From: an uncultured Erysipelotrichaceae bacterium
GTDB lineage: Bacteria; Bacillota_I; Bacilli_A; RF39; UBA660
Length of the DNA stretch: 64,000 nucleotides
Assembly: GCA_902767245.1 (NCBI GenBank)
Contig: CACXGO010000018.1
Location: 27,708 to 91,707, forward strand
Direction of reading: 5' to 3'
In this document: piece by piece, positions 1 to 64,000 of the stretch
Layout of the letters: every line of letters begins with the position of its first letter
Position numbering within the stretch: position 1 is the stretch's first letter
Notes under the pieces: model-generated
What the model saw: the letters and a program-made list of their open reading frames with translations, nothing else
The model's database searches: none
Told to the model about the DNA's origin: nothing
Made by a program: the position numbers and the translations under genes

Positions 1-7244: not shown

Positions 7245-9162
7245 TTTTTTGCTTTTGATTTTTTTAATATTTTATATTAAGAATTATAATTATATTTCAA
7301 AATATAGTAATCAAAAAGAAATAACAGGTGTTGTCACCAAAATCACTAAAAGTAGTGATAGTATTAATATAATTTTAGATGCTAAAGAAAAAGTGTTACT
7401 AACTTGTTTTAAGTGTGATTTTAATTATGAGGTTGGTTCAATTGTAAGTTTTAAAGGTTATTTTAATGAAATAAAAGGTAGTTCTAATTTTAATTTGTTC
7501 GATTATAAAAAGTATTTAATGTCTTTAAAAATATATAAAAATTTTATCTTTACAGATTATAAATATATCAAAAAAAGTAACAAGTTTATTTACAAAGCAT
7601 ATAATATTTTGAATGATAGAATTAATGAATTAAAATCAAAAACATTTTTAAAATCGATGATTTTAGGCGAAACTAGTGAATATGGTGATATTTATGAAAT
7701 TTATAAACTAAATGGAATTGTTCATTTATTTGCAATTTCAGGAATGCATGTCGGAATTATTTCATCAGTATTAATTTTTATTTTCAAAAAATTTTTGAAA
7801 TTAGGCAATTTTGCTTACATAATAATATTTCCCATTTTAATTTTTTATATGTTAATTATTAACACTCCCTCAATAATAAGAAGTGTTTTAATGTTTATTA
7901 CTTCATCAATATCAAAAATATTTAAACTGAAAATAAGTAGTTTAAATATTTTGTTTTATTTAGTTTCAATTAATTTAATTATTAATCCTTATGTTATTTA
8001 CAATATGGGTTTTTGTTTAAGCTACATAATTGTTTTTTATTTAATGATTAGTTCTAAAAAAGTAGCAAAAATAAAAAACTATTTTTTAAAATTATTAACA
8101 CTTTCAACAATTTCTTTTTTGGCCAGTTTTCCTATAATAATTAATAGTAATTTTGAATTCAATTTACTTACACCGCTTATAAATGTTTTAATTGTTCCAT
8201 TTGTTTCTGTTATTTTATTTCCACTTGCATTATTGACTCTTTTTTTACCAATATTTGATAATATCTTATTTTTATTATTAAAAGGTTTTGATTATTTAAA
8301 TATATTTTTATCTAATTATTCAATAATTATTAATGTTGCATATATAAATATCTATTTAAACATTTTCTATTATTTAATTCTTTTGGTATCTTTTTATAAA
8401 ACAAAGCATATATATTTATTGCTTGTCTATTTATCAATTTTAATTAACATAAAAAACTTAAATTTTAATTCTTATTTGATTATGATTGATGTTGGTCAAG
8501 GAGATTCTATTTTTATAAAAAATTATTTTGGTGAAAATATTTTATTAGATGCTGGTTCTAAAGAAAATTCTGCCAAAAACATAATTATTCCATATTTAAA
8601 GTCTTTAGGAATTAATAGAATTGATCGTTTTATAATTTCCCATGGGGATAAAGATCATATAATTGGAGCTAAAGACATTATTAAAACTTTTAATGTTTTG
8701 CAAATATATTTAAATAGTTATAAAAATACTGATTATGAAAATGAAATAATAGATATAAGTGAAACTAACTTTATAAGTCAAAATACATATATTAATGAAC
8801 ATTTACATATATTTAATTATTATCAAAATAACGAAAATGATGATAGCTTAATTACATATTTGGTTGATTATGGAATTCTTTGTATGGGAGATGCAAGTGA
8901 AAATGTTGAAAATAAAATAAATTTATCAGACATCAATATTTTAAAAGTTGGACATCATGGTTCAAAGACGAGTACAAGTGAAAATTTCATAAAAAAGATT
9001 AATCCCAAAATATCATTAATTTCGGTTGGTTTAAAAAACAAATATAATCATCCAGATAAAGAGGTTTTAAACAATTTAAAAAACAGTTTAGTTTTAATGA
9101 CAAGTACAAATGGAATGATTAAAATCAATTTGAAATCATTAAAATATGAAACATATTATTAG
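7213..9162 (+). CDS. comEC: DNA internalisation competence channel ComEC/Rec2 with a C-terminal metallo-beta-lactamase domain
   Basis: Polytopic membrane core containing HLFAISGMHVG. C-terminal MBL motifs IDVGQGDS, ISHGDKDH and VGHHGS. The start could also be at 7198. Confidence 0.85.
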   Translation: MKNSRIIYLFNFLLLIFLIFYIKNYNYISKYSNQKEITGVVTKITKSSDSINIILDAKEKVLLTCFKCDFNYEVGSIVSFKGYFNEIKGSSNFNLFDYKKYLMSLKIYKNFIFTDYKYIKKSNKFIYKAYNILNDRINELKSKTFLKSMILGETSEYGDIYEIYKLNGIVHLFAISGMHVGIISSVLIFIFKKFLKLGNFAYIIIFPILIFYMLIINTPSIIRSVLMFITSSISKIFKLKISSLNILFYLVSINLIINPYVIYNMGFCLSYIIVFYLMISSKKVAKIKNYFLKLLTLSTISFLASFPIIINSNFEFNLLTPLINVLIVPFVSVILFPLALLTLFLPIFDNILFLLLKGFDYLNIFLSNYSIIINVAYINIYLNIFYYLILLVSFYKTKHIYLLLVYLSILINIKNLNFNSYLIMIDVGQGDSIFIKNYFGENILLDAGSKENSAKNIIIPYLKSLGINRIDRFIISHGDKDHIIGAKDIIKTFNVLQIYLNSYKNTDYENEIIDISETNFISQNTYINEHLHIFNYYQNNENDDSLITYLVDYGILCMGDASENVENKINLSDINILKVGHHGSKTSTSENFIKKINPKISLISVGLKNKYNHPDKEVLNNLKNSLVLMTSTNGMIKINLKSLKYETYY

Positions 9163-9199
9163 GGCAACGCTTCGCTCAAAAGCGTTTATAATAGATTAA

Positions 9200-9225
9200 G
9201 AGACTCCAAATTGAGTCTCTTTTGT
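9200..9225 (+). terminator. Rho-independent terminator after comEC
   Basis: GAGACTC-CAAATT-GAGTCTC followed by TTTTGTTT; a second hairpin (AACGCTT/AAGCGTT) sits at 9166-9186. Confidence 0.7.
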
Positions 9226-9339
9226 TTGACTTATTTTATAAGTTATGCTAGTATAAACAAAAAATTTTAAAAAATTTTTATCAAAAAAAAGGAAATTGAA
9301 AACTTTTGTCGTATATTAATATTAGGAGTGTGATAAAAA

Positions 9340-11088
9340 ATGCCAATGCTCGATAATTCTAAAATTGAAGAAATTCGAAAAAGCGTTAACATTATTGATA
9401 TCATCTCCGAATATCTTCCTTTAACTCAAAGAGGAAGAAATTATTTTGGAGTTTGTCCATTTCATGATGATCATTCTCCAAGTATGAGTGTTTCGCCTGA
9501 TTTACAAATATATACTTGTTTTTCATGTGGAGCAACGGGAAATGTATTTAAATTTATCATGGATTATGAAAACTTATCATTTATGGATGCAGTAAAAAAG
9601 GTAGCAGATAAGGGTGGAATCGATGTTAATTTAAGTTTAGTAAAATCAAAAAAAATTGTTAATAGTGAAATATATGAAATATATAGTATTGCAAGAAAAC
9701 TTTATCAAAACAATTTAAATAGTGAATATGGCCTAGAAGCTAAAGAATATTTAGCCAAACGTGATATTAGTGAAGAAATAATTAAAGAATTTGGTATAGG
9801 TCTCTCACTAAAGAAAAATGATGTTTTGACCAATTTACTTATAAAAAAAGAATTTAAAAATACAGATATTATAAAAAGTGGTTTAATAATTCAAAATAGC
9901 CATGGATTGCATGATATTTATAGTAATAGAATTATGTTCCCCTTAGAAAATTTAGAAGGGAAAACAGTTGGCTTTAGTGGAAGAATTTACAATACAAGTG
10001 ATACTAGTAAGTATATTAATACTAAAGAAACTGAAATATTTAAAAAAGGTGAAATATTGTATAATTATCATCGTGCTAAAGATGCTTGTCGTCTAAGCAA
10101 AACAGTAATTATTATGGAAGGATTCATGGATGTTATTAGGGCTTATACGATTGGAATTTTTAATGTTGTCGCATCAATGGGGACAGCGATTACAAAAAAT
10201 CATGCCTTGCTTTTAAAGAAACTTGCACCAAATATTATTTTGTTATTTGATGGTGATGAAGCAGGTGAAAAGGCAACTTTAAGTTGCATTGAAGAACTTG
10301 CAAATGTTGGGGTAATTCCTAAAGTTGTTCGTTTAGAAGAAAACTTGGATCCAGATGATTATATTAGAAAATATGGTAAAGAAAAGTTTTTAAGCAAGCT
10401 TGAAAATCCAATTAATGTTATGGAATTTAAAATGCAACACTTAAAATCAAAAATAAATCTTAATGATTCTGTTGAACTTGCAAAATATGTAAATGAATGC
10501 TTAAAAGAATTAAATGCAATTAATGATGATATTTTAAGAGAGATCACATTAAAAAAATTAGTAAATGAATCAGGAATTGATGAAAGTTTATTACGTTCAA
10601 AACTTGAAAATAAAAAAATTATCAAAAAAGAAACTGTTGTTAAAGAAGTTAAACATTATGATAAATATGAAAAAGCACAACGCAATTTAATATTTTATAT
10701 GCTTAATTCAATTATGGTTATTAAAAAATATATCAAGAAAACAGTTTTTCTACCTGATGATAATTATCGCAGGTTAGCTAATAAAATCCGTTATTTTTAT
10801 GAAGAACATAATAATTCATTTAATGTTGCCGATTTTTATACTTATGTAAATCAAAGTGATAACGAAGATTTAATTAAAACATTAAATAATATTTTAAATA
10901 TGAATTTAAAAGAAGAAGCAGCTGATAATGAGATAGATGATTATTTTAAAGTAATTAATGATTATAATATTAAAAATGAAATCAATAAAATTGATTTTGA
11001 ACTTCAAAAAAGTGATAATCTTAATTTAAAAAAAGAAAAATTAAAAAAATTAGTTGAATTAAAAAAGAGGGAAGGAAAAAATGATTAA
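9340..11088 (+). CDS. dnaG: DNA primase
   Basis: Zinc-ribbon [13 protein letters not shown]...CFSCG, TOPRIM ([15 protein letters not shown]), and gene order dnaG-sigA. Confidence 0.92.
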
Positions 11089-12169
11089 TGAAATTAAAAC
11101 TTTTGATGAAAGAAAATTAGAACTTGTCAAAAAAGGAAAAGAAAAAGGTTTTATAACTTATGAAGAGCTAGTAGTTGAATTAAAAGGTTTAGAATTAGAT
11201 GGAGATGCCTTAGACGAACTTTACAATTTGTTTAATGAAAATAATATTGCTGTCGTTTCAGAAGAAGAGGCAGCATCTGGTGGAGAATCTCATGTTGATA
11301 AAATCTTATTAGATGATAATACATTAACAAAAGATTTAACTATAAATGATCCAGTAAGAATGTATTTAAAAGAAATTGGGCAAATAAAACTTTTAACAAT
11401 GGACGAAGAACTTGAATTAGCAGATCGTATTAATGAAGGCGATGAGATGGCTAAAATAACTCTTGCTGAAGCTAATTTGCGTTTGGTTGTATCAATTGCT
11501 AAAAGATATGTTGGTCGTGGAATGCAATTTTTAGATTTGATTCAAGAAGGTAATATAGGTCTTATGAAGGCAGTTGAAAAATTTGATGTTACAAAAGGAT
11601 ATAAATTTTCAACATATGCAACATGGTGGATAAGACAAGCTATTACAAGAGCAATTGCTGATCAAGCTAGAACAATTCGTGTACCAGTTCATATGGTTGA
11701 AACAATAAATAAACTTTCACGTATTCAAAGACAATTAACTTTAGAACTTAATCGTGAACCAACAGAAGATGAACTTGCAAAAAAAATGGGAATGTCAGTT
11801 GAAAAGGTTCGTGAAATTTATAAAATAAGTCAAGAACCAGTTTCACTCGAAACACCAATAGGTGAAGAAGATGACTCACATTTAGGTGATTTTATTAAAG
11901 ATGAAAGAAATGTAAGCCCAGAGGAATACGCAACTAATGAAATGCTAAAAGATGAAATTGCTGAAGTGTTATTAACTCTAACCGAAAGAGAAGAAAAAGT
12001 AATTCGTTTGCGTTTTGGTTTAGAAGATGGCAAATCAAGAACATTGGAAGAAGTTGGCCAAATGTTTGGTGTAACCCGTGAACGTATTCGTCAGATTGAA
12101 GCCAAAGCATTAAGAAAATTACGCCATCCATCAAGATCACGCAAACTAAAAGATTATATGGGAGATTAA
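11081..12169 (+). CDS. sigA: Primary RNA polymerase sigma factor (sigma-70/SigA)
   Basis: Regions 1.2-4.2 are recognisable: [41 protein letters not shown], and [23 protein letters not shown]. Confidence 0.95.
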
Positions 12170-12816
12170 TGATATCTACAAGACTAAAAGAGTTGGGGAA
12201 TATGATTACGCCTTTAAATCGCATTATTGATGTTGGTTGTGATCATGCTTTGCTTGATATTTATTTGGCAAGCAAATTCGAAAATGTGGTTTTTATTGCA
12301 ACTGATATAAGTAAAAATGCCATTGAAGTTGCTAAAAAAAATGTAAAAAAAAATAATCTAGAATCAAGAATAAAACTGCTTGTAACAGATGGCTTAGAAA
12401 ATATCTCTTTATTTCCTGATGATTACATTGTTATAAGTGGAATGGGAACTAATACAATAATAAAGATTATAAAATCTAGGTTAAAAGAGATAAATAACAT
12501 AGTTATTCAAACAAACCGTGATATAGATAGTTTGAGAAAGTTTATGTTTGATAATGGCTTTAAAATTAAAGAAGAAAAAATAGTATTTGATAATTTGTAT
12601 TACATTTTTATTCACTTTGTTAAAGGGAAACAAGTTTACTATAAAGAAGATATTTGGTTAGGTCCAATCATAAAAGAAAGTAATAATGCATTATATTTTA
12701 AAAATTTAATGAAAAAATATAAAAAAATATTACCTGGAATACCAGATAATGATAATAAAAAAATTGACTTAATAAACCGAATTGACTATTTAAAAGACAT
12801 TATTGAAAAAATGTAG
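12169..12816 (+). CDS. trmK: tRNA (adenine22-N1)-methyltransferase TrmK (YqfN-like)
   Basis: IIDVGCDHALLDIYL SAM-binding start, ATDISKNAIEVA and ISGMGT motifs; position directly after sigA, as in Bacillus. Confidence 0.75.
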   Translation: MISTRLKELGNMITPLNRIIDVGCDHALLDIYLASKFENVVFIATDISKNAIEVAKKNVKKNNLESRIKLLVTDGLENISLFPDDYIVISGMGTNTIIKIIKSRLKEINNIVIQTNRDIDSLRKFMFDNGFKIKEEKIVFDNLYYIFIHFVKGKQVYYKEDIWLGPIIKESNNALYFKNLMKKYKKILPGIPDNDNKKIDLINRIDYLKDIIEKM

Positions 12817-13141
12817 GCCCATTAGTATTAAAAACTGCTTCATTTGAAGTGGTTTTTTTTATGGTTTCTTTAGTAGCTTTTTTTTCAACCTTAGTTTCAT
12901 CATTTCGATTAAATTCACTCATTAATTTAAACATTGTTTTAGCATTATCCATCATTGGACGCGCTTGTTTTACAATGGGTATAATTTGATTTACAGTATT
13001 TAAAGTTTTTTGAGTACCACTTAAAATGGAAGAAAAATTAAATCTTCTAAATAAACTGCTAATTAGACCAGTTCTAGGAGCAATATTTTGATAAGGAAAA
13101 AAGTAAGGGTTGTAAAAATTCATAACTAAACTTCCTTTCAC
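12800..13141 (-). CDS. Small YqfQ/VrrA-like protein
   Basis: GLISSLFRRFNFSSILSGTQKTLNTVNQIIPIVKQARPMMDNAKTMFKLM resembles the conserved core of YqfQ-like proteins. It converges on trmK with a 17-nt overlap. Confidence 0.4.
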   Translation of the reverse strand: MKGSLVMNFYNPYFFPYQNIAPRTGLISSLFRRFNFSSILSGTQKTLNTVNQIIPIVKQARPMMDNAKTMFKLMSEFNRNDETKVEKKATKETIKKTTSNEAVFNTNGPTFFQ

Positions 13142-13171
13142 AATAGTATATGAATTTTACTTAAAAAAGTT

Positions 13172-13199
13172 TTCAAAAAAAAACTTTTATGCTATAATT
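13172..13199 (+). promoter_or_regulatory. Sigma-A-type promoter candidate for the pilC-like operon
   Basis: Extended -10 TGCTATAAT (TATAAT at 13194-13199) with a weak -35 TTTTCA about 18 nt upstream. Confidence 0.35.
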
Positions 13200-13238
13200 A
13201 TCTTAGTTTAAGAATATAAAAGGGAAGGAAAAGATGCC

Positions 13239-15290
13239 ATGAAAGTTTTAAAATTTATTGGGAATTTATTTAGATGGTATTTTTTAGGAATTGGGTATAT
13301 TTGTTACCTTATATATTTATTAATAAAACATATATTCTTTTATATTGGATATTTGCTTTCAGCAATATTCTATTTTATTTTTTCTGTTTTGACATTTAAA
13401 CATATAAGAAATATGAAAAATGGTTCATCAAAAATAGTAAAACCAGAAGATATTATTAAGAATAGTGAAACTAATGCTAATATAAAAGAAAATAATTTAG
13501 AAAATAATAATGCATCCGTTAATATTCAAAGTAATATTAATATTTCTGATGATTCAAATCAGAACAATCAATCAGATGCTAATATTCAGCAAAATGTTAT
13601 AGATGTTAATAATTATAATAATAAAGTAGAAGAAAATAAAACGCCTTTAAACATAAATCTTGAAGAAGAAACAGCAATTGAAAATGAGTTGCCATACGAA
13701 ACAGAACTTGGTGTAAATAATGCTAATTTTAAGGCTGAAGCATTTGATCCAAACAATCAGGGGAATTTAGGTTATCATGTGTTTGTAGAAAACAATAATA
13801 TTGCTGAAAACAAGAAAAATGATTCTGTTAAAGTTGAAAAGCAAATTATTAAAGAAGGCAAACTACTTAAAACAGCGAAATCAGAAGAAAAAGTGTTTAA
13901 AGAAATAGATGAAAAACAATCATTTCGTGATCGCTTAGCAATTGCTTTTCCAACTATTTTTGAAGCTTCAAGTGAAAGAAAAAGAGAACGAGAAGAAGCA
14001 AAGAAAAACAAAGAAATGAATGTTGATAGTGAACCAATTATTACTGAAAAAGAAGAAAGTAATATGGGGCCTAAGACTGTTTATGAATATACAGCTCGCG
14101 ATAAAAATGGTAAGTTAGTCAAAAATTATTATGAAGCTTATTCATTAGTTGAAGTACAATCATATTTATTAAGTGAAGGATATGATATATATAAAATAAG
14201 AACAAATCAAACCATCAATTTATTTCACAGAACAACTTCTGGCAAGAAAAAAATGAAAATAAGTGATATGGTATTTTTCTTAACTCAATTATCGACCTAT
14301 TTAAAAGCAGGTATTACATTAACTGAAGCTGTTGAAATCTTATCGCGTCAATTTAAAAAATTAAGTTATCAAAAAATATTTAGAGGAATAGCAAATAATT
14401 TAAAATCAGGAGATAATTTTAGCGAGGCGTTGGCAAAAACAGATGGAGTTTTTCCTAAATTACTTGTAAATATGGTTAAAACATCAGAATTAACGGGTGA
14501 TTTACCAGAAACTCTTGATGACATGGCTGATTATTATACTCAAATGGATAGAACCAAAAAGCAAATGCGTTCAGCTTTAACCTATCCAACAATGGTTTTA
14601 GTACTTGCCATTGGTGTTATTGCATTTGTTTTACTTTATGTAATTCCAAAATTTACATCAATTTATCAATCAATGGATGCAGCAACCATTCCAAAATTAA
14701 CAGTATTTATTATTAAAGCCAGTGATTTTATCAAAGCTAGTTATTATTACATAATTATTGGGTTTATAATATTGCTTTTAGTTATTAGATATTTATATAC
14801 AAATATAACTGCAGCTAGAGCTGCAATGCAAAGAATAGCTATGAAATTACCTGTTTTAAGAGAAGTCATAATTTATAATGAAGTAACAACATTTACTAAG
14901 ACATTTTCATCACTCTTAAAACATGGTGTTTATATAACAGATACAATGAACATATTGCTTCAAGTTACAAATAATGAAATATATCGTCGCTTAATTGCCA
15001 ATTGTATAAAACATTTACGTAAGGGTGAAAATATATCAGTTGCATTTAAAGGACATTGGGCTTTTCCAGTTCCAGCTTATGAAATGATTGTAACAGGTGA
15101 AAGAACAGGAAAATTAGCAGAAATGCTTGCTAAAGTTTCAGAATATTATCAAGATTTACATTCTAATATTGTAAATCGAATGAAAGTTATAATTGAACCA
15201 GTTTTGATAATTTTATTAACAGGTATCGTTGGTGTTATTATATTAGCAGTAATTGTGCCTATGTTTGGAATTTATTCATCACTAGGTTAG
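13239..15290 (+). CDS. Type IV pilus / Com platform protein (GspF/PilC/ComGB family) with a 275-aa N-terminal extension
   Basis: Residues 276-683 form a complete GspF core. This core starts at the usual TVYEYTARDKNGKLVK...LLSEGYDIYKI and has two GspF repeats and 3 TMs. Residues 1-275 add two extra TMs plus an N/Q/E/K-rich low-complexity linker. Confidence 0.85.
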   Translation: MKVLKFIGNLFRWYFLGIGYICYLIYLLIKHIFFYIGYLLSAIFYFIFSVLTFKHIRNMKNGSSKIVKPEDIIKNSETNANIKENNLENNNASVNIQSNINISDDSNQNNQSDANIQQNVIDVNNYNNKVEENKTPLNINLEEETAIENELPYETELGVNNANFKAEAFDPNNQGNLGYHVFVENNNIAENKKNDSVKVEKQIIKEGKLLKTAKSEEKVFKEIDEKQSFRDRLAIAFPTIFEASSERKREREEAKKNKEMNVDSEPIITEKEESNMGPKTVYEYTARDKNGKLVKNYYEAYSLVEVQSYLLSEGYDIYKIRTNQTINLFHRTTSGKKKMKISDMVFFLTQLSTYLKAGITLTEAVEILSRQFKKLSYQKIFRGIANNLKSGDNFSEALAKTDGVFPKLLVNMVKTSELTGDLPETLDDMADYYTQMDRTKKQMRSALTYPTMVLVLAIGVIAFVLLYVIPKFTSIYQSMDAATIPKLTVFIIKASDFIKASYYYIIIGFIILLLVIRYLYTNITAARAAMQRIAMKLPVLREVIIYNEVTTFTKTFSSLLKHGVYITDTMNILLQVTNNEIYRRLIANCIKHLRKGENISVAFKGHWAFPVPAYEMIVTGERTGKLAEMLAKVSEYYQDLHSNIVNRMKVIIEPVLIILLTGIVGVIILAVIVPMFGIYSSLG

Positions 15291-15303
15291 TAGGGGGGAT
15301 AAA

Positions 15304-16068
15304 ATGCAAATATTTATTTATATTATGATATTTGTATTTGGACTTGTTTTAGGGTCGTTTTATAATGTTTTAGGCTATCGATTACCAAAAAAACAATCGA
15401 TAGTTTTTCCATCTTCACATTGTCCAAATTGTAAGCATAAATTACATTTTATAGATTTAATTCCAGTTTTATCTTATGTTTTATTAAAAGGAAAATGTAG
15501 ATATTGCAAAAAAAAGATTTCAATTATATATCCAATTATTGAACTATTAACAGCCATTTTATTTACACTATCTTATTATTTGTACGGATTTTCAATAAAT
15601 TTTGGTATTTCGATAGTATTTTCATCAGTTGCAGTTATTATAATTGCCTCAGATATAAGATACTTAGTAATTAATGATGAAATACTAGTTATTGGAGGTA
15701 TTTTGATTATATTACTTTTAGGCATCAATGGAGATTTTAAGAAAGTATTAGATTTAATTATAAATGGTGTTATTAGCTTCTTAATCATGTTTTTAATTAA
15801 AATTATTGCTGATTTTGTATTTAAAAGGGAAGCTATGGGTGGTGGAGATGTGAAGTTACTTACATTAATTGGAGCACTTGTAAGCTACCCAATGTCTATT
15901 ATGACGTTATGCTTATCTGCATTTATTGCTTTCCCATATGCTATTTTTGTTTATTTTAATAAAAATGATCATGTTCTTCCCTTAGGGCCATTTTTATGTA
16001 TTTCTGGATTGATTATCTATTTTTTAGGTATTAATTTTAATGATTTAATGCAAATAATGGCAAAATAA
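15304..16068 (+). CDS. Prepilin peptidase (A24 family; PilD/ComC)
   Basis: N-terminal CPNC...CRYC zinc motif, a polytopic membrane core, and catalytic-Asp contexts ASDIRYLVINDE and GGGDVKLL. Confidence 0.9.
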   Translation: MQIFIYIMIFVFGLVLGSFYNVLGYRLPKKQSIVFPSSHCPNCKHKLHFIDLIPVLSYVLLKGKCRYCKKKISIIYPIIELLTAILFTLSYYLYGFSINFGISIVFSSVAVIIIASDIRYLVINDEILVIGGILIILLLGINGDFKKVLDLIINGVISFLIMFLIKIIADFVFKREAMGGGDVKLLTLIGALVSYPMSIMTLCLSAFIAFPYAIFVYFNKNDHVLPLGPFLCISGLIIYFLGINFNDLMQIMAK

Positions 16069-16097
16069 AACTGAGTTTGTTTATTACTCAGTTTTTT
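16067..16097. terminator. Bidirectional terminator between the convergent prepilin peptidase and ATPase genes
   Basis: AAAA-CTGAGT-TTGTTTATT-ACTCAG-TTTTTT: an A-run and a T-run flank the hairpin. Confidence 0.7.
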
Positions 16098-17412
16098 AAA
16101 TGTCTAAAGTTTCAAAAGTATCATCTGGCTTTACATCTTCTAAGGTCGTTTTTTCTGCAGCATATTCAACTGGTTCATCAATTATTTCAGGGTTTGATCC
16201 TTCTGTTTCAATTTCATCCATTTGAATATCATCTGTTTCAATTAAACGCATAACTTCTTCCAAAGATGTTAATCCTTGTTCAACTTTCATAAGCCCATCT
16301 TGAAATAAAGTTATAGCATTTTCTTTATCATAAACTAAATTTCTTAATTCTTCTTTTGGCATTGAATCATTTATAGCATCTCTAATAGCTTCGTTAATTA
16401 ATAATACTTCTTGAATTGCAATACGGCCTAAATATCCATGGTTGCATTTATCACAACCATCAGAATAGAACATCTCATTTATATCCTTATTTAGATATTT
16501 TTTAAATATTTCTCTTTCATATTCTTTTGCAGGTCTTTTTTTCATACAATGTGGACATAACCTACGAGCAAGTCTCTGTGAGATAATTCCTGACAAAGCA
16601 GTTGCAAGTAAGTATCTTTCAACATCCATATCAAGTAAACGTTCAATTGTTGTTAAAGAGTTATTAGTATGAATAGTTGAAAGTACTAGGTGGCCAGTGA
16701 TTGAAGCACGAACTGCTATTTTTGCAGTTTCACTATCACGAATTTCTCCAATCATAATTATATCCGGGTCTTGACGCAAGATTGAACGAAGAGTACTTGC
16801 AAAAGTAAGACCGATCTCACTATTTACTTGAACCTGATTAACACCTGGCAAATCCATTTCAATTGGATCTTCAACAGTGATTAAGTTTACATCTTCATGA
16901 TTAATTCTTTGAAGTATTGAATAAACTGTTGTTGATTTACCAGTACCAGTAGCACCAGTAACCAAAATAATTCCACTAGGTTTATTAATCATCTCAATTA
17001 CTTTATCGTAATTTTGTTTATTAAAATCTAAATTTTCAATACCGTTCATATTCGCTTTATAATCCATAATACGAATAACAACTTTTTCACCTAAATTAGT
17101 TGGCAAACTTGAAACACGCATATCAAGTTCTTCAGATTCAATTGTGATTTTAATTGCTCCATCTTGTGGAAGTCGTGTTTCTGTTATATTCATACCACTT
17201 AAAATTTTAATTCTAGTGATCAAATTCTGCTTGTATTCATTTGGAACAAGTGCATAATCAATTAGTGTTCCATCGATACGAATTCGTATTTTTACAAAAC
17301 GATCGTATGGATCAAAATGAATATCACTCGCTTTACGAATAGATGCATCATATAATATATCATTAACAATTTCAACAATTGGAGTGTCAGAAAAATTATA
17401 TTTTTTTAACAT
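16096..17412 (-). CDS. Type IV pilus / Com assembly ATPase (GspE/PilB/ComGA family)
   Basis: Walker A GATGTGKST, Asp box, Walker B DPDIIMIGEIRD, His box TGHLVLSTIHTN, and tetracysteine CPHC...CDKC. The last ~45 aa form an unusual acidic tail. Confidence 0.9.
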   Translation of the reverse strand: MLKKYNFSDTPIVEIVNDILYDASIRKASDIHFDPYDRFVKIRIRIDGTLIDYALVPNEYKQNLITRIKILSGMNITETRLPQDGAIKITIESEELDMRVSSLPTNLGEKVVIRIMDYKANMNGIENLDFNKQNYDKVIEMINKPSGIILVTGATGTGKSTTVYSILQRINHEDVNLITVEDPIEMDLPGVNQVQVNSEIGLTFASTLRSILRQDPDIIMIGEIRDSETAKIAVRASITGHLVLSTIHTNNSLTTIERLLDMDVERYLLATALSGIISQRLARRLCPHCMKKRPAKEYEREIFKKYLNKDINEMFYSDGCDKCNHGYLGRIAIQEVLLINEAIRDAINDSMPKEELRNLVYDKENAITLFQDGLMKVEQGLTSLEEVMRLIETDDIQMDEIETEGSNPEIIDEPVEYAAEKTTLEDVKPDDTFETLDI

Positions 17413-17503
17413 TTTATCCCTCTTTATTCATTACCACTGGTAATTATTCTAAAAGTATTATATAATAATATTAGTCAAAATTCAATAATAAAGGGGAGCA
17501 ATT

Positions 17504-18064
17504 ATGAAAAAAAATGGTTTTATGGTTGTTGAGTGCGTAATTGCATCAGTTGTTGTCTTAACGGTTATAATAGTTTTATATACTCAAATAAAATCTGTAA
17601 TTAGAACTTATAATAAAAGTTATAATTATGACAATGTAAGCAGTCTTTATTCACTTTCAAATTTTCGCTCATTTGTATTAACTGGCGATAATTATGATAA
17701 ACTTGTTTCAAAATATCAAGAAAATAAAAATACTAATAGCTCTGTCTGTGGTAAAAATTATGTGTTTGTTTCTTGCAGTATTTTTAATGCAACTAATTAC
17801 TGTGACACACTTTTAAATGTAATGGGAATAACAACTACAAATATACGTCCACAGCAAATAATTTTTACTTCTTCAGATTTAAATGAATTAAAATCATGTG
17901 ACTTAAAACATGAAGCGGGGATGTTAAAAGATTCATTTGTTGATTACATTTTGTCATTAAATGTTGACAAAGAAGAAAATAAATATATGTTGATAGCAGA
18001 ATTTGACGATAGTACGCTTGCATCTATCAATCTATATCGAGCAAGCGAGGTGCAGAATGGTTAA
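17504..18064 (+). CDS. Prepilin-type (class III signal) minor pilin-like protein, 186 aa
   Basis: N-terminus MKKNG/FMVVECVIASVVVLTVIIVLY: Gly at -1, Glu at +5 and a hydrophobic helix. Confidence 0.7.
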   Translation: MKKNGFMVVECVIASVVVLTVIIVLYTQIKSVIRTYNKSYNYDNVSSLYSLSNFRSFVLTGDNYDKLVSKYQENKNTNSSVCGKNYVFVSCSIFNATNYCDTLLNVMGITTTNIRPQQIIFTSSDLNELKSCDLKHEAGMLKDSFVDYILSLNVDKEENKYMLIAEFDDSTLASINLYRASEVQNG

Positions 18065-19772
18065 ACTTAATAATAAAGGACTATCGGTTGTCGAATTAAT
18101 TGTTTCATTTGTACTTTGCATTTTAGTATTTATATTTGTAATTCAAGTTGTATCTGCTATTGAAGAACTTTATGTAAATTTGGGAATAAAGACAGAATTA
18201 TTAAATAAACAATCATTGATAAGTCAAAAATTAAATGAAAAATTCACAAATAAAAAAACAATTTTGATTAAAAATTGTGGAAATAATTGTCTTACTTTTT
18301 TTTATAAAGATAATACATCAGAAAAAATTAAAATAGATAAAAATGCTAATTCATTTATTATTGGAGATGACATTTATAATTTTAATGGTTTAGGTTTTGT
18401 TGATTCTTTAATAGTCACAACCAATAAAACACAAAATTATAATTATGAAATTTTAACGATAAATCTAAATGTAAAAAATACTATTTTCGATAGCGGAAAA
18501 TATATAATAAAATCACTATATCAATACAATAGCAATGAAGTAGTATATAGCGCATCAACAAGTAATAATGCAGAAATTTTCTTGTTAGGGCCTTCAACAA
18601 CTTATAAATTTGCTAATGATGTATTTATTGAACCAGGATGGATTGTTTATTATCCAAGTGGCAAAATAACAATAAATGGTACTGATGTTCAACCTTCAAA
18701 GATAAATTATGACGAAGATGGTAATGGTAGTATTACTTATCGAGGAATTGGTGAAGCTGCTGGTTCTGAAAAGGTAAGAGTTATTAGAAAAAATGAAACT
18801 GCTAAAGACCATATTGTAAGTTTATATAATGATCAAAAAGATGGCGTTTATTTATATGAGCAGTTTGGAAAATATATATACAAAGGTGCGAATGTAAAGA
18901 ACTATATATCAATTGGTAATAAGATGTTTAGGATAATATCTTTAGATATTCAATCACACTATAAATTGGATGAAGATGGGAATGTTATCACAATTGATGG
19001 TGAAAAACAAAAAGAAAATAAATATTTATTAAAAGTAGTAAGTACAGACTATGTTACTGATGAAAATAATAATAATTTGATTGCGTTTGATGATCAAACT
19101 TCAAATATTAATCAATCGCTTTGGATGGAAAAAGTATGCATTACCGAAACAAACTGTGAAATAAAGAAACAAACAATTAATAGGATTGTAAATGACATTT
19201 ATTTACAAGGATTGCTAAATACAGGTACAGGTAAAATGGCAATTAAAAATGGAATTTTTAATGTTGGCCTTGTAGACTTTAATATATATAAATTTGCAGC
19301 AACTAACATCGAAAACAATGTAGACTATACATACTCTGCTCAAACTATTTATGAATTAGAAGGAGCGGATGTGACTACAGAAACTGGTGTAATTTATCCT
19401 GGTAAATGGCATGGAAATTGCTTGGAAGATGTTTGTGGTCCAAATGCTGGCATATTAACTTTAACTGATGTTTTATTTACTAGTAATAATTCAAGATGCT
19501 TAGATGAATTACTTGTAAATAAAAGTGGTGCCAGCTGTTCAAAGGATAATTGGTTATGGTATCAAAATCCAAATAGTGAGGAAGTTTATCGCTTAATGAC
19601 TAGACTTGCACCTTTAGCTACATGGTTGCTTACAGAATACAATTTTCTTAGTTCGAATAAGATTTATGTACCATATAAAACAAGAGCCACATTATTTTTA
19701 GATGCGAATTTATATATTGCTGGTGATGGTTCATATGATAATCCATATACTTTATATTCTATAAATGTATAA
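18057..19772 (+). CDS. Large prepilin-type protein, 571 aa (candidate tip/minor pilin)
   Basis: ATG 18057 overlaps the upstream stop (AATGGTTAAA). N-terminus MVKLNNKG/LSVVELIVSFVLCILVFIFVI has Gly -1 and Glu +5. The rest is a long beta-rich, Cys-containing domain. Confidence 0.65.
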   Translation: MVKLNNKGLSVVELIVSFVLCILVFIFVIQVVSAIEELYVNLGIKTELLNKQSLISQKLNEKFTNKKTILIKNCGNNCLTFFYKDNTSEKIKIDKNANSFIIGDDIYNFNGLGFVDSLIVTTNKTQNYNYEILTINLNVKNTIFDSGKYIIKSLYQYNSNEVVYSASTSNNAEIFLLGPSTTYKFANDVFIEPGWIVYYPSGKITINGTDVQPSKINYDEDGNGSITYRGIGEAAGSEKVRVIRKNETAKDHIVSLYNDQKDGVYLYEQFGKYIYKGANVKNYISIGNKMFRIISLDIQSHYKLDEDGNVITIDGEKQKENKYLLKVVSTDYVTDENNNNLIAFDDQTSNINQSLWMEKVCITETNCEIKKQTINRIVNDIYLQGLLNTGTGKMAIKNGIFNVGLVDFNIYKFAATNIENNVDYTYSAQTIYELEGADVTTETGVIYPGKWHGNCLEDVCGPNAGILTLTDVLFTSNNSRCLDELLVNKSGASCSKDNWLWYQNPNSEEVYRLMTRLAPLATWLLTEYNFLSSNKIYVPYKTRATLFLDANLYIAGDGSYDNPYTLYSINV

Positions 19773-20678
19773 TAATATTAAAAGAAAAATAGGCGAAATG
19801 ATTGCTTGGAGGACTCTTCCTAATAAGAAGTTTTTGTATTTAACTTTAGTGTCACTTAAGATACTATATACTTGACTATGAATGCAAAACCCTCCAAATG
19901 ATAAAGCCGTTGTTATTGTTAAAGCTTTAAATTTAATATTAATATTCAAATTGTTTAAACTAAATAAACCACTAGTTAATTCAATTAATAAACTTATAAT
20001 AGTTTTTAAAACTTGACTAAAATTAAAATAATAAAAAGTAATTTTAAGTAATATTTGAAAAACAATTAAGTTTCCAAGTATTATTAAAAGTGAATTGAAA
20101 CTATCAATAATACTTTTGGATAATATTTTACCAAAAGTGTTTGGTTTTAAAGAAATGTTAGTAGATTCTATATTAGTATTGGCTTTTATAAAAAAGGCAA
20201 TGACAAAATTGCTTAAAAAGTGACTTAAAAGTATTAAAAAACCAAGAAACTTATTTTTTAATATAGTTAACCCAATAATATTTATGATAAAAAGTGGATT
20301 TGAAAAATGAGTAAACATTATTAATCTGTTTGCTTCTTCAATTGAAATTAAATTTTCTTTTAAAAGATTAGATATATATTTGGCACCACTAGGAAAACCA
20401 GTAAGCATACTAAAAATAAGAATAAAAATGGCGCTACTTTTAAGTCCAAACATTTTATAAAATGGCTTTTCTAAAGAAAATTCAATTATTTTAATAAAAT
20501 CATAATTTACTAGCAGATCAACCACAATATAAAATGGAAAAATTGTTGGTAATAAATTATATAACCAAATTTTACAAGAATTTATAACAATAATTGGAAT
20601 ATCTTCAACTATAAATAAATTTATAAAAACAAATAAAAAGAGTAATATAAAAAAACAATTAGATTTTTTCATAGACAC
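19752..20678 (-). CDS. Polytopic membrane protein, YlbJ-like (nucleoside-recognition/Gate-domain sporulation membrane protein family)
   Basis: 8+ TMs. ALSFGGFCIHSQVYSIL resembles the YlbJ motif. It neighbours a YlbL-like gene, as in Bacillus ylbJ-ylbL. Confidence 0.5.
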   Translation of the reverse strand: MSMKKSNCFFILLFLFVFINLFIVEDIPIIVINSCKIWLYNLLPTIFPFYIVVDLLVNYDFIKIIEFSLEKPFYKMFGLKSSAIFILIFSMLTGFPSGAKYISNLLKENLISIEEANRLIMFTHFSNPLFIINIIGLTILKNKFLGFLILLSHFLSNFVIAFFIKANTNIESTNISLKPNTFGKILSKSIIDSFNSLLIILGNLIVFQILLKITFYYFNFSQVLKTIISLLIELTSGLFSLNNLNINIKFKALTITTALSFGGFCIHSQVYSILSDTKVKYKNFLLGRVLQAIISPIFLLILLYIYRI

Positions 20679-20695
20679 CTCAGAAAGGAACTTTT

Positions 20696-21691
20696 ATGTT
20701 TAATAAAATATATGTTTTTATTAAAGAAAATAGAAAAGAAATCTTGTTTTTTCTGTTTTTGATAGTAGTTTTTAATATTAGATTTCCTTATTTTATTGAT
20801 TCTCCAGGAGGGACACTTTCTTTAAAAAAACGTTTTCAAATTGAAAATAGCAATTCTATTAATGGAGATATTTCACTTGTTTATGTAGCTGAACGCCCTG
20901 CGACAATTCCTACTTTAGTTTTTTCGCTTTTTATGAAAGATTGGGATATTATTAAAAAAGAAGAAGTTGTTGCTTCAAATGAAAGTGATTATGATGCCAA
21001 CGAAAGAGGAAGAATATCTTTAAATCAAAGTATTAATAATGCTATAGTATATGCATTTAAAAAAGCAAATCAAAAAATTGAGATTTTAGAGTCAAAAATA
21101 TATGTGACATATATTTTAAGTGATGCCCAAACTGATTTAAAAATTGGTGATCAAATATTATCGGTTGATGATAAAAATATTAATAGTAAAAACGATATTG
21201 CTGAAATAATCAATTTATATCAAGCAAATGACAAAATTAAAATTAAAATTCTTAGAAATAATAAAGAAATTGAGAGATATGCATATATCAAAAACTATGA
21301 TGGCAATCTTAAAATAGGAATTATCACTGAAACAATATATGATTACAAAACTGATCTTAAGATTAACTATGATAAAAACAGTTCAGAATTAGGTTCATCA
21401 GGTGGATTTATAAATACACTATATTTTTATGCTTCTTTAGTTTCTGAAGATATAATTAAAGGTCGAAATATTGTTGGAACAGGAACTATTGATGAAAACG
21501 GAAATATTGGAGCAATTGGCGGATTAAAATATAAAATGATTTCTGCAACTAAATATAATGCTGATATTTTCTTTGTTCCAAGTGATAATTGTGAAGAAGC
21601 AAAATCAATAAAAAAAGAGAAAAAATTAAATTTAAAAATTGCTTGTGTTGCAAATTTTGATGAAGCTTTAAAGTATTTAAGTAGTAATTAG
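20696..21691 (+). CDS. YlbL/SepM-type membrane-anchored PDZ plus Lon-like (S16) serine protease
   Basis: N-terminal TM, PDZ (IGDQILSVDDKNINSKNDIAEII), and a Lon C-terminal domain with Ser context LGSSGGF and Lys context GGLKYKMISATKYNADIFFVP. Confidence 0.7.
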   Translation: MFNKIYVFIKENRKEILFFLFLIVVFNIRFPYFIDSPGGTLSLKKRFQIENSNSINGDISLVYVAERPATIPTLVFSLFMKDWDIIKKEEVVASNESDYDANERGRISLNQSINNAIVYAFKKANQKIEILESKIYVTYILSDAQTDLKIGDQILSVDDKNINSKNDIAEIINLYQANDKIKIKILRNNKEIERYAYIKNYDGNLKIGIITETIYDYKTDLKINYDKNSSELGSSGGFINTLYFYASLVSEDIIKGRNIVGTGTIDENGNIGAIGGLKYKMISATKYNADIFFVPSDNCEEAKSIKKEKKLNLKIACVANFDEALKYLSSN

Positions 21692-21707
21692 TATAAAGGA
21701 GAATAGT

Positions 21708-23231
21708 ATGGATTTAGAACAAATAAAAGAGTTTTTAAAAAAATACATTGTTTATATTTTAATTGGTTTAATACTAATTTTTGTAATACTTTTAATAATT
21801 CCAAGTAAAACTAACAATAGTTCTAAAGTACAAAAATTATATTTTTCTTTATATGGTGATGAAAAAATAACACTCGAAAAAGGTGAAACTTATAAAGAGC
21901 CAGGTTATAATGCATATGATACTGTTCAAGGGAATTTAAATAATAAAGTAATTATAACTGGCCAAGTTGATTCAAATACTGTTGGAGTTTATGAAATAAT
22001 ATATATGGTTACAAATGAAAAAGGTGAAACAAAGACTTTAAAAAGAATAGTAACAGTAGTTGATAAAAAAAATGAAGAAATAATTATAAATGCTACTATT
22101 TCACCAAGTGAGATAACTAACAAAGATGTTACTATTAATTTTTCGGTGACAAGTGGAAGCTATAAATTTATATTAGATCCAGATGGTAATATTAACTATT
22201 CAAACAATGTAAAATATATTGCCAAAGAAAATGGTGAATATGATTTTAGTGTAAAAAATCAAGATGGAACAATAGTTGAAAAAACTATTAAGATATCAAA
22301 TATTGATAAAATAAAACCAACTGGTACTTGTCAAGCTAATATAAAAAATACAAAAACAAATATAACAGTTCAGGCAAGTGATAATTTTGAAATAAAAAAA
22401 TATGAGTTTATACTTGATAATAATAAATATGAATCAAAATTAAATTCATATGAAATTTCAAAAGAAATAAAGAGTGCTAATGTAATTATTTATGATAAAG
22501 CTTCCAATAGTACAAATATCACTTGCAAAATAATTGATAACAGATCATCATCACCATCACCAACACCAACAATTCCAACAACTCCAATTAGTGGGTCTTA
22601 TTATAATGCCGATTTAAAGGCACATGGTCTTAAATATATTATTTATTATCCAGGTAATTTAAATCTTCAAGTTAAGAATCCATTAGTTGTTTATTTACAT
22701 GGAACAGGTGAGTGTAATAATGATATTAGTACTTTAGAAAATGTAACTTTTGTAAAAAACATGAAATCTAAATATTATACCGATGCTGTTTATTTAGCTC
22801 CACAATGTGTATGTAGCGGATACTGGGATTATTGCCTTGATAATTTAAAATCATTAATAGATAAAGTGGTAGTTGATTATAATATAGATACCAAAAGAAT
22901 ATCAATTACTGGAGCTAGTGCAGGTGGTATAGGTGTATATAGTATTATTTCTAAATATCCAAGATTTTTCTCCGCTGCTGTAGTTGTTGCTGGTCGTAAT
23001 AAAGACGGCATTATAAGCAATCTTATATATACTCCGATTCGACATTATCACGGAACACTTGATACTGCTGTATCTTATACAAATGCAAAAGAAAATGTTG
23101 AAGCAATAAAAAGAGCAGGTGGTAACATAGAATTTATATCATTACAAGGTAGGGGACATGATATAAGTGTAACAAATGACGTTTATAACCATACTAATGC
23201 TATTAGTTGGATGATATCTCAAAAGAGATAA
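21708..23231 (+). CDS. Membrane-anchored surface protein: Ig-like (DUF5011-type) domains, P/S/T linker and a C-terminal alpha/beta-hydrolase (esterase)
   Basis: N-terminal TM. The DUF5011-like segment is GYNAYDTVQGNLNNKVIITGQVDSNTVGVYEIIYMVTNEKGE and the linker is SSSPSPTPTIPTTP. The hydrolase has VVYLHGTGE, nucleophile elbow GASAGG and GRGHD. Confidence 0.65.
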   Translation: MDLEQIKEFLKKYIVYILIGLILIFVILLIIPSKTNNSSKVQKLYFSLYGDEKITLEKGETYKEPGYNAYDTVQGNLNNKVIITGQVDSNTVGVYEIIYMVTNEKGETKTLKRIVTVVDKKNEEIIINATISPSEITNKDVTINFSVTSGSYKFILDPDGNINYSNNVKYIAKENGEYDFSVKNQDGTIVEKTIKISNIDKIKPTGTCQANIKNTKTNITVQASDNFEIKKYEFILDNNKYESKLNSYEISKEIKSANVIIYDKASNSTNITCKIIDNRSSSPSPTPTIPTTPISGSYYNADLKAHGLKYIIYYPGNLNLQVKNPLVVYLHGTGECNNDISTLENVTFVKNMKSKYYTDAVYLAPQCVCSGYWDYCLDNLKSLIDKVVVDYNIDTKRISITGASAGGIGVYSIISKYPRFFSAAVVVAGRNKDGIISNLIYTPIRHYHGTLDTAVSYTNAKENVEAIKRAGGNIEFISLQGRGHDISVTNDVYNHTNAISWMISQKR

Positions 23232-23233
23232 AA

Positions 23234-23258
23234 AAGAAAATGTAAATTTTCTTTTTTT
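23234..23258 (+). terminator. Rho-independent terminator after the esterase gene
   Basis: AAGAAAAT-GTAA-ATTTTCTT followed by TTTTT. Confidence 0.65.
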
Positions 23259-23327
23259 GTTTATATAAATATTTCTTTTTTGATTACTTTATGATAATAT
23301 ATATTTAGAAAATAAGGTGAGTGGCTT

Positions 23328-25262
23328 ATGCGTAAAAATGGCTTTACTTTAGTAGAAATGTTAACGGTTATAATAATATTAGTCATAATAAGTTTGCTTG
23401 CTATTTTTTCAATAACTGCGACTGTTAAAAGCTCAGCGGAAAAATTATATAAAGTTCAGATAGATAGCATTATTGATGCAAGTAGAACATATGCCATAAA
23501 AAATAATTCTATTTTGGCTGACAGTACTGAGATAACAATATGTGATTTAAAAAGATCAAGTTTACTTGATAATGATCTTAAAAATCCTAAAACTGAAGAA
23601 CCATTTGATAATGATTTAATAATAAAAATTATTCGTGATAGAGATGGTGAATTTAAGTTTCAATTTGATGGCATTAAAAAAATGGAAAATTATAATTGCG
23701 ATTTAGATGTTTCTGTTAGTTTAAAAGGGAATTCCCCATTATATGTAAGCCTTGGTTCAATATATGTAGAGCAAGGTATAAATGTAAAAAGAAAAGATTT
23801 AAATTGTACTTATGGTCATGGAACTGCAAGTAATACAGCCTGTTATTATGATTATGTTAAAAGTGGTTCATATAGTTCTGCTTTAAATGGAAATAAATAT
23901 AATAAAGTTGGCACATTTGAAGAAAGTTATAATGTTACTAGTGATTCATTTACGACCTCTATTACAAGAACAATAATAGTTCAAGATAAATCTGCACCTG
24001 CTATTTCAGTTAATTACAAAGGAACCGTTTACAATAATCCTTTTACTGCGAGAATTATAGAGTCTGATTCACCAGCAACTTTTTCTTGCATTGCAGTGGA
24101 TGATTATGATGGTAATGTTGCTTGTAACATTTTGAAAAATGATTATAATAACACTAAAAATCCAGGAACATATGAAATCATTTATAAAGCAAGTGATAAA
24201 AACAATAATGTGGCAACTTTTACAGTTAATGTAACAGTTTTACCAAAAAACAAAAATTTAATTGTTGGATTAAATGTAGACAATGTAAATTGGACAAATC
24301 AGAGCGTTAATTTTAAAATTTATCCATTATACGATAAAAATGGTTGTTCAAAATATAATTATGATTTTGGAAATGGAATTTGGGTTGAAAATGATACCAG
24401 TGAAATATTGAGAAATGGGACTTATAATGTCGGTATTAAATGTGAAAATGGTAATGTTGAAGACTACTTAACATATAGAGTTACTAACATAGATAAAGAT
24501 CCGCCAGTTTTTTCGCAAAGCGAAATAGGAATTAATGTTCAACCAAAAGTGTCTGGTAAAAAAGTTATTATAAATACAACAAATAACATAAAGTATTACA
24601 TTGCAAATGACACAGTTGTCTTATCAGATTCAACTGGAGCCTATGATAGTGGAACGGGTGTTGCTGGTTATAATATTTATATCAATGATGAGATTAATTC
24701 TATAAATGAAATTAGTGCTGAAGGAGTATATGAAATAAAAATTAATGCTTATGATTATGCTTCGAATCAAAGTGATCCTATACTCGCAGGATATGTTGTA
24801 ATAACAAAAAGTATACCAACATGTACATTTTCAAATAGTACAACCAATGCAATATTTAATAATAATGGTGATGTTACATACAATAACGGAATTTATAAGT
24901 TGACTAATAATAATTATCCAATAACAATTTCTTACAGATTTTCGTGCTCTTATGAATACTTCGAAAATGCTGATGTTTTAACAAGACCAAAGCTAAAAAA
25001 ACTTGCAAATTTTTATTTAAGAGAGCAATCGGGTATAAATGGGCAGTATAATCTTGTTGAGTTAGGATCATGGGTATTAGAAGGTGCTCCTGTTTGTGAA
25101 AATAGTAAATGTGTTAAAACTTATAATAATATGATAACACTTAGAATTAATGGTTTAGATGATATAGCATATTTAAATTTAGAAAAAAATTCATTTTGTG
25201 ATGATTTAGATAACTGTAATAATCGTAAAGTTCAATCGCAGGCGCTTGCAAAAGCAAATTAA
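23328..25262 (+). CDS. Modular type IV pilin, 644 aa: a canonical pilin module plus a ~530-aa Ig-like extension
   Basis: The prepilin signal MRKNG/FTLVEMLTVIIILVIISLLA is textbook. Residues ~1-115 look like a complete ComGC/PilE-size pilin (ITICDLKRSSLLDNDLKNPKTEEPF). This is followed by a DUF5011-like segment (AVDDYDGNVACNILKNDYNNTKNPGTYEIIYKASDKNNN) and further beta-rich, Cys-containing domains. Confidence 0.8.
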   Translation: MRKNGFTLVEMLTVIIILVIISLLAIFSITATVKSSAEKLYKVQIDSIIDASRTYAIKNNSILADSTEITICDLKRSSLLDNDLKNPKTEEPFDNDLIIKIIRDRDGEFKFQFDGIKKMENYNCDLDVSVSLKGNSPLYVSLGSIYVEQGINVKRKDLNCTYGHGTASNTACYYDYVKSGSYSSALNGNKYNKVGTFEESYNVTSDSFTTSITRTIIVQDKSAPAISVNYKGTVYNNPFTARIIESDSPATFSCIAVDDYDGNVACNILKNDYNNTKNPGTYEIIYKASDKNNNVATFTVNVTVLPKNKNLIVGLNVDNVNWTNQSVNFKIYPLYDKNGCSKYNYDFGNGIWVENDTSEILRNGTYNVGIKCENGNVEDYLTYRVTNIDKDPPVFSQSEIGINVQPKVSGKKVIINTTNNIKYYIANDTVVLSDSTGAYDSGTGVAGYNIYINDEINSINEISAEGVYEIKINAYDYASNQSDPILAGYVVITKSIPTCTFSNSTTNAIFNNNGDVTYNNGIYKLTNNNYPITISYRFSCSYEYFENADVLTRPKLKKLANFYLREQSGINGQYNLVELGSWVLEGAPVCENSKCVKTYNNMITLRINGLDDIAYLNLEKNSFCDDLDNCNNRKVQSQALAKAN

Positions 25263-25280
25263 TAGAAAGGAATGATATTT

Positions 25281-26744
25281 ATGCGCAAATTTTTGACATT
25301 ATTAGTATTACTAGTGGCGTTTTTACCAAAAATTTCAGCAACTTCATTAACCACTGAAACTAATGCCTTTAATAATCGAATCAGCACGGAAACTATTGAT
25401 TTAAAGGCTGCATTAAATAGTTTTAATAATTATTTAACAAACAATTCAAATAAAATATCTAATGCGTTAGATATCAATTTGATTAAAACTATCGCTACAA
25501 ACTTAAAAAATAATAATTATACTGCAGCTTTTTCAGCTCTAGAAAATGCTGTAAATGATGATAATTTAACCAATTTAAATCTTTCATCAAAAATTAATAA
25601 TTATTTGAATTTAAAATCTGATTTAATTAGTTTTGTAAATACAAACAAAGCAAAATTAGATGTTGAAACAGGAACTGATGAAGGACTTGAATGTTCACTT
25701 TCATTACTTGACCAAATAAAACAATCATTTAATGAAGTAAAGCCAATTTTCTCAACAACAATTGAAAAGCTAGGAAAAACATTTTCAACGGTTATTAAAA
25801 ATCATATTGCAGAAAAGAAAAATATTAATAATAGTGAACTTAATAACATTATAGATGAATATAATGAGTTAGCTTCATTGTTAGCAAATTTGGTAGAAAA
25901 ATATTACAATTCTTTAGATGATTACAAATCAACTTTTAAAGTTATAAGTGGAAGCGAAAAATTATTTGAATCGTTAATTAGAAAGAAATTTAAAACAGAT
26001 TTAGATAATTTGCTTGAAAATGCTGAAGCTACTTTAAAAGCCCCAGTTAATGAGTTTATTAATAAAAGATGGGATATTTTAGAAAATGATGTAACTGAAC
26101 TTATCGAAAGTGATAAAACAATACCAGAAAAAAATGAAAATATATATTCAAAAATAGATAAAGTTGAAGCAGTAAATGAAAAATTCATTAATGCAATCAA
26201 TAATATTATTGGTAAATTAGATATTAATTCAATTAAAGATAAATTAAATAAAGTATTAAATCGAGGCAAAAATGAATTTGCTCATGCAATTGAATATTTG
26301 GAAGCTCACCTTATAATAGGTGAATATGATATTGAATTGGTTGATGGTCATGATGCAAAAGTTACCATTGATCGTGCTAAAGAATTAATTATTTTGGATC
26401 GCTTGTTTGGAATTCAAGAATTTAAGAATCAAATTAGATTAGCAAATAATTTAGGAACATTAAAGTTTAATCTTGGTACTTATACTTATGTTGCTAATAA
26501 ATCAACAGTATCGGTAGAAGATAATAATGAAACGAAAAAAGAATACAAGATAATTGTTAAAGGTGATGTAAATAATAATGGAAATGTTACAATATCCGAC
26601 GCAGTTGAAGCAGCATATTATTCGTTAAATGATCGTGATCTTGATGAGTATCAAGTACTTGCAGCTGATATGAATAATAACAATACTGTAACTATTTCTG
26701 ATGTATATCTAATTGCTTTAAGAGCTTTGGAAGGAGGTAATTAA
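25281..26744 (+). CDS. Secreted helical protein with a C-terminal type-I-like dockerin
   Basis: Signal peptide MRKFLTLLVLLVAFLPKISA and ~400 aa of helix-prone sequence. The C-terminal duplicated Ca-loop/helix pair is GDVNNNGNVTISDAVEAAYY...AADMNNNNTVTISDVYLIALRAL. An alternative start is at 25272. Confidence 0.6.
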   Translation: MRKFLTLLVLLVAFLPKISATSLTTETNAFNNRISTETIDLKAALNSFNNYLTNNSNKISNALDINLIKTIATNLKNNNYTAAFSALENAVNDDNLTNLNLSSKINNYLNLKSDLISFVNTNKAKLDVETGTDEGLECSLSLLDQIKQSFNEVKPIFSTTIEKLGKTFSTVIKNHIAEKKNINNSELNNIIDEYNELASLLANLVEKYYNSLDDYKSTFKVISGSEKLFESLIRKKFKTDLDNLLENAEATLKAPVNEFINKRWDILENDVTELIESDKTIPEKNENIYSKIDKVEAVNEKFINAINNIIGKLDINSIKDKLNKVLNRGKNEFAHAIEYLEAHLIIGEYDIELVDGHDAKVTIDRAKELIILDRLFGIQEFKNQIRLANNLGTLKFNLGTYTYVANKSTVSVEDNNETKKEYKIIVKGDVNNNGNVTISDAVEAAYYSLNDRDLDEYQVLAADMNNNNTVTISDVYLIALRALEGGN

Positions 26745-26745
26745 A

Positions 26746-27873
26746 ATGAAGAAATTTCTTTTACTATTTGTAAGTTTGTTTATGCCATTTTTGGTTAATG
26801 CGGCCAGTGTTAGTATGACTGGAACCACTACTATTTCGCCAGGTGAAACAGTTGCACTTCCAATTATTGTATCTGATAGTAATGAAATACATGGTGTACA
26901 AATGGTTATGACATTAAGTGGATCAGATTTTGACTTATTAATTGATAAAACTGTTTCATCTTATCAAATTCTTGTAAAGAAGAAATTAAGTAATGGATAT
27001 GGTTTATCTATAATTAGTACAAGTAAAAAAATTGCAAATAAAGGAACACTTGCTAAAATATATATTAAAGCTAATTCATCAGCAACACCTGGGAACAAAG
27101 CAACTTTAACTTTAAAGGATATAATTTTTGCAACAGGAGCTGAACTTAATGATACAAAAGCAAGTAATTATTCAAAAACGCTTACAGTAGGTGCAGTAAA
27201 ATCAACAAACAATTATTTAAGTTCATTAAAAGTTGAAGGATATAATATCTCATTCAATAAAAACACAACTGCTTATACAATAAATGGTGCAACAAGCGGA
27301 AGTGCTCTTAAGGTAACAGCAAATGCTGAAGATGAAAAAGCAAATGTTAAAATTAATTCACCAAAATTAGTTTCTGGAAAAAACACAATTACAGTAGTTG
27401 TTACCGCTGAATCTGGAGCTAAAAGAACATACACAATTACTGTAAATGTCCCAACCGAAACAGTTGATAAGAGTGCAATAGATTTAAAAACATTAGAAGT
27501 TAAAGGCTATGATATTAAATTTGATCCTCAAAATACAGATTATGTCTTAAATGTAAACAATGATGTTGAGAAAGTAGAAATTAATTCCACATTAAAAGAT
27601 GAAACATCATCTAAAACCATGAATGGACCAGATAAATTGCAAGTTGGTGAGAACTTGTATACAATAACTGTAACTGATAAGTCTGGGAATAAAAAGGTTT
27701 ATAAGTTGACAATTAACCGCTTGGCAAAAGAAAAAGAATGTGAAGTATGTAAAGTATGTGACGAGTGCGAAAGCGGAAGTTCAATTTGGAAATTTTTAGC
27801 AATAGCCCTTGTAATTGTTACGTTAGCTGAAACAATTTATATGGTATCAATGCGTGACAAAAAGCAATTTTAA
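26746..27873 (+). CDS. Membrane-anchored cohesin protein: cohesin-like domain, two cadherin-like beta-sandwich domains, a Cys cluster and a C-terminal TM
   Basis: Signal peptide. Cohesin-like pattern SVSMTGTTTISPGETVALPIIVSDSNEIHGVQMVMTL...GTLAKIYIKANSSATPGNKATLTLKDIIFA. There are two copies of the LSSLKVEGYNISFNKNTTAYTI...GKNTITVVVTAESGAKRTYTITV type. Then ECEVCKVCDECESG, then the TM FLAIALVIVTLAETIYMV and tail RDKKQF. Confidence 0.6.
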   Translation: MKKFLLLFVSLFMPFLVNAASVSMTGTTTISPGETVALPIIVSDSNEIHGVQMVMTLSGSDFDLLIDKTVSSYQILVKKKLSNGYGLSIISTSKKIANKGTLAKIYIKANSSATPGNKATLTLKDIIFATGAELNDTKASNYSKTLTVGAVKSTNNYLSSLKVEGYNISFNKNTTAYTINGATSGSALKVTANAEDEKANVKINSPKLVSGKNTITVVVTAESGAKRTYTITVNVPTETVDKSAIDLKTLEVKGYDIKFDPQNTDYVLNVNNDVEKVEINSTLKDETSSKTMNGPDKLQVGENLYTITVTDKSGNKKVYKLTINRLAKEKECEVCKVCDECESGSSIWKFLAIALVIVTLAETIYMVSMRDKKQF

Positions 27874-27877
27874 TTAA

Positions 27878-27907
27878 AAGATAAACATTTGTTTATCTTT
27901 TTTTTTA
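27878..27907 (+). terminator. Strong rho-independent terminator ending the pilin-dockerin-cohesin unit
   Basis: AAAGATAAAC-ATT-GTTTATCTTT followed by a 7-nt T-run. Confidence 0.8.
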
Positions 27908-27952
27908 TTGAAAAAAACTTTCTCCTGTTATATAATTGAAATGAGGGATTTT

Positions 27953-28642
27953 ATGGAAGAAATTAATTTAACTGATTTATTAAAATATTTTATAAGTAGA
28001 ATATTAATTATTATTTTAATTACAATTTTTTGTGGTTTACTTGGATCAATGTATTCACTATTTTTACAAACACCTATGTACAAATCTAAAACAACATTAC
28101 TTTTAGCTAATGTTTCAACTTTTGATTCAAATAATGTATCTGGTAATTTATCTACAGATATTACATTGAATCAAAAACTTGTTTCAACATATCGTGAAAT
28201 AATTAAAAGTAAGAGAGTATTAAAACAAGTAATAAGAAAATTGGATTTAGATTTGGAATATGATACTTTAAAAAACATGATTTCTGTTGATTCAATATCA
28301 AATACTGAAGTCATATCAGTAACAGTAACCAACAAAAGTCCAGAGGCTGCTGCTTATATTGCTAATGAAGTAGCTAATACCTTCTGTGATGAAATAGTTA
28401 ATATTTATCAAATTCAAAATGTAAACATAATTGATAAAGCTGAAGTAAGTAGTAATCCATATAATATTAATTTAGTTAAGCAAATAATTATTTATTTATT
28501 AATTGGTTTTGTATTAGGGTGTGGAATTGTATTCATTATTTACTATTTTGATACAACAATAAAAACAAAAGAAGAAATTGAAGAAAAAGTAGGCTTACCA
28601 GTTTTAGGTATTATTCCTTTAAAAAAGGAGGCACGTAAATGA
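27953..28642 (+). CDS. Wzz/CpsC/YwqC-type polysaccharide co-polymerase (BY-kinase transmembrane modulator)
   Basis: GAGGG RBS before ATG 27953. Two TMs flank a Wzz-like loop (YKSKTTLLL...LVSTYREIIKSKRVLKQV). The ATGA overlap with the kinase gene indicates coupling. Confidence 0.8.
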   Translation: MEEINLTDLLKYFISRILIIILITIFCGLLGSMYSLFLQTPMYKSKTTLLLANVSTFDSNNVSGNLSTDITLNQKLVSTYREIIKSKRVLKQVIRKLDLDLEYDTLKNMISVDSISNTEVISVTVTNKSPEAAAYIANEVANTFCDEIVNIYQIQNVNIIDKAEVSSNPYNINLVKQIIIYLLIGFVLGCGIVFIIYYFDTTIKTKEEIEEKVGLPVLGIIPLKKEARK

Positions 28643-29316
28643 AAAATGATTTAGTTGTAGTTACTTCACCAAAAGCTATCATAAGTGAAGGTTTTAGAAC
28701 CCTAAGAACAAATTTACAATTTTCAACTATTGATTCTAAAATTCAAACAATAGCTGTTGTTAGTTCAATGCAAGGAGAAGGTAAAAGCTTTGTATCAGCT
28801 AATTTAGCTTGTGCGTTTGCTCAAGCAGGCGAAAAAGTATTATTGATTGATTGCGATATGAGACGTGGTCGTTTACATAAAATATTTAATATTGAAAACG
28901 AAAATGGGTTTTCTAATTTACTAATATCTGATATTAAAGATTTTAATTCATATATTAAAAAAACTGAAATTAAAAATCTTTCAGTTTTACCAATGGGAGC
29001 AATTCCTCCTAATCCAGCTGAATTAATTGCAAGTTCAAAAAACGAAAAATTAATGGAATTATTAAAAGAAAAATATGACGTTATTATATATGATTGTGTA
29101 CCTGTAACAGGGCTTACAGATTCGCTTATTATGTCAAAGTTAGTTGATAAAACAATAATTGTTGCAGCATCAAAAGTAACACCATTAGAACTTTTGCAAA
29201 ATACTAAAAAATCACTTTTAAATGTAGGTGCTGATATTGCTGGTGTTGTTTTTAACCGAGTTAGTACTGAAAGAAGTATTTATGCTAATAAATACTATGG
29301 TAAATATTATTCATGA
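28639..29316 (+). CDS. Bacterial tyrosine kinase, cytoplasmic subunit (CpsD/CapB/YwqD type)
   Basis: Walker A SSMQGEGKS, Walker A' LLIDCDMRRG, Walker B VIIYDCVP, and a C-terminal Tyr cluster YANKYYGKYYS. Confidence 0.85.
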   Translation: MKNDLVVVTSPKAIISEGFRTLRTNLQFSTIDSKIQTIAVVSSMQGEGKSFVSANLACAFAQAGEKVLLIDCDMRRGRLHKIFNIENENGFSNLLISDIKDFNSYIKKTEIKNLSVLPMGAIPPNPAELIASSKNEKLMELLKEKYDVIIYDCVPVTGLTDSLIMSKLVDKTIIVAASKVTPLELLQNTKKSLLNVGADIAGVVFNRVSTERSIYANKYYGKYYS

Positions 29317-30080
29317 TAGATATCCACTCACACATCTTATATGGAATTGATGATGGAGCTAAAAACATTGATGACAGTGTTAGTCTAATTAATAGTGCTA
29401 TTAAAAACAATGTTAAGAAAATTATTCTTACACCGCATTATATTGTAGAATCAAATTCAATAACTCCAAATAAGACCAAAAAAGAAATATTGAATAAAAT
29501 AAAAAAACAAGTTTCTTCAGAAGTTGAACTTTATTTGGGTAATGAAATATATATGGATGATGATATTGCTTCATTAATTGATGCTAATAAAATTATGCCT
29601 TTAGCAAATAGCAAATATTTATTAATTGAGCTTCCAATATATAATGAATATCCAAACTTAGAAAACAAATTGTTCTCTTTAAGAAATTTGGGATACAAAA
29701 TTATAATTGCTCATCCAGAAAGATATTACTATTTTAAAAATGATTTTAGTAAATTACTTAAGCTTTGTAAACAAGGCATTTACTTTCAAGGTAATTATAT
29801 GTCACTTTATGATATATATGGTAAAAGTACAAAAAAATTATTTTTAAAAATATTAAAACATCATTGCTATAGTTTTATGGCGAGTGATATTCATATGCCT
29901 AGTCAAAAATATTATGATAAAATTAGCGATGCCAAAGCTAAAATAGCAAAAATTACAAATAAATCTTATTGTGATGATATATTTTATAACAATGCGGATA
30001 AAATAATAAAGAACGAAGAAGTAGAAAATAGTTATAAAGAAAAAATATCAATTTTTGATAGAATAAGAGGGAATAAATGA
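29313..30080 (+). CDS. PHP-family protein-tyrosine phosphatase (CpsB/YwqE type)
   Basis: N-terminal MIDIHSHILYGIDDGA, then TPH, AHPERY and SDIH metal-binding motifs. Confidence 0.85.
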   Translation: MIDIHSHILYGIDDGAKNIDDSVSLINSAIKNNVKKIILTPHYIVESNSITPNKTKKEILNKIKKQVSSEVELYLGNEIYMDDDIASLIDANKIMPLANSKYLLIELPIYNEYPNLENKLFSLRNLGYKIIIAHPERYYYFKNDFSKLLKLCKQGIYFQGNYMSLYDIYGKSTKKLFLKILKHHCYSFMASDIHMPSQKYYDKISDAKAKIAKITNKSYCDDIFYNNADKIIKNEEVENSYKEKISIFDRIRGNK

Positions 30081-31219
30081 AAAAGAAGTTAATAATATTA
30101 TTCTTGTTTCTAATATTTCCTTTTTTTGTATCTGCATATACAAAAGAGGATATAATTAAACTTGTAGACAATCAAAAAACATGTGATCAAGAAACAGAAA
30201 ACATGTATTCAAAATATTTTAATATATATTCGAGATTGTTAAAAAAGAAAGATGTATCTGAAGGTGACTTGAATCAAATTCATACAAATTTAACTAAAGC
30301 CTTGGTAATTGCAAATAAATATAACTTATGCAGTATTGATGATCTTGATAATATACCAAAGAAAGAGAAAAGCGAATTATATAATTACTTGTATGATAGT
30401 TATAAATTAATTTTAAAATCAAAAAATCTGGATGATACAGAAACAAATGTTATTTATAATGGCGATGGTACAATAGATATATATGAAAATGGTGAACACT
30501 TAGAACAAATCAAAACAGCAAAAGATACATTTAACTATGTTGGATTAAGCAAATACTTTGTTTATTTAAAATACCTTTTACCATTTAGTTTAATCGTTAT
30601 TTTTATATTTGTGATGAAAACAAGAAAAAAGATTTTTATTAATGAAATACTTATAATTTTACTAGTGATTGATATTATTCTAACTTTAGTATATTTTAAA
30701 GCAGGAAATAAAATATATGATGCTTATAATCTTATAAAATCTATGAGTTATATTGAAAATAAAGAAGTAACTAAAATTGAAGTCAAAAATAAAAAAATTA
30801 TTAAATATCCCAGTTTTGGTTCAAAATATGGTGTATTAAAAATAGATAATCTTGGAATCAACTTACCAATTTTTTACGGTGACTCCAAAGAAATATTAAA
30901 AAAAGGCATTGGACATAGTCAATCATTTCCAGGTTTTGGAGGGACAACTATATTAAGTGGCCATAATTCAAAGATTTTTTTAAATAGTTTAAAAAATATT
31001 AAGATTTCTAGTTTAATTGAAGTTGAGACTGATTATGGAGCTTTTATATATAAAGTAAGAAAAATTGAAATATTAAATACTGATCAATATTCAAAATTAG
31101 AAAAAGGAAAAAATGAAATTATTTTGTATACATGTTATCCATTTGATGAAATAGTTTATTCAAATCAGAGATTTGTTGTTTATGCTAGTTTAATAGAATC
31201 GAAGTGGTTGAATGGTTAA
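30077..31219 (+). CDS. Sortase-domain protein with an atypical ~230-aa N-terminal extension (signal peptide, extracytoplasmic domain, two TMs)
   Basis: The C-terminal ~145 aa carry the sortase His (TILSGHNS), Cys (ILYTCYPF) and Arg (NQRFVVYA) contexts. ATGA overlap with the phosphatase gene. Confidence 0.7.
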   Translation: MKKKLIILFLFLIFPFFVSAYTKEDIIKLVDNQKTCDQETENMYSKYFNIYSRLLKKKDVSEGDLNQIHTNLTKALVIANKYNLCSIDDLDNIPKKEKSELYNYLYDSYKLILKSKNLDDTETNVIYNGDGTIDIYENGEHLEQIKTAKDTFNYVGLSKYFVYLKYLLPFSLIVIFIFVMKTRKKIFINEILIILLVIDIILTLVYFKAGNKIYDAYNLIKSMSYIENKEVTKIEVKNKKIIKYPSFGSKYGVLKIDNLGINLPIFYGDSKEILKKGIGHSQSFPGFGGTTILSGHNSKIFLNSLKNIKISSLIEVETDYGAFIYKVRKIEILNTDQYSKLEKGKNEIILYTCYPFDEIVYSNQRFVVYASLIESKWLNG

Positions 31220-31976
31220 AAGAATAATTTTTATTACACTAATAACATTTTTAATATTAGTTTCACTTTCTTTTGTTGTTTATTCAAAAATTTTTAATAA
31301 AAATCAAATCGTTCAGGAATTTAATCGTATCAATTATTATGATTATGTATATAAAGAAATAAATAAAAATTTGGAGTTAGAGTTACCAAATTCGGAGCTA
31401 TCATACCTTTATTTTAATTATTTAACTATTTCACAAGTAAAAAAAGATATTAATGTTGTTTTAGATTCATATTTAAGCAAAAAAGATAATGATGTTAAAA
31501 CAAAATTTTATAATAACATTATAAATAATTTTGAAAACAAAAATGATGCATATGTAAAAGAATTAGCAAAAAGATTATCAAATACATATTATAGTGGTTT
31601 ATTTAGTTTTGATAAATTAGATAAATTTATCGAAAAATTGCCATATCGAAATATATCTAAGAAAGTTGCAATTGTTAGTTTATTTATAACAATTTTAATA
31701 ATACTTTTATCAATAAAAAAAGACTTAATTGATATATCAATTTCATTTATTACAAGTGGAATAATATTTATAATTCCCAAGATTTTTATTCATTTTAAAA
31801 ATATTTTATTAAATTTTTACTATTATAATAAATCGCTTTCTTACTTTATTAAGAATTATATATTTCATTTGATTAATATATTCTTTAAGATTGGATTTAT
31901 ATTGATGATTTTAGGCCTAATTGGTTTTACTATACATTATATTAGACATTTTAGATTGACTAGCAGTGTAAAGTGA
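31212..31976 (+). CDS. Polytopic membrane protein of unknown function, translationally coupled to the sortase gene
   Basis: 8-nt overlap (AATGGTTAAA). N-terminal TM, a ~130-aa soluble segment and 3-4 C-terminal TMs. No motif recognised. Confidence 0.5.
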   Translation: MVKRIIFITLITFLILVSLSFVVYSKIFNKNQIVQEFNRINYYDYVYKEINKNLELELPNSELSYLYFNYLTISQVKKDINVVLDSYLSKKDNDVKTKFYNNIINNFENKNDAYVKELAKRLSNTYYSGLFSFDKLDKFIEKLPYRNISKKVAIVSLFITILIILLSIKKDLIDISISFITSGIIFIIPKIFIHFKNILLNFYYYNKSLSYFIKNYIFHLINIFFKIGFILMILGLIGFTIHYIRHFRLTSSVK

Positions 31977-32010
31977 GATATAATTTAAGTAATAATAGGA
32001 GGAGTGAATT

Positions 32011-32445
32011 ATGAATTTGATTAATTTTTTAGCCGTAGGAGTAAAATGTGGCGATACTGAAATTGGTGGGATGATTGTAGGAATTATTGGGACTATTTAT
32101 AATGGAATTAAGATAGGGGTGCCAATAATCTTAATAATTGTTGGTATGGTTGGAATGGGGAAGGCCATAGCCCAACAAAAAGAGGATGAAATAAAGAAAG
32201 CCCAAAGCACATTAATTAAACAAGCAGTAGCAGCAGTAATAGTATTTTTAATGTTTCAATTAGTACAACTTGGAATGAGTGCTTTAAATGTTAAAAACGA
32301 TTCAAATTGGCAATGTGTTAAAATGATATTAATTCCACCAAAAGATGGTGACGACTGTAAAATGGATGACGGTAATGGTGGCGGATGGAGAATTCTCAAT
32401 GAAAATACCAATGATGCAATGTGGGAATGCCAAAGTAGGGGATAA
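32011..32445 (+). CDS. Two-TM hairpin small protein, paralog 1 of 4 (TrbC/VirB2-like topology)
   Basis: GGAGG RBS. Conserved core IYNGIKIGVPIILIIVGMVGMGKAIAQQKEDEIKKAQSTLIKQAVAAVIVFLMFQLVQL. The C-tail is variable and contains WQC...C...WEC. Confidence 0.65.
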   Translation: MNLINFLAVGVKCGDTEIGGMIVGIIGTIYNGIKIGVPIILIIVGMVGMGKAIAQQKEDEIKKAQSTLIKQAVAAVIVFLMFQLVQLGMSALNVKNDSNWQCVKMILIPPKDGDDCKMDDGNGGGWRILNENTNDAMWECQSRG

Positions 32446-32451
32446 AATTCA

Positions 32452-32886
32452 ATGACTATGATTAATTTCTTAGCGACAAAAGGAATAATTTGTGCAGGAA
32501 TCAGATTAGAAGGAGATATTGTCGGAATTATTCGAACCGTTTATAATGGAATAAAAATAGGAGTTCCTTTAATCTTGATTTTTGTTGGAATGTTTGGCAT
32601 GGCCAAAGCAATCACTATGCAAAAGGAAGATGAAATAAAAAAAGCTCAGAATTTACTTGTTAGACAAGCAGTAGCAGCAGTAATAGTATTTTTAATGTTT
32701 CAATTAGTACAACTTGCAATGAGTGTAATTAAAGTAAAAAATTCATCAAATTGGTCTTGCGTAAAAGCTGTTTTAGTTGAACCAGATTCTAAAACAAAAT
32801 GTTATACAGATGATGGAAAAGAAGCTTATTGGGGCTCTGACCACTTAACTGATTCATATTGGCAATGTGATGGAGCGGCTGGTTAA
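32452..32886 (+). CDS. Two-TM hairpin small protein, paralog 2 of 4
   Basis: Same core (VYNGIKIGVPLILIFVGMFGMAKAITMQKEDEIKKAQNLLVRQAVAAVIVFLMFQLVQL). It shares a 53-nt identical run with paralog 1 and long identical runs with paralog 3. Confidence 0.65.
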   Translation: MTMINFLATKGIICAGIRLEGDIVGIIRTVYNGIKIGVPLILIFVGMFGMAKAITMQKEDEIKKAQNLLVRQAVAAVIVFLMFQLVQLAMSVIKVKNSSNWSCVKAVLVEPDSKTKCYTDDGKEAYWGSDHLTDSYWQCDGAAG

Positions 32887-32918
32887 AAACTTATTATAAA
32901 TAAAATTGAGGTGATATA

Positions 32919-33263
32919 ATGTTTTTCTTAGATGAAATGTGTGGTGCATGTGCATCCGCTGGTCTTGGGAATATTCCTAATCAGGTAGTTAATATAATAC
33001 ATATTGTTTTTGTAGCAATAAAAATAGGAGTTCCTTTGATTCTAATTTTTGTTGGAATGTTTGACATGGCTCGCGCAATCACTCTACAAAAGGAAGATGA
33101 AATAAAAAAAGCTCAAAATTTATTGGTAAGAAAAGCAGTAGCAGCAGCTTTAGTGTTTTTAATGCTTTCTTTAGTCAGCACATTATTTAGTGTTGTTGGC
33201 GGTGAAGGATCAGAGAATATTTGGAGTTGCGTTAATGCACTTTTAAATGGTATATGTTCATAA
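32919..33263 (+). CDS. Two-TM hairpin small protein, paralog 3 of 4
   Basis: GAGGTGA RBS. Core AIKIGVPLILIFVGMFDMARAITLQKEDEIKKAQNLLVRKAVAAALVFLM. The N-tail has CGAC and the C-tail has WSC...ICS. Confidence 0.65.
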   Translation: MFFLDEMCGACASAGLGNIPNQVVNIIHIVFVAIKIGVPLILIFVGMFDMARAITLQKEDEIKKAQNLLVRKAVAAALVFLMLSLVSTLFSVVGGEGSENIWSCVNALLNGICS

Positions 33264-33293
33264 AAAGTATCAATGATACTTTTTGTTTTTTTT
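33263..33293 (+). terminator. Rho-independent terminator after paralog 3
   Basis: AAAAGTATC-AAT-GATACTTTT followed by a T-rich run. An extended -10 TGTTATAAT (TATAAT at 33309-33314) follows and could drive paralog 4 separately. Confidence 0.7.
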
Positions 33294-33332
33294 AAAATAA
33301 TTTTATGTTATAATGATTTTGGTGACTAATCT

Positions 33333-33656
33333 ATGTTTTTGGATATTATGTGTGCTGGAACTGAACTTCCAGATTATGTTGGATATTATGTATCATTAAT
33401 ATATTTTGCAATACGTATTTGTGTTCCAATTTTATTAATTATTGTTGGAATGATTGATATGGGAAGAGCAATTGTCTCTAAAAAAGAAGAAGATGTTAAA
33501 AAAGCTCAAGGACTATTATTAAAAAAAGTAGTTCTTGGAATAATAGTATTCTTACTTCCTTACTTTGTTGAATTAGTTATTAAGATATTTACTAAAGATA
33601 ATGAATTAGTTGATTGTATTAAAAAACTTATAGATTATAGAACAAATTTATTTTAG
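33333..33656 (+). CDS. Two-TM hairpin small protein, paralog 4 of 4 (most divergent)
   Basis: Core AIRICVPILLIIVGMIDMGRAIVSKKEEDVKKAQGLLLKKVVLGIIVFLLPYFVELV. It has its own promoter-like box and terminator. Confidence 0.6.
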   Translation: MFLDIMCAGTELPDYVGYYVSLIYFAIRICVPILLIIVGMIDMGRAIVSKKEEDVKKAQGLLLKKVVLGIIVFLLPYFVELVIKIFTKDNELVDCIKKLIDYRTNLF

Positions 33657-33677
33657 ATTGCATTGCAATCTTTTTTA
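33655..33677 (+). terminator. Rho-independent terminator after paralog 4
   Basis: AGATTGC-ATT-GCAATCT followed by TTTTTT. Confidence 0.65.
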
Positions 33678-33722
33678 TTTTCTGTCGAACGATTGTATGC
33701 TATAATTGAATAGGTGATTAAA

Positions 33723-35918
33723 ATGGATTCATATATAAAAGGTAAATACAAATCTGATATATTTAGATCTGAAAAAGGCTATGTTATTGGAATTTTTAAG
33801 ATAACCGAAACTAATATTGATGATTTAATTGAATTTATTAATCACACAATTACGATAACTGGATATTTTTATAATTTAAATGAAAATGATAATTATATTT
33901 TATTTGGAGATGTTGTTAATCATCCTAAATACGGAATTCAATTTAGTGTTTCAGAAAGTGAAACCATAAAACCAACTGATAAAGATGGTATTATAGAATT
34001 TCTTTCAAGTGACCTATTTCCAGGCGTTGGTGAAAAGTTAGCAACAAAAATAGTTGATACCTTAGGTGAAAATACAATTGATCTTATTTTAGATGATAAA
34101 AGCAATTTATTTAACATTCCTAAAATATCAAATAAAACTGCAGAAAAAATTTATAATATTATGGCTACTTATGAAAATAGTCATAAAACAATAGTATATT
34201 TGTGTGATATAGGTTTTAACAGCAGTGAAGCATTATTAATTTATAATACATATCGCAATAATACACTTGATAGATTAAATGAAAACATATATGAATTTAA
34301 TGAAATAAATGATATATCTTTTTTAAAAGTTGATCGAATTAGAGAAAAATTAGAAATTAAAAATGATGATCAAAGAAGAATTAAGGCTTGTATTTTATAT
34401 ATTATGAAGTATATAACATATCAAAATGGTGATACATATTTATCATTTGATTTAATATATAATGAAGTCTTAAAATATTTAAATATTGGAATACCAGAAT
34501 CTGATTTTGCAAGTTATTTAGAAGAACTAAGCAAAAGTAATAAAATAGTAATTGATAATGATAAATATTATCTAAAAGAAATATTTTCTTCTGAAGTAAA
34601 TATTTCAGGAAGAATAAAAGAAATAATTAAAAATAATAAAAAATATAAAAAATTAAATGATTATTTAGAAGAAATAGAAGTTTATAATAATATCAAATAT
34701 AATTTTAAACAGAAAGAAGCAATTAAATCAAGCTTAATAAATGGTGCAACAATTATAACTGGAGGACCAGGAACCGGTAAAACAACAATTATCAAAGCCA
34801 TAATTTTGCTATATCAAACTTTGAATAAATTAAATGATAGCGAATTAATTAATGAGGTTTTATTACTTGCTCCAACTGGAAGAGCAAGTAAACGTTTAGC
34901 AGAAGCTACAAATATTGGAGCTATGACAATTCATCGTTTTTTAAAATGGCATAAAGAATCTAATTCATTTGAAATAAATGAATATAATAAAGATTTTACA
35001 AAAAAATTTATTGTTGTTGATGAAGCAAGTATGATTGATATTAATTTATTTGACTCTTTGTTAAAAGGTCTTGGCAAGGATATTCAACTGGTTTTGGTTG
35101 GTGATTATAATCAACTTCCTAGTGTGGGGCCTGGAATGTTATTGAAAGATTTAATTGATTCTCAAATTGCAAATACTATTTATTTAGATCTTTTATATCG
35201 CCAAAGTAATAAATCATTTATTCCAATCCTTGCTGATAATATTAAAAATGGGGTAACTGATAATATCCTAGGAAAGGTAAATGATTATGTATTTTTAGAA
35301 TGTAATCGCTTTAATATTAGATCAAATATTAAAAAAATTTGTGAGCAATTACTTGAAAAAGGTGTTAGTTTAACAAATCTTCAACTTTTGGCGCCAATGT
35401 ATAAAAGTATGAATGGAATTGATAATTTAAATCGTGATTTACAAGATATTTTTAATCCATATCAGAATCAAAAAGAAATAAGTGTTGGAGAATTTAAATA
35501 TCGAGTTGGCGATAAAGTTATTGAACTTGTTAATATGCCAGATGAAAATATTTATAATGGCGATATTGGATATATCACAGATATCATTTTATCCAATGAG
35601 AGTGAGTCCAAAAAAAACGAAATAATTGTTAATTTTGATGGAAATTTTGTTAAATTTTTACCTAAAGATTATAACAAAATAAAACTTGCTTATATTATTA
35701 GTATTCATAAATCTCAAGGTAGCGAATTTGATATTGTAATTATGCCACTTAGTTTAGAATATAATAAAATGTTATATCGAAAACTTATTTATACTGGAGT
35801 GACAAGAGCTAAAAGTAAATTAATATTAATTGGGGAATTAGAAGCATTTAAATATAGCATTAATAATACAAATGAGTATTTAAGAAAAACATCGCTTTTA
35901 AATCGCTTAATTTCATAG
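33723..35918 (+). CDS. recD2: RecD2-type SF1B 5'-3' DNA helicase
   Basis: N-terminal OB/HhH region (LFPGVGEKLATKIV), Walker A ITGGPGTGKTT, Walker B VVDEASMID, LVGDYNQLPSVGPG, an SH3-like insert, and IHKSQGSEF...YTGVTRAK. Confidence 0.88.
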   Translation: MDSYIKGKYKSDIFRSEKGYVIGIFKITETNIDDLIEFINHTITITGYFYNLNENDNYILFGDVVNHPKYGIQFSVSESETIKPTDKDGIIEFLSSDLFPGVGEKLATKIVDTLGENTIDLILDDKSNLFNIPKISNKTAEKIYNIMATYENSHKTIVYLCDIGFNSSEALLIYNTYRNNTLDRLNENIYEFNEINDISFLKVDRIREKLEIKNDDQRRIKACILYIMKYITYQNGDTYLSFDLIYNEVLKYLNIGIPESDFASYLEELSKSNKIVIDNDKYYLKEIFSSEVNISGRIKEIIKNNKKYKKLNDYLEEIEVYNNIKYNFKQKEAIKSSLINGATIITGGPGTGKTTIIKAIILLYQTLNKLNDSELINEVLLLAPTGRASKRLAEATNIGAMTIHRFLKWHKESNSFEINEYNKDFTKKFIVVDEASMIDINLFDSLLKGLGKDIQLVLVGDYNQLPSVGPGMLLKDLIDSQIANTIYLDLLYRQSNKSFIPILADNIKNGVTDNILGKVNDYVFLECNRFNIRSNIKKICEQLLEKGVSLTNLQLLAPMYKSMNGIDNLNRDLQDIFNPYQNQKEISVGEFKYRVGDKVIELVNMPDENIYNGDIGYITDIILSNESESKKNEIIVNFDGNFVKFLPKDYNKIKLAYIISIHKSQGSEFDIVIMPLSLEYNKMLYRKLIYTGVTRAKSKLILIGELEAFKYSINNTNEYLRKTSLLNRLIS

Positions 35919-35965
35919 TATAAAAATGCCTTTTTATCACATAATAAAACTGATAGGAGGTATTT

Positions 35966-36115
35966 ATGAAAAGTATGAAATGTGCACTTTACATGGGACT
36001 TGGAGCTGGCCTTGCCTTGGCATATAAAGCTTATGAGAAAGAAATTACATGTATGTGCAAAAAAATGATGAAAAAAGAGTGCAAATTAATTGAAGATGGT
36101 CTAGAAATTGATTAA
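35966..36115 (+). CDS. 49-aa small protein (hydrophobic head, Lys/Cys-rich tail); absent from the ORF track
   Basis: TAGGAGG RBS 5 nt before the ATG. The product is MKSMKCALYMGLGAGLALAYKAYEKEITCMCKKMMKKECKLIEDGLEID. It is followed by its own terminator. Confidence 0.5.
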   Translation: MKSMKCALYMGLGAGLALAYKAYEKEITCMCKKMMKKECKLIEDGLEID

Positions 36116-36150
36116 TTTTCATATAATATAAATGTATCATGATATAATTT

Positions 36151-36180
36151 GAGAACTCGTAGAGCTACGGTTCTCTTTTT
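36151..36180 (+). terminator. Rho-independent terminator after the 49-aa ORF
   Basis: GAGAAC(T)CGTAG-AG-CTACGGTTCTC followed by TTTTT. Confidence 0.7.
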
Positions 36181-36218
36181 ATTTGCATTATATAAAAAAT
36201 TAGCATATAATTTAGTAT

Positions 36219-36755
36219 ATGAATGAAATAGAATTAAGAGAATATTTAAAATTTTTAAGTAATAAATCTTATTTTGAAAATTGGTTTTCTATTGTTAAAC
36301 CAATTCTTTTAAGTGATGAATTTCAAAAGAGATTAAAATTTAAGCATCATCATAAAAGTGTGTTTTATCATTCAGTTTTAGTATCTTATAATGCCTATAA
36401 ATTTTCATTTAATAAAAAATGTGATAGTAAAAATTGTGCTATTGCAGGTTTATTACATGATTTTTATCCATTTCCATGGCAATATTCAAGTGATCTTGAA
36501 CATATGGATCCAATTTATTTAGAGCATTTAAAAATAAAAAAGCCACTTTTTAAAAAACATGGATTTACCCATGCAAAAGAATCATTAGAAAATATTCATA
36601 AGTATTATCCCATGTATTTAAATAAACGAGTTGAAAATGCAGTTTTAAGGCACATGTTTCCACTTAATATTGTTCCACCAAAATATGCTGAAGGTTGGAT
36701 TGTCACTTTAGAAGATAAGTTGGTTTCAATAAAAGAACTAGGGAGGATAAAATGA
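36219..36755 (+). CDS. HD-domain phosphohydrolase
   Basis: H...HD signature (HHKSVFYHSVLVS...AGLLHDFY) with later His residues (HAKE, LRHMFP). Confidence 0.6.
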   Translation: MNEIELREYLKFLSNKSYFENWFSIVKPILLSDEFQKRLKFKHHHKSVFYHSVLVSYNAYKFSFNKKCDSKNCAIAGLLHDFYPFPWQYSSDLEHMDPIYLEHLKIKKPLFKKHGFTHAKESLENIHKYYPMYLNKRVENAVLRHMFPLNIVPPKYAEGWIVTLEDKLVSIKELGRIK

Positions 36756-37441
36756 TTGAACTAGAAAAATTGTTTTTAGCTTTTATGATTTATTCCGTTT
36801 TTGGATGGATAATGGAAGTAATTGCAACATTTCCAGATACTAAAAGATTTGTTAATCGTGGCTTTTTAATTGGACCATATTGTCCAATTTATGGATTTGG
36901 CTTTTTAGGAATAACTATCTTTTTAAAAAAGTATATGGCACATCCAATTGGTTTATTTTTTCTAATTGTCTTTATGTGTTCTGCAATTGAATATATTACA
37001 AGTTTTGTGATGGAAAAGCTTTTTAAAGCTCGTTGGTGGGATTATAGTGGTCGTATGCTTAATATTGATGGTCGTGTTTGCTTAACTAATTCTTTAGCTT
37101 TTGGAATTATTGGTATAATTGGACTCTACTATATAAATCCTTATGTTGAAAAATTAATAAATAGTTTTTCAATTCCATTAATTAAATTTTTAAGTATATT
37201 TTTAATGCTGATTTTTATTACTGATATTATAATTTCATTTAATATTATGAATAAGTTCAAAAACAAGATAAAACTTGTAAATAAAGATAATACTGCAGAA
37301 ATAAAAGATAAAATAGACGAATTAATTAGTAATAATGTGTTAACAAGAAGAATTAAAAATGCATTTCCAAATTATAATCCAATTATCATTACGCAAATAA
37401 AGAGAATAAAAAGGCGATTTAAAAGTAAGAAAAACATTTGA
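36752..37441 (+). CDS. Membrane protein of the 'putative ABC-transporter type IV' (CmpB-like) family
   Basis: MIYSVFGWIMEVI...RGFLIGPYCPIYGFG...RWWDYS motif set typical of that family; 5-6 TMs. Confidence 0.55.
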   Translation: MIELEKLFLAFMIYSVFGWIMEVIATFPDTKRFVNRGFLIGPYCPIYGFGFLGITIFLKKYMAHPIGLFFLIVFMCSAIEYITSFVMEKLFKARWWDYSGRMLNIDGRVCLTNSLAFGIIGIIGLYYINPYVEKLINSFSIPLIKFLSIFLMLIFITDIIISFNIMNKFKNKIKLVNKDNTAEIKDKIDELISNNVLTRRIKNAFPNYNPIIITQIKRIKRRFKSKKNI

Positions 37442-37496
37442 CAAAACATATTAAATTATGATACAATAACTCTCCTCTAAGAAAGAAGGAGATATA

Positions 37497-37949
37497 ATGT
37501 CAACTATGATTAAAAATAGTAGTGAAAAGCATTTTAAATATATAGATATATATGGTAACAATTTTGTTATTTTTAAAGGTCGAAATGGTAAAATTAATTT
37601 TACTTTATGCCATCCAAAAATAAATGAAGGTTCTGCTCGACAAGAATTTGCAAATATTTCAATGATAATTCGTCCAGAGTCTGGTAAAATGTTTGAAGTA
37701 ACTGAGAAATTATATGAAATTGCAGGTAATTCATTTGTTATTTCAGAAGATAGTATTAGAGATGGTCGAAATTATTTGCTTTTAGAGCAAGAAACTGTTG
37801 ATTCATATTATTTAACAGTTGGTCGTGATTTAGCTAATGATTTAAATCGCCCAACTATAACTAACATAGAAGTTTCTGGACCTTATTATGAAGATTTTTA
37901 TTCAAATATTGTAAAAACAAAGGAATTATCAAAGAAGTTGTCACATTAA
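37497..37949 (+). CDS. Hypothetical cytoplasmic protein, 150 aa
   Basis: GGAG RBS, a clean ORF, and terminator hairpin 37934-37966 overlapping the stop. No motif recognised. Confidence 0.45.
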   Translation: MSTMIKNSSEKHFKYIDIYGNNFVIFKGRNGKINFTLCHPKINEGSARQEFANISMIIRPESGKMFEVTEKLYEIAGNSFVISEDSIRDGRNYLLLEQETVDSYYLTVGRDLANDLNRPTITNIEVSGPYYEDFYSNIVKTKELSKKLSH

Positions 37950-38021
37950 GTGTCAACTTCTTTTTTGTTTTAATGCAAAAAATGGCGATTTTTGGTATAA
38001 TAATAAGGGAAGGTGAATCAT

Positions 38022-41000
38022 ATGAAAAAGCTAAAATTATTGATTTTGTTTTTAATTCTCTTAGCAGTTGATGTTAAAGCTTTATCATGTGATAAAAAAT
38101 ATTCAATTGAAGCTGTAGATTCTGCTGCAATTCATGAAGCAATTGGTTGTACTGATGATTATAATGAAGCATATAAACTAATGCGTGAATATCCTTCGAC
38201 TTATCTTAAAGTAGCAACAATATATCACGATAATGTCCTAATAAATGCAAGATATGCGGTTGTTAATCTTGCTGGAAGAAGTGGACTTACTAATTTGTAT
38301 GATAATAAAAATTTAAAAGGAACAAGATATACATATTTTGATGGCAATTGGGGCTCTGATGCTGCTTTTATTGATTATGATATCGAAAAAAATACAATTA
38401 AAATTAAACTAAGTGGAGCAGTAGGATGGGTAGCAAGTAGTAAAGCTGATATTATTCCAATTTCAACAATTTATGGAAACACAGTAACAGCTTTAAGAGC
38501 AATACGTGTTCGAACAGCACCAACTACAAAAGAAGATAATCAGATTTCGACAATTCAAGCTAATAGTATTTATAATTTTGTTGAAAAAATTGAAGCAGAA
38601 GGTTATATTTGGTATAAAATTGGTTTTAATAACGAATATGCATACATTGCCGGTAAGAAAATAAGTAATGGAGAAACTTATGTAAAAGAAGCTTCTTCAT
38701 ATAACTTAAAAACATATTATTATATAAATAGCAGTGAAAACTTAATGCATTATTATCGTGCAAAAACTAGCCAAATAACTATTAATCTTGGGCCAACCTT
38801 AAAAATATTTAAGCAGAATACAAAATATTATAGTTTTGATGGTAATTATTTTTATTTAAATTTGGAAGATATGCTAGATGATTATTATGATGGAACTTAT
38901 GAACGAGCTTTTAATAAAGATGAACCATATTATAATTATTATTTATACTTACCAACCCATAATTTATCTGGTTATACTGCCGAAGATTTAAATCAAATTA
39001 TTAAAAATAAAGGTTATAAAAGATCTCCTGATCCTAACACTGTTTATTATACTTTAGAAGATGGTTGGACTAGTGCTGATCGTTCTGGAGTTTCTGCTTT
39101 ATATGATTCAGGTGAGGATTTTATAAAAGTTCAAGAAACATATGGAGTTAATGCCCTTTTAATGTTTGGAACAGCAATTAACGAAAGTGGAAATGGAACA
39201 AGCGCATTAGCTTTGTTTAAACATAATTTATTTGGACAAGGTGCTTATGATAGCTGTCCAATTACTTGTGCTAGAACATTTGATACTATTTATGACTCAA
39301 TTGTCGGACATGCACAATTGACAGGTAATTCGTATGCTAATCCTAACAACACTTACTTTTATGGTAGCTTTTATGGTAATAAAGGTAGTGGTTTTGGAGT
39401 AAACTATGCATCAGATCCGTATTGGGGTGAAAAAACAGCCCGTTTGGCTTATCAAAATGATAAACAATATGGTGGTCAAGATTTTAATGCAAATACTCTT
39501 GGAATTAAACAAACATATGAAGCAATTCCAATTAAAAAAGCACCTAGTGATAATGCAGCAAATATTTATTTATTAAAAAACAATAAAAATGGACACTTAG
39601 TTTCTAATATGAGTTATATTGTAACTGAAAAAGTAAAAGATGAAAAAGGAAACTATTGGTATAAAGTATATACAGATGCATCGTTAGATAAAAATCAAAA
39701 TTTAGTTAATAGCAATTATAATTTTAATTATAGTTACGGCTATATTAAAGCCGAATACTTATATGTAGCTAATCATGAAACTGAAATAAGTGCCGAAAAC
39801 AAGTCAATTTATCGTGGCGAAACAATTGATCTTACTAAAGATGTTATAGCAATTGATTTAGAAGATGGAGATTTGACCGATAAATTGGTTATTATTGGTG
39901 AAGTTGATTCAAATACTGTTGGTGAATATAAAATTATTTATAAGGTTACAGATAATTCAAGATATACAACAACTAAAGAAATTGTTGTTACTGTTTTACC
40001 AAGTGAAGCTCCAATAATTGAAGCTAAAGATATTGAGATTAAACAATATCGTAAGTTTAATCCACTTGATTATGTAAAAGCATATGATACATATGGGAAT
40101 ATTTTAAAAAATGTTGAAGTTTTAAATAATAATGTTGATATTAACAAAGTAGGACAATATGAGTTAACTTATAAAGTAGCATATGAAAAATTTAATATTA
40201 CCAAAAAAATAAAAGTAACAGTTATTAAAGATGAAGAACCAGTTTTAAATGCTATTAATCGTAAAATAAAATTAAATGAAGAATTTAATTTTATGACAGG
40301 AGTTTCAGCAACAGATATAGAAGATGGTGATTTAACTAGTAAAGTTACTTATGAAGGCATAGTTGATACTACTAAAATAGGTGACTATGAAGTCACTTAT
40401 ACAGTTAAAGATAGTGTTAATCAAAGTGTTTCTAAAAAGGTCAAAATTACAGTTGAAGAAATAGAATATATTAAAAAATCAGGTGAGTTTGGTTTTAATG
40501 AGTTAAGCTTTAAAAATTCTAAATTAAATATAAATGGATTTTTAGCAATCAAAGATACAAATAATACTAAAAATGATAACATTACTTATGATTTAATTGT
40601 TAGAAATAATGATACAAATGAAGATATTATTTATCCACTTGAACGCTTTATTGAAGGAGCGCCAGAAAAACATTATAGTGACTCAAAATATGATTATTCA
40701 GCAACTTGGTTTAAAGGAATTATTTCACTAGATAATTTAAAACAAGGTGAATATACACTTTATGTAAGAGCTCGTAAGGATAATATGGAAGCAATATCAC
40801 TATTTAGAAATATTTTTGGTAAATATATGACAACTAAAGCATCATCCGGTAAAAAAGGATTTCTATTTAGAAATAATAATTATTTAGATACTTATCCAAT
40901 CGAATTATTTGTTTATGAAAATGGTTTAATAACTAATACTGAAAATAATAGTCTTATTAATATGATAAATAGTTATAAGGAAATAAGATTAAACGAAAAT

Positions 41001-41402
41001 AGTCTATTTATTAAAGGAACATCTTATAATATTGGAAACTCTTATGCTCCAAGTAAAGAAGTAAAGCGAAGTATCATCTTTGAAAATAAAAAAACTTATG
41101 AGAGATTTGCATTTGATGTTGGTTCAATTGTTGGAATAGATATTCCGCTTAATACAAGTGATGGATTTACGCGTGAACGTGGATGGTTTGAAAAAACGAT
41201 TGATATTAGTTCAATTCCAGTTGGAGATTATATAATATATGTTCAAACAAGTGTTGATGCATTAAATGATTTTGGTGAATTAAATGATATATTTATGAAA
41301 GATTTGAGCAAAGTTTCATCAACATTTAATTCTAAAAAAGTAACATTTACATTAAATCAAAATAAACGATTTAGAATTGAAATGCATATAGAAGCCATTT
41401 AG
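38022..41402 (+). CDS. Large secreted cell-wall hydrolase: SH3b domains, a GH73 N-acetylglucosaminidase, three Ig-like (DUF5011-type) repeats and an unknown C-terminal region
   Basis: Signal peptide MKKLKLLILFLILLAVDVKA. SH3b-like RVRTAPTTKEDNQISTIQANSIYNFVEKIEAEGYIWYKI. GH73 motif GVNALLMFGTAINESGNGTSALALFKHNLFGQGAYD...YASDPYWGEK. Repeated DLEDGDLTDK...VDSNTVGEYKIIYKVTD units. Confidence 0.75.
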   Translation: MKKLKLLILFLILLAVDVKALSCDKKYSIEAVDSAAIHEAIGCTDDYNEAYKLMREYPSTYLKVATIYHDNVLINARYAVVNLAGRSGLTNLYDNKNLKGTRYTYFDGNWGSDAAFIDYDIEKNTIKIKLSGAVGWVASSKADIIPISTIYGNTVTALRAIRVRTAPTTKEDNQISTIQANSIYNFVEKIEAEGYIWYKIGFNNEYAYIAGKKISNGETYVKEASSYNLKTYYYINSSENLMHYYRAKTSQITINLGPTLKIFKQNTKYYSFDGNYFYLNLEDMLDDYYDGTYERAFNKDEPYYNYYLYLPTHNLSGYTAEDLNQIIKNKGYKRSPDPNTVYYTLEDGWTSADRSGVSALYDSGEDFIKVQETYGVNALLMFGTAINESGNGTSALALFKHNLFGQGAYDSCPITCARTFDTIYDSIVGHAQLTGNSYANPNNTYFYGSFYGNKGSGFGVNYASDPYWGEKTARLAYQNDKQYGGQDFNANTLGIKQTYEAIPIKKAPSDNAANIYLLKNNKNGHLVSNMSYIVTEKVKDEKGNYWYKVYTDASLDKNQNLVNSNYNFNYSYGYIKAEYLYVANHETEISAENKSIYRGETIDLTKDVIAIDLEDGDLTDKLVIIGEVDSNTVGEYKIIYKVTDNSRYTTTKEIVVTVLPSEAPIIEAKDIEIKQYRKFNPLDYVKAYDTYGNILKNVEVLNNNVDINKVGQYELTYKVAYEKFNITKKIKVTVIKDEEPVLNAINRKIKLNEEFNFMTGVSATDIEDGDLTSKVTYEGIVDTTKIGDYEVTYTVKDSVNQSVSKKVKITVEEIEYIKKSGEFGFNELSFKNSKLNINGFLAIKDTNNTKNDNITYDLIVRNNDTNEDIIYPLERFIEGAPEKHYSDSKYDYSATWFKGIISLDNLKQGEYTLYVRARKDNMEAISLFRNIFGKYMTTKASSGKKGFLFRNNNYLDTYPIELFVYENGLITNTENNSLINMINSYKEIRLNENSLFIKGTSYNIGNSYAPSKEVKRSIIFENKKTYERFAFDVGSIVGIDIPLNTSDGFTRERGWFEKTIDISSIPVGDYIIYVQTSVDALNDFGELNDIFMKDLSKVSSTFNSKKVTFTLNQNKRFRIEMHIEAI

Positions 41403-41414
41403 GCTTCTTTTTTT
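41391..41414 (+). terminator. Rho-independent terminator after the hydrolase gene
   Basis: GAAGCC-ATTTA-GGCTTC followed by TTTTTTT. An extended -10 TGCTATAAT for murE follows. Confidence 0.7.
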
Positions 41415-41468
41415 ATTTGCACACTTAAAATTGTGCTATAATATACTTGTATAGTTAGGAGAATACAT

Positions 41469-42848
41469 ATGAAATTTGATATAAAAACTGATTCAAGAAG
41501 AATAAAAAAAGGTGATACATTTGTAGCAATCAAAACGATTGATTCCGATGGACACAAATATATTAATGCTGCAATTGAAGCCGGTGCAGCTAAAATAATA
41601 TGTGAATATGGATCTTATAAAGTACCAACAGTTGTAGTTGAAAATTCAAGGGCTTATTTAGATAACTATCTGGAAACAACATATAAAGAAGTTTTTGATA
41701 AAATGAAAATTATGGTTGTAACTGGAACTAACGGAAAAACTACAATGGCTTATTTGTATTATCAAGCTTTAAATTTACTTGGTAAAAAATGTGCTTATTT
41801 AGGAACATTAGGGTTTTATAAAAAAGAAGGAAAACAATATAAATTAGACAATACAACTCCTGATATTTGTGAGGTTTATGAAACAATTGTAAATGCTTAT
41901 AATGATGGTTATGAATATTTTGCATTAGAAGCATCAAGTCAAGGACTTGCTCAACATCGACTTGACACACTTCATTATGATTATGCTGTTTTTACTAATT
42001 TAACACGTGATCACTTGGATTTCCATAAGACAATGGATAATTATGCTTTGGCCAAGAAAAAAGTCTTTGAAGACTTAAAAGAAAGTGGTAAGGCGATTAT
42101 AAACTTTGATGATGCAAGATGTAGTTATTATTCATTAGATAAAAATACCAATATTACATATGGCTTAAAAGGTGGGGATTATCAAGTAACTGATTATCAT
42201 TTTTCAATGAATGGAACTGATTTTTCTTTAAAATTTGATAATCAAAATTACAATTTTCACATGCAATTAATAGGTGAATATAATGTTTATAATATAATTC
42301 CAGTTTTAGTAATTTTACATGATTTAGGTTTTACATTTGAAGAAATTGCTACAGTTACACCAAAATTAAATAATGGAAAAGGTCGTATGGAAATGATTAA
42401 ATATAAAGACAATTTAATTGTTGTTGATTATGCTCATACACCAGATGGTTTAGATAAAATTCTTGGGACTTTTAAAGAAGTAACAAAAGGAAATATTTAT
42501 GTTATATTTGGGGTTCGTGGTAATCGTGATCGCGAAAAAAGACCAGAAATGACAAAAGTAGTAATGAGTTATGCTAAAAAAACCATTATTACAACTAATC
42601 ACTTGAATCACGAGGACATTAACCAAATTGTTGGCGATTTATTAAAAGGTGCAACAAGTGATAATTATGAAGTTATATTAGATCGAAGAAAAGCAATTGA
42701 AACAGGTATTAGTTATCTAAATAGTAATGATGCTTTATTAATCTTAGGTAAAGGACATGAAGATTACTTAAATTTAGGTGATCACACCATTCATTTTGAT
42801 GATGTTGAAGAAGTTAACAAAATAATTGACACTTTGAAAGTAAAGTGA
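41469..42848 (+). CDS. murE: UDP-MurNAc-L-Ala-D-Glu:diamino-acid ligase (MurE)
   Basis: Mur ligase P-loop VTGTNGKTT, EASSQGL, TNLTRDHLDFH and DYAHTPDGL. Specificity (lysine versus DAP) cannot be judged by eye. Confidence 0.85.
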   Translation: MKFDIKTDSRRIKKGDTFVAIKTIDSDGHKYINAAIEAGAAKIICEYGSYKVPTVVVENSRAYLDNYLETTYKEVFDKMKIMVVTGTNGKTTMAYLYYQALNLLGKKCAYLGTLGFYKKEGKQYKLDNTTPDICEVYETIVNAYNDGYEYFALEASSQGLAQHRLDTLHYDYAVFTNLTRDHLDFHKTMDNYALAKKKVFEDLKESGKAIINFDDARCSYYSLDKNTNITYGLKGGDYQVTDYHFSMNGTDFSLKFDNQNYNFHMQLIGEYNVYNIIPVLVILHDLGFTFEEIATVTPKLNNGKGRMEMIKYKDNLIVVDYAHTPDGLDKILGTFKEVTKGNIYVIFGVRGNRDREKRPEMTKVVMSYAKKTIITTNHLNHEDINQIVGDLLKGATSDNYEVILDRRKAIETGISYLNSNDALLILGKGHEDYLNLGDHTIHFDDVEEVNKIIDTLKVK

Positions 42849-42912
42849 TTTACATAAATATATTGTAATTATTATTAATGTTGATATAATTAAACTAGAA
42901 AGGTGTGTAAAA

Positions 42913-43929
42913 ATGAATCAAGAGAATAATTTTAATAATCAAAATAACGGATATAATTCAGGTAATGATTATAATCCAAATAACTATAATCAAAATAGTT
43001 ATGAACCAAATAATTACCAAAATTTTGATAATAATATGAATACTTATCAAAATGTACCTAATCAAAATAATAATGAAAAGGAAGAACCAAAGAAAAATAA
43101 CAATTTATTAGTTATAATTTTATTGCTTCTTGTAATAGGCCTAGCAGGATTTATTGTTTATGACAAGGTATTAAAGAAAGAAGAAGTAAAAGAGCCTGAA
43201 AAATCAGTTGAAAATAAACCAGGAGATGTTACAACTAAAGAACCAGAAAATTATATACAAAGTAAAATAATTACTCAAAATGTAAATAATAAAGAAATAG
43301 ATATTGAGTTTAAATATTTTTTAACAGAAGAGGAAAATGATAGTGACGAAGACAATATAGAGACTGATTATATTGTTGAATATGATGTTTATATAAACAG
43401 AAAAAAAATAAATGATAATTCTTATGGTAGATATTATTATGGTACAAAAGCAGAAAATTCTGGAGCTTTAAGCACAGTAATTTCAAAAATAAAAAACAGT
43501 CAAGAAATGCAAAATATAATTAAACGTTCAACAATTAATGTTGGAATTATAAAAAGCAATTATGATTATCTTTATTTAGAAGTTTTTAACTTTGAAATGA
43601 CTGGAGCTACTGCAAAATTGTTGGTTTTCGATCAAAATTATAATGTAATTCTTGATAAAAAAACAGGAACATCAGGAAGAGGAATACAAATAAATAATAG
43701 TTGCATAAATTATGATAAATTTAAAAATTATGTTGGTAATTATGACAATTATGATGGTAATAATCCTTCGTTATATTATATTGAAGATTCTAAGATTTAT
43801 TATTTAGAAGATAATGGAAGTTGTAGTGACAATGTTTTAAAAGAATATAAAATTTCATTAACTAATAATCAAGCGGTAGTAGAAGAAATAGCTACTTGCT
43901 CTTTTGAAGCAGATGGTGCTTGTGCATAG
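42913..43929 (+). CDS. Bitopic membrane protein with an N/Y/Q-rich head; paralog of 989..1882
   Basis: MNQENNFNNQNNGYNSGNDYNPNNYNQNSYEPNNYQN...EKEEPKK, a TM, then VYDKVLKKEEVKEPEKS. The ectodomain is divergent and ends in CSFEADGACA. Confidence 0.6.
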   Translation: MNQENNFNNQNNGYNSGNDYNPNNYNQNSYEPNNYQNFDNNMNTYQNVPNQNNNEKEEPKKNNNLLVIILLLLVIGLAGFIVYDKVLKKEEVKEPEKSVENKPGDVTTKEPENYIQSKIITQNVNNKEIDIEFKYFLTEEENDSDEDNIETDYIVEYDVYINRKKINDNSYGRYYYGTKAENSGALSTVISKIKNSQEMQNIIKRSTINVGIIKSNYDYLYLEVFNFEMTGATAKLLVFDQNYNVILDKKTGTSGRGIQINNSCINYDKFKNYVGNYDNYDGNNPSLYYIEDSKIYYLEDNGSCSDNVLKEYKISLTNNQAVVEEIATCSFEADGACA

Positions 43930-43940
43930 ATAAAACTATT

Positions 43941-43967
43941 AAAGTGTGAATTAATTCACACTTTTTT
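43941..43967 (+). terminator. Rho-independent terminator
   Basis: AAAGTGTGAA-TTAA-TTCACACTTT followed by TTT. Confidence 0.75.
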
Positions 43968-44013
43968 GTTTATTTTGTATGGAAAATAATGTATAATTAT
44001 TAAAGGTGATATT

Positions 44014-45135
44014 ATGATTTATTTAGATTATTCGGCAACAACTCCAGTAAGGGAGGAAGTTTTAGATACATTTGTTAAAGTAAGCAAAGATTTTATTGGA
44101 AATCCTAATTCATTACATAAATTAGGTGTTGAAAGTAAAAAAATAATTGATGCTGCAACAGAACAAATTAAAAATATTTTAAATATTGATCATGAAGTAA
44201 TATATACATCAGGTGCTTCAGAATCAAATAATACGGTTTTAAAAGGTATTGCATCTCGTTATAAAAATCGAGGCAATCATATAATTACGACTAATTTTGA
44301 ACATTCATCAATTGTCGCACCTTTAAATTATTTACAAAAACAAGGTTTTAAAGTTGATTTTGCACCTTTAACTGATGAAGGATTAGTTGATGTTAAAGCT
44401 CTAAAAGCAATGATAACAAAAGAAACAATTTTAGTTTCAATTGGTGCTGTTAATAGTGAAATAGGTATTAAACAACCAATTGAAGAAGTTGCACTTATGT
44501 TAAAAGAAATACCAAATACAATTTTTCATGTTGATGCAACTCAAGCAATTGGTAAGATTAATCTTGATTTAAGTAACATTGATTTAATATCAATGTCAGC
44601 TCACAAAATATATGGTGTTAAAGGAATAGGTTTATTATTAAAAAAATCAAATATTGAACTTGATCCTTTAATTCATGGTGGTAAGAGTACTACCAAATAT
44701 CGTAGTGGTACTCCAGCAACAGCTTTAATAGCTTCACTTGCAAAAGCTTTAAGATTAATGTATGAAGATTTTGATAAAAAATATGAATATGTTAAAAAAT
44801 TAAATGATTATTTAGTTTCAAAACTTAAAAAGGTTGAAGGAATTGAAATAAATAATAATTCACATACAATTCCTCATATTTTAAATATCAGCATTTTAGG
44901 AATAAAACCAGAAACATTTCAACATGCTTTAGAAGAAAAAGATATTTATATTTCAACTCAAACTGCTTGTGCAAGCGGTTCTGGAATATCCACTTCAGTT
45001 TTAGCATTTACGCATTCTGAAGCAAGAGCATCATCAAGTGTTAGAATAAGTTTATCTTATTTAACAACTAAAGAGGAAATTGATGAAACAGTTAAAGCAA
45101 TAATTGAATGTAAAGAAAGGCTTAGTTTGAAGTGA
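44014..45135 (+). CDS. Class V aminotransferase-fold cysteine desulfurase (NifS/IscS type)
   Basis: IYLDYSATTP start, PLP-Lys context SAHKIYGVKGIG, and active-site loop SGSGIS/CASG near the C-terminus. Confidence 0.8.
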   Translation: MIYLDYSATTPVREEVLDTFVKVSKDFIGNPNSLHKLGVESKKIIDAATEQIKNILNIDHEVIYTSGASESNNTVLKGIASRYKNRGNHIITTNFEHSSIVAPLNYLQKQGFKVDFAPLTDEGLVDVKALKAMITKETILVSIGAVNSEIGIKQPIEEVALMLKEIPNTIFHVDATQAIGKINLDLSNIDLISMSAHKIYGVKGIGLLLKKSNIELDPLIHGGKSTTKYRSGTPATALIASLAKALRLMYEDFDKKYEYVKKLNDYLVSKLKKVEGIEINNNSHTIPHILNISILGIKPETFQHALEEKDIYISTQTACASGSGISTSVLAFTHSEARASSSVRISLSYLTTKEEIDETVKAIIECKERLSLK

Positions 45136-45719
45136 AAAATTTTACAGCAGAAGATTTAGATGAAACAATTAATGGGTTTGAATTTAAAGACTTTGATGGT
45201 ATTAGTGAATTTAATAACATTGAATTTAACAATTGTTTATTTAAAAAATTTGTAACAAATAATATTACTTTTAATAATTGTTATTTCTTTGATTCCAAAT
45301 TTGAAGATGTTGACTTATCAAACACAAAATTTTATAATTGTTCATTTGTAAGAACTGATTTTTTGACCAGTAAATTGGTTGGAGTTAATTTTTATATGTC
45401 ATCATTCAAAAAAGTTAATTTTGTAGAGTGTAATAGTACATATAATAATTTTAGTAACGCAACATTAAAAGAAGTTTTATTTAAAAATGATAAAATGAAT
45501 AAGCTTGGTTTAAATGAAACGGTTTTTAATAAAACAAAATTTGATAATTGCAATTTAGATAATGCTGAAATATTTAACACAAGTTTGCAATTGATTGATT
45601 TTAGTAATTCATCAATTAATGGAATTTTAATTGATAAATATTCATTAAATGGTTTAACAGTAAATCAAGAACAAGCTTTGGCTTTATCAAAAATGCTTGG
45701 AATTATAATAAAGGAGTAA
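45132..45719 (+). CDS. Pentapeptide-repeat protein
   Basis: Continuous A(D/N)LxF-type 5-residue periodicity (NNCLFKKFVTNNITFNNCYFFDSKFEDVDLSNTKFYNCSF...). 4-nt overlap with the upstream stop. Confidence 0.7.
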   Translation: MKNFTAEDLDETINGFEFKDFDGISEFNNIEFNNCLFKKFVTNNITFNNCYFFDSKFEDVDLSNTKFYNCSFVRTDFLTSKLVGVNFYMSSFKKVNFVECNSTYNNFSNATLKEVLFKNDKMNKLGLNETVFNKTKFDNCNLDNAEIFNTSLQLIDFSNSSINGILIDKYSLNGLTVNQEQALALSKMLGIIIKE

Positions 45720-45721
45720 AT

Positions 45722-45979
45722 ATGAAAATAGTAAGAGTAAGTGCAATTTGGTGTCCTTCTTGTATTTTAATGCGACCTATTTATGATGAAATTGTGAAAA
45801 AATATAATCTGGAGTCAGAAGAGCTTGATTTTGATTTTGATGAAGATAAAGTATTACCATTGAATGTTGGTAATAAATTACCAGTAGTTATAATTTATAA
45901 AGATAATGAAGAAAAAGCACGAATTATTGGTGAAAAAAGACGTGATGAAATTGAAAAAGTATTTGAGGGATTAGTATGA
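45722..45979 (+). CDS. Small thioredoxin-fold protein
   Basis: 85 aa with the WCPSC active-site motif near the N-terminus. Confidence 0.65.
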   Translation: MKIVRVSAIWCPSCILMRPIYDEIVKKYNLESEELDFDFDEDKVLPLNVGNKLPVVIIYKDNEEKARIIGEKRRDEIEKVFEGLV

Positions 45980-47202
45980 AATATTTAAATAAATTAATTT
46001 TAATTTTGTTTTTGCTTTTTATCTGTACAAATGTTTCTGCTAAAGAAATAAATATTTACTTATTTCATAGTAGTGATTGTACGCATTGCAAGGCCGAAAT
46101 TAAGTATTTAGATGAACTAAAAGAAAAATATGATATAAAAATATATAAATATGAAGTAGTGCATAATATCGAAAATAATGCATTATTAACTGAAGTAAAG
46201 AAACTCATGAACGATGAAAGCAACTATGTTCCATATACTATAATTGGAACAACTTCTATTACTGGTTTTAGCGATGTTCAAAAAGTTCAAATTGAAAATG
46301 CAATAAAAGAATATCAAGCTATTTCTTATTGTGATAAAGTTGGCATTTATTTAGGAAAAGTAAAAGATACAAGTGCATGTAATAATGAAAATAACAAGAA
46401 AGAAAAAGATAAAGAAGATTCTAAAATGACTCTACCAATTATTGGTGAAGTTGATGTAAAAGAATTTTCTCTTCCAATTATTTCAATTGTTGTTGGTTTA
46501 GTAGATGGATTTAATCCATGTGCAATGTGGGTATTGATATTTTTACTTAGTATTTTAATTGGTATGAAAAACCGCAAAAAAATGTGGATTTTAGGTCTTA
46601 CATTTATTTTGACATCGGCTTTTGTTTATTTACTTATTATGCTTGCTTGGCTTAAAATTGTCGCTTCATTTACAACAATTAGATGGCTTCAAATCGTAAT
46701 AGCTATTGTTGCTTTAATTGCTGCATGTATTAATTTAAGAAGTTATTTTAAAGCTCGTAAAGAAGATGATGGCTGCACGGTAACTGATGCTGAATCAAGA
46801 AAGAAAATTATTGGAAAAGTAAAAAGAATTGCAAATTTAGAAGAAGAAAGTGAAAATAAGAAAAAATTTGCCTTTATTCTTGCTATTTTAGGTGTTATGG
46901 CTCTTGCCATTTCAGTTAATGTTATTGAACTTGCATGTTCAGCAGGATTACCTTTAATATTTACGCAAATTCTAGCAATGAATAAAGTTACAAAAATTGC
47001 AAAATTAATCTATGTTTTAATTTATATCTTGTTTTTTATGATTGATGATATTATTATTTTCATAATTGCAATGTTTACATTTAAAGTTACAGGAATTTCA
47101 ACAAAATATACTAAGTATTCACATTTAATTGGTGGAATTATAATGCTTATTATTGGTATCTTAATGATATTAAAACCAGAATGGATAATGTTTAATTTCT
47201 AG
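45976..47202 (+). CDS. Fusion of an exported thioredoxin/glutaredoxin-like domain with a CcdA/DsbD-like membrane thiol-transfer domain
   Basis: Signal peptide and an exported CTHC domain. The 6-TM core has conserved membrane-embedded Cys contexts GFNPCAMWVL and ELACSAGLP. Confidence 0.55.
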   Translation: MKYLNKLILILFLLFICTNVSAKEINIYLFHSSDCTHCKAEIKYLDELKEKYDIKIYKYEVVHNIENNALLTEVKKLMNDESNYVPYTIIGTTSITGFSDVQKVQIENAIKEYQAISYCDKVGIYLGKVKDTSACNNENNKKEKDKEDSKMTLPIIGEVDVKEFSLPIISIVVGLVDGFNPCAMWVLIFLLSILIGMKNRKKMWILGLTFILTSAFVYLLIMLAWLKIVASFTTIRWLQIVIAIVALIAACINLRSYFKARKEDDGCTVTDAESRKKIIGKVKRIANLEEESENKKKFAFILAILGVMALAISVNVIELACSAGLPLIFTQILAMNKVTKIAKLIYVLIYILFFMIDDIIIFIIAMFTFKVTGISTKYTKYSHLIGGIIMLIIGILMILKPEWIMFNF

Positions 47203-47210
47203 GAGGTATT

Positions 47211-47624
47211 ATGGCAGAAATTAATCGAAGCGAACTTCGAAAAAAAATAATGACAATTTTATATCAAATAAGTATTTGTGAAAAGAATAAAATTACTTAT
47301 GATGTAAATGATTTAATAAAAAATATTTTAGAAATTGATAATGATTTTGTTAAAGAAACTGTTTATGGTGTTATAACTAATCGTGATAAAATTGATGAAT
47401 ATGCCAATAAATATTTAAATAATTGGACTTTAGATCGTTTAGGAAACACTGATCAAGCAATTTTAAGAATGGCAATTTATGAACTTATGTATACAGATAC
47501 ACCTTCAATTGTTGTTATTAATGAAGCAATTGAACTTGCAAAACTTTATAGTGATGATGCTGTTAAAGGTATGATTAATAGTGTTTTAGATAAAATATAT
47601 AAGAGTGAAAAAAATGAACAATAG
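47211..47624 (+). CDS. nusB: Transcription antitermination factor NusB
   Basis: Size, RSELRKKIMTILYQ start, DRLGNTDQAILRMAIYEL and INEAIELAK motifs. Confidence 0.85.
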   Translation: MAEINRSELRKKIMTILYQISICEKNKITYDVNDLIKNILEIDNDFVKETVYGVITNRDKIDEYANKYLNNWTLDRLGNTDQAILRMAIYELMYTDTPSIVVINEAIELAKLYSDDAVKGMINSVLDKIYKSEKNEQ

Positions 47625-48885
47625 CAAATATTTAACAATAACAGCTTTAACAAAATATTTAAAATACAAATTTGATAGTGATGAAAATTTAAGACAAGTA
47701 TTTTTAAGAGGCGAGATTTCTAATCTAAAAATTCATTCAACTGGACATTTATATTTTTCACTTAAAGATGAAACTAGTAAAATAAATGCAATTATGTTTG
47801 CAACCAATGCTAGAAGGTTACCTTTTAAACCGGTTGACGGGATGAATGTATTAGTAACTGGGCGTATAAGTGTTTATGAAACAACAGGAAATTATCAAAT
47901 TTATGTTGAAGATATGCTTGAAGATGGCATTGGGAATCTTTACATTGCTTTTGAACAATTAAAAGCTAAACTTTCCAAAGAAGGTTTATTTGATCAAAAA
48001 TATAAAAAAGAAATTCCTAAAATTCCTTCAAGAATAGGAATTATAACTGCACCAACTGGTGCTGCTATAAGAGATATTTTATCAACAATAAAAAGAAGGT
48101 TTCCGTTATGTGAAACATATTTGTTTCCGGCTTTAGTTCAAGGTGCTAATGCAGCTCCAGATATTGTTTCAAAGTTAAGGCAAGCAGATACATTTGACCT
48201 AGATGTTATAATTCTTGGCCGTGGTGGTGGGTCAATTGAAGATTTATGGGCATTTAATGAAGAAATAGTTGCAAGAGCCATATTTGAGTCAAAAACTCCA
48301 ATTATAAGTGCGGTTGGACATGAAGTTGATTTTACAATTGCAGATTTTGTTTCTGATTTAAGAGCACCAACTCCAACAGGGGCAGCTGAAATGTGTGTTC
48401 CCAATATAAGTGATGTTTTAACTCAGATAAATAATTATAATATCCGCGCAACAAAAGCTTTAAATAAAAAGGTTGAAATTGCGAGAGTTGCTTTAGATAA
48501 TATAAAAGCGAATTATATATTAAATAATCCAATTATTATGTATGAAAATAAAAAGCAATTAATTGATTCTTATTTAGAGAAAATTAAAACATTTATTTTC
48601 TATAAAGTAAATAATTATGGAATAAAATTAGATAATATAAAAGCGAATTATATATTAAATCATCCTAAAGAATTATATTCAAAAAAAGAAATGAATTTAG
48701 ATAATTTAATAACTAAATTGGAACTTTTAAATCCACTTTCAGTTTTAAAAAGAGGTTATACTTTAACATATCAAAATGATAAAATTGTTAAGAGCATTAA
48801 AAGTATTAAGCTAGATGAAAATCTGGTTGTTAAATTAATTGATGGTAATATAAAAGTAAATGTTGTTGGAATTGAGGTAAAATAA
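47614..48885 (+). CDS. xseA: Exodeoxyribonuclease VII large subunit
   Basis: OB-fold start YLTITALTKYLK...FLRGEISN, catalytic region IGIITAPTGAAIRDI...GRGGGSIEDLWAFN...VGHEVDFTIADFV, and a coiled-coil tail. An alternative start is at 47605. Confidence 0.9.
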   Translation: MNNSKYLTITALTKYLKYKFDSDENLRQVFLRGEISNLKIHSTGHLYFSLKDETSKINAIMFATNARRLPFKPVDGMNVLVTGRISVYETTGNYQIYVEDMLEDGIGNLYIAFEQLKAKLSKEGLFDQKYKKEIPKIPSRIGIITAPTGAAIRDILSTIKRRFPLCETYLFPALVQGANAAPDIVSKLRQADTFDLDVIILGRGGGSIEDLWAFNEEIVARAIFESKTPIISAVGHEVDFTIADFVSDLRAPTPTGAAEMCVPNISDVLTQINNYNIRATKALNKKVEIARVALDNIKANYILNNPIIMYENKKQLIDSYLEKIKTFIFYKVNNYGIKLDNIKANYILNHPKELYSKKEMNLDNLITKLELLNPLSVLKRGYTLTYQNDKIVKSIKSIKLDENLVVKLIDGNIKVNVVGIEVK

Positions 48886-49112
48886 TGGAAAAAAAGAAAA
48901 AATTTGAAGAAAAATTAAAAGAATTAGAAAAAATAGTTGAAGAATTAGAAAAAGGTGACATTGATTTAGATTCATCAATTGAGAAATATACTAAAGCAAT
49001 GAAACTTGTTAAAGAATGTGATACTGAACTTAAAAAGGTTGAAGAACAAATTAGTAAAATTGTTTTAGAAAATAATGAAACAAAAGATTTTAGTATTGAA
49101 GAAACTGAATAG
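48885..49112 (+). CDS. xseB: Exodeoxyribonuclease VII small subunit
   Basis: 75-aa helical protein (FEEKLKELEKIVEELEKGDIDLDSSIEKY) immediately after xseA. Confidence 0.85.
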   Translation: MEKKKKFEEKLKELEKIVEELEKGDIDLDSSIEKYTKAMKLVKECDTELKKVEEQISKIVLENNETKDFSIEETE

Positions 49113-49125
49113 TTTCTTTTTTATA

Positions 49126-49155
49126 TTGAAATAATTATTAAATATGTGTTAGAAT
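49126..49155 (+). promoter_or_regulatory. Sigma-A-type promoter candidate for the suf genes
   Basis: TTGAAA (49126-49131), 18-nt spacer, extended -10 TGTTAGAAT (TAGAAT at 49150-49155). A CTCAAG/CTTGAG hairpin follows in the leader. Confidence 0.4.
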
Positions 49156-49234
49156 ACACTTTTGACTCAAGAATAGTATATATATCTTGAGGAAATATTT
49201 AAAAAATGTTAAAATATCAAATGGAGATGAGTTT

Positions 49235-50002
49235 ATGCATACTTTAAAAATAGTAAATTTAAGTGTAAGTATTGAAAATAAATCAATTTTAAAAGATTTC
49301 AATTTAACAATTAAATCAGGAGAAATTCATGCAATTATGGGACCAAACGGAGTTGGAAAATCAACACTTACAAAAGTCATAATGGGTGATAAGAATTATA
49401 AAGTAACTTCTGGTGAAATATTATTTGATGATAAAGATATTTCATTATTAAATGTTTCTGAAAGAGCTAATTTGGGAATATTTTTAGGTATGCAAAATCC
49501 TCTTGAAATTGATGGTGTTACAAATGCTGACTTTCTTAGAACAGCACTTCATTCAAAAATGGGTAAAGATTTTAAATTAATGCCATTTATTAAAGAGTTA
49601 AATGCTAATACTGATGCATTAGGTATGAATCGTGAAATGATTCATAGAAGTGTTAATCGTGGCTTTTCTGGTGGTGAAAAAAAGAAAAACGAAATTTTAC
49701 AAATGTATATGTTGAAGCCAAGTATTGTAATGCTTGATGAAATTGATTCGGGTTTAGATGTTGATGCTTTAAAAGTTGTTGGTGAAAGCGTTATGAAATA
49801 CTATGAAAAAGAAAAACCAGCAATTTTATTAATAACTCATTATCAAAGATTACTTGATTATATAAAGCCAGATTTTGTACATATTTTAATAGACGGAAAA
49901 ATTGTTATGACTAAAGATTTTTCATTAGTTAAATTAATTGAGGAAAAAGGCTATGATTATTTTAAAAATAATGATGAAAGCGAGACTACTATCGTAGCTT
50001 AA
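49235..50002 (+). CDS. sufC: Fe-S cluster assembly ATPase SufC
   Basis: Walker A GPNGVGKST, signature FSGGEKKKNEIL, and Walker B VMLDEIDSGLD. The start is set at MHTLKIVNLSV. Confidence 0.9.
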   Translation: MHTLKIVNLSVSIENKSILKDFNLTIKSGEIHAIMGPNGVGKSTLTKVIMGDKNYKVTSGEILFDDKDISLLNVSERANLGIFLGMQNPLEIDGVTNADFLRTALHSKMGKDFKLMPFIKELNANTDALGMNREMIHRSVNRGFSGGEKKKNEILQMYMLKPSIVMLDEIDSGLDVDALKVVGESVMKYYEKEKPAILLITHYQRLLDYIKPDFVHILIDGKIVMTKDFSLVKLIEEKGYDYFKNNDESETTIVA

Positions 50003-50012
50003 GGATAAAAAG

Positions 50013-50798
50013 ATGAATAAAATAATAATAGAAAATAATTGTATCAAAGAGAATATAGTTGATAGTAGAATTGAAATTATTGAAAAATCATCAATTGTTT
50101 CCAGTATTAAAATAATATTTAAAGAATCAACTGATTTAAAAGTAATATATAGTACATCTGAAGACACAAAATTGAATGTTGAATATATTCTTTTAGAAAA
50201 TGTTCAAGTTAATTTGTATGAATTGAGAAATGGTTTTAAAACAAAAGTTCAATATAAATATGACATAAAAAGTAATGCTAAACTTTATTTATATCGTATA
50301 AATAAATCTAATGCAATGCGTGAAGTTGATTTAATTGATTTAAATGGTGTTAATTCTCATATTGAATTTAATTTGAGAACCCTTAGTAACAAAGAAGAAA
50401 AGTATGATATTTATGTAGCTCATAATGAAAAATATACATCAAGTAATATTAATAATATCGGGATTGCTTTAAAGGGTAATATTATTTTCAATGTGACTGG
50501 TGAAATTTCAAAAGGAAATAGTGGCTCTAAACTAGATCAAAATAATCAAATTGTTACATTTAATGCTTCAAAATGTCAAATTAATCCAAATCTTTTAATC
50601 GATGAATATGATGTTGAAGCAGAACATAATGCAATAATTGGGAAGTTTGATGATCAAATTTTATTTTATTTAATGAGTCGTGGTATAAAAGAAAATGATG
50701 CTATTAAGTTATTATGTGAAGGACTAATTTTAAATAAGCTTAAAGAAAGCTATTCAAAAGAAGAAATACTAGATTTTATTCAAGAATATTGGGGGTGA
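50013..50798 (+). CDS. Short SufB/SufD-family scaffold protein (261 aa)
   Basis: Beta-helix-like repeats and the conserved C-terminal segment EAEHNAIIGKFDDQILFYLMSRGIKENDAIKLL typical of SufB/D. It is roughly 60% of usual SufD length. Confidence 0.65.
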   Translation: MNKIIIENNCIKENIVDSRIEIIEKSSIVSSIKIIFKESTDLKVIYSTSEDTKLNVEYILLENVQVNLYELRNGFKTKVQYKYDIKSNAKLYLYRINKSNAMREVDLIDLNGVNSHIEFNLRTLSNKEEKYDIYVAHNEKYTSSNINNIGIALKGNIIFNVTGEISKGNSGSKLDQNNQIVTFNASKCQINPNLLIDEYDVEAEHNAIIGKFDDQILFYLMSRGIKENDAIKLLCEGLILNKLKESYSKEEILDFIQEYWG

Positions 50799-50802
50799 AA
50801 AA

Positions 50803-51996
50803 ATGTATCGTGATGAATTTCCAATTTTAAAAAATGGAATTATTTATTTTGATTCAGGTGCAACTGCATTAAAACCAAAATGTATGATTGAGGCAACAAA
50901 TGACTATTATTTAAATTATAGTGCCAATGTTCATAGAGGAGACTATAATTTAAGTTTAAAAGTTGACCAAATGTATGAAGGTGTAAGAGAAAAAGTAAGA
51001 CATTTTATAAATGCACCTTCAAAAAATAGTATTGTTTATACATCAGGTGCAACTGATTCTATAAATAAAGTTGTATTTGGTTTTTTTGCAAATATATTAA
51101 AAAAAGATGATGAGGTCTTAATTACAGAAGCAGAACATGCATCAAATATTTTACCTTGGTTTGAACTTCAAGATAAAATTGGTATTAAAGTAAAATATAT
51201 TGATTTAGATGATAATCATAAAGTAACTTTAGAAAATGTAAAAAAAGCAATTACTTCTAATACAAAGGTTATTAGTTTAGCATCCATTACTAATGTTATA
51301 GGTGATGTTAGACCAATAAAGGAAATTGTTTCGCATGCTCATGAAAAAGGTATTATTGTGTTAGAGGATGCAGCTCAGAGTATTGCTCATACAAAAACAG
51401 ATGTTACTGATACAAATGTTGATTTTCTTACATTTTCAGCTCATAAAATGGGAGGTCCAACAGGAATAGGTGTTTTATACATTTGTGATAAATATTTACA
51501 TTTAGTAAAACCAATTGAATTTGGTGGTGGTATGAATGCTTCGTTTGAAGCTGATGGCACTAGAGTATATGATGAAATGCCACATCTTTTAGAAGCAGGC
51601 ACTGGTAATATTGCAGGTGTTATTGGACTTGGTGCAATTATTGATTTTCTAGACAATATTGGTTTAGAAAATATTTCAAAATATGAATTACAATTAAGAA
51701 ACTATTTAATAAACCGTTTAAAGGAAATAAAAGAGATTAATATTTATAATGAAAATAGTGAAAGTGCGATTGTAGCTTTCAATTATAAGGATATTTTTGC
51801 TCAAGATTTAGCAATTTATTTAAACAAATATGGAATATGTGTTAGAGCTGGAAACCATTGCGCTAAAATCTTAAAAAATGCAATCAATGTAAAAAACACT
51901 TGCCGTATAACCTTAGCATTTTATAATACTTGTGATGAAATTGATAAATTAATAGATGTTTTAAAAAATCCAAATATTAAAAATGAATTATTTTAA
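50803..51996 (+). CDS. sufS: Cysteine desulfurase SufS (group II)
   Basis: FPILKNGIIYFDSGATALKP start, RGDY, PLP-Lys SAHKMGGPTGIGVLY, and active-site RAGNHCA. Confidence 0.88.
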   Translation: MYRDEFPILKNGIIYFDSGATALKPKCMIEATNDYYLNYSANVHRGDYNLSLKVDQMYEGVREKVRHFINAPSKNSIVYTSGATDSINKVVFGFFANILKKDDEVLITEAEHASNILPWFELQDKIGIKVKYIDLDDNHKVTLENVKKAITSNTKVISLASITNVIGDVRPIKEIVSHAHEKGIIVLEDAAQSIAHTKTDVTDTNVDFLTFSAHKMGGPTGIGVLYICDKYLHLVKPIEFGGGMNASFEADGTRVYDEMPHLLEAGTGNIAGVIGLGAIIDFLDNIGLENISKYELQLRNYLINRLKEIKEINIYNENSESAIVAFNYKDIFAQDLAIYLNKYGICVRAGNHCAKILKNAINVKNTCRITLAFYNTCDEIDKLIDVLKNPNIKNELF

Positions 51997-52019
51997 CAGA
52001 TACTTTGTATCTGTTTTTT
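51995..52019 (+). terminator. Rho-independent terminator directly after sufS
   Basis: AACAGATA-CTTTG-TATCTGTT followed by TTTT. Confidence 0.75.
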
Positions 52020-52021
52020 AT

Positions 52022-52049
52022 TTGACTTTACATAAAAATATAGTATAAT
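52022..52049 (+). promoter_or_regulatory. Near-consensus sigma-A promoter
   Basis: TTGACT (52022-52027), 16-nt spacer, TATAAT (52044-52049). Confidence 0.55.
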
Positions 52050-52074
52050 TATATAGGCTGAAAGAGGGGATAGT

Positions 52075-52578
52075 ATGACAGAAAAACTAGCAGCTAAACT
52101 AACAGCATTACTTGCAAGTTTGCATTTTAGTCATGAACTAATTGTACTTTTTTTGTCTGCTTTTCCAATAATGGAAGTAAGAGGTGGTATGATTGTTGCC
52201 CGCTTGCTTGGGATGGCTCCAGGTAAAGCTTTATTGCTTGGAATCATTGGCAATTTAATACCAATACCATTTTTAATATTTTTACTTAAACCAGTTTTTA
52301 ATTGGATGCGTAAATGGAAAAAATTTGCAAAGTTAGTTGAATCATTAGAAAAGAAAGCTTATAAGAAAAAAGAAAAAATCGAAAAGTATCAATTTTGGGG
52401 AATTCTTTTGCTAGTAGCAATTCCGCTACCTGGAACGGGAGCTTGGACTGGCTGTTTAGTAGCATCAGTATTTGATGTTGATAAAAAAATTTCCATTTTA
52501 GCTTGTTCTTTAGGAGTTTTATCAGCAAGTTTAATAATGTGGATTATTTCATATGGTTTTTTGGGAATGATTTTTTAA
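52075..52578 (+). CDS. Small membrane protein of the 'small multidrug export' (COG2426-like) family
   Basis: FPIMEVRGGMIVA near the N-terminus, GNLIPIPF and PLPGTGAWTG motifs; 4 TMs. Confidence 0.55.
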   Translation: MTEKLAAKLTALLASLHFSHELIVLFLSAFPIMEVRGGMIVARLLGMAPGKALLLGIIGNLIPIPFLIFLLKPVFNWMRKWKKFAKLVESLEKKAYKKKEKIEKYQFWGILLLVAIPLPGTGAWTGCLVASVFDVDKKISILACSLGVLSASLIMWIISYGFLGMIF

Positions 52579-52637
52579 TTCCCTCTTTTTAATTATTTTG
52601 TTATAATTATTATAGAAAAATAGAAAGGAGATGAGTT

Positions 52638-54281
52638 ATGAGCAAAATCAAAATATTTGCTTTAGGTGGTCTAAATGAAATTGGCAAAAATATGTATGTT
52701 GTTGAAGTAGATAAAGATATTTTTGTTTTTGATGCTGGGCTTAAATATGCTGGTGATAATATGCTTGGGGTTGATTATATTATTCCAAACTATGATTATT
52801 TGAAAGAAAATCAAGATCGCATTAAAGGTTTATTTATCACCCATGGTCATGATGAACAAATGGGAGCAATTCCTGATATAATGCTTGATTTACCTAATAT
52901 TCCAATTTATGGAACAACTTTTACACTAGAAATTGTTAAAAGAGATTTAGATGAGGAAAAAATCAAATATGAGAATCTTCGCGAAATAAAAGTAAATCAA
53001 AATATATCATTTGGTAAATGCAGTATCTTTGCAGTTTCAGTTACACACTCTGTTCCTGATGCTGTAGCTTATGCTTTATATACACCAGATGGAGTAATTT
53101 TTTATACCGGGAACTACATATTTGATCCAACAATGACCGATCATTATAAAATGGATGTTGGTAAACTTGCTTATATTGGAAAGCAAGGAGTTTTATGTTT
53201 ATTAGGAGAATCTTTATATGCTGATAAAGTTGGTTATACATCACCAAATCATCGCATAAGTGATCTTATAAACGAAGTTATTAATAAAGCTGAAGGGCGC
53301 ATTTTGTTTAATGTTTTTCATACGCAATTATTTAGAATTCAGGAGCTTTTGAATGAACTTAAAAATACTGATCACAAAGTTGTAATAATGGGGAAAGTTT
53401 TAGAGAAGACACTTTTAAAAGCTATATCTATGGGATATATTGATTTTGATTTAAATCGTATTGGAGACATTCATGATGTTGATGATCCAAATACTGTTAT
53501 AATTATTTCAGATGAGCGTGAAAAACCGTTTTCAAACTTGACCAGAATTGTTAGAGGTTATGACAAATTTATAAAAATTAATCCAACGGATACGGTTTTA
53601 TTTGCATCGCGTGTTTATGATGGGATGGAGAAAAGTGCAGCTCACATATATGATGAAATTGCAAAAACAGATGCCAATATGTTTATTATTCCAAATAATA
53701 AGCTTTCACATCATGCTTCAAGTGAAGATGCTTTATTAATGATTGATTTAATAAATCCAAAATACTATATACCAGTTATTGGTGAATATCGACATTTAAT
53801 TAAAAATGCAGAGCTTGCTAAAAAAGCTGATTTAAATGATGAAAACATTATTGTAAAATTGAATGGGCAAGTTGTATTGTTTGAAAATGGTGAATTAAAA
53901 GATTCAAACGAAAAAATAAAAGTTGACTCAGTTTTGATTGATGGCAAAACAATTGGTGATATTGGAGAACTTGTCATAAAAGATCGTGAGTTACTTGGTG
54001 CTGATGGTGTAGTTGTTGTTATTGCAACCATTGATAAAGCAACAAAACAAGTTTTAGCAGGACCAGAAATCTTAACTAGAGGTTTTATTTATGTTAAAGA
54101 TAGTACTGAAATGTTAAAAGAAAGTGTTAAAATAGCATCTGAAGTTATTTTAGAAAACACTAAACCAAATTATATTGATTATACTAAAACAAAAAATGGT
54201 ATACGTGACCGTTTAGGGAAATTTTTTTATCAAGAAACTGAATGTAAACCGATGATTTTAGTTGTTACTCAAGAAATATAA
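52638..54281 (+). CDS. rnj: Ribonuclease J
   Basis: IFALGGLNEIGKNMYVVE start, beta-lactamase HGHDEQMG, beta-CASP motifs, and a C-terminal domain. Confidence 0.9.
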   Translation: MSKIKIFALGGLNEIGKNMYVVEVDKDIFVFDAGLKYAGDNMLGVDYIIPNYDYLKENQDRIKGLFITHGHDEQMGAIPDIMLDLPNIPIYGTTFTLEIVKRDLDEEKIKYENLREIKVNQNISFGKCSIFAVSVTHSVPDAVAYALYTPDGVIFYTGNYIFDPTMTDHYKMDVGKLAYIGKQGVLCLLGESLYADKVGYTSPNHRISDLINEVINKAEGRILFNVFHTQLFRIQELLNELKNTDHKVVIMGKVLEKTLLKAISMGYIDFDLNRIGDIHDVDDPNTVIIISDEREKPFSNLTRIVRGYDKFIKINPTDTVLFASRVYDGMEKSAAHIYDEIAKTDANMFIIPNNKLSHHASSEDALLMIDLINPKYYIPVIGEYRHLIKNAELAKKADLNDENIIVKLNGQVVLFENGELKDSNEKIKVDSVLIDGKTIGDIGELVIKDRELLGADGVVVVIATIDKATKQVLAGPEILTRGFIYVKDSTEMLKESVKIASEVILENTKPNYIDYTKTKNGIRDRLGKFFYQETECKPMILVVTQEI

Positions 54282-54306
54282 GTCAGGTAAAAGCCTGACT
54301 TTTTTT
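54281..54306 (+). terminator. Rho-independent terminator after rnj
   Basis: AGTCAGG-TAAAAG-CCTGACT followed by TTTTTT. Confidence 0.8.
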
Positions 54307-54483
54307 GTGGAATAGCGCATTTAAAATAATGCTATTTTAGCAAAAAGATAAGAAATAATTTTAATTAATTCAATGCTTTTTAACTATCTATGATTACTAT
54401 ATTTATATTTATTTAAAAGTGTAATCTTTTTATTGCTTAAAAAATCTAAATATGATATTATTTTGTAGAAAAGAAGTGATTTT

Positions 54484-55902
54484 ATGTTAAAACCAAATAT
54501 GTTAGAGGCAAGAAAAAGGTTAAGTAAAAAAATAGAAACCGAAATTTTTAAATTAGATCCTTCCTACAAAAATATTGGAAATGGCCTTACATATGTTGTA
54601 AAAACTTATGGTTGCCAGATGAATGAACATGATAGTGAAAATATAGAAGCAATTTTAGATGCTATGTCTTTTGAAAAAATCGATGATTACGAAAAGGCTG
54701 ATTTAGTTATTTTAAATACTTGTGCTATTCGTGAAAATGCACATAATAAAGTGTTTGGACTTTTGGGTAGATTGAAACATTTAAAAGAAGAAAGACCATC
54801 ATTGATTGTTGGTTTTTGTGGTTGCATGGCTCAAGAAGAGAGTGTAATTACAGAAATAAGCCAAAAATATAAGTGGATTGATATTGTTTTTGGAACTCAT
54901 AACATCCATGAATTACCAAGCATTTTAGCTAAAAACATTAAAGAAAAAATTCAAGATATTGAAGTATATAGTATTGAGGGAAATATTGTCGAAAAACTTC
55001 CAGTCAAAAGAGCTAGCAAATATAAGGCTTGGGTAAATATAATGTATGGTTGTGATAAGTTTTGTACTTATTGTATAGTACCATATACTCGTGGTAAACA
55101 AAGAAGCCGAAAAAAAGATGATATTTTAGAAGAAGTTAATGAATTAATTAAAAATGGCTATCAAGAGGTAACTTTACTTGGTCAAAATGTAAATGCTTAT
55201 GGTAAAGACTTAAATGTTAATTATGATATGGCATCACTTTTAGAAGATGTTGCAAAAACAGGAATAAATAGGGTTCGCTTTGTTACAAGTCATCCATGGG
55301 ATTTTAATGACAAAATGATAGATGTAATTGCAAAATATGATAATATAATGCCTTATATTCATCTTCCACTTCAATCTGGATCAAATCGTATATTAAAGCT
55401 TATGGGTAGAAGATATACTAAAGAATCTTATTTAAAACTTTTTGATTCTTTAAAAGCTAAAATACCTAATGTTGCAATTACAACAGATATTATTGTTGGA
55501 TTTCCAAACGAAACAGATGAAGATTTTAAAGAAACTTTAGATGTTGTAAATTATTGTAAGTATGATCTCGCTTATACATTTATTTTTTCACCAAGAGTTG
55601 GAACTCCAGCAGCTAAAATGAAAGATAATGTTTCCTTAGAAGAAAAAGAAAAAAGGCTTCAAGAATTGAATACATTGATAAATAAGTATGCTAAAGAAAA
55701 TAATTTAAAATATTTAAATAAGGTTGTTCCAGTTTTATTAGAAAATACATCAGAAAAAGATGCTACCACTTTATCAGGATATACAGATACAATGAAACTT
55801 GTTAATGTGAAAGCCGATAAAAAATATATTGGGAGAATTGTAGATGTTAAAATAACTGATGCTAAAACTTGGAGTTTAGATGGTGAAATAGTATCAAAAT
55901 AA
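54484..55902 (+). CDS. miaB: tRNA-i6A37 methylthiotransferase MiaB
   Basis: UPF0004 N-domain (TYGCQMNEHDSE...NTCAIRE), radical-SAM CDKFCTYC, and a C-terminal TRAM domain. Confidence 0.88.
   Translation: MLKPNMLEARKRLSKKIETEIFKLDPSYKNIGNGLTYVVKTYGCQMNEHDSENIEAILDAMSFEKIDDYEKADLVILNTCAIRENAHNKVFGLLGRLKHLKEERPSLIVGFCGCMAQEESVITEISQKYKWIDIVFGTHNIHELPSILAKNIKEKIQDIEVYSIEGNIVEKLPVKRASKYKAWVNIMYGCDKFCTYCIVPYTRGKQRSRKKDDILEEVNELIKNGYQEVTLLGQNVNAYGKDLNVNYDMASLLEDVAKTGINRVRFVTSHPWDFNDKMIDVIAKYDNIMPYIHLPLQSGSNRILKLMGRRYTKESYLKLFDSLKAKIPNVAITTDIIVGFPNETDEDFKETLDVVNYCKYDLAYTFIFSPRVGTPAAKMKDNVSLEEKEKRLQELNTLINKYAKENNLKYLNKVVPVLLENTSEKDATTLSGYTDTMKLVNVKADKKYIGRIVDVKITDAKTWSLDGEIVSK

Positions 55903-64000: not shown

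Follow-up and report, generated by a model that had tools for sequence, protein, structure and literature searches.

The locus studied here raises the question of whether a run of adjacent envelope genes encodes one surface apparatus or several that lie side by side. The window is the whole stretch of DNA analysed (64 kb), and the initial annotation had described positions 13239-33656 of it as a single surface-assembly island. All of the genes it listed were found at the coordinates given, and the claim that they lie almost entirely on one strand held, as the minus strand carries only two of them (16096-17412 and 19752-20678). The few terminators proposed to separate the genes did not stand out from background, with 4 terminator-like sites found and 4.1 expected from shuffles, and operon structure was therefore taken from small intergenic gaps. 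The host is probably a spore-forming, walled, low-GC Firmicute, an Erysipelotrichaceae-like gut bacterium; FtsW/RodA, a Mur ligase and a glucosaminidase encoded in the window are consistent with a wall. All relatives compared below come from MAGs or metagenomes, as fragments no longer than 21 kb, so that a module missing at a locus does not show that it is missing from the genome.

The left-hand part contains type IV pilus (T4P) machinery interleaved with ylbJ and ylbL:

13239-15290, plus strand: PilC/GspF-type platform protein, 683 aa with a ~280-aa N-terminal extension (PF00482, 185 bits; TIGR02120, 274 bits)
15304-16068, plus strand: prepilin peptidase A24 (PilD; PF06750 and PF01478), syntenic in relatives
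16096-17412, minus strand: PilB/GspE-type assembly ATPase, 438 aa, without the N-terminal domain (PF00437, 423 bits)
17504-18064, plus strand: prepilin, 186 aa, leader KNG/FMVVE read from the sequence; homologs follow pilB in relatives
18060-19772, plus strand: large prepilin-like protein, ~570 aa, leader NKG/LSVVE read from the sequence; homologs in relatives vary in length
19752-20678, minus strand: ylbJ (TIGR02871 and NF041438 cover the ylbJ/ylbL pair)
20696-21691, plus strand: ylbL/SepM-like PDZ-Lon protease, kept along with the T4P genes in relatives

The ATPase did not reach the equivalog cut-offs of GspE, PilB or ComGA. No family model matched either of the two prepilins, and both carry canonical G/[FL]xxxE leader motifs. 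Just upstream of this block lie comEA and comEC. Using PilB as the anchor for relative loci (L082-L161), we found the order dnaG-sigA-trmK-yqfQ-pilC-pilD-pilB-pilin-pilin-ylbJ-ylbL in ~25 loci with PilB identities of 61-86%, and none of these syntenic loci contained homologs of the right-hand genes G9-G20. Beyond ylbL the relatives differ: one locus (L091) continues with a uvrC-like gene, a pilin and recD2, and two others (L094 and L101) continue with a mutS-like gene and then nusB-xseA. The T4P genes with ylbJ/ylbL (13.2-21.7 kb) are thus a conserved backbone beside dnaG-sigA, and PilC, PilD, PilB and the two prepilins would form the backbone type IV pilus or competence-type machinery of the lineage.

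The gap between ylbL and recD2, which is variable among relatives and appears to be a rearrangement-prone slot, is occupied in the window by G8-G20. It begins with an esterase gene followed by a pilin-dockerin-cohesin operon:

21708-23231, plus strand: membrane-anchored Ig-like domain with an alpha/beta-hydrolase of the PHB-depolymerase/esterase type (PF16403 and esterase families)
23328-25262, plus strand: G9, modular type IV pilin, 644 aa, leader KNG/FTLVE, Ig-like modules (PF07963, TIGR02532, PF16403)
25272-26744, plus strand: G10, secreted helical protein with a C-terminal dockerin (Dockerin_1, PF00404, 26.7 bits, cut-off 22.9)
26746-27873, plus strand: G11, signal peptide, cohesin, two cadherin-like Ig domains and a C-terminal TM anchor with a basic tail (profile and fold)

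Copies of the esterase vary from none (L003 and L004) through one in the window and two in L002 to at least four in L082. The giant pilin G9, which gave a weak PDB match to the pilin PilE1, was found in the closest clade only and always with the dockerin gene directly downstream. Modular type IV pilins exist, for example S. sanguinis PilB/PilC, and G9 shares with them a canonical class III leader, a pilin N-domain and grafted Ig-like modules, but it is much larger, lies away from the pilus genes and heads a dockerin-cohesin operon. For processing and assembly G9 would rely on the backbone PilD and the backbone pilus machinery, respectively. The dockerin of G10 has two Ca-loop repeats, DVNNNGNVTISD and DMNNNNTVTISD, read from the sequence, and matched the PDB dockerins 4uyq/4uyp with an E value of 0.008. 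The cohesin of G11 was not called by Pfam and was confirmed by profile and fold. A 7-sequence G11 profile matched the C. perfringens NagJ cohesin (2jh2, 2o4e, 2ozn) with E values of 0.006-0.009, and the AlphaFold model (pLDDT 87.6) superposed on cohesin 2jh2 with a TM score of 0.81 and an rmsd of 2.5 A and also matched cohesins 2vo8, 6kgc and 5nrm. Secreted G10 would dock through its Ca-binding dockerin onto the cohesin of membrane-anchored G11 as an accessory display pair. By sequence and by fold, the best matches were C. perfringens cohesins (2jh2, 2o4e, 2vo8). The non-cellulosomal cohesin-dockerin pairs of the C. perfringens NagJ/NagH toxin complexes and the R. flavefaciens cell-surface anchor ScaE have the same layout, with one cohesin on an anchor bound to the cell and one dockerin on a secreted protein whose gene is adjacent. 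In contrast to these, the pairing in the window is predicted and the dockerin is borne by a helical protein of ~380 aa, not an enzyme; the anchor is a C-terminal TM helix where ScaE has an LPXTG signal.

The Wzz, kinase, phosphatase and sortase genes and G16 follow the cohesin gene:

27908-28642, plus strand: G12, Wzz/CpsC-type polysaccharide co-polymerase, 2 TM (PF02706, TIGR01006)
28639-29316, plus strand: G13, BY-kinase (TIGR01007, 192 bits, cut-off 108)
29313-30080, plus strand: CpsB-type PHP tyrosine phosphatase (PF19567, 195 bits)
30077-31219, plus strand: G15, predicted substrate-sortase fusion with a signal peptide (aa 1-20), a substrate-like ectodomain (aa 21-152) and NYVG (aa 153-156)
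30533-30544, plus strand: codons of N153-Y154-V155-G156, a putative sorting motif, relic or active
31212-31976, plus strand: G16, membrane protein with 4 TM and a ~125-aa outside loop, neighbour of the sortase

Successive genes overlap by 4, 4, 4 and 8 nt, and the first three would form a CpsC/CpsD/CpsB-type tyrosine-kinase module translationally coupled to the sortase and the 4-TM G16. The kinase reads GEGKS for Walker A, LLIDCDMRR for A', VIIYD for B and YANKYYGKYYS for the C-terminal Tyr cluster. G16 had no match in Pfam, NCBIfam or PDB. Among long-form relatives it lay directly 3' of the sortase in 22 of 23, among short-form Clostridial loci in 43 of 50, and it is an obligate partner of the sortase. 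Wzz-BY-kinase-CpsB was directly 5' of the sortase in 19/23 of the genome loci sharing the long sortase, making Wzz-BY-kinase-CpsB-sortase-G16 a deeply conserved unit. In three sediment MAGs (L009, L010, L014) the kinase module is missing from loci that have sortase-G16-dockerin-cohesin. Three distinct arrangements connect the dockerin/cohesin pair with sortase-G16, in some lineages only, and the pair was present in 6/23 sortase loci and 0/84 control loci (Fisher p = 5.6e-5, a value that ignores phylogeny).

The fusion in G15 is suggested by its N-terminal half, a homolog of the small secreted protein that Clostridia encode directly upstream of short sortases and that carries an IKTTG sorting signal. 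An HMM of this N-domain matched the Clostridial substrates with up to 31 bits, and hhalign of N-domain against substrate, with signal peptide and TM segment removed, gave a probability of 92.9% (E 3.6e-7, 88 columns) compared to 0.5% for the reversed control. NYVG is followed by TM1, a basic loop (KTRKK), TM2 and the sortase domain (aa ~235-377; H296, C353, R365), and the structural model displays a TM hairpin together with a sortase fold whose H/C/R residues are intact. As in a cell-wall sorting signal (CWSS), the motif comes first, then the TM segment, then the basic loop, and NYVG takes the place that [IV]KxTG has in Clostridial substrates that are not fused. Among 28 homologs V155 and G156 never vary and N153 and Y154 hardly do; [LF]NYVG was found in 26/27 homologs, and the 380-aa architecture is common to 84 full-length clusters. 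From this homology G15 is read as a natural substrate-sortase fusion in which NYVG, TM segment and basic loop mark an old sorting signal. A CWSS protein was encoded directly upstream in 44/50 short-sortase loci and accompanied by a downstream G16-like gene in 39/50, while Wzz or BYK lay within 4 kb in 19/50. The ancestral Clostridial form would have been three genes: the first for a secreted protein of ~190 aa that has [IV]KxTG, a TM segment and a basic tail at its C-terminus, the second for a short sortase and the third for a G16-like protein, with the first two fused in the lineage of the window. Class C/D-type sortases of Firmicutes with dedicated substrates share with this unit the sortase fold and the His-Cys-Arg triad and, as in the Clostridial relatives, the substrate gene directly upstream and the tripartite signal. 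They differ in that here substrate and enzyme are a single polypeptide, the motif is [LF]NYVG, or [IV]KxTG where unfused, and not LPXTG, the sortase scores below the class D cut-offs (88.7 vs 165; 96.5 vs 140), G16 is its obligate 4-TM partner, and the Wzz/BY-kinase genes are regularly linked to it.

The sortase domain would cut its own or a neighbour's polypeptide after NYV of NYVG, and the helical ectodomain would then be linked to peptidoglycan. Sortases are not known to prefer a valine ahead of the scissile bond. It is possible, although we consider it rather unlikely, that the N-terminal half derives from a substrate but stays uncleaved and permanently serves an accessory or regulatory role outside the cell, for example by contacting Wzz or G16, with the sortase acting on conventional substrates encoded elsewhere. 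NYVG is unlike every characterised sorting motif and unlike the [IV]KxTG of unfused relatives, the two conserved Cys of the ectodomain (C36, C85) suggest a stable fold, and one enzyme for one substrate seems wasteful. However, NYVG is the most conserved element of the N-terminal half and sits exactly before the TM segment and basic loop, which is hard to explain for a dead motif, and apart from the cohesin protein no CWSS protein was found near the 23 long-form sortases. The fused-substrate reading also bears on the proposal that a specialised sortase attaches cargo. No recognisable sorting motif was found in G10 or G11, nor any LPXTG-like motif across 7 aligned G11 homologs; with its own apparent fused substrate, the sortase is therefore unlikely to serve the dockerin or cohesin proteins.

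The kinase genes belong to the same three families as streptococcal CpsB/CpsC/CpsD and B. subtilis TkmA/PtkA/PtpZ, with Walker motifs and Tyr cluster intact, but the order in the window is C-D-B, and sortase and G16 stand after it in the place of glycosyltransferases. No glycosyltransferase, flippase, polymerase or LCP genes were found in the 64-kb window, so a polysaccharide role would depend on genes outside it, unless the kinase module acts on a different target; where relatives carry the cassette without the accessory modules, polysaccharide biosynthesis genes are often alongside. In Gram-negative EPS loci, the PEP-CTERM/exosortase (XrtA) system likewise links a protein-sorting transpeptidase genomically with a chain-length determinant and a tyrosine autokinase. 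Sub-threshold matches of G12 and G13 were to the NCBIfam models TIGR03007 and TIGR03018, which are named for that system, and the target signal has the same layout of short motif, TM segment and basic cluster. Exosortases, however, are polytopic membrane proteases unrelated to sortases, the organisms differ and the window has no PEP-CTERM motif. An experimental precedent comes from the capsule cluster of Mediterraneibacter gnavus, where srtB4 lies together with an LCP gene and a BY-kinase/phosphatase pair and where deletion of srtB4 abolishes capsule presentation (PMC13121745). That cluster resembles the window in that its sortase gene belongs to a BY-kinase/phosphatase locus and is preceded by a candidate substrate. 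Judged by the primer-derived QNPDIYAW, SrtB4 seems to be class-B-like and is thus an analogue, not a member of the same sortase clade as G15; it is unfused, its neighbour is an LCP ligase and not G16-like, and the window lacks adjacent biosynthesis genes.

The slot ends with a repeated gene family:

32011-33656, plus strand: four tandem 2-TM hairpin paralogs, N-out/C-out, with two conserved Cys and the cytoplasmic loop KAITQQKEDEIKKAQ

These genes form a direct-repeat family with 63-83% nucleotide identity and are true paralogs, found between G16 and recD2 in the closest clade only. The wider family comprises 7416 clusters and is sub-threshold to PF18895 T4SS_pilin (VirB2/TrbC-like), with which it shares the two-TM hairpin topology; 7 of 15 paralogs gave sub-threshold matches (best E 5.4e-4) and distant members reached 25.3 vs 26.6 bits. 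Unlike that family, no hairpin of the window passes the cut-off or has a signal peptide, no T4SS ATPase or coupling-protein genes lie nearby, and the genes are chromosomal tandem paralogs beside recD2. They probably represent a lineage-specific expansion within a very large uncharacterised membrane-hairpin family that is remotely T4SS pilin-like.

Taken as a whole, we moderately favour the reading that the 20-kb stretch is a side-by-side mosaic of separately inherited envelope modules and not one machine. The one-island idea is partly supported. Gene order on the right-hand side, from giant pilin, dockerin and cohesin through Wzz, BY-kinase, CpsB, sortase and G16 to the hairpins, is kept in the closest relatives (L002-L004 and L162-L164), but the T4P cluster with ylbJ/ylbL is a conserved backbone that also occurs without it. 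An integrated, tyrosine-kinase-regulated, pilus-based adhesion or display apparatus, in which cohesin-dockerin pairing and the sortase attach cargo, is improbable in our judgement. G9 to G20 are tightly packed and co-directional, in four species the dockerin-cohesin operon starts with a prepilin gene, a Tad pilus cluster adjoins a distant cohesin-like/dockerin pair (L165), and the nearest relative appears to keep the T4P-to-recD2 order, with its PilB (L082) and sortase (P0007) both on a 48,711 bp contig. Against this, at least nine relatives with adequately long loci extend beyond ylbL without any G9-G20 homolog, the G9-recD2 block stands in L003 and L004 without T4P genes in front, and most relatives (15/23) have kinase-sortase-G16 without pilin, dockerin, cohesin or hairpins; the fused substrate of the sortase and the lack of a sorting motif in G10 and G11 weigh in the same direction. 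Horizontal acquisition of G8-G20 as a mobile genomic island is very improbable, even though the ylbL-recD2 slot holds other genes in relatives. GC content is uniform (0.21-0.29) without a shift, GC skew is continuous, no tRNA lies within the 64 kb, flanking direct repeats were not found, and no integrase, transposase or conjugation gene was present among the scanned proteins. In four species the block keeps vertical synteny with recD2 and the genes beyond it, and no identical G8-G20 copies in unrelated genomes and no att-like junctions were seen.

Within the mosaic, the tight linkage of G9-G10-G11 to the kinase-sortase module in four species could reflect a shared function. The oldest core of the stretch is an undescribed cassette that joins a substrate-fused sortase to a capsule-type tyrosine-kinase module, and its ectodomain, together with the Wzz/BY-kinase co-polymerase, would help to present or regulate a surface polysaccharide.

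The initial annotation had read the genes between trmK/yqfQ and recD2 as one surface-assembly system. Family scans bore out its gene inventory. The interval contained 20 open reading frames with the following assignments.

Gene families between trmK/yqfQ and recD2
PilC/GspF
A24 prepilin peptidase
PilB/GspE ATPase, divergent
YlbJ
YlbL/SepM-type PDZ-Lon protease
Ig-like domain with alpha/beta-hydrolase (G8)
644-aa protein with N-methyl prepilin leader and Ig-like domain (G9)
490-aa protein with Dockerin_1 at its end (G10)
375-aa protein with two cadherin-like domains (G11)
Wzz
BY-kinase
CpsB phosphatase
380-aa sortase (G15)
254-aa membrane protein (G16)
four small two-TM proteins (hairpins, G17-G20)

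Comparison with related loci indicated that the region is a mosaic. Its five parts are a type IV pilus (T4P) set belonging to the backbone, an esterase that varies among relatives, a pilin/dockerin/cohesin operon of accessory character, an old kinase-sortase-G16 cassette and a hairpin expansion particular to the lineage. A mobile genomic island was rejected as family scans detected no integrase or transposase and the window showed no tRNA gene (none in the whole 64 kb, where no Rfam family reached its gathering threshold), no att repeats and no compositional shift; GC content was 25% and the GC skew was unbroken. Gene spacing argued for co-transcription. The gaps between the G9, G10 and G11 genes were 9 and 1 nt, and the Wzz, kinase, phosphatase, sortase and G16 genes overlapped successively by 4, 4, 4 and 8 nt. 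The genes had also been described as separated by a few terminators. This did not hold up, as a scan of the 25%-GC window found 4 terminator-like sites with 4.1 expected in shuffles, no excess, and the promoter/terminator scan was therefore uninformative on operons.

The left third of the region, T4P with ylbJ/ylbL, is a conserved backbone. T4P/T2SS-like machinery was recognised from a PilB-type ATPase, a PilC platform and an A24 prepilin peptidase, together with prepilins whose leaders are of the G|FxxxE type. Three prepilin leaders were found by reading the sequence; two of them, the canonical KNG|FMVVE and NKG|LSVVE, belong to prepilins other than G9 that had no family match. Models of the ComG competence pseudopilus remained below their cut-offs (ComGA 273.5 against 300 bits, ComGB 159 against 240 bits) and the ComGC-GG pilin models gave sub-threshold matches only. 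Further features of the window are listed below.

Further features of the window
1943-3868 (-): arylsulfotransferase (ASST)
6657-9162: comEA (SLBB and HHH_3) and comEC (Competence and Lactamase_B), immediately 5' of dnaG-sigA and the pilus genes
45132-45719: pentapeptide-repeat protein
57054-57599: spore-coat protein CotE

The position of comEA/comEC just upstream of dnaG suggests that the pilus genes are part of a conserved, possibly DNA-uptake-related neighbourhood, in which the T4P may function in taking up DNA. CotE together with YlbJ and YqfQ indicates a spore-former. The PilC homolog had an Asn-rich N-terminal extension of ~280 aa (13239-14080) with N-terminal TM segments, unlike standard PilC/GspF, and its length across relatives ranged from 484 to 843 aa.

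Using PilB as the anchor, 80 metagenome loci were collected. The order dnaG-sigA-trmK-yqfQ-pilC-pilD-pilB-pilin-pilin-ylbJ-ylbL was kept in ~25 of them (PilB identity 61-86%), and these ~25 loci contained no homolog of G9-G20. The pilus genes are thus a conserved neighbourhood and do not belong to a lineage-specific island. The genes after ylbL, named by sequence inspection, varied among relatives. L091 had a uvrC-like gene, a 313-aa pilin and recD2; L094 and L101 had a mutS-like gene and nusB-xseA, which sit 25 kb further along in the window; and L082 and L083 had a folD-like gene and esterase paralogs. The 313-aa prepilin of L091 (KKGFTLIELLAV..., window-oriented ORF 16) had a Cys-rich C-terminus and was encoded directly 5' of recD2 in a locus without G8-G20. 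Esterase copy number ranged from 0 to at least 4 among relatives. Conversely, L003 and L004 retained the entire block from G9 to recD2 plus the post-recD2 genes, with unrelated genes 5' of G9. A 1129-aa surface protein with SH3, glucosaminidase and Ig-like domains (38013-41402) was syntenic 3' of recD2 in all close relatives.

The giant pilin G9 and the hairpins were confined to the closest clade. Judged from its sequence, G9 is a modular type IV pilin, predicted to rely on the backbone PilD and PilB. It would be the only functional connection from the left half to the right, and it is restricted to four species. The hairpin paralogs (32011-33656) have an N-out/C-out topology and two conserved Cys, and belong to a very large unannotated family, including proteins P0354-P0497, of 7416 clusters (50% identity) at E <= 1e-3. 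The T4SS_pilin model PF18895 (26.6 bits) was not reached by any of 15 paralogs (best E 5.4e-4, sub-threshold), and some family members approached this threshold. Big_2, LysM or NlpC/P60 extensions were seen on some distant members.

G10 carries a type I dockerin, a module of two tandem Ca-binding F-hand loops of ~22 residues each. PF00404 scored 26.7 bits (cut-off 22.9), the last 55 residues matched the PDB dockerins 4uyq/4uyp (E 0.008) and two Ca-loop repeats, DVNNNGNVTISD and DMNNNNTVTISD, were read from the sequence. G11 carries a cohesin, a nine-stranded jelly-roll module. Pfam made no cohesin call (PF00963) in G11; PF00963 was present in the distant homologs P0324 and P0335. A profile of seven G11 orthologs matched the C. 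perfringens NagJ cohesin module (2jh2, 2o4e, 2ozn; E 0.006-0.009), and an AlphaFold model built from 35 homologs (pLDDT 87.6) superposed on 2jh2 with a TM score of 0.81 and an rmsd of 2.5 A, and also on 2vo8, 6kgc, 5nrm and 5lxv. The layout of G11 is a signal peptide, the cohesin, two Ig-like domains, a C-terminal TM helix and a basic tail. Just outside the TM helix lies a CxxCxxCxxC motif (CEVCKVCDEC, 27736-27765, ~aa 331-340) which was kept in the closest clade only. Distant 644-aa matches to the cohesin protein such as P0328 were set aside as only the cadherin-like domains aligned and the context was unrelated. A cellulosome, defined by a multi-cohesin scaffoldin and dockerin-bearing glycoside hydrolases, was rejected since there is one cohesin and one dockerin and G10 has no enzyme domain. 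G10 and G11 resemble an autonomous display pair, in which the secreted, helical G10 is predicted to dock on the membrane-anchored cohesin of G11. No sorting motif was found in either protein.

Dockerin and cohesin genes were found beside sortase-G16 in 6 complete and 2 truncated loci, in three arrangements.

Position of the dockerin/cohesin genes
window, L002-L004: upstream of Wzz
L005, L007: downstream of G16
L009, L010, L014: downstream of G16, no kinase module

Among loci of at least 10 kb, 45 around PilB and 39 around Clostridial sortases, family-specific HMMs detected the pair in none (Fisher p = 5.6e-5 for linkage to the sortase, with loci counted without regard to phylogeny). The linkage to sortase-G16 is real but facultative. 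The reading of the region as one surface-assembly system is supported in part only. In one species (L004, L162-L164; e.g. L162 3717-4595) a Zn-dependent phospholipase C gene lay between the cohesin gene and Wzz. In L165 (1717-19000) a dockerin-bearing, cadherin-like protein of 1956 aa was followed by two cadherin-like/cohesin-like proteins; these distant genes adjoined a Tad/Flp pilus cluster with no sortase, a second instance of dockerin genes beside pilus genes.

The right two-thirds of the region contains a deep core, the ancient kinase-sortase-G16 cassette. The kinase is a BY-kinase of the CpsD/PtkA type (TIGR01007 192 bits, cut-off 108) with Walker A, A' and B motifs (GEGKS, LLIDCDMRR, VIIYD) and a C-terminal Tyr cluster (YANKYYGKYYS), and its Wzz-like activator is a separate gene, the two overlapping by 4 nt. 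Sortases share an eight-stranded fold and a catalytic His, Cys (TLxTC-like) and Arg. G15 scored 72.5 bits with PF04203 and 55.8 bits with TIGR01076 (cut-off 39.35), its H296, C353 (YTCYP) and R365 were invariant in 28 homologs, and its model matched SrtA/C/D/E by Foldseek with TM scores up to 0.78. Class D models were not reached (NF033746 88.7 against 165 bits, NF058671 96.5 against 140 bits), and whereas class D sortases act on LPXTA-type substrates the motifs associated here are [IV]KxTG or NYVG. The 380-aa architecture was found in 84 protein clusters (identity 32-60%), all from uncultured 'Bacilli/Mollicutes/Tenericutes/Erysipelotrichaceae' metagenome-assembled genomes (MAGs). Wzz-kinase-CpsB lay immediately 5' of this long sortase in 19 of 23 genome loci, with one more ending at a contig edge, and G16 lay immediately 3' in 22 of 23. 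Three sediment MAGs had VanZ-sortase-G16 with no kinase genes.

The other 57 genome-scan matches were short sortases (~220-240 aa) from Ruminococcus, Lachnospiraceae, Acutalibacteraceae and others, with three cultured carriers: Faecalimonas umbilicata DSM 103426, Ruminococcus sp. JE7B6 and Lachnoclostridium sp. MSJ-17. Over the 50 loci with a called sortase ORF, a secreted protein of 185-220 aa was encoded immediately 5' in 44 and a G16 homolog immediately 3' in 43, both partners were present in 39, and Wzz or BY-kinase lay within 4 kb in 19. At the C-terminus of the secreted protein, [IV]KxTG (IKTTG in 21) preceded a TM segment and a basic tail. This three-gene cassette, in which a short sortase stands between a ~190-aa protein whose sorting signal is [IV]KxTG and a G16-like protein with 4 TM segments, was widespread in Clostridia (L025-L081; e.g. 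L059 9099-11305, L030 9355-11547). Pfam and NCBIfam have no model for the substrate family or for G16, and a PDB sequence search gave no significant match for G16 or the sorted-ectodomain profile.

The G15 ectodomain (aa 21-152) was homologous to the Clostridial substrate. Hmmsearch gave up to 31 bits and hhalign, run after removing signal peptides and TM segments, aligned 88 columns with a probability of 92.9% and E 3.6e-7 (reversed control 0.5%). The alignment was collinear. [LF]NYVG directly followed the ectodomain, and beyond it TM1 and TM2, joined by a basic loop, led to the catalytic domain. In the AlphaFold model a TM hairpin and a sortase fold accompanied a helical bundle and a small sheet. 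NYVG was present in 26 of 27 homologs with V155 and G156 invariant. A cell-wall sorting signal combines a signal peptide with a pentapeptide motif, after which come a hydrophobic segment and a basic tail; the putative elements in the N-terminal half of G15 are, in order, VSA|Y, [LF]NYVG, TM1 and KTRKK, with a motif that is not LPXTG-like. This is most simply read as a fusion of the substrate gene with the sortase gene, in which the former sorting-signal helix and the former anchor of the sortase would now make up the TM hairpin.

No conserved LPXTG-like signal was found in G11, G10, G9, the other window ORFs or any ORF of the 23 long-form loci. In the same set only the cohesin protein combined a signal peptide, a C-terminal TM segment and a basic tail, and it was rejected as a demonstrated sortase substrate because no conserved motif precedes its TM segment. 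A weak [LF]PxxE motif in the outside loop of G16 was rejected as a sorting motif, being unconserved in the alignment of the window's own clade.

The sortase domain of G15 probably cuts at NYV|G, either in cis or in trans, and passes the ectodomain on to peptidoglycan. The wall-bound ectodomain and G16 would then cooperate with the co-polymerase to present or regulate a surface polysaccharide, as suggested by the persistent coupling to Wzz/BY-kinase/CpsB. A tentative joint reading, which we consider possible and rather doubtful as a whole, is that a self-sorting G15 together with G16 forms the wall side of a CpsC/D/B tyrosine-kinase co-polymerase. One polypeptide would be both enzyme and its own sorting signal, cleaving its own chain or that of a neighbour at NYV|G and fixing its helical ectodomain covalently in the wall. 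In the Erysipelotrichaceae-like clade the cassette may have recruited the cohesin-dockerin pair, the 644-aa modular pilin and the expanded hairpins into one surface-display locus.

A polysaccharide role is also suggested by the polysaccharide genes beside the cassette in many relatives. Flanks in distant relatives, named by sequence inspection, were a Wzx-like flippase, UDP-glucose dehydrogenase-like, GT2-like, acetyltransferase-like, VanZ-like or recX/prsA-like genes. Against this role, the 64-kb window has no Wzy-dependent capsule/EPS locus, with initiating transferase, glycosyltransferases, Wzx flippase and Wzy polymerase all absent, and the three sediment MAGs have the sortase without kinase genes. 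Wall genes present were FtsW/RodA, a Mur ligase and a glucosaminidase. Among systems studied by experiment, SrtB4 of M. gnavus comes closest as an analogue. Its gene shares a cluster with an LCP gene, a BY-kinase/phosphatase pair and a gene for a candidate substrate; a 2026 genetic study found srtB4 to be needed for capsule presentation and gut colonisation and left the sortase substrate and mechanism unidentified (PMC13121745). This is an analogy and not family membership, as the primers were absent from our loci and the primer-derived peptide looked class-B-like. The exosortase/PEP-CTERM systems of Gram-negative EPS loci are a conceptual parallel. A literature search on the combination of sortase, Wzz/BY-kinase and cohesin/dockerin found nothing relevant.

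For annotation, co-directional surface genes should not be taken for a single island, and three families without models deserve attention: the sorted ectodomain, G16 and the hairpin family (>7000 clusters). What appears to be undescribed is the fusion of substrate and sortase, along with the three-gene cassette that gave rise to it. A natural fusion of this kind would be of interest to sortase enzymologists and protein engineers. How Gram-positive bacteria couple membrane capsule/EPS assembly to a thick wall is poorly understood. The cassette, which combines a sortase with a 4-TM partner and a small protein sorted to the wall, is a concrete and widespread candidate for this link, usually adjoining Wzz/BY-kinase and occurring unfused in cultivable gut Clostridia and fused in uncultured gut Bacilli. 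If the joint reading is true, the G15-G16 cassette would be a Gram-positive counterpart of exopolysaccharide-linked exosortase sorting.

Follow-up and report, generated by a model that had tools for sequence, protein, structure and literature searches.

Is the 644-aa protein encoded in this 64-kb stretch of DNA (the window, Table 1) a small type IV pilin extended by grafted domains, and if so, what place would it take in a filament? Modular pilins are an established class, with more than 1,200 catalogued and S. sanguinis PilB and PilC among them, so that the 644-aa protein adds a new family member and not a new principle. They explain how simple type IV filaments gained many functions, and few have been studied so far (S. 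sanguinis PilB and PilC, CofB, and ComZ). The core of the original prediction, a complete small pilin extended by fused beta domains of Ig-like and Cys-rich type (~520 aa), is borne out by family models, alpha1 homology, free-standing relatives, and AlphaFold2 (AF2) models. As to its role, we hold with somewhat more confidence than doubt that the protein is a low-abundance minor subunit and a tip-located adhesin.

The N-terminus of the 644-aa protein carries a prepilin signal. It reads MRKNG/FTLVEMLTVIIILVIISLLA, a class III signal peptide, and scores above the curated cut-offs of both Pfam N_methyl (21.5 bits vs. 21.2) and TIGR02532 (24.3 bits vs. 16.3), in agreement with its earlier description as a textbook signal. 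That it holds the sole canonical FTLVE of the window is likewise correct, because a six-frame scan gives just three class III signal peptides: G/FMVVE at 17504, G/LSVVE at 18057, and G/FTLVE at 23328. A further 22 full-length homologues were found, all from uncultured gut Bacilli (E 1e-86 to 1e-180), and judged by sequence this homology is far beyond chance. They form a conserved, syntenic family with lengths of 640–680 aa, and across the alignment of 23 homologues Phe+1 and Glu+5 are invariant and position −1 is nearly always Gly or Ala.

Table 1. Coordinates of the 644-aa pilin gene, the parts of its product, and neighboring genes in the 64-kb window.
Feature	Position	Strand	Remarks
PilC/GspF-type platform protein, 683 aa	13239..15290	(+)	T2SSF E 4.6e-55; N-terminal extension of ~280 aa
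Prepilin peptidase	15304..16068	(+)	A24 N-terminal domain (PF06750, E 1.1e-36) and Peptidase_A24 (PF01478, E 2.8e-14)
PilB/GspE-type assembly ATPase, 438 aa	16096..17412	(-)	T2SSE E 1.4e-126
Pilin-like protein, 186 aa	17504..18064	(+)	MKKNG/FMVVE, from motif scans; candidate small minor pilin
Second large pilin-like protein, 571 aa	18057..19772	(+)	MVKLNNKG/LSVVE; 8-nt overlap with preceding gene
Shine-Dalgarno-like AAGGTGA	23314..23320	(+)	7 nt before ATG, read from sequence
Modular type IV pilin gene, 644 aa	23328..25262	(+)	ATG start; mature protein 639 aa, 71.2 kDa, pI ~5.0
Leader peptide MRKNG, 5 aa	23328..23342	(+)	Predicted prepilin-peptidase cleavage after Gly5
Pilin module, aa 6–125	23343..23702	(+)	Alpha1 and small beta head; invariant Cys72 and Cys124
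D2, aa 126–221, first PF16403 Ig-like domain	23703..23990	(+)	28.4 bits when scanned alone (cut-off 27); AF2 beta-sandwich
D3, aa 222–306, second PF16403 Ig-like domain	23991..24245	(+)	30.5 bits when scanned alone; invariant Cys254/Cys266
D4, aa 307–390, beta-sandwich	24246..24497	(+)	AF2 pLDDT ~86–93; no Pfam family
D5, aa 391–494, beta-sandwich	24498..24809	(+)	AF2; some homologues match Big_13, Big_3_3, or InlK_D3
D6, aa 495–644, distal Cys-rich beta domain	24810..25259	(+)	Most variable part; candidate ligand-binding module
Secreted protein, 490 aa, C-terminal dockerin	25272..26744	(+)	9-nt gap after pilin gene; PF00404 E 6.5e-6, aa 430–481
Cohesin protein, 375 aa	26746..27873	(+)	1-nt gap after dockerin gene; two cadherin-like domains, C-terminal membrane anchor

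Relatives of the N-terminal part indicate that residues 1–125 are a complete, autonomous pilin, as judged from sequence comparison. Over their full length, these residues can be aligned with entire free-standing pilins (111–148 aa), which upholds the earlier reading of the first ~115 residues as a full pilin. One of them, P0045 (122 aa), is 52% identical to aa 1–125; its open reading frame stops at a real TAG two codons past the second conserved Cys, and a further pilin gene follows. A second, P0190 (123 aa), is 49% identical to the pilin module. The free-standing homologue stops precisely where the extra domains are fused, which makes the 644-aa protein a clean natural case of domain grafting. 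Used as a profile, the module retrieved 9,546 proteins, and among the best 150 of these, ~55 are 111–148 aa long and the remainder (157–1672 aa) carry the module N-terminally. The region corresponding to aa 59–125 is the entire head of free-standing pilins of 117–130 aa, and the ITICDLKRSSLLDNDLKNPKTEEPF segment, previously singled out as pilin-like, matches the hallmark of this small-pilin family (ITLxxLKxxGLIxxxxKNPKTxxxF). Mean pairwise identity within the module is 63%, the highest in the protein.

Structure prediction and profile searches also point to a pilin. In the AF2 model, alpha1 spans aa 8–58 (51 residues) and is followed by a small predicted beta head with strands at 66–70, 97–103, and 109–118 packed behind the helix (pLDDT 87–93); modeled alone, the module reaches a pLDDT of 87.6. 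A missing head after alpha1 was what would have spoken against the original prediction, and the model does not show this. In PDB searches, 8/8 matches of one profile (A2) are pilins, including PilE1 at 2.9e-4, and a second, wider profile (A4) has 20 matches at E ≤ 0.0035, every one a pilin or pseudopilin. The A4 matches, aligned over positions 2–60, are led by geopilin (6.9e-10) and S. sanguinis PilE1 (5.2e-9) and further include M. xanthus PilA (3.5e-7) and GspG (4.8e-5). A Foldseek search of the isolated module against the PDB returned D. nodosus FimA pilin on top at a nonsignificant level (E 1.3, TM 0.39). Fold searches handle such long-helix "lollipop" models poorly, and given this nonsignificant result the fold of the head rests on prediction and family membership.

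Beyond the pilin module, the full-length AF2 model (pLDDT 83) continues from alpha1 and the beta head into five beta-sandwich domains, D2–D6, in line with the pilin fold plus grafted modules for which an AlphaFold test was originally suggested. A DUF5011-like Ig domain had been predicted here, and this understated the case: two PF16403 domains are present (D2 and D3). Scanned as a whole, the protein matches PF16403 with 37.3 bits (E 2.8e-9, best stretch aa 256–304), and 23/23 family members match this model. We take IPR032179 to be the InterPro entry built on PF16403/DUF5011. Pfam gave no match to D4, D5, or D6 scanned singly, and a profile of D6 gave none in the PDB at E ≤ 10. The paired cysteines noted earlier prove to be a property of the family. 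Three pairs (72/124, 254/266, and 499/540) are invariant in 23/23 homologues, and three others (160/172, 590/595, and 624/630) are either both present or both absent; the 160/172 pair is carried by an insertion in D2. Such a pattern would fit disulfide formation. Conservation falls toward the C terminus, from the pilin module to D6 with a mean pairwise identity of 34%, and the 644-aa pilin evolves fastest in its gene block.

Whole-chain fold searches retrieved tandem-Ig "extender" arrays (E 1e-9 to 1e-6), including SbsB, Sap, EA1, cadherins, GhpA, PrgB Ig domains, and the ice-adhesin extender. The TM-scores of 0.10–0.19 despite E-values down to 1e-9 mean that the S-layer match reflects common tandem Ig-like domains only. 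Because TM-scores lie at 0.1–0.2 and anchoring domains are absent, we rejected assignment to S-layer, cadherin, or adhesin-stalk families; an S-layer protein of the SbsB, Sap, and EA1 type was a candidate, and the 644-aa protein has no SLH domain. We retain these model-based matches only as an indication of a putative tandem-Ig stalk.

Machinery genes for a type IV filament lie 6–10 kb upstream of the pilin gene: a peptidase, an assembly ATPase, and a platform protein whose aa 280–683 match the GspF and PilC models. The ATPase scores 482 bits with GspE, 479 with PilB, and 273 with ComGA, all under the equivalog cut-offs, and is 79–86% identical in relatives. Beside it lies the 186-aa pilin-like gene, an arrangement also found at two related loci (L001 and L003). 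Neither the 186-aa nor the 571-aa pilin-like protein has a Pfam or PDB relative, and the latter is unrelated to the 644-aa pilin outside the signal peptide. Could this be a competence (Com-type) DNA-uptake pilus, with the 644-aa protein among its minor pilins? The three-gene machinery does resemble ComGA, ComGB, and ComC, ComEC is encoded in the window (7198..9162), and ComGD is the best equivalog match of the pilin N-terminus. However, the score with the ComGD model (NF040982) is only 34.4 bits, far short of the required 70, and model positions 1–59 align with alpha1 alone (aa 3–61), by which we rejected membership. GspE/PilB and PilC outscore ComGA (cut-off 300) and ComGB (159 bits vs. a cut-off of 240), and a comG-like operon order is not seen. 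The known minor pilins of Com systems are small and have no Ig-like arrays. Overall, we consider a Com pilus highly improbable.

The same machinery bears on whether a long filament is made at all. In some archaea, class III signal peptides serve the surface display of binding proteins. By analogy, the 644-aa protein could be processed like a pilin and then use alpha1 as a membrane anchor, or build a short pseudopilus-like stub, to display its Ig-like array at the cell surface. The machinery comprises no more than an ATPase, a platform protein, and a peptidase, and neither PilM/N/O nor PilT genes are visible in the window; the pilin gene heads a block of other cell-surface genes; and S-layer proteins are the best whole-chain fold matches, all of which would suit such display. 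Those fold matches are, however, generic to any tandem Ig array. The head (aa 59–125) is conserved at 61%, like alpha1 (60–71%), which fits packing in a polymer better than mere anchoring. The assembly ATPase is conserved at 79–86%, and bacterial precedents of such an architecture are filament subunits. We therefore view display without a long filament as unlikely.

A different question is whether the 644-aa protein is itself the major polymerizing subunit of the lineage's only type IV filament, which would then be a densely decorated "bottle-brush" with a core of alpha1 helices and a five-domain Ig-like arm on every subunit. Of the three pilin-like genes, it has the most major-pilin-like N-terminus, a point against the minor-tip reading: it alone has the canonical G/FTLVE, and its alpha1 resembles mostly major pilins in the PDB. 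Its module is nearest to the free-standing pilins of 117–130 aa that resemble major subunits, and this module is strongly conserved. Moreover, motif scans revealed no small major-pilin gene in the window, nor within 10 kb on either side in four relatives. A wider hunt for one took in motif scans of the window and nine related loci, a search with P0045, and the genomic context of P0045; small pilins do exist, and none of those found could be tied to a genome with a 644-aa family member.

Against this stands first the size of the protein, since a major subunit of 639 aa in its mature form would be without precedent. Solved T4aP major pilins have 111–161 residues, a length of 208 already counts as "unusually large", and the survey ranges quoted extend up to 279 aa (PMC11046646). 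Second, in S. sanguinis PilB the module placed right after the pilin head clashes with neighboring subunits except at the tip (PMC8179133). Third, small pilins of this family also occur among housekeeping genes, within gap/pgk/tpi in one related lineage (L008) and after ftsK in another (L038). With small pilins scattered in this way in small related genomes, absence from a single 64-kb window is weak evidence. In sister lineages (L007, L008, L009, and L012), small pilins of this family adjoin large modular ones, and such a side-by-side arrangement is what one would expect of major and minor subunits. We accordingly judge a major-subunit role decidedly unlikely. Were it true, each filament would bear thousands of arms, and its subunit would exceed every characterized major pilin threefold in size; in that case the importance of the finding would be much greater; otherwise, a known theme is extended and stays unchanged.

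The reading that we favor, a low-abundance minor subunit with an adhesive role at the tip, can be laid out as a sequence of steps. The encoded prepilin peptidase would cut behind Gly5, releasing the leader of 5 residues, and would probably N-methylate Phe1 as well, and the hydrophobic alpha1-N would retain the protein in the membrane. The PilB-type ATPase and PilC-type platform protein would then insert the pilin module (aa 6–125) into a type IV filament. Five beta-sandwich domains placed directly after the presumed Cys72–Cys124 staple make for a bulky subunit, and it is on account of this bulk that we propose low abundance and a location at or near the tip, which the likewise atypical 186-aa and 571-aa pilin-like proteins might share. 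D2–D5 could form a rigid, disulfide-stabilized stalk of roughly 15–20 nm, and the fast-evolving D6 may be the ligand-binding (adhesive) end. Because D4–D6 match no adhesin or lectin family, we infer the term "adhesin" from architecture and evolutionary rate only.

Known modular pilins provide several parallels to this proposal. In S. sanguinis, the modular pilins PilB and PilC are minor subunits that sit at the tip (PMC8179133, PMC9934059). PilC, which combines a pilin with an Ig-like fold and a ConA-like lectin (PMC9934059), resembles the 644-aa pilin in its monoderm host, its class III signal peptide, and its layout, in which a short pilin moiety leads straight into an Ig-like module and a distal module comes last. 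PilC is also encoded with a small atypical PilA and the modular PilB, a parallel to the trio of 186-, 571-, and 644-aa proteins. In contrast, no sequence similarity to PilC was detected beyond alpha1; PilC has one Ig-like and one lectin module where the 644-aa pilin has five beta-sandwich domains; and D6, unlike the distal module of PilC, lacks a lectin signature. The S. sanguinis locus adds the small major pilins PilE1 and PilE2 and further machinery genes that are not seen in the window. PilB is bimodular (pilin and vWA, PDB 7B7P), is predicted to find room nowhere but at the tip of the filament, and functions in adhesion (PMC8179133). The 644-aa pilin follows the same concept, a pilin carrier to which a functional module is attached through a short linker. 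The pilin module of PilB is larger, however (~180 aa with two beta-sheets vs. ~120 aa), its effector is a vWA with a MIDAS site instead of a beta-sandwich array, and adhesion has been demonstrated for PilB where we infer it for the 644-aa pilin.

More distant comparisons place the extra domains in context. As far as CofB of enterotoxigenic E. coli (type IVb) is described in PMC8179133, it too is a large minor pilin with additional all-beta domains after the pilin module (a beta-repeat and a beta-sandwich), is located at the tip, and initiates assembly. It differs, in the same account, in being a trimer in a diderm type IVb system and an adaptor for a secreted protein, and no sequence relationship between CofB and the 644-aa pilin was detected. 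The architecture "IPR012902 - IPR032179", a prepilin motif and then this domain, appears in Dataset S1 of the global survey by Raynaud et al. 2021, with one copy of the second domain in three proteins and two copies in one protein. Those entries were merely counted in that survey, and the 644-aa family adds three further beta domains without an assigned family. Here, a widespread small Gram-positive pilin module with 9,546 relatives would serve as the carrier of an unusually long six-module subunit, and the 644-aa pilin offers a defined candidate for adhesion to gut surfaces or particles in organisms not yet grown.

Finally, the gene neighborhood links the 644-aa pilin to other surface proteins. 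Its gene belongs to another operon than the ATPase and the two pilin-like genes, and a 96-nt gap on its 5′ side suggests a separate transcription start. In this AT-rich lineage (25.9% GC), a promoter and terminator scan of the window found 78 promoter-like sites, no excess over the 79 in shuffled sequences, and nothing in the window matched an Rfam family. The pilin gene heads a conserved block of surface and capsule genes that encodes the dockerin protein, the membrane-anchored cohesin protein, Wzz, a tyrosine kinase, CpsB, and a sortase, and the order of the pilin, dockerin, and cohesin genes is kept in four relatives. The cohesin domain (PF00963) reaches 27.0 bits (cut-off 24.1) with aa 20–153 scanned alone, and the same protein matches PF12733 at E 2e-16. 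In a weaker variant of the major-subunit reading, the pilin and the co-transcribed cohesin–dockerin pair might make up a pilus-linked surface assembly. PF16403 is also present in the adjacent secreted esterase (ORF 21708..23231), and the D3–D4 cassette of the pilin is colinear with aa 69–204 of this Ig-esterase (27% identity, E 7e-7).

Homology and structure prediction best support reading the target as a modular type IV pilin. The gene lies exactly where the original prediction placed it (table) and starts with ATG, preceded at 7 nt by a ribosome-binding site (AAGGTGA) and separated from the preceding gene by 96 nt. The N-terminus, MRKNG/FTLVEMLTVIIILVIISLLA, clears the curated threshold of each prepilin model (Pfam N_methyl, 21.5 bits, cut-off 21.2; TIGR02532, 24.3 bits, cut-off 16.3). 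In the 64-kb window (25.9% GC), two motif scans over all six frames found only three class III signal peptides, and the target's is, as had been proposed, the sole one with the canonical FTLVE.

Judged by homology, residues 1–125 are a complete pilin in themselves. Searching with the target recovered 22 more full-length homologues (640–678 aa, 35–48% identity), in whose alignment Phe+1, Glu+5, Cys72 and Cys124 are invariant. When residues 1–128 were excised as a profile, all PDB matches were type IV pilins (8/8; top, Streptococcus sanguinis PilE1, E = 2.9e-4), and 9,546 relatives were found among 1.84 billion representative proteins (1,399 at E ≤ 1e-10). Of the top 150 matches, about 55 are 111–148 aa long and aligned end to end, and the rest (157–1,672 aa) carry the module N-terminally. 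These free-standing pilins have the entire module, including the segment singled out originally, which proves to be a family hallmark, ITLxxLKxxGLIxxxxKNPKTxxxF. The nearest free-standing relative (P0045, 122 aa) is 52% identical to the target over residues 1–125, in line with the proposal that the first ~115 residues form a full pilin; its gene has a genuine TAG stop two codons past the second conserved Cys, with a pilin gene directly 3′. Another (P0190, 123 aa) shows 49% identity. A wider profile including 51 small pilins gave 20 PDB matches at E ≤ 0.0035, every one a pilin or pseudopilin and mostly major subunits (geopilin, 6.9e-10; PilE1, 5.2e-9; M. xanthus PilA, 3.5e-7; also MshA, GspG and others), in alignments spanning the whole alpha1 helix. 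AlphaFold2 modeled the module (pLDDT 87.6) as a helix (8–58) followed by strands 66–70, 97–103 and 109–118, so the outcome that the original prediction had named as its refutation, a structure lacking a head after alpha1, did not arise. Foldseek with this small model returned nothing significant (top, D. nodosus FimA pilin, E = 1.3, TM 0.39), and the head fold is thus predicted and family-supported rather than independently confirmed.

Features of the window and domains of the target, with mean pairwise identity within the target family
Feature	Position	Size	Details	Identity
ComEC-type DNA-uptake channel gene	7198..9162		Competence + Lactamase_B
Platform, PilC/GspF-type	13239..15290		canonical T2SSF part, aa 282–683
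Prepilin peptidase	15304..16068
ATPase, PilB/GspE-type	16096..17412, minus strand
Pilin-like gene	17504	186 aa	class III signal peptide, G/FMVVE
Pilin-like gene	18057..19772	571 aa	class III signal peptide, MVKLNNKG/LSVVE
Ig-esterase	21708..23231		secreted; PF16403 + Big_7 Ig-like domains, PHB-depolymerase/esterase domain
Target	23328..25262, plus strand	644 codons	class III signal peptide, FTLVE
Pilin module	residues 1–125			63%
D2	residues 126–221		PF16403, 28.4 bits scanned by itself	46%
D3	residues 222–306		PF16403, 30.5 bits scanned by itself	45%
D4	residues 307–390		Pfam: none found	47%
D5	residues 391–494		Pfam: none found	41%
D6	residues 495–644		Pfam and PDB profile search: none found	34%
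Cohesin-dockerin pair	25272..27873
Dockerin protein	25272..	490 aa	9-nt gap after target; secreted, largely helical, dockerin C-terminal
Cohesin protein		375 aa	1-nt gap; N-terminal cohesin, two cadherin-like domains, CxxCxxC motif, C-terminal membrane anchor
Four tandem paralogous small membrane proteins	32011..33656	144/144/114/107 aa	conserved core in common

In the full-length AlphaFold2 model (pLDDT 83), five beta-sandwich domains follow the pilin module. The expected DUF5011-like Ig domain is present twice, as PF16403 in D2 and D3; 23/23 family members match PF16403, and some additionally match Big_13, InlK_D3, Big_3_3, HYR or PKD, all Ig-like folds. A whole-chain fold search returned tandem-Ig arrays at E 1e-9 to 1e-6 (S-layer SbsB, Sap and EA1; cadherins; the GhpA grappling hook; PrgB Ig domains; adhesin extender regions), model-based evidence for a stalk-like, multi-Ig architecture; with TM-scores of merely 0.1–0.2, membership of S-layer, cadherin or other matched families was rejected. 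D3–D4 are colinear with the Ig-like domains of the preceding Ig-esterase (27% identity, E = 7e-7, NIDKxxP linker included), suggesting that surface proteins of this genome have stalk modules in common. In a relative (L004, 3741..9894), four tandem Ig-esterase paralogues stand immediately upstream of the pilin gene.

Identity within the family drops from N- to C-terminus (table). The paired cysteines noted originally are borne out: pairs 72/124, 254/266 and 499/540 are invariant, and in 160/172, 590/595 and 624/630 both partners are without exception present or missing together, a pattern as would be expected of disulfide partners in an extracellular protein. The target (35–47% identity) and the dockerin protein (34–56%) are also the most divergent genes of the conserved block, in which ATPase (79–86%), RecD2 (69–78%) and tyrosine kinase (74–83%) are more similar among relatives.

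Platform, peptidase, ATPase and two other pilin-like genes lie upstream of the target, which is 3.5 kb beyond the latter (ylbJ, a ylbL-like gene and the Ig-esterase intervene); PilM/N/O or PilT genes were not seen within the window. The target heads a closely packed run continuing with the cohesin-dockerin pair, apparently co-transcribed with it, then Wzz, tyrosine kinase, CpsB and sortase, an order conserved in four independent relatives (uncultured gut Bacilli/Firmicutes MAGs). The cohesin, scanned by itself, scores 27.0 bits (cut-off 24.1). N-terminally, the platform is extended by ~280 aa that include membrane segments and a stretch rich in Asn. The 571-aa protein, for which no Pfam or PDB relative was found, could be a further modular pilin whose module is novel; its gene overlaps the 186-aa gene's stop by 8 nt and adjoins the ATPase gene in relatives also. 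The ComEC-type gene, 4 kb upstream of the machinery genes, raises the question of whether the filament system also serves transformation. The small membrane proteins occur in 3–5 copies in relatives and show a faint T4SS_pilin likeness (E = 0.05).

We propose that the peptidase would process the prepilin, the product would enter a filament by way of its pilin module, and about four Ig-like domains would form a stalk presenting the variable distal domain. On balance we lean toward a minor, tip-proximal subunit, for four reasons. The characterized modular pilins PilB and PilC of S. sanguinis are minor and predicted to be accommodated solely at the tip (PMC8179133, PMC9934059); major pilins of solved T4aP are 111–161 residues long, with 208 termed "unusually large" (PMC11046646); sister lineages have large modular pilins adjacent to small ones of the same module family; and one small atypical and two large pilin-like genes here mirror the PilA/PilB/PilC trio. 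That the target is itself the major subunit is improbable, though it would fit the failure to find a small major pilin in the window or near the homologues. This negative result is weak evidence against a minor subunit, because related genomes can carry small pilins of the family among glycolysis genes or behind ftsK. One lies between gap and pgk on a complete 1.49-Mb MAG chromosome (L008, 9992..15539), 3 kb from a 611-aa modular pilin, and another straight after ftsK in another organism (L038, 10001..10372). Surface display without a long filament is unlikely, if less so than a major role, and a minor pilin of a Com pilus is hardly probable, the ComGD match (34 bits) falling short of the cut-off (70 bits).

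We take IPR032179 to be the InterPro counterpart of PF16403. Modular pilins form an established class: a survey counted over 1,200 of them, distributed over 264 architectures, and its Dataset S1 lists IPR012902-IPR032179 (three proteins) and a two-copy version (one protein) (Raynaud et al. 2021). Since the class is already catalogued and a PF16403-type architecture is probably listed, the target is a new, unusually long (six-module) addition to it; the fusion-point evidence is unusually clean. No mention of DUF5011 together with pilins was found in the literature searched. Judging from gene content, expansion of modular pilins on the same carrier reaches beyond the target's lineage: a Hadza MAG from a different gut Firmicute lineage encodes three tandem paralogous N_methyl + PF16403 pilins (L035, 600..13927; 418/426/413 aa) and two ~300-aa N_methyl proteins, all five within 13 kb.

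Follow-up and report, generated by a model that had tools for sequence, protein, structure and literature searches.

The 64-kb stretch of DNA analysed here (the window), from a gut Firmicute of low GC content, contains a three-gene operon, in which the gene of a modular type IV pilin (G1) is followed by those of a secreted dockerin-bearing cargo protein (G2) and a membrane-anchored monovalent cohesin protein (G3). The operon structure, the domain assignments and the comparison with homologous loci make it probable that G2 and G3 form a non-cellulosomal surface-display pair, which belongs to a common two-gene cassette and is here co-transcribed with G1.

Operon organization and domain architecture

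All three genes lie on the forward strand. G1 (23328..25262, 644 aa) is separated from G2 (25281..26744, 487 aa) by 18 nt, or by 9 nt when the alternative G2 start at 25272 (490 aa) is used; the start at 25281 is preferred because of its AGGA ribosome-binding site. G3 (26746..27873, 375 aa) follows G2 after 1 nt. The operon is flanked by two AT-rich, terminator-like hairpins on the same strand, each followed by a T-run. The upstream one (23230..23257) has a 12-bp A/T stem and terminates the preceding esterase gene; its ΔG is −8.7 kcal/mol with a z-score of −4.25, and none of 200 shuffled sequences folds equally well. The one at the operon end (27876..27907, the hairpin itself at 27876-27901) has an 11-bp stem, a ΔG of −9.5 kcal/mol and a z-score of −3.9. 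Both were missed by a consensus terminator scan, only because the scan demands three G-C pairs. In four relatives (loci L002, L004, L005 and L006), the G3 ortholog is also followed by a hairpin and a T-run, the sequence of which differs in each. The ORFs, the gaps and both hairpins agree with the earlier sequence-only reading, which had described three tightly spaced genes bracketed by terminators.

A candidate extended −10 promoter element for the operon, TGaTAATAT, is located at 23292..23300 on the forward strand. Its assignment is based on conservation, as TGnTAAnAT does not vary between the window and the same four relatives, although the identity of the encoded proteins is no more than 35-49%. 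Downstream of the element, a TTAGAAnATAAGG leader is conserved, and AAGGTG (23314-23319) serves as the ribosome-binding site.

Judged by its sequence and predicted structure, G1 is a type IV prepilin, in which a pilin module is followed by beta-sandwich domains in a chain. Its class III signal peptide carries the prepilin motif MRKNG/FTLVEM, which is invariant across 22 orthologs; the N-terminus, MRKNG/FTLVEMLTVIIILVIISLLAIF, comprises a short basic leader ending in Gly, with F in position +1 and Glu in position +5, and about 20 hydrophobic residues in succession. G1 scores 21.5 bits against Pfam N_methyl (PF07963; cut-off 21.2) and 24.3 bits against TIGR02532 (cut-off 16.3). The AF2 model (pLDDT 82) has a pilin fold, with the alpha1 helix at aa 9-58 and strands at aa 66-118 (pLDDT about 80-87). 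The small beta head ends at aa ~125. Behind it comes a string of beta-sandwich (Ig-like) modules, and the C-terminal module (aa ~497-644) is rich in Cys. The Pfam scan also detected Bact_surface_Ig-like (PF16403), and this domain together with the model places G1 among the modular pilins, defined by a pilin module combined with domains that are not T4P-specific (PMC8179133). Foldseek matched the model to adhesin stalks and S-layer Ig arrays, and no cohesin or dockerin module was found in G1.

The type IV filament machinery lies in the window upstream of G1 (13239..19772), with the prepilin peptidase and PilB/PilC genes at a distance of 6-10 kb. It includes a PilC-like platform protein (T2SSF, 13239-15290), a prepilin peptidase (Peptidase_A24, PilD; 15304-16068), a PilB/GspE-type ATPase on the minus strand (16096-17412) and two further prepilin-like genes (17504-18064 and ~18051-19772). 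The peptidase, assembly ATPase and platform protein that accompany a type IV pilin are all present, and this predicted peptidase and PilB/PilC machinery should process and assemble G1.

G2 begins with a Sec signal peptide (aa 1-20), followed by a helical domain (aa 23-342, nt 25347-26306) predicted with a pLDDT of about 90, a linker/beta region and a C-terminal dockerin. No relatives of the helical domain were detected outside its own clade, either by sequence or by structure. The dockerin module (aa 427-478; 26559..26714, forward strand) scores 26.7 bits against Dockerin_1 (PF00404; cut-off 22.9), and 8 of 11 homologs have a recorded, precomputed match to this profile. It consists of two Ca-loop/helix repeats, DVNNNGNVTISD and DMNNNNTVTISD, which are conserved in 12 orthologs; the repeats are about 35 residues apart, and each has the F-hand arrangement of D1, N/D3, N/D5 and D12 with a helix. 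Position 10 of the repeats is I/I or V/V in all 12 orthologs, so alike that the dockerin looks symmetric from its sequence. The dockerin and linker are poorly modelled (pLDDT below 50).

G3 has a signal peptide (aa 1-19) and an N-terminal cohesin domain (aa ~20-150; 26803..27195, forward strand). When scanned in isolation (aa 19-150), this domain scores 27.1 bits against PF00963 (cut-off 24.1, E 5.5e-6), and 11 of the 13 N-domains of the G3 family scanned alone match the same profile. Cohesin was absent from the Pfam listing of the full-length G3 scan, and full-length phmmer against PDB sequences gave no match; the G3 cohesin is therefore divergent. In the search of the PDB with the G3-family profile, 20 of the 23 matches, including the top 20, were cohesins, among them 4uyp_A (E 0.001). 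The G2 dockerin matches the Acetivibrio cellulolyticus ScaB dockerin 4uyq_B (E 0.008), and the two G2 and G3 modules thus match the two chains of one solved complex, 4uyp/4uyq.

The cohesin is followed on the forward strand by two Cadherin-like beta-sandwich domains (aa ~152-236 and ~246-325; 27199..27720), which match PF12733 in two stretches (60.6 bits, E 2e-16). Next are an extracellular, membrane-proximal CxxCxxCxxC cluster (C332-C341; 27739..27768), read directly from the sequence and kept in close orthologs only, and a C-terminal TM helix (I347-M369) with the short basic cytoplasmic tail RDKKQF (27784..27870), conserved in orthologs. Most of the homologs likewise have a hydrophobic stretch at the C-terminus. 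No SLH domain or LPXTG motif was found in G3, and with its cohesin and C-terminal TM helix it belongs to the TM-anchored monovalent cohesin scaffoldins, termed 'nonSLH-anchoring' (PMC11557425). The profile scores bear out the pilin, dockerin and cohesin assignments of the sequence-only reading, and its description of the remainder of G3, namely two cadherin-like domains, a cysteine cluster and a C-terminal TM helix with a basic tail, is confirmed by Pfam and the sequence.

A recurrent dockerin-cohesin cassette

Loci with a G3 homolog were surveyed in Erysipelotrichaceae, other Bacilli, 'Mollicutes', Oscillospiraceae and Lachnospiraceae (76 loci). The cassette was defined in the present analysis as a dockerin-bearing gene directly upstream of, and on the same strand as, a cohesin-Cadherin-like-TM gene, and the window, with its G2-G3 gap of 1 nt, conforms to this definition. 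A dockerin gene lies directly upstream of the G3 homolog in 57 of the 76 loci, with gaps mostly from −20 to +30 nt; dockerin matches account for 71 of the 2210 ORFs (3.2%) in the surveyed loci overall. Among the 10 sampled partners, 8 exceed the Pfam cut-off for Dockerin_1 and a ninth falls below it, and Pfam Cohesin was confirmed in 7 of 10 divergent anchors. The sampled cargo carries Peptidase_S8, Peptidase_C1 with a lectin-like domain, glucosaminidase, LRR_5, and Big_2/Big_3/F5_F8 domains.

For 58 adjacent pairs, the divergence of the dockerin correlates with that of the cohesin (r = 0.80) more closely than with that of the Cadherin-like domains (r = 0.68). The partial correlation is 0.59, a value matched by none of 2000 permutations, where the mirror-tree statistic keeps some shared phylogeny. 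Since the adjacency is conserved, the cargo varies and dockerin and cohesin diverge in step, it is very likely that G2 and G3 are cognate partners in a non-cellulosomal surface-display pair; we infer the binding of the G2 dockerin to the cohesin from the adjacency and co-divergence only. It appears that gut Firmicutes use the cassette as a general surface-display system, in which each cargo has its own anchor; this is likelier than a single apparatus built from all three proteins. We found no published account of two genes conserved as such a cassette, with a Cadherin-like/TM anchor, or of its linkage to a pilin. The cognate look that the sequence-only reading had attributed to the adjacent cohesin and dockerin is upheld by the recurring gene order and the co-divergence. 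Its view of the two as a dedicated pair loses the one-off status, since the cassette is common and the class of TM-anchored single-cohesin proteins has already been recognised (PMC11557425, PMC13463774).

Linkage to the pilin and alternative readings

The G1-G2-G3 triad is kept in relatives down to identities of 46% (G3) and 35% (G1). The sequence-only reading had tied its proposal to the presence of the triad in relatives, and since the triad is conserved in close relatives, the proposal survives this comparison. The genetic coupling of a cohesin-dockerin pair to a pilin, which it had put forward as new, is real in these relatives and does not extend beyond this one clade. Its further step to a 'pilus-associated display system' is speculation.

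It is unlikely, but deserves consideration, that the three proteins constitute one physical apparatus, in which, for example, the helical domain of G3-docked G2 binds the distal module of G1 and tethers or parks pili or hands cargo to the pilus. Such coupling is favoured by the gaps of 9-53 nt and the one promoter and one terminator common to the three genes in all five loci examined, and by the persistence of G1 beside G2-G3 across three different upstream contexts. The orthologs of G1, G2 and G3 also occur together on at least 10 independent contigs, and the G1 family and the G2 helical domain are restricted to one and the same clade. However, co-transcription amounts to co-regulation and not to contact, and G1 has no module of its own for docking to a cohesin or dockerin. 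The cassette is found nearly everywhere else without a pilin: neither the next-closest clades nor some 70 distant loci showed pilin coupling, and only 5 of about 75 distant loci have a real prepilin gene within 10 kb, which is roughly the chance level. In addition, a TGTATAAT element within the G1-G2 gap of L002 and L004 could drive G2-G3 separately there. A slightly smaller chance is given to the specific version in which G2 held by G3 is the cell-surface partner of the G1 distal module, serving pilus docking or retention, or a cell-cell bridge, in which the pilus of one cell could meet G2 of another.

An improbable reading treats G2 and G3 as non-cognate neighbours, such that the G3 cohesin takes the dockerins of other proteins, of its own cell or of others, the G2 dockerin has another cohesin as its partner or is merely a Ca-binding stabiliser, and the adjacency reflects co-regulation only. 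Surveys list TM-anchored single cohesins without known partners (PMC11557425), and cross-species cohesin-dockerin recognition is documented in work cited in PMC13487519. Cross-binding is possible because several MAGs have more than one cassette (L015/L043, L014/L056, L017/L039, L018/L032 and L035/L050). Further dockerin or cohesin genes may lie elsewhere in the genome, beyond the 64 kb viewed. Against the non-cognate reading stand the dockerin-then-cohesin order with near-zero gaps in the 57 loci, the closer tracking of the dockerin by the adjacent cohesin than by the anchor's own Cadherin-like domains, and the fact that ClcC/ClcD, the sole adjacent single pair tested, does bind (PMC13487519). 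A minimal cellulosome- or amylosome-like complex for carbohydrate degradation is hardly credible. Cellulosomes are defined by their cohesin and dockerin modules, and an adjacent-gene minimal cellulase pair is known in Cellulosilyticum lentocellum (PMC13487519). However, G3 has a single cohesin, no glycoside hydrolase or CBM domain was found in G1, G2 or G3, the predicted G2 fold has no enzyme match, and the cargo sampled from sister cassettes consists mostly of proteases, with one peptidoglycan hydrolase and LRR or Ig-like proteins. Membership in this class was rejected on these grounds, in line with the sequence-only reading, which had held that the locus is not a cellulosome.

In the preferred explanation, a display pair co-transcribed with a modular pilin, G3 would be exported by Sec and kept in the membrane by its C-terminal helix, and its N-terminal cohesin would be pushed outward by the two Cadherin-like domains, which are proposed to serve as a stalk. 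The secreted G2 would be captured by this cohesin through its C-terminal dockerin, presumably in a Ca2+-dependent manner, and its helical domain, which is specific to the clade, would thereby be retained at the surface of the cell, where its function is most likely adhesion or another surface interaction. A single promoter would drive the cassette and G1 in this clade. Presumably, the prepilin peptidase would cut G1 and the PilB/PilC machinery would assemble it, and its beta-sandwich stalk and Cys-rich end module would probably be shown on the pilus.

Cohesin-dockerin binding is usually regarded as cellulosome machinery. The present comparison suggests that the pair is used in uncultured gut and rumen Firmicutes as a simple recurring two-gene device, each pinning one secreted protein to the membrane, with a cargo range of proteases, a wall hydrolase, LRR/Ig adhesins and, here, a helical protein without known relatives. 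A testable partner is thereby supplied for the TM-anchored single-cohesin proteins listed in genome surveys. The cassettes also offer natural cohesin-dockerin pairs, maybe mutually specific, that could serve to engineer surface display in gut commensals. The link with the operon of a large modular pilin, specific to the clade, is a lead on the coordination of pili and surface adhesion in monoderm bacteria; if the three proteins did form one apparatus, it would be the first link of type IV pili to cohesin-dockerin assembly.

Comparison with known systems

Cohesin and dockerin modules reportedly occur on non-glycanase proteins and in organisms that do not degrade cellulose, as Peer et al. are said to have described in 2009 (FEMS Microbiol Lett 291:1), and G2 and G3 resemble these non-cellulosomal modules in their attachment to non-glycanase proteins. 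The TM-anchored monovalent cohesin scaffoldins of Lachnoclostridium sp. MSJ-17 (WP_216523161.1), Ruminococcus difficilis and R. sp. HUN007 (PMC11557425, PMC13463774) are like G3 in having a single cohesin and a C-terminal membrane helix, with presumed membrane retention of dockerin proteins, in hosts that are not necessarily cellulolytic. Their partners are unlisted in these reports, whereas here the partner gene lies directly upstream and the adjacency is conserved over many families. The present locus further differs in its Cadherin-like stalk, its helical cargo and its operon with a type IV pilin.

ClcC/ClcD of Cellulosilyticum lentocellum, a heterodimer by experiment and a minimal cellulosome-like pair (PMC13487519), resembles G2/G3 in its adjoining single cohesin and dockerin genes, which form a predicted two-gene operon. 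However, ClcC is a CBM3-X2-cohesin protein without a membrane anchor, whereas G3 is membrane-anchored, and ClcD, unlike G2, is a GH5 cellulase; the pair serves cellulose targeting, with no pilin. The ScaB dockerin-ScaC cohesin complex of A. cellulolyticus (PDB 4UYP/4UYQ) is the best solved-structure sequence match to the G2 dockerin, and the G3-family cohesin profile matches its partner chain, both matches being weak. The ScaB dockerin is similar to that of G2 in its two near-identical repeats, which are consistent with dual-mode binding. These modules join scaffoldins of a true cellulosome, which is attached to the cell via SLH, whereas G3 is attached via a membrane helix.

The closest counterparts of G1 are modular pilins such as PilB/PilC of Streptococcus sanguinis, for which a role in adhesion at the pilus tip of monoderm bacteria has been proposed (PMC8179133, PMC9934059). 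Like G1, they have a class III signal peptide, and their small pilin module is extended by extra functional modules. The extension is a vWA or lectin module in S. sanguinis PilB/PilC and a long beta-sandwich chain with a Cys-rich end module in G1, and the G1 gene, unlike theirs, lies away from the machinery genes, in an operon with a cohesin-dockerin pair.

Transcription unit and conservation of the three-gene operon

The operon comprises three genes on the same strand: a modular type IV pilin (G1, 23328-25262, 644 aa), a dockerin cargo (G2, 25272 or 25281-26744, 490 or 487 aa) and a membrane-anchored cohesin (G3, 26746-27873, 375 aa), in a window with a GC content of about 26% across its entire length. 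The AGGA ribosome-binding site located just 5' of 25272 favours the ATG at 25281 as the probable start of G2. As given by the ORF coordinates, G3 starts 1 nt past the stop of G2. A hairpin with a T-run upstream of G1 (23230-23257) has 12 perfect pairs, with a dG of −8.7 kcal/mol and a z of −4.25 relative to shuffles, and a second one downstream of G3 (27876-27901) has 11 pairs, with a dG of −9.5 and a z of −3.9. Neither flanking hairpin was called by the consensus terminator scan of the window, because the scan demands three G-C pairs; both were assessed by folding against shuffles instead. The ORFs, the gap between G2 and G3 and the two hairpins with their T-runs confirm the terminator-bracketed three-gene operon described in the sequence-only reading. 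An antisense ORF on the minus strand (25922-26269, 115 aa) is probably spurious, because it lies entirely within the conserved coding region of G2.

Orthologs of the three genes share one set of at least ten contigs, with identities of 46-64% for G3, 40-56% for G2 and 35-49% for G1. The neighbourhood survey that the earlier reading had put forward for the pilin-dockerin-cohesin triad recovered this gene order in four related loci of other genomes (L002, L004, L005 and L006), where the upstream neighbours vary and the downstream block is conserved. In each of these loci, a hairpin with a T-run lies directly 3' of the cohesin gene, at the same position and with differing sequences, and no hairpin is present in the pilin-dockerin gap (9-53 nt) of any triad locus examined. 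In all five loci the pilin gene is preceded by TGnTAAnAT, an extended −10 element, and by a TTAGAATAGG leader, both of which are kept despite strong protein divergence. The conserved −10 element and leader, the terminal hairpin and the hairpin-free gap together indicate that the triad of this clade is, by prediction, a unit with a promoter and a terminator of its own. In the G1-G2 gaps of L002 (6474-6507) and L004 (8448-8500), a perfect extended −10, TGTATAAT, is a candidate internal promoter that might serve the dockerin-cohesin pair in some relatives; the 9/18-nt gap of the window carries no element of this type.

The window encodes ComEA and ComEC upstream of the operon, and homologs of CpsC, CpsD and CpsB, a sortase, four small paralogous membrane proteins and RecD2 downstream of G3. 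The gene directly upstream of the operon (21708-23231), which is parted from G1 by the first hairpin and whose position is not conserved in relatives, encodes an N-terminal anchor, Bact_surface_Ig-like domains and a C-terminal esterase (PHB-depolymerase / S9-like). Encoded after the CpsB-like gene, the sortase (30077-31219, 380 aa) combines a signal peptide with an N-terminal domain of about 150 aa that matches no family, and internal TM segments precede its catalytic domain; its position is conserved in all close relatives. Downstream of the sortase gene, the four small membrane proteins are encoded in tandem (32011-33656; 144, 144, 114 and 107 aa). The genes are conserved in relatives, including the loci L001 (13348-14668) and L005, and the proteins have a common core resembling IKIGVPLILIFVGM...KEDEIKKAQ. 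Their appearance is that of VirB2/TrbC-type pilins, for which no match was found, and they belong to no Pfam or NCBIfam family.

Dockerin and cohesin of the G2-G3 pair

G2 carries a Sec signal peptide, a predicted helical domain (residues 23-342, pLDDT of about 90) and a Dockerin_1 match at residues 427-478 (26.7 bits; Pfam cut-off of 22.9). Among PDB sequences, it best matches 4uyq_B, the ScaB dockerin of A. cellulolyticus (E of 0.008). In 12/12 G2 orthologs, recognition position 10 is identical in both dockerin repeats (I/I or V/V), as would be expected if both repeats must fit one cohesin, cf. dual-mode binding.

The cohesin assignment of G3 depends on how the protein is searched. The Pfam scan of full-length G3 (E up to 1) returned two Cadherin-like stretches (E of 2e-16) and no Cohesin, and phmmer with the full-length protein against PDB sequences gave nothing relevant. 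On the isolated residues 19-150, Cohesin scored 27.1 bits against the gathering cut-off of 24.1, and 11 of 13 isolated N-domains of the family passed this cut-off. A family profile built solely from members with no prior cohesin annotation matched cohesins in 20 of its 23 PDB matches, among them 4uyp_A, which is the partner chain of the 4uyq_B matched by the G2 dockerin. PF00963 is precomputed on more distant full-length homologs, and nearly all homologs show Cadherin-like alone in their precomputed annotation. Since Cohesin passes only on the isolated domain and the homologs are annotated as Cadherin-like alone, the annotation of this family's cohesins in public databases is probably incomplete. 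The pilin, dockerin and cohesin assignments of the earlier reading are thus borne out, with N_methyl and Dockerin_1 above their cut-offs and Cohesin above on the isolated domain.

A scan of species-representative genomes gave 80 loci with G3 relatives, in MAGs of Erysipelotrichaceae, other Bacilli, 'Mollicutes'/'Tenericutes', Oscillospiraceae, Acutalibacteraceae and Lachnospiraceae (Roseburia, Agathobacter), several of which contributed two loci each. HMMs built from the G2 dockerin and G3 cohesin families were run on the ORFs of these loci. A dockerin was found on the gene upstream of the G3 relative in 57 of the 76 loci having an upstream gene, against a background of 71/2210 ORFs (3.2%) overall. 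The dockerin gene always comes first, with gaps mainly of −20 to +30 nt. Among ten sampled upstream partners, Dockerin_1 was above the Pfam cut-off in eight and below it in a ninth; Pfam Cohesin was confirmed in 7/10 sampled anchors missed by the narrow local HMM. The cargo proteins range from less than 200 to more than 2000 aa, and the sampled ones include two S8 subtilases, a C1 protease with a lectin-like domain, a glucosaminidase, BspA-type LRRs and Big_2/Big_3/F5_F8 domains. G2-G3 is therewith very likely a member of a common cassette, in which a dockerin-cargo gene directly precedes a cohesin-Cadherin-TM anchor gene.

Pairwise divergence was compared over 58 adjacent dockerin/cohesin pairs. 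Dockerin divergence correlated more strongly with that of the cohesin (r = 0.80) than with that of the Cadherin-like domains of the same anchor protein (r = 0.68), and the partial correlation between dockerin and cohesin was 0.59, which was matched by none of 2000 label permutations. For deeply diverged pairs, r was 0.26 with the cohesin and 0.00 with the Cadherin-like domains. This co-divergence is suggestive of cognate neighbours rather than proof, because phylogeny is only partly controlled in the test. The adjacency and the co-divergence make it very likely that G2 and G3 are cognate partners in surface display, as the sequence-only reading had predicted.

The helical domain of G2 was found in only 8 clusters in an exhaustive HMMER search of 1.84 billion representatives; their members, about 490 aa where full-length, apparently all belong to this clade. 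Foldseek with the G2 model gave just designed helical repeats and TPR-like proteins in the PDB (TM ≤0.3) and tape-measure-like noise among viral structures, with no meaningful match in either, and a functional assignment of this domain was rejected on that ground. A ClyA/Hbl-type pore former was also considered, and none appeared among the top 50 matches listed by Foldseek. By analogy with the adhesin-like cargo of sister cassettes, a role in adhesion or another surface interaction may be put forward for G2 with low confidence.

A CxxCxxCxxC cluster (27739-27768, C332-C341), the TM helix and an RDKKQF tail of G3 are kept in 14 close orthologs. The cluster, which is invariant in these orthologs and lies on the extracellular side beside the membrane, is missing from distant cohesin-Cadherin-TM homologs; metal binding, oligomerisation and redox are possibilities for its function. 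Relatives of the G3 Cadherin-like domains are also present in giant surface proteins of 2200-4800 aa (L062, L071, L068, L073 and L082), which lack both a cohesin and a neighbouring dockerin gene. L062 and L071 are Saccharibacteria / Nanosyncoccaceae MAGs, so CPR bacteria are included.

The pilin gene and its link to the cassette

The N-terminus of G1, MRKNG|FTLVEM followed by a hydrophobic stretch, is a class III signal peptide, and G1 matches N_methyl (Pfam, 21.5 bits; cut-off of 21.2) and TIGR02532 (24.3 bits; cut-off of 16.3), together with Bact_surface_Ig-like repeats (Pfam). The AF2 model, built with 22 orthologs (pLDDT of 82), consists of an α1 helix (9-58), a small β head and a chain of β-sandwich modules, and in Foldseek it matches tandem Ig/cadherin arrays, S-layer proteins and adhesin stalks. 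Upstream of the operon, at 13.2-19.8 kb, the window holds genes for a PilC-like platform, a prepilin peptidase and a PilB-type ATPase, along with two further prepilin-like proteins; the machinery needed by G1 is therefore present. A small major pilin of the ComGC type was not seen among the genes of the window. In the platform protein (13239-15290, 683 aa), the T2SSF domains begin only near residue 347; the part ahead of them, unusual for PilC/GspF proteins, consists of a TM segment at the N-terminus and a low-complexity extension of about 300 aa rich in N/E/K. The two prepilin-like genes beside pilB (17504-18064, KNGFMVVE..., 186 aa; about 18051-19772, NKGLSVVE..., about 570 aa) match no family apart from the prepilin motif itself.

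Pilin genes could be general companions of the cassette. Of about 75 distant loci, only 5 (L015, L016, L030, L043 and L051) have a real prepilin gene 10 kb or less from the cassette, which is about the chance level for 20-kb windows, and this idea was rejected; one regex match to the prepilin motif in L015 (518 aa) was a false positive. The next-closest G3 clades have the same dockerin-cohesin pair and no pilin. Since prepilins occur near the cassette at about chance and G1 contains no cohesin or dockerin module, the pilin link is an operon fusion specific to the clade, which argues for co-regulation and not for contact. The pilus-associated display or adhesion system suggested in the earlier reading is a possible apparatus, for which the support is operon membership in one clade.

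Comparison with known systems

In text searches of the literature, neither the dockerin-cargo / cohesin-Cadherin-TM cassette nor any linkage of cohesin-dockerin genes to a gene for a type IV pilin was found described. The earlier reading, which was aware of no described coupling of this kind, is provisionally upheld, and the cassette and its pilin linkage can provisionally be regarded as new to the literature. One paper alone was found to deal with both cellulosome components and type IV pili, reportedly a study of the R. flavefaciens proteome (PMC3672088). Pilins of modular build are widespread (PMC8179133), and proteins with a single cohesin and a TM anchor already form a recognised category, catalogued without known partners (PMC11557425, PMC13463774). 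For one pair of neighbouring genes, with a single cohesin and a single dockerin, binding has been characterised (PMC13487519); unlike G2-G3, this pair belongs to a cellulase system and has no membrane anchor.

Follow-up and report, generated by a model that had tools for sequence, protein, structure and literature searches.

A capsule-type tyrosine-kinase trio joined to a sortase fused to its likely substrate: a conserved end-piece of surface-polysaccharide loci found apart from the sugar-synthesis genes

The window, i.e. the whole stretch of 64,000 nucleotides analyzed, belongs to an uncultured spore-forming Bacilli-like firmicute with a GC content of about 25%. Positions 27953-31976 on its + strand contain five intact ORFs which encode a Wzz/CpsC protein, a CpsD-type tyrosine kinase, a CpsB phosphatase, a 380-aa sortase and a membrane protein named here Mem5 (Table 1). 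The junctions overlap, in order, by ATGA, ATGA, ATGA and ATGGTTAA. The overlaps described in an earlier note on this DNA agree with the ORF coordinates and junction letters, and its naming of the five products, including the tyrosine tail of the kinase, agrees with profile matches, motifs and hydrophobic segments. The same gene order was found again in more than 20 independent contigs, so the arrangement is not due to chance. The two top promoter-like matches between 25000 and 33800 (11 of 12 positions each) exactly flank the unit, one ahead of it and the other (31956-31984) just after it. The hairpin and T-run behind the cohesin gene likely act as a terminator dividing the upstream operon from the five-gene unit. 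This hairpin is too AT-rich for the G+C rule of the terminator scanner and falls outside it. A TTG at 27908 was rejected as start of the Wzz gene, and the ATG at 27953, which has a GAGGGA ribosome-binding site ahead of it, was taken.

Table 1. Features of the five-gene unit and its upstream neighbours.
Feature	Position	Strand	Evidence
Secreted 490-aa protein, C-terminal type I dockerin	25272..26744	+	PF00404, 26.7 bits (cutoff 22.9)
Membrane-anchored cohesin protein, 375 aa	26746..27873	+	PF00963, 27.1 bits (cutoff 24.1); PF12733
AT-rich hairpin and T-run after cohesin gene	27877..27907	+	Direct reading of sequence
Promoter-like site TTGAAA-17-TATAAT (11/12), 17 nt upstream of Wzz ATG	27908..27936	+	Consensus match only
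Wzz/CpsC-like chain-length and kinase-activator protein, 229 aa	27953..28642	+	PF02706, 9.6e-18
CpsD-type cytoplasmic BY-kinase, 225 aa	28639..29316	+	TIGR01007, 192 bits (cutoff 108)
BY-kinase Walker A, GEGKS	28774-28788	+	Motif reading
BY-kinase A', LLIDCDMRR	28840-28866	+	Motif reading
BY-kinase Walker B, VIIYDCVP	29080-29103	+	Motif reading
BY-kinase tail Tyr cluster, YANKYYGKYYS	29281-29313	+	Motif reading
CpsB-type PHP phosphotyrosine phosphatase, 255 aa, N-terminus MIDIHSH	29313..30080	+	PF19567 (CpsB_CapC), 1.8e-57, full length
380-aa fusion: sorted-protein domain, relic or active sorting signal, sortase nearest class D	30077..31219	+	
SrtN domain, aa 21-150	30137..30526	+	hhalign to relatives' substrate proteins; AF2 model
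NYVG motif, aa 153-156, at position of split relatives' [IVL][KQR]xTG	30533..30544	+	Homologue alignment, L007 geometry
TM1, aa 159-181, and basic cluster KTRKK, aa 181-185	30551..30631	+	
TM2 and stalk helix, aa 186-223	30632..30745	+	
Sortase catalytic domain, aa 235-380	30779..31216	+	PF04203, 3.4e-20 at aa 254-372
Catalytic His296	30962-30964	+	
Catalytic Cys353	31133-31135	+	
Catalytic Arg365	31169-31171	+	
Mem5, 254-aa membrane protein	31212..31976	+	Four hydrophobic segments; no family

CpsB, CpsC and CpsD (Wzh, Wzd and Wze) constitute the tyrosine phosphoregulatory module of Firmicute capsule loci of the S. pneumoniae type. The trio found here shares with it a two-TM Wzz-like activator (TMs at aa 13-31 and 178-196), a cytoplasmic P-loop kinase with a C-terminal Tyr cluster, a PHP phosphatase and translational coupling, and in relatives the module likewise flanks a variable, serotype-like cps region. 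Against TIGR01006 the Wzz/CpsC-like protein scores 164 bits, under the cutoff of 296. In contrast to the S. pneumoniae type, the gene order is C-D-B and not (A)-B-C-D, there is no CpsA/LCP gene and no priming transferase after the module, a sortase cassette follows instead, and the module is detached from the synthesis genes.

The cohesin protein encoded just upstream is composed of a cohesin domain (the PF00963 score is from this domain scanned alone), two cadherin-like domains, a CxxCxxCxxC cluster and a TM. The earlier note described it as devoid of a recognisable motif, and indeed no G-containing motif precedes its TM, and nothing there is like the SrtN signals described below. It is homologous to a 266-aa protein of a distant relative (L001), in which a 478-aa protein encoded downstream of the module matches the dockerin protein (BLASTP 1e-15); in both clades the module is accompanied by dockerin and cohesin genes. 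This adjacency of genes for a type I dockerin and a cell-bound cohesin is shared with the cohesin-dockerin surface complexes of gut Firmicutes. In contrast to those complexes, a TM helix and a Cys cluster, rather than a sortase signal or SLH, hold the cohesin protein here, enzyme domains are missing, and the pair accompanies a cps-type module.

In the sortase, the residues His296, Cys353 and Arg365 are invariant among 57 homologues and align with those of B. anthracis SrtD (2ln7, E 1.4e-14, 33% identity). The catalytic residues named in the earlier note are therefore present on proper alignment, and the concern raised there that they might be lacking is removed. B. anthracis SrtD and C. perfringens SrtD (4d70) are the best sequence and structure neighbours and have the His-Cys-Arg triad and a TCYPFD motif in common with it, and a Foldseek search with the catalytic domain returned sortases only. 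The scores lie under both NCBIfam class D cutoffs (96.5 against 140 and 88.7 against 165), as do those of the split sortases of relatives, which are named 'class D sortase' by NCBI. Class C scores nearly equal those of class D in structure and sequence searches, while the NCBIfam class C score is 54 against a cutoff of 160. By these comparisons the catalytic domain is a sortase nearest class D. It differs from known class D sortases in the presumed cognate signal, which is [IVL][KQR]xTG or NYVG without Pro and not LPxTA/LPxTG, in its obligate partner Mem5 and in being linked to cps loci.

In relatives three genes make up the sortase cassette. Their products are a small secreted protein with a sorting signal of the type [IVL][KQR]xTG, a sortase that is nearest to class D, and a membrane protein. 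Wherever the upstream ORF was intact, the protein encoded directly ahead of a split sortase has 183-227 aa, and nearly all of these proteins carry at the C-terminus a motif followed by a hydrophobic helix and a basic stretch. These motifs read VIKATGD, IKTTGA/V, LKITGT/P, VKKTGV, IRETGL and VQTGS; the substrate of L030 has no clear TG, and that of L007 passes the TIGR01167 LPXTG_anchor model (18.8 bits, cutoff 15.9). The profile of the fused N-terminal domain aligned with these separate proteins over 134 columns (hhalign probability 94%, E 1.4e-7). Spacing is conserved between fused and split forms: 19 against 20 residues separate E[ND]G from the Gly of the motif, 23 against 24 separate this Gly from the basic tail, and the geometry of NYVG agrees with L007. 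On this evidence the sortase called atypical in the earlier note is a head-to-tail fusion of a likely substrate, SrtN, with a sortase, SrtC, which are encoded separately in relatives. The fusion explains the layout of signal peptide (aa 1-20), 130-aa extracytoplasmic domain, NYVG, TM1, KTRKK, TM2 and catalytic domain, of which the signal peptide, extracytoplasmic domain and two TMs had been recognized correctly before. TM1 and KTRKK represent the hydrophobic and charged parts of the old sorting signal, while TM2 is the helix that anchored the ancestral, separately encoded sortase in the membrane at its N-terminus.

In the N-terminal half of the fusion protein, conservation is highest at NYVG. 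Among the 57 homologues, its N is kept in 54, its Y and its V in 55 each and its G in all; the two without V have T (KMTYTG and KLTYTG). A cleavage site between V155 and G156 is proposed. The AF2 model of SrtN is a small helical domain with five helices and a three-stranded sheet (pLDDT 79-83), and it matched no PDB fold with E < 1; this want of a known structural relative counts against the mechanism proposed below. Cys36 and Cys85 are near-invariant, and Lys23, close to the mature N-terminus, is invariant. No canonical C-terminal LPxTG-type signal was found in any ORF of the window, as reported previously, and the likely substrate of the sortase is its own N-terminal domain, which the earlier note missed, and not the cohesin protein.

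Mem5 has one TM at its N-terminus and three at its C-terminus, with a helical extracytoplasmic domain of about 120 aa between them. It matches no Pfam or NCBIfam model and forms 258 representative clusters. The proteins of fused and split cassettes are related (hhalign 99.7%, E 4e-25), and Mem5 adjoins the sortase in nearly every locus having sequence downstream of the sortase, making it an obligate third member of the cassette. Just three of its residues, Y42, D79 and Y126, are well conserved and no role can be assigned to it, which likewise counts against the mechanism.

The coupling of the BY-kinase trio with a sortase, recognized in the earlier note, recurs widely. When the fused-sortase family was clustered at 60% identity, all nine resulting clusters had Wzz-kinase-CpsB directly upstream and Mem5 directly downstream. 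L083 carries the same six parts in one operon in permuted order (substrate-sortase-membrane protein-Wzz-kinase-CpsB). In L023 (731 aa) and L026 (726 aa), Wzz, GNVR, kinase P-loop, Tyr cluster, TM and sortase domain occur in one polypeptide, which is a Rosetta-stone protein for the kinase-sortase link. Loci with this linkage span 24-62% GC. Together these comparisons support a real coupling that is under selection.

The cps context was analyzed in loci which had been gathered by sortase similarity alone, so the association is not an effect of ascertainment. In each of the seven distant relatives whose upstream flank is long (L001, L004, L005, L018, L091, L092 and L093; sortases 31-38% identical), the module ends a variable cps cluster carrying Wzy_C, GT1/GT2, Polysacc_synt flippase, ATP-grasp TupA, UDP-glucose dehydrogenase, pyruvyl transferase and VanZ. 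Split cassettes lie divergent from Wzz-kinase-Bac_transf-GT (L034, L082, L087 and L090), ahead of Bac_transf/GT (L033 and L007) or behind GtrII-GT2-MatE (L055). Within the window, a Pfam scan of 50 ORFs, which cover nearly all of those with at least 100 aa, detected no glycosyltransferase, Bac_transf, Wzx/Wzy or LCP, in line with the absence of synthesis genes stated before. Among the genes called in the stretches of about 7.7 kb and 4.8 kb past the two window ends (about 12 kb), precomputed Pfam matches likewise gave no synthesis or LCP gene, which answers the earlier question of EPS glycosyltransferases elsewhere for that interval. LCP genes were also not seen next to the cassettes examined. 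The cps-less arrangement is kept in at least three more contigs (L003, L009 and L011) and separately in L010. The five genes are a conserved end-piece of a surface-polysaccharide (capsule) locus, here apart from the sugar-synthesis genes.

By analogy of gene arrangement, the nearest precedent may be srtB4 of Mediterraneibacter gnavus (2026). In strain ATCC 29149, a sortase with a small upstream gene, LCP and BY-kinase/phosphatase genes form a conserved block (RGna_12030-12060) at the end of a variable cps cluster, and deletion of the sortase abolishes capsule presentation by a mechanism that was not given (PMC13121745). The authors placed SrtB4 in a class-B-like clade and reported candidate targets with C-terminal sorting signals encoded near the sortases of their clade (PMC13121745). 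SrtB4 is probably of a different sortase class, as the primer-encoded peptide QNPDIYAW looks class-B-like, a weak indication. The two systems share a sortase with BY-kinase/phosphatase genes, which in M. gnavus and in the distant relatives of the present locus end a variable cps cluster. They differ in the LCP enzyme, present only in M. gnavus, in sortase class, and in substrate and enzyme, separate there and fused here. A template for a glycan carrier is found in Actinomyces oris, in which the LCP enzyme LcpA glycosylates the sortase substrate GspA and wall anchoring by SrtA displays the glycan (PMC6381275). That pathway uses a housekeeping class E-type sortase and an LCP enzyme, whereas no LCP gene is linked here and a glycan on SrtN is only putative. 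The PEP-CTERM/exosortase (EpsH) system also combines a C-terminal tripartite signal with a processing enzyme genomically tied to EPS loci (PMC1569441), and NCBIfam models of XrtA-associated Wzz and tyrosine kinase match the proteins of this locus weakly. Exosortase is polytopic and unrelated to the sortase fold, and it occurs in diderm bacteria with many substrates per genome, unlike the one dedicated substrate here.

A somewhat probable explanation is that the module is an assembly and regulation unit of a Wzx/Wzy-type polysaccharide locus with a fused, dedicated sortase cassette, and that SrtN becomes anchored at the export site. It joins two units that co-occur widely in Firmicutes, the CpsC/CpsD/CpsB-type kinase trio and the cassette of SrtN (secreted, with its own sorting signal), SrtC and the polytopic partner Mem5. 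The sortase domain would attack NYV|G in cis or on a neighbouring molecule, freeing the SrtN domain as a thioester on Cys353. SrtN may then be passed to a cell-wall nucleophile where the Wzz/BY-kinase complex organises polymer export, and wall-bound SrtN could serve as anchor, adaptor or carrier holding polysaccharide on the cell. Here the module has become split from the variable sugar-synthesis genes and sits behind the co-travelling cohesin-dockerin pair. Anatomy and homologies, the fusions and the conserved linkage are shown by the comparisons above; NYVG cleavage, the acceptor and the role in polysaccharide display are what we infer from sequence. With no LCP gene beside the cassettes, a glycan-carrier route of the A. 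oris type would be without a local enzyme. Val in place of Thr at P1 and the lack of Pro in NYVG speak against this explanation, and NYVG could be an uncleaved pseudo-substrate or structural relic.

Such a pseudo-substrate is central to another possibility, which we consider unlikely, that the N-domain is not a substrate at all. It would be a permanent accessory (regulator, polymer binder or lid) with an uncleaved NYVG occupying or gating the active site, and the enzyme would act elsewhere or not at all. In 55 of 57 homologues Val stands in place of Thr at P1, an isosteric exchange as expected if cleavage was suppressed and binding kept, and the lack of any other window protein with a sorting signal fits a non-canonical role. 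However, the catalytic residues are still invariant, the whole tripartite signal (motif, TM1 and basic cluster) is kept at its original spacing, and two homologues retain Thr. A single-use enzyme would be unusual but is conceivable. About as doubtful is the reading of the earlier note, in which kinase and phosphatase control protein anchoring or surface assembly, e.g. of the upstream cohesin-dockerin complex, independently of polysaccharide. Without a synthesis gene in about 76 kb, the module may serve something else in this genome, and the conserved cps-less order and the accompanying dockerin and cohesin genes in both clades agree with that. But in the sister clade these seven genes stand at the end of a complete cps cluster, split cassettes adjoin cps genes in unrelated lineages, the cohesin protein lacks the G-motif of SrtN signals, and cps genes may be elsewhere on the 875-kb contig. 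The link of the tyrosine kinase to the sortase holds, while the exclusion of capsule synthesis is not supported, given the cps clusters in seven of seven relatives, a finding that the earlier note had itself named as one that would refute its reading.

It is very improbable that the sortase joins SrtN domains into a pilus-like fibre, or to dockerin/cohesin proteins, and not to peptidoglycan. The invariant Lys23 and the near-equal class C similarity would suit a fibre, but SrtN has no pilin-like Ig fold or YPKN-type motif and the NCBIfam class C score is far under its cutoff. Detachment from the synthesis genes might also indicate a functionless, decaying remnant of a cps locus. This reading is hardly credible, as none of the five ORFs is broken, their motifs are complete and their translation is tightly coupled, the cps-less order is conserved, and both the arrangement and the invariant residues persist in homologues at 49-60% identity.

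Five forward-strand ORFs compose the unit, and they overlap at every junction, by ATGA at three of them and by ATGGTTAA at the other. Its features and neighbours are listed in the table. The Wzz-like protein is a separate activator with two membrane segments, as in the CpsC/CpsD/CpsB-type systems of Firmicutes. The kinase possesses Walker A (GEGKS), A' (LLIDCDMRR) and B (VIIYDCVP) motifs and a C-terminal tyrosine cluster (YANKYYGKYYS). On the basis of the membrane activator, the kinase motifs and the cognate phosphatase, the first three genes are predicted to encode a BY-kinase system of this type. The region's two best promoter-like matches bracket the unit.

Features of the five-gene unit and its surroundings in window coordinates
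Feature	Coordinates	Strand	Evidence and remarks
Arylsulfotransferase (ASST), 641 aa	1943-3868	-	PF05935, 1e-101; periplasmic-type enzyme in a low-GC spore-former
Upstream type IV pilus/competence machinery	13239-17412		683-aa T2SSF protein, prepilin peptidase, T2SSE ATPase on the - strand
507-aa protein	21708-23231		N-terminal TM, Ig-like surface domains, C-terminal alpha/beta-hydrolase (S9/esterase) domain
644-aa pseudopilin-like protein	23328-25262		prepilin N-methylation signal, Ig-like domains; first gene of the dockerin-cohesin operon
Dockerin and cohesin genes	25272-27873
AT-rich hairpin with T-run	27877-27907		5' of the unit
Promoter-like match	27908-27936
Five-gene unit	27953-31976	+
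Gene 1, Wzz-like membrane activator		+	PF02706, 9.6e-18; TMs at aa 13-31 and 178-196; large outside loop
Gene 2, predicted BY-kinase		+	TIGR01007, 192 bits (cutoff 108)
Gene 3, CpsB-type PHP-family predicted phosphotyrosine phosphatase		+	PF19567, 1.8e-57, full length
Gene 4, sortase domain at aa 254-372		+	PF04203, 3.4e-20; 72.5 bits (cutoff 26.6)
Gene 5 (Mem5), membrane protein		+	four hydrophobic segments; matches no family
Promoter-like match	31956-31984
Four tandem paralogous genes	32011-33656		directly 3' of the unit; 107-144 aa, apparently two-TM proteins
1129-aa secreted protein	38013-41402		SH3, glucosaminidase and several Ig-like domains

The ORF, domain, synthesis gene and sorting signal scans confirmed the observation of the earlier note in every particular, including the overlaps, all the family assignments, the call of an upstream cohesin protein and the absence of polysaccharide synthesis genes and LPxTG-type signals. 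No glycosyltransferase, priming transferase, flippase, polymerase or LCP gene was found in Pfam scans of 50 window ORFs, which make up nearly all those with a length of 100 aa or more. Synthesis genes were also absent among the genes called within the ~7.7 kb and ~4.8 kb past the two ends of the window; what was found there is limited to helicase/nuclease genes of the AddAB type and genes for MscL and an M23 peptidase. By these scans, the window and the ~12 kb beyond it show no Wzx/Wzy-dependent cps/eps locus, in which synthesis genes lie in the same locus. Besides housekeeping and sporulation genes, the surroundings of the unit encode type IV pilus/competence, pseudopilin-like, dockerin and cohesin proteins, RecD2, a large glucosaminidase and four small membrane proteins that are paralogs of each other. 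No window ORF has a canonical LPxTG-type signal at its C-terminus. Two LPxTG-like matches, LPGTG in a small membrane protein for multidrug export and LPITS, 20 aa before the end of a 309-aa protein, were rejected as sorting signals, as a membrane segment and basic tail follow neither of them.

A metagenome scan revealed numerous sortases that belong to the same subfamily (GHNN, LILYTCYPF, RFFVYA) and are shorter (210-246 aa). In the loci with an intact upstream ORF, the gene immediately upstream of each encodes a 183-227 aa protein with a signal peptide. Nearly all these proteins show a textbook tripartite C-terminus composed of a motif (VIKATGD, IKTTGA/V, LKITGT/P, VKKTGV, IRETGL or VQTGS; the L030 protein is without a clear TG), ~20 hydrophobic residues and a basic cluster (RK, RKK, RRR, KKRG or KTKK). 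Being secreted and carrying a Gly-ending motif, a hydrophobic helix and a basic cluster, they have the features of sortase substrates, and the one from the L007 locus passes the LPXTG_anchor model TIGR01167. The small secreted protein was named SrtN and its sortase SrtC; together with the membrane partner Mem5 they form a cassette, in which SrtN and SrtC are either separate genes (split form) or, as in the window, one polypeptide (fused form). Pairwise BLAST of the fused N-domain against the L007 SrtN was weak (E 0.004), and a profile comparison was therefore needed. In it the fused-family profile (N-terminal 200 columns) matched the split SrtN profile with 94% hhalign probability (E 1.4e-7, 134 columns). 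The spacing is also kept between the L007 and window proteins, with 19 vs 20 residues from E[ND]G to the motif Gly and 23 vs 24 from this Gly to the basic cluster. In the fused family the motif reads K-[LF]-N-Y-V-G, the Gly being present in 57/57 and N/Y/V in 54-55/57 homologues, while two members retain Thr (KMTYTG, KLTYTG).

The window protein has the same substrate features as the split SrtN proteins, i.e. a signal peptide, NYVG, TM1 and KTRKK. Its atypical sortase is accordingly a SrtN-SrtC fusion of a predicted substrate to its enzyme, in which TM1 and KTRKK correspond to the sorting signal of the substrate and TM2 to the N-terminal anchor of a once separate sortase. Such a fusion explains the two membrane segments which were puzzling in the earlier note, and it corrects an annotation in which the sortase carries a mystery domain and lacks a substrate. 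In L007 the srtN and srtC genes have an 8-nt overlap, from which only a small change would lead to fusion. The AlphaFold2 model of the fused protein (57 sequences, pLDDT 83, pTM 0.68) is composed of a helical N-domain with a three-stranded sheet, NYVG in an exposed loop, two long helices and a sortase barrel. The N-domain fold gave no PDB match with E <1. In fused homologues of the distant clade (P0060, P0078, P0081 and P0084, columns ~130-165 of alignment A1) the SrtN domain is interrupted, after its last helix and before the beta-sheet, by a low-complexity insert rich in Ser/Asn/Thr/Gly and up to ~35 residues long, and several split SrtN proteins possess Ser/Thr/Pro-rich linkers ahead of the motif. 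These inserts and linkers may be wall-spanning or glycosylated segments.

The catalytic domain has the beta-barrel and His-Cys-Arg triad of sortases. H296, C353 and R365 are invariant in 57 homologues, and the loss of catalytic residues on alignment, which the earlier note had considered, was not borne out. The top 50 Foldseek matches of the barrel are all sortases, and by sequence it is closest to B. anthracis SrtD, with the triad aligned (E 1.4e-14). Class D is the best-scoring class, yet its NCBIfam models NF033746 / NF058671 score under their cutoffs (88.7 vs 165 and 96.5 vs 140), and fused and split members are alike in this respect. In place of the LPxTA / LPxTG-type signal of class D, the split form has [IVL][KQR]xTG and the fused form NYVG, with Pro in none. 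SrtC passes only general sortase models and no class model.

Linkage of the cassette was analyzed in loci gathered by sortase similarity only, whose catalytic domains were clustered at 60% identity into 17 groups. Wzz, kinase and CpsB genes are immediately upstream in 9/9 fused groups, and all the groups with long flanks have Wzz/kinase or cps genes within 10 kb. The arrangement varies among the split loci. In L083, SrtN-SrtC-Mem5-Wzz-kinase-CpsB lie on one strand with 4-nt overlaps, while in L034, L082, L087 and L090 the cassette is back to back with Wzz-kinase-Bac_transf-NTP transferase-epimerases-GT8-GT1. It is situated ahead of Bac_transf/GT genes in L033 and L007 and behind GtrII-GT2-MatE in L055. 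These Firmicute cassette loci span 24-62% GC; LCP genes were looked for beside the cassettes in the locus gene tables and were not found. In two loci a single ORF of 731 or 726 aa (L023:8444-10639, L026:6062-8242) joins Wzz (15-110), GNVR, the kinase P-loop (283-468), a Tyr cluster, a TM and the sortase domain (583-704), with a Mem5 homologue next to it. The membrane topology is consistent with such a Rosetta-stone fusion, which speaks for joint action of kinase and sortase in a single complex. Some ~6 kb from the joined ORF, the opposite strand carries a SrtN-like gene with radical-SAM and ABC-transporter genes as neighbours.

The 380-aa fused protein has 84 full-length homologues with identity down to 32%, and triad and motif conservation was counted in an alignment of 57 of them. 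A genome-collection scan with a 10-sequence alignment matched only 2 genomes, both uncultured Firmicutes/Bacilli MAGs. In the close relatives (L003, L009 and L011, 49-58% identity) the synteny of the window is common to all, in the order pseudopilin-like protein, dockerin, cohesin, five genes, small paralogs, RecD2. The module stands alone a second time in L010 (38% identity), where two LRR proteins with the same type of prepilin signal as the 644-aa protein also lie upstream. In the distant relatives (31-38% identity; L001/L002, L004, L005, L018, L091, L092 and L093) the same five genes with the same overlaps are directly downstream of a full, variable cps set, which includes Wzy_C, GT1/GT2, a Polysacc_synt flippase, ATP-grasp TupA-like enzymes, UDP-glucose dehydrogenase, epimerases, pyruvyl transferase, LicD and VanZ. 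This is a classic conserved end-module beside a serotype-like variable region. The earlier note had proposed kinase control of protein anchoring rather than of capsule synthesis, and had named a complete cps set linked in relatives as the finding which would speak against it; the distant loci carry exactly such sets. TupA-type ATP-grasp enzymes recur in these clusters (L001:2140-3009, L001:4276-5388, L004:310-1242, L091:2224-3141), L001 having an ATPgrasp_ST as well, which hints at an amino-acid-decorated (teichuronopeptide-like) polymer.

Mem5 adjoins the sortase in nearly every locus with downstream sequence, and its fused and split versions are homologous (hhalign 99.7%, E 4e-25; the truncated fused-family locus L013 was excluded from the split-set profile). 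An exhaustive profile search gave 258 representative clusters, nearly all of 230-315 aa, and no Pfam or NCBIfam model matches the protein. Good conservation is limited to Y42, D79 and Y126, which makes a scaffold or regulatory role likelier than a catalytic one.

The adjacent dockerin (Dockerin_1, 26.7 vs a gathering score of 22.9) and cohesin (PF00963, 27.1 bits vs a cutoff of 24.1 for the domain scanned alone) genes encode a predicted pair. The 490-aa dockerin protein is homologous to a 478-aa protein downstream of the module in L001 (BLASTP 1e-15), and the 375-aa cohesin protein to a 266-aa protein there (BLASTP 1e-6 / 1e-5). Profile matches place dockerin/cohesin genes with the module in L004 and L005 likewise. 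Both genes belong to the set that travels with the module. The pair is upstream of the module in the window clade and downstream (L001:12034-14281) in the cps-linked clade. The cohesin protein is membrane-anchored, with a conserved CxxCxxCxxC cluster ahead of its TM. It had earlier been considered as a possible sortase target, and this was not upheld, as no Gly-containing motif precedes the TM, where the CxxC cluster and 'IWK' are the conserved elements.

The anatomy of the fused protein and its unit is regarded as secure. That the unit represents the assembly/regulation module and sortase cassette of a polysaccharide locus is the somewhat probable overall explanation. The sortase domain would cleave NYV|G, in cis or between neighbours, and would transfer the SrtN domain to a nucleophile of the wall at the site of Wzz/BY-kinase export. 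Once anchored, SrtN would be required for retaining the polymer on the cell surface or for organising it there. This function of SrtN in polysaccharide display is put forward tentatively, a little short of an even chance. Its weak points are the Val in place of Thr at P1, the absence of Pro, and the lack of a linked LCP gene and, in this genome, of cps genes near the module. The conserved cps-less arrangement and the cohesin-dockerin pair keep alive the protein-only role in this genome favoured in the earlier note.

The Val at P1 also bears on another explanation, as the isosteric change from Thr fits a permanent accessory N-domain in which NYVG is a pseudo-substrate. Polymerisation of SrtN, or its cross-linking to other proteins, draws on the invariant Lys23 and on nothing beyond it, while a dead remnant is contradicted by the intact and conserved motifs. 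A further form of the polysaccharide explanation is a natural self-loaded sortase, each molecule carrying its one substrate in cis, cutting it at NYV|G and planting it in the wall beside the Wzz/BY-kinase export complex, with the cassette as a widespread undescribed device of Firmicutes for tying capsule or EPS to the cell by way of a dedicated anchored protein. It is considered rather unlikely; if true, it would explain the need of a sortase for capsule display in M. gnavus.

Capsule retention in Gram-positive bacteria is thought to rest on LCP enzymes. In the gut pathobiont M. gnavus, a variable cps cluster ends in a conserved block where a sortase gene accompanies LCP and BY-kinase/phosphatase genes. 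Deletion of this sortase gene abolishes capsule presentation, a genetic result (2026) for which no mechanism was proposed (PMC13121745). GspA of A. oris is a sortase substrate that undergoes glycosylation by an LCP enzyme (PMC6381275). These two systems make the proposed mechanism plausible, and diderm PEP-CTERM/exosortase systems show an analogous tie of a sorting enzyme to EPS loci (PMC1569441). A primer-derived peptide of M. gnavus srtB4 weakly suggests a class-B-like enzyme, whereas the window sortase is nearest class D. The M. gnavus enzyme is thus probably of another class and the parallel may be convergent. The supplementary primers of the srtB4 paper matched none of the relative loci collected, and the 120 matches listed for a protein search with a split sortase of the Ruminococcus type include no M. 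gnavus entry.

The BY-kinase trio, sortases with dedicated substrates and one recent genetic precedent for a cps-linked sortase are already known. New within the literature searched is SrtN-SrtC-Mem5 as a defined unit, in which a sortase nearest class D is dedicated to a small sorted protein and accompanied by a membrane partner, with SrtN and Mem5 lacking a curated model. The systematic tie of this cassette to Wzz/BY-kinase and cps genes in Firmicutes, up to physical fusion with the kinase, is new as well, and so is the natural joining of a sortase and its own predicted substrate in one protein. The fused version of the window is compact and directly testable, having one polypeptide and one predicted cleavage site, and can serve the question of what such sortases do in polysaccharide assembly.

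Some neighbours of the unit are also kept in the relatives. The small paralogs directly 3' share the core KIGVP...GM..M.KAI..QKEDEIKKAQ and are kept in L003, L009, L011 and L013; the only one scanned (32011-32445) is without a significant Pfam or NCBIfam match. The gene of the 507-aa hydrolase-domain protein directly precedes the pseudopilin-dockerin-cohesin operon; in L009 and L011 its place is taken by ORFs comparable in length (511-513 aa). The 1129-aa glucosaminidase protein is found in the same place in L003 and L009.

Follow-up and report, generated by a model that had tools for sequence, protein, structure and literature searches.

Immediately downstream of a sortase operon, the low-GC chromosome of a gut Bacilli bacterium carries four tandem genes, all on the plus strand, for small two-helix membrane proteins. 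The first-pass annotation of the window (the whole stretch of 64,000 nucleotides that was analysed) likened these proteins to pilins of the TrbC/VirB2 or Mbov_0395-like type, found no T4SS genes in their vicinity, and proposed that they might belong to the neighbouring surface system. The question raised by the locus is thus to which family the four proteins belong, and what an array of pilin-like genes does at a site where no secretion machinery is encoded.

The array and its surroundings

Re-reading of the ORF list gave four genes coding for 144, 144, 114 and 107 aa, and alignment of their products revealed 29 invariant columns, which include the core quoted in the first-pass annotation and one Cys in each tail. 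ORFs and alignment agree with the original description of four tandem, mosaic paralogs in which a TM1-charged loop-TM2 core is framed by variable Cys-bearing tails. Copy 1 (32011..32445; 144 aa), a type-1 hairpin protein delimited by ORF, alignment, AF2 model and hydropathy, consists of an N-tail with Cys13, TM1 at residues ~22–50, the loop GKAIAQQKEDEIKKAQ, TM2 at ~72–93, and a C-tail of 50 aa with Cys102, Cys116 and Cys140. Copy 2 (32452..32886; 144 aa; ORF, alignment, tree) is also of type 1 and represents a lineage-specific duplicate; in the tree, copies 1 and 2 pair with the single type-1 gene of the locus L008, and copy 3 groups with gene 2 of that locus. Copy 3 (32919..33263; 114 aa; ORF, alignment) is a type-2 hairpin protein with a short C-tail, its cysteines being located in the N-tail (Cys8 and Cys11) and in the C-tail (Cys104 and Cys113). 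Copy 4 (33333..33656; 107 aa; ORF, alignment, AF2) is a conserved type-3 hairpin protein, recognizable by its KKEEDVKK loop, an FLLPY motif within TM2 and a short C-tail; its orthologues occupy the last array position in all loci of the window type.

The array starts 35 nt 3' of two overlapping plus-strand genes (30077..31976), considered here only as context, which code for a sortase of 380 aa with a class D-like domain at residues 254–372 and for a polytopic membrane protein of 254 aa and of unknown family. This pair is conserved upstream of the array in the window-type clade only; on the other flank, the array is bordered in the window lineage by recD2. The Mur ligase and sortase genes present in the window indicate a cell-walled organism. 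Type IV pilus genes are located ~15 kb upstream of the array. A weak similarity (E 2e-10 over ~100 aa) was also noted between c15, a protein encoded within the arrays of RF39-like loci, and a pilin-like protein of 589 aa from the window.

A promoter-like site on the plus strand, TTGACT-17-TATAAT (31956..31984; 11 of 12 matches in a consensus scan, as a match only), lies just 5' of copy 1 and overlaps the end of the preceding membrane-protein gene. Downstream of copy 3, a terminator-like 12-bp hairpin followed by a U-run (33260..33293, plus strand) has a predicted folding energy of -9.8 kcal/mol (z -4.37), and is stronger than the hairpin with a T-run that the scan located 3' of copy 4 (33655..33671, plus strand; -6.6 kcal/mol, z -2.65). 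Between them, 5' of copy 4, the extended -10 element TGTTATAAT can be read from the plus strand (33306..33314), and it was not called by the promoter scan because it has no -35 element. Copies 1–3 are therefore predicted to form, probably, one transcription unit, and copy 4 appears to constitute a unit of its own, in line with the promoter and terminator attributed to it earlier.

Sequence exchange between copies and variation between strains

Copies 1 and 2 share a run of 53 identical nucleotides in the TM2 region (32220..32272, plus strand, equal to 32664–32716), exactly as first reported, which is a candidate gene-conversion tract. The run is longer than in all 10,000 site permutations (p < 1e-4), and degenerate codons for the same amino acid are identical in 16 of 16 cases inside the tract and in 13 of 33 elsewhere in the core (Fisher 2.5e-5). 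Upstream of this tract copy 2 contains a patch (32550..32648, plus strand) resembling copy 3 (33017–33115), with exact runs of 21, 19 and 29 nt, all located 5' of the 53-nt tract. When the patch is divided into 30-nt segments, copy 2 is 86, 76 and 96% identical to copy 3 and 76, 60 and 76% identical to copy 1. Along the alignment, copy 2 is nearer to copy 3 at nt 120–210 and nearer to copy 1 at nt 240–270, and since its nearest paralog switches in this way copy 2 is a mosaic. The identical runs, the permutation test and the synonymous-codon test concur in giving statistical support, at the level of sequence, to gene conversion between the paralogues.

Variation between strains, the absence of which would have spoken against this picture, turned out to be strong and local. 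Strains are ~100% identical in the flanks of the locus and only 81–98% identical in copies 1 and 2, forming a sharp island of divergence confined to these two genes. The values of pS (0.06–0.16) and pN (0.03–0.07) in copies 1 and 2 contrast with those in copies 3–5 and in the sortase gene, which are ~0, and the amino-acid changes between strains fall in the tails.

Family ties, topology and the loci of relatives

The four proteins belong to a large, unannotated family of uncultured gut Bacilli, comprising 7,458 clusters at 50% identity (E <= 1e-3); among 8,000 candidates scored in the family search 873 were matches. Membership is supported by an HMM built solely from T4SS-linked members (162 domains from 50 VirB4-linked loci), which recognizes all four window proteins at ~100 bits: copy 1 with E 3.3e-34, copy 2 with 2.7e-30, copy 3 with 1.2e-33 and copy 4 with 3e-31. 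Comparison of the window-type alignment with the T4SS-linked set by hhalign gave a probability of 100%.

The link to named pilin families is a transitive one, because none of the four window proteins reaches the thresholds. With PF18895 (T4SS_pilin) copies 1 and 2 scored 13.8 and 14.1 bits (E ~0.05), short of the gathering threshold of 26.6, and copies 3 and 4 gave no match; NF045849, the model of the Mbov_0395 pilin-like family, did not match any of the four at E <= 1. Among 46 diverse members of the family, PF18895 was matched by 10 at E < 1e-3 (best 7.7e-7), T4SS_CagC by one, and NF045849, the NCBIfam family matched by most of these members, by 15 at E < 0.1 (best 4.5e-6). The relative P0162 reached 25.1 bits with PF18895, and weak matches to this model were seen in 12 of 22 window-type members. 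The relatives matching PF18895 are tied to the window proteins at E ~1e-30 and by the hhalign result given above, so membership holds transitively, and the proposed likeness to TrbC/VirB2 or Mbov_0395-like pilins, for which a HMMER comparison had been suggested, proves right at the level of the family.

Unrelated TM families, namely MamI and DUF621, were also encountered at weak E-values. Direct scans of the four proteins against Pfam and NCBIfam yielded sub-threshold and mostly spurious TM matches (DUF621, AbrB, Frizzled, MglA_C). DUF621, a nematode family, matches 22 of 22 window-type members, always under the cut-off, and was taken to be a composition artefact. Type IV/Flp pilins were rejected as well: there is no N_methyl match, copy 4 alone gave TadE/Tad matches and these were sub-threshold, and the proteins have two TM helices and no prepilin (class III) motif G|(F/x)xxxE.

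A two-TM helical hairpin with both termini outside and the charged loop inside, as first proposed, is what the predictions give. Hydropathy indicates two hydrophobic spans in each window protein, with 5–6 K/R residues in the connecting loop versus 0–2 in the N-tail. The AF2 models contain two long helices, at residues 20–54 and 58–91 in copy 1 (pLDDT 72.7) and at 14–48 and 52–87 in copy 4 (pLDDT 81.3). A signal-peptide-like start is present in 92 of 105 relatives whose N-terminal region exceeds 45 aa, indicating that TM1 has its N side outside; the window proteins, with 12–22 aa preceding TM1, have no such segment. Foldseek comparison of the two models with the PDB returned generic helical hairpins, all at E > 1 and no pilin among them, and a search of PDB sequences using the family profile gave no match at E <= 10.

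A pair of extracytoplasmic cysteines flanks the hairpin in 242 of 243 members, one residue lying 5–16 aa before TM1 and the other 6–18 aa after TM2, at a Cys frequency in the core of 0.2%. The number of extramembrane cysteines is even in all four window proteins. The Cys before TM1 and the Cys after TM2 are probably joined in an extracytoplasmic disulfide, and the near-invariance of the pair suggests, by analogy, a disulfide equivalent of pilin cyclisation. In the VirB2 T-pilin, TrbC of RP4 and TrhA of R27 a covalent bond at the outer side links the termini of a two-helix hairpin (PMC12037004, PMC13434634). The same closure could come from the Cys pair, the difference being that the cyclic pilins are closed by a peptide bond formed by a dedicated protease and the disulfide considered here is hypothetical.

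The loci of relatives provide the functional context. In 50 of 50 related loci carrying VirB4, family genes lie within 3 kb of a VirB6-like or VirB4 gene and form tandem arrays of 2–8; the order is a Tad-like pilus module, then the array, then genes for VirB6-like, VirB3-like and VirB4 proteins and a CHAP hydrolase. On the 3' side of the array a protein similar to Mbov_0396/MMCAP2_0566 is encoded (E 5e-8). VirB4 is split and belongs to the Mbov_0397 family (E 6e-103), with the CHAP hydrolase next to it. These clusters of Tad-like and T4SS genes, in which arrays of the family usually lie, are highly conserved and chromosomal, their VirB4 proteins are 80–84% identical over more than 100 of the 90%-identity clusters of the database, and no relaxase was seen within 10 kb. 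In the window, no homologue of VirB4, of the VirB6-like protein or of the CHAP hydrolase was found among the ORFs (those at 1–5 kb and 47–64 kb being checked by phmmer with these three queries), in agreement with the initial remark that the array directly follows the sortase gene and has no T4SS genes nearby.

A probable pilin-type array without its machinery

Taken together, these data favour, with somewhat better than even confidence, the view that the window proteins are leaderless members of a large VirB2-like (T4SS_pilin/Mbov_0395-type) family of membrane hairpins, forming what may be regarded as a pilin-family array uncoupled from its machinery. Each protein would span the membrane twice, its termini lying outside and its conserved K/E-rich loop (QKEDEIKKAQ) facing the cytoplasm, and the flanking cysteines would tie the two ends of the hairpin together, a functional counterpart of the head-to-tail closure known from T-pilin, TrbC and TrhA. 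Membrane insertion and assembly would fall to the hairpin, and the tails would be exposed and free to diversify. Arrays of this kind would, in most relatives, serve a chromosomal, relaxase-less T4SS coupled to the Tad-like pilus module. In the window lineage, where type 1 is duplicated and variable and is accompanied by one type-2 and one conserved type-3 copy, the array may have been relocated to, or retained at, its position between the sortase/membrane-protein pair and recD2. Gene conversion would move sequence between the paralogues, and the first copies would be hot spots of recombination between strains, which together could generate a variable surface repertoire. We infer that the proteins are surface-exposed; they may assemble in a pilus-like manner, and they might depend on a T4SS encoded elsewhere in the genome.

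An unlikely rival is that the hairpin is no longer a pilin and has been exapted as a generic N-out/C-out anchor for surface display, independent of any T4SS, its cargo being short Cys-knotted peptides in copies 1–3 and large adhesin or hydrolase domains elsewhere. Family members with an N-terminal hairpin do carry extracellular extensions of 500–800 aa, including Big_2 (Ig-like) domains, and are encoded singly after sepF-divIVA, in a housekeeping context, and an NlpC/P60 fusion is encoded beside rpoZ. Because of these single members, the hairpin can evidently work without an adjacent T4SS; the lack of a T4SS gene in the window, and the synteny with surface-protein, Wzz/CpsD/CpsB and sortase genes kept in nine sources, point in the same direction. 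A simple anchor, however, requires neither three to five tandem paralogues nor a distinct, conserved type-3 copy, and conservation of the cytoplasmic loop and TM core in the window proteins equals that in the T4SS-linked members, which suggests that the same interaction partner has been retained.

A role within the neighbouring sortase/surface system, in which the array proteins would act together with the sortase and the 254-aa protein, perhaps forming a membrane platform or serving as substrates, is very unlikely. The 35-nt spacing and the order sortase–membrane protein–array, kept in all window-type loci, speak for such a role; against it, the four proteins have no LPXTG-like sorting signal, no canonical substrate is encoded in the window, and a promoter-like site separates the sortase pair from copy 1. 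In a scan of the window for sortase substrates the sole match, in FtsW, was spurious, and an LPXTG pilin or sortase substrate was rejected as an identity, the C-tails ending in soluble Cys-rich or short polar sequences. Adjacency to a sortase occurs in 9 of 87 sources, all from one small clade; elsewhere, the great majority of family genes have no sortase beside them and are either associated with T4SS and Tad genes or solitary. The suggestion that the array forms part of the sortase system is not supported.

Still less probable is a VirB3-like inner-membrane subunit of a T4SS in place of a pilin. The proteins are small, have two TM segments and resemble the Mbov_0395 family, whose mycoplasma counterpart may be CDS15. 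Both CDS13 and CDS15 of the mycoplasma ICE have been described as VirB3-like (PMC12857230). The related loci, however, already contain a separate, single-copy gene for a 107-aa two-TM protein (cluster c9), which follows the Mbov_0396-like gene and lies directly upstream of VirB4. This is the usual position of VirB3/PrgI. The family under study is multi-copy and placed upstream of the VirB6-like gene, and VirB3 is not known for multi-copy arrays, signal peptides, exposed tails of hypervariable sequence or large extracellular fusions. A holin or a small membrane protein of the bacteriocin/immunity type, compatible with short proteins that have two TM segments and cysteines in their tails, is effectively refuted: there is no holin match in PHROGs or Pfam, tblastn against 50,697 phage and 72,556 plasmid records returned nothing, no endolysin, ABC exporter or leader peptidase is adjacent, and the flanks are chromosomal genes with synteny conserved across species, so the kinship with an unrelated family such as phage holins against which the first-pass annotation had cautioned was not found.

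For the VirB2-like array, the closest known counterparts are those of Patescibacteria (CPR), in which tandem arrays of 2–11 VirB2-like genes lie near virB4 (PMC12102498); the six-gene array of Southlakia epibionticum is essential (PMC12857230). The arrays share tandem organization, divergent sequences, two-helix hairpins and a monoderm host (PMC12102498, PMC12857230), and in both cases, as judged from the relatives' loci, the T4SS is chromosomal, relaxase-less and accompanied by a type IV filament system, with proteins that match PF18895 and adjoin VirB6-like/VirB4 genes. Differences lie in the host, here a gut Bacilli lineage of low GC content, and in the window proteins, which do not reach the PF18895 threshold and have no signal peptide of the kind that VirB2 typically carries; no T4SS gene was found in the 64 kb. 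To our knowledge, the flanking Cys pair is not a described feature of CPR arrays. The T4SS classes of Gram-positive bacteria are reported to be without virB2 homologues (PMC12102498).

With the Mbov_0395/MMCAP2_0565 family of mycoplasma ICEs the relatives share matches to NF045849 and the order 0395-0396-0397, that is, a pilin-like gene, an Mbov_0396-like gene and an Mbov_0397-type VirB4. That order is missing from the window, whose proteins are not matched by the model; moreover, the relatives' loci are chromosomal, without a relaxase seen and not ICEs, the genes form multi-copy arrays and not one gene, and the host, unlike mycoplasmas, has a cell wall. In Bartonella and Anaplasma, tandem VirB2 proteins have variable exposed parts, which the work cited in PMC12102498 reads as antigenic or ligand variation. 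The genes are likewise duplicated here, with strain variation confined to copies 1 and 2, but those organisms have diderm VirB/D4 systems with the pilin genes inside the virB operon, and no sequence similarity of the array to their VirB2 proteins was detected.

VirB2-like arrays of the same kind are widespread in uncultured, reduced-genome gut Bacilli, as the size of the family indicates, and the window represents a variant whose array has persisted with no machinery beside it. It also bears the hallmarks of a variable surface locus, in that paralogues are subject to gene conversion and strains differ at a recombination hot spot. A broader proposal, quite unlikely as a whole, is that monoderms outside the CPR, namely gut Bacilli near RF39/Erysipelotrichaceae, possess VirB2-type arrays which, here cut loose from the T4SS, would constitute a novel class of surface proteins, hairpins closed by a disulfide and made variable by recombination; they could be assembled by a distant T4SS or by another machine, such as the products of the upstream type IV pilus genes or of the adjacent sortase/membrane-protein pair, and would mediate strain-specific cell–cell or host contact. 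If the proteins are indeed exposed and variable, they might serve, in these abundant and uncultured gut bacteria, in strain-specific adhesion or in the recognition of partners, and their genes could serve as useful strain markers in metagenomes.

Array genes and probable gene conversion

Four consecutive genes on the + strand encode two-TM hairpin proteins with a common core, as the first-pass annotation had it: copy 1 (32011-32445, 144 aa), copy 2 (32452-32886, 144 aa), copy 3 (32919-33263, 114 aa), and copy 4 (33333-33656, 107 aa), called as ORFs, whose alignment contains 29 invariant columns, namely the core I.IGVP..LI..GM..M..AI...KE...KKAQ..L....V....VFL and one cysteine in each tail. Hydropathy gives two hydrophobic spans per protein, and Lys/Arg residues number 5-6 in the connecting loop versus 0-2 in the N-tail. 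AlphaFold2 predicts a pair of long antiparallel helices in both copies modeled: residues 20-54 and 58-91 in copy 1, where a small β-rich part ends the chain (pLDDT 72.7), and residues 14-48 and 52-87 in copy 4 (pLDDT 81.3); structure searches with the hairpin models gave no informative match. Among the relatives of these proteins, hereafter the family, a signal-peptide-like start is present in 92 of the 105 members whose region ahead of TM1 exceeds 45 aa; it follows that TM1 has its N side out and that the loop lies in the cytoplasm.

The extramembrane cysteines are even in number in each copy (4, 4, 4, and 2). In the non-redundant family members taken from the fetched loci, a cysteine lies 5-16 residues ahead of TM1 in 242/243 and 6-18 residues past TM2, likewise in 242/243, while cysteine makes up only 0.2% of the family core. 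T-pilin, TrbC, and TrhA are cyclized head to tail (PMC12037004, PMC13434634), and by analogy the cysteine pair suggests a disulfide counterpart to that cyclization.

A TTGACT-17-TATAAT site is located upstream of copy 1, and TGTTATAAT lies at 33306-33314, between copies 3 and 4. The terminator proposed after copy 4 was recovered as a hairpin with a U-run (-6.6 kcal/mol, z -2.65); another hairpin with a U-run follows copy 3 on the + strand (-9.8 kcal/mol, z -4.4).

The nucleotide mosaic reported earlier also proved exact: a perfect 53-nt run is shared by copies 1 and 2 (32220-32272 and 32664-32716), and runs of 29, 21, and 19 nt upstream of it are shared by copies 2 and 3. A run of 53 nt was attained in 0/10,000 permutations. 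Within this tract the degenerate codons for the same amino acid are identical in 16/16 cases versus 13/33 in the remaining conserved core (Fisher 2.5e-5), so the run is not explained by protein-level constraint. Along the alignment, copy 2 is nearer to copy 3 at nt 120-210 and nearer to copy 1 at nt 240-270.

Genomic surroundings and strain variation

The window, of approximately 25% G+C, looks chromosomal. In order along it, the first genes are ftsW, comEA, comEC, dnaG, sigA, and trmK, with comEA/comEC (6657-9162) near a type IV pilus set. The latter comprises genes for an unusually long PilC-like protein (13239-15290, 683 aa), a prepilin peptidase, PilD (15304-16068), and, on the opposite strand (-), a PilB/GspE-type ATPase (16096-17412, E 1e-144). 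Two giant proteins of 589 and 644 aa with prepilin-type N-termini are encoded at 18003-19772 and 23328-25262; the former shares a domain of ~100 aa with the protein interrupting the hairpin arrays of RF39-like loci (E 2e-10). After a Lon/PDZ protein and Ig-like, dockerin, and cadherin-like surface proteins comes the trio of Wzz, CpsD-like kinase, and CpsB phosphatase (27908-30080), with no obvious glycosyltransferase or flippase gene adjoining. Just ahead of the array, at 30077-31976, a gene for a 380-aa sortase, whose N-terminal extension of ~250 aa includes a signal peptide and TM segments, overlaps that for a polytopic membrane protein (254 aa) belonging to no known family. Directly past the array lies recD2 (693 bits to TIGR01448), and then come genes for an HD protein, CmpB, a 1,129-aa glucosaminidase, and a Mur ligase.

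The order of surface proteins, Wzz/CpsD/CpsB, sortase, membrane protein, array, and RecD2 is found in nine sources (the window and the fetched loci L001-L005, L008, L009, and L010), the array having 3, 4, or 5 copies. The tree of copies from these window-type loci separates three ancient types that keep a fixed order. The last copy is a conserved orthologue, marked by its KKE(E/D)DVKK loop and FL(L/I)PY motif, and in the window a lineage-specific duplication of type 1 gave copies 1 and 2. In one related species, five strain-level contigs match at ~100% over the sortase and membrane-protein genes, copies 3-5, and recD2, and identity falls to 81-98% exactly over copies 1-2. There pS is 0.06-0.16 and pN 0.03-0.07, against essentially zero in the flanks, which indicates that alleles of copies 1-2 were imported or converted rather than arising by point mutation alone. 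The amino-acid changes lie in the N-tail and the TM2-end/C-tail region, and the core is invariant. One strain of the five-copy species carries an IS with a DDE transposase between copies 2 and 3 (L004 8077-9477).

The family and its secretion-system context

A profile of copies 1-4 recovered 873 family proteins among 8,000 scored candidates, all without names and one labeled Erysipelotrichaceae; a profile search run exhaustively over 1.84 billion cluster representatives gave 7,458 clusters at E <= 1e-3, of which 2,836 reach E <= 1e-10. Three forms occur: short proteins, about 100-200 aa long; proteins whose C-terminal hairpin follows a signal peptide and a Cys-rich N-terminal domain; and proteins in which an N-terminal hairpin is extended by as many as 800 aa, Big_2 domains among them, or by an NlpC/P60 domain. 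Single-copy examples of the third form, with 500-800 extracellular residues (Big_2) or NlpC/P60, are L088 1665-4397, L087 603-2732, and L006 10001-11398, all with housekeeping neighbors. In P0122 (307 aa), which came from the search of representatives, an unrelated N-terminal region, phage-tail-like in appearance, is joined to a hairpin beginning mid-TM1; this is probably a chimeric assembly or gene-calling artefact.

Species-representative genomes yielded 79 loci in one scan, from MAGs of uncultured Bacilli, 'Tenericutes', Mollicutes, or Bacillota, and several labeled Muribaculaceae. The latter (L010, L014, L016, L030, and others) are low-GC Bacilli-like contigs bearing such an array, probably reflecting taxonomic mislabeling or bin contamination. 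By ORF calling and HMM search of the related loci, tandem arrays of 2-8 genes are the near-constant arrangement. Neighbor clustering and annotation of representatives revealed a conserved operon present in most loci, encoding in order an RcpC/CpaB-like protein, a CpaF/VirB11-like ATPase (best PDB match CpaF, 1.5e-17), two polytopic proteins, a Flp-like protein (~75 aa), two TadE-like-looking proteins (~150 aa), a 324-aa protein, the hairpin array, often broken by one 365-aa protein, a polytopic VirB6-like protein of ~700 aa resembling the MMCAP2_0566/Mbov_0396 ICE transmembrane families (E 5e-8), a two-TM VirB3-like protein (107 aa), a split VirB4 of the Mbov_0397 family (E 6e-103), a CHAP-domain protein, and a lipoprotein. 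The whole super-operon of Tad-like module, array, and T4SS is chromosomal and highly conserved, and is seen in L035 1-19400, L011, L047, and about 50 further loci of uncultured RF39-like Bacilli; it looks like the T4SS-plus-pilin-array of Patescibacteria, in a different phylum.

In 50/50 VirB4-containing loci a family member ends within 3 kb of the VirB6-like or VirB4 gene, which puts the array where mycoplasma ICEs have the 'pilin-like' Mbov_0395 gene. Across the best 120 of the database's 90%-identity clusters VirB4 identity is 80-84%, so the system is core-like rather than a sporadic mobile element; in the related loci neither a relaxase nor a coupling protein was seen within ±10 kb.

The TrbC/VirB2 or Mbov_0395-like pilin lead raised in the first-pass annotation held at family level, through some divergent relatives, but not directly for the window proteins, which score ~14 bits to PF18895 (T4SS_pilin), below the 26.6 threshold, and do not match NF045849 (Mbov_0395 family pilin-like conjugal transfer protein). 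Weak PF18895 matches occur in 12/22 window-type members (best 3e-4). Among 46 diverse family domains, 10 match PF18895 at E < 1e-3 (best 7.7e-7), essentially the sole Pfam family to do so, with single matches to T4SS_CagC, MglA_C, and DUF621; NF045849 is the most-matched family (15/46, best 4.5e-6). An HMM built from T4SS-linked members alone finds copies 1-4 at E 3e-34 to 3e-30, and hhalign aligns window-type with T4SS-linked members at 100% probability. On these matches and on synteny, homology of the window proteins to VirB2-like T4SS pilins at the superfamily level, reached by transitivity, is accepted as likely.

Possible roles of the array

The best-supported reading is that copies 1-4 are VirB2-like pilin-family hairpin proteins. 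The conserved core would serve membrane insertion and assembly, and the exposed tails would be tied by a disulfide and diversified by duplication, by gene conversion, and by recombination between strains. In most relatives the hairpin proteins would be part of a Tad-plus-T4SS surface machine reminiscent of that of Patescibacteria, in which VirB2-like arrays comprise 2-11 genes (PMC12102498); in Southlakia such an array is essential (PMC12857230). Within the 64-kb window the array is uncoupled from Tad/T4SS machinery, and phmmer found there no ORF similar to the VirB4, VirB6-like protein, or CHAP hydrolase of the related loci.

That the hairpin has been exapted as a display anchor is plausible, if rather unlikely: single-copy members of similar sequence type stand after sepF-divIVA and before ileS, or beside or after rpoZ, and these housekeeping contexts show that it is able to function away from T4SS genes. 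A role in the neighboring sortase system is weakly placed and improbable, as a search of the whole window gave no canonical LPXTG-type substrate. Still more doubtful, and also weak, is a VirB3-like role, since the related loci already have a separate 107-aa two-TM protein next to VirB4; a role as holin or bacteriocin can in effect be dismissed.

Tandem arrays of VirB2-like genes are known from CPR bacteria and some diderm pathogens. In the literature searched, no description was found of a leaderless 'orphan' array beside a sortase gene or of the near-universal cysteine pair. For the VirB2-like arrays read as such here, wide occurrence in non-CPR gut Bacilli is at odds with current review statements.
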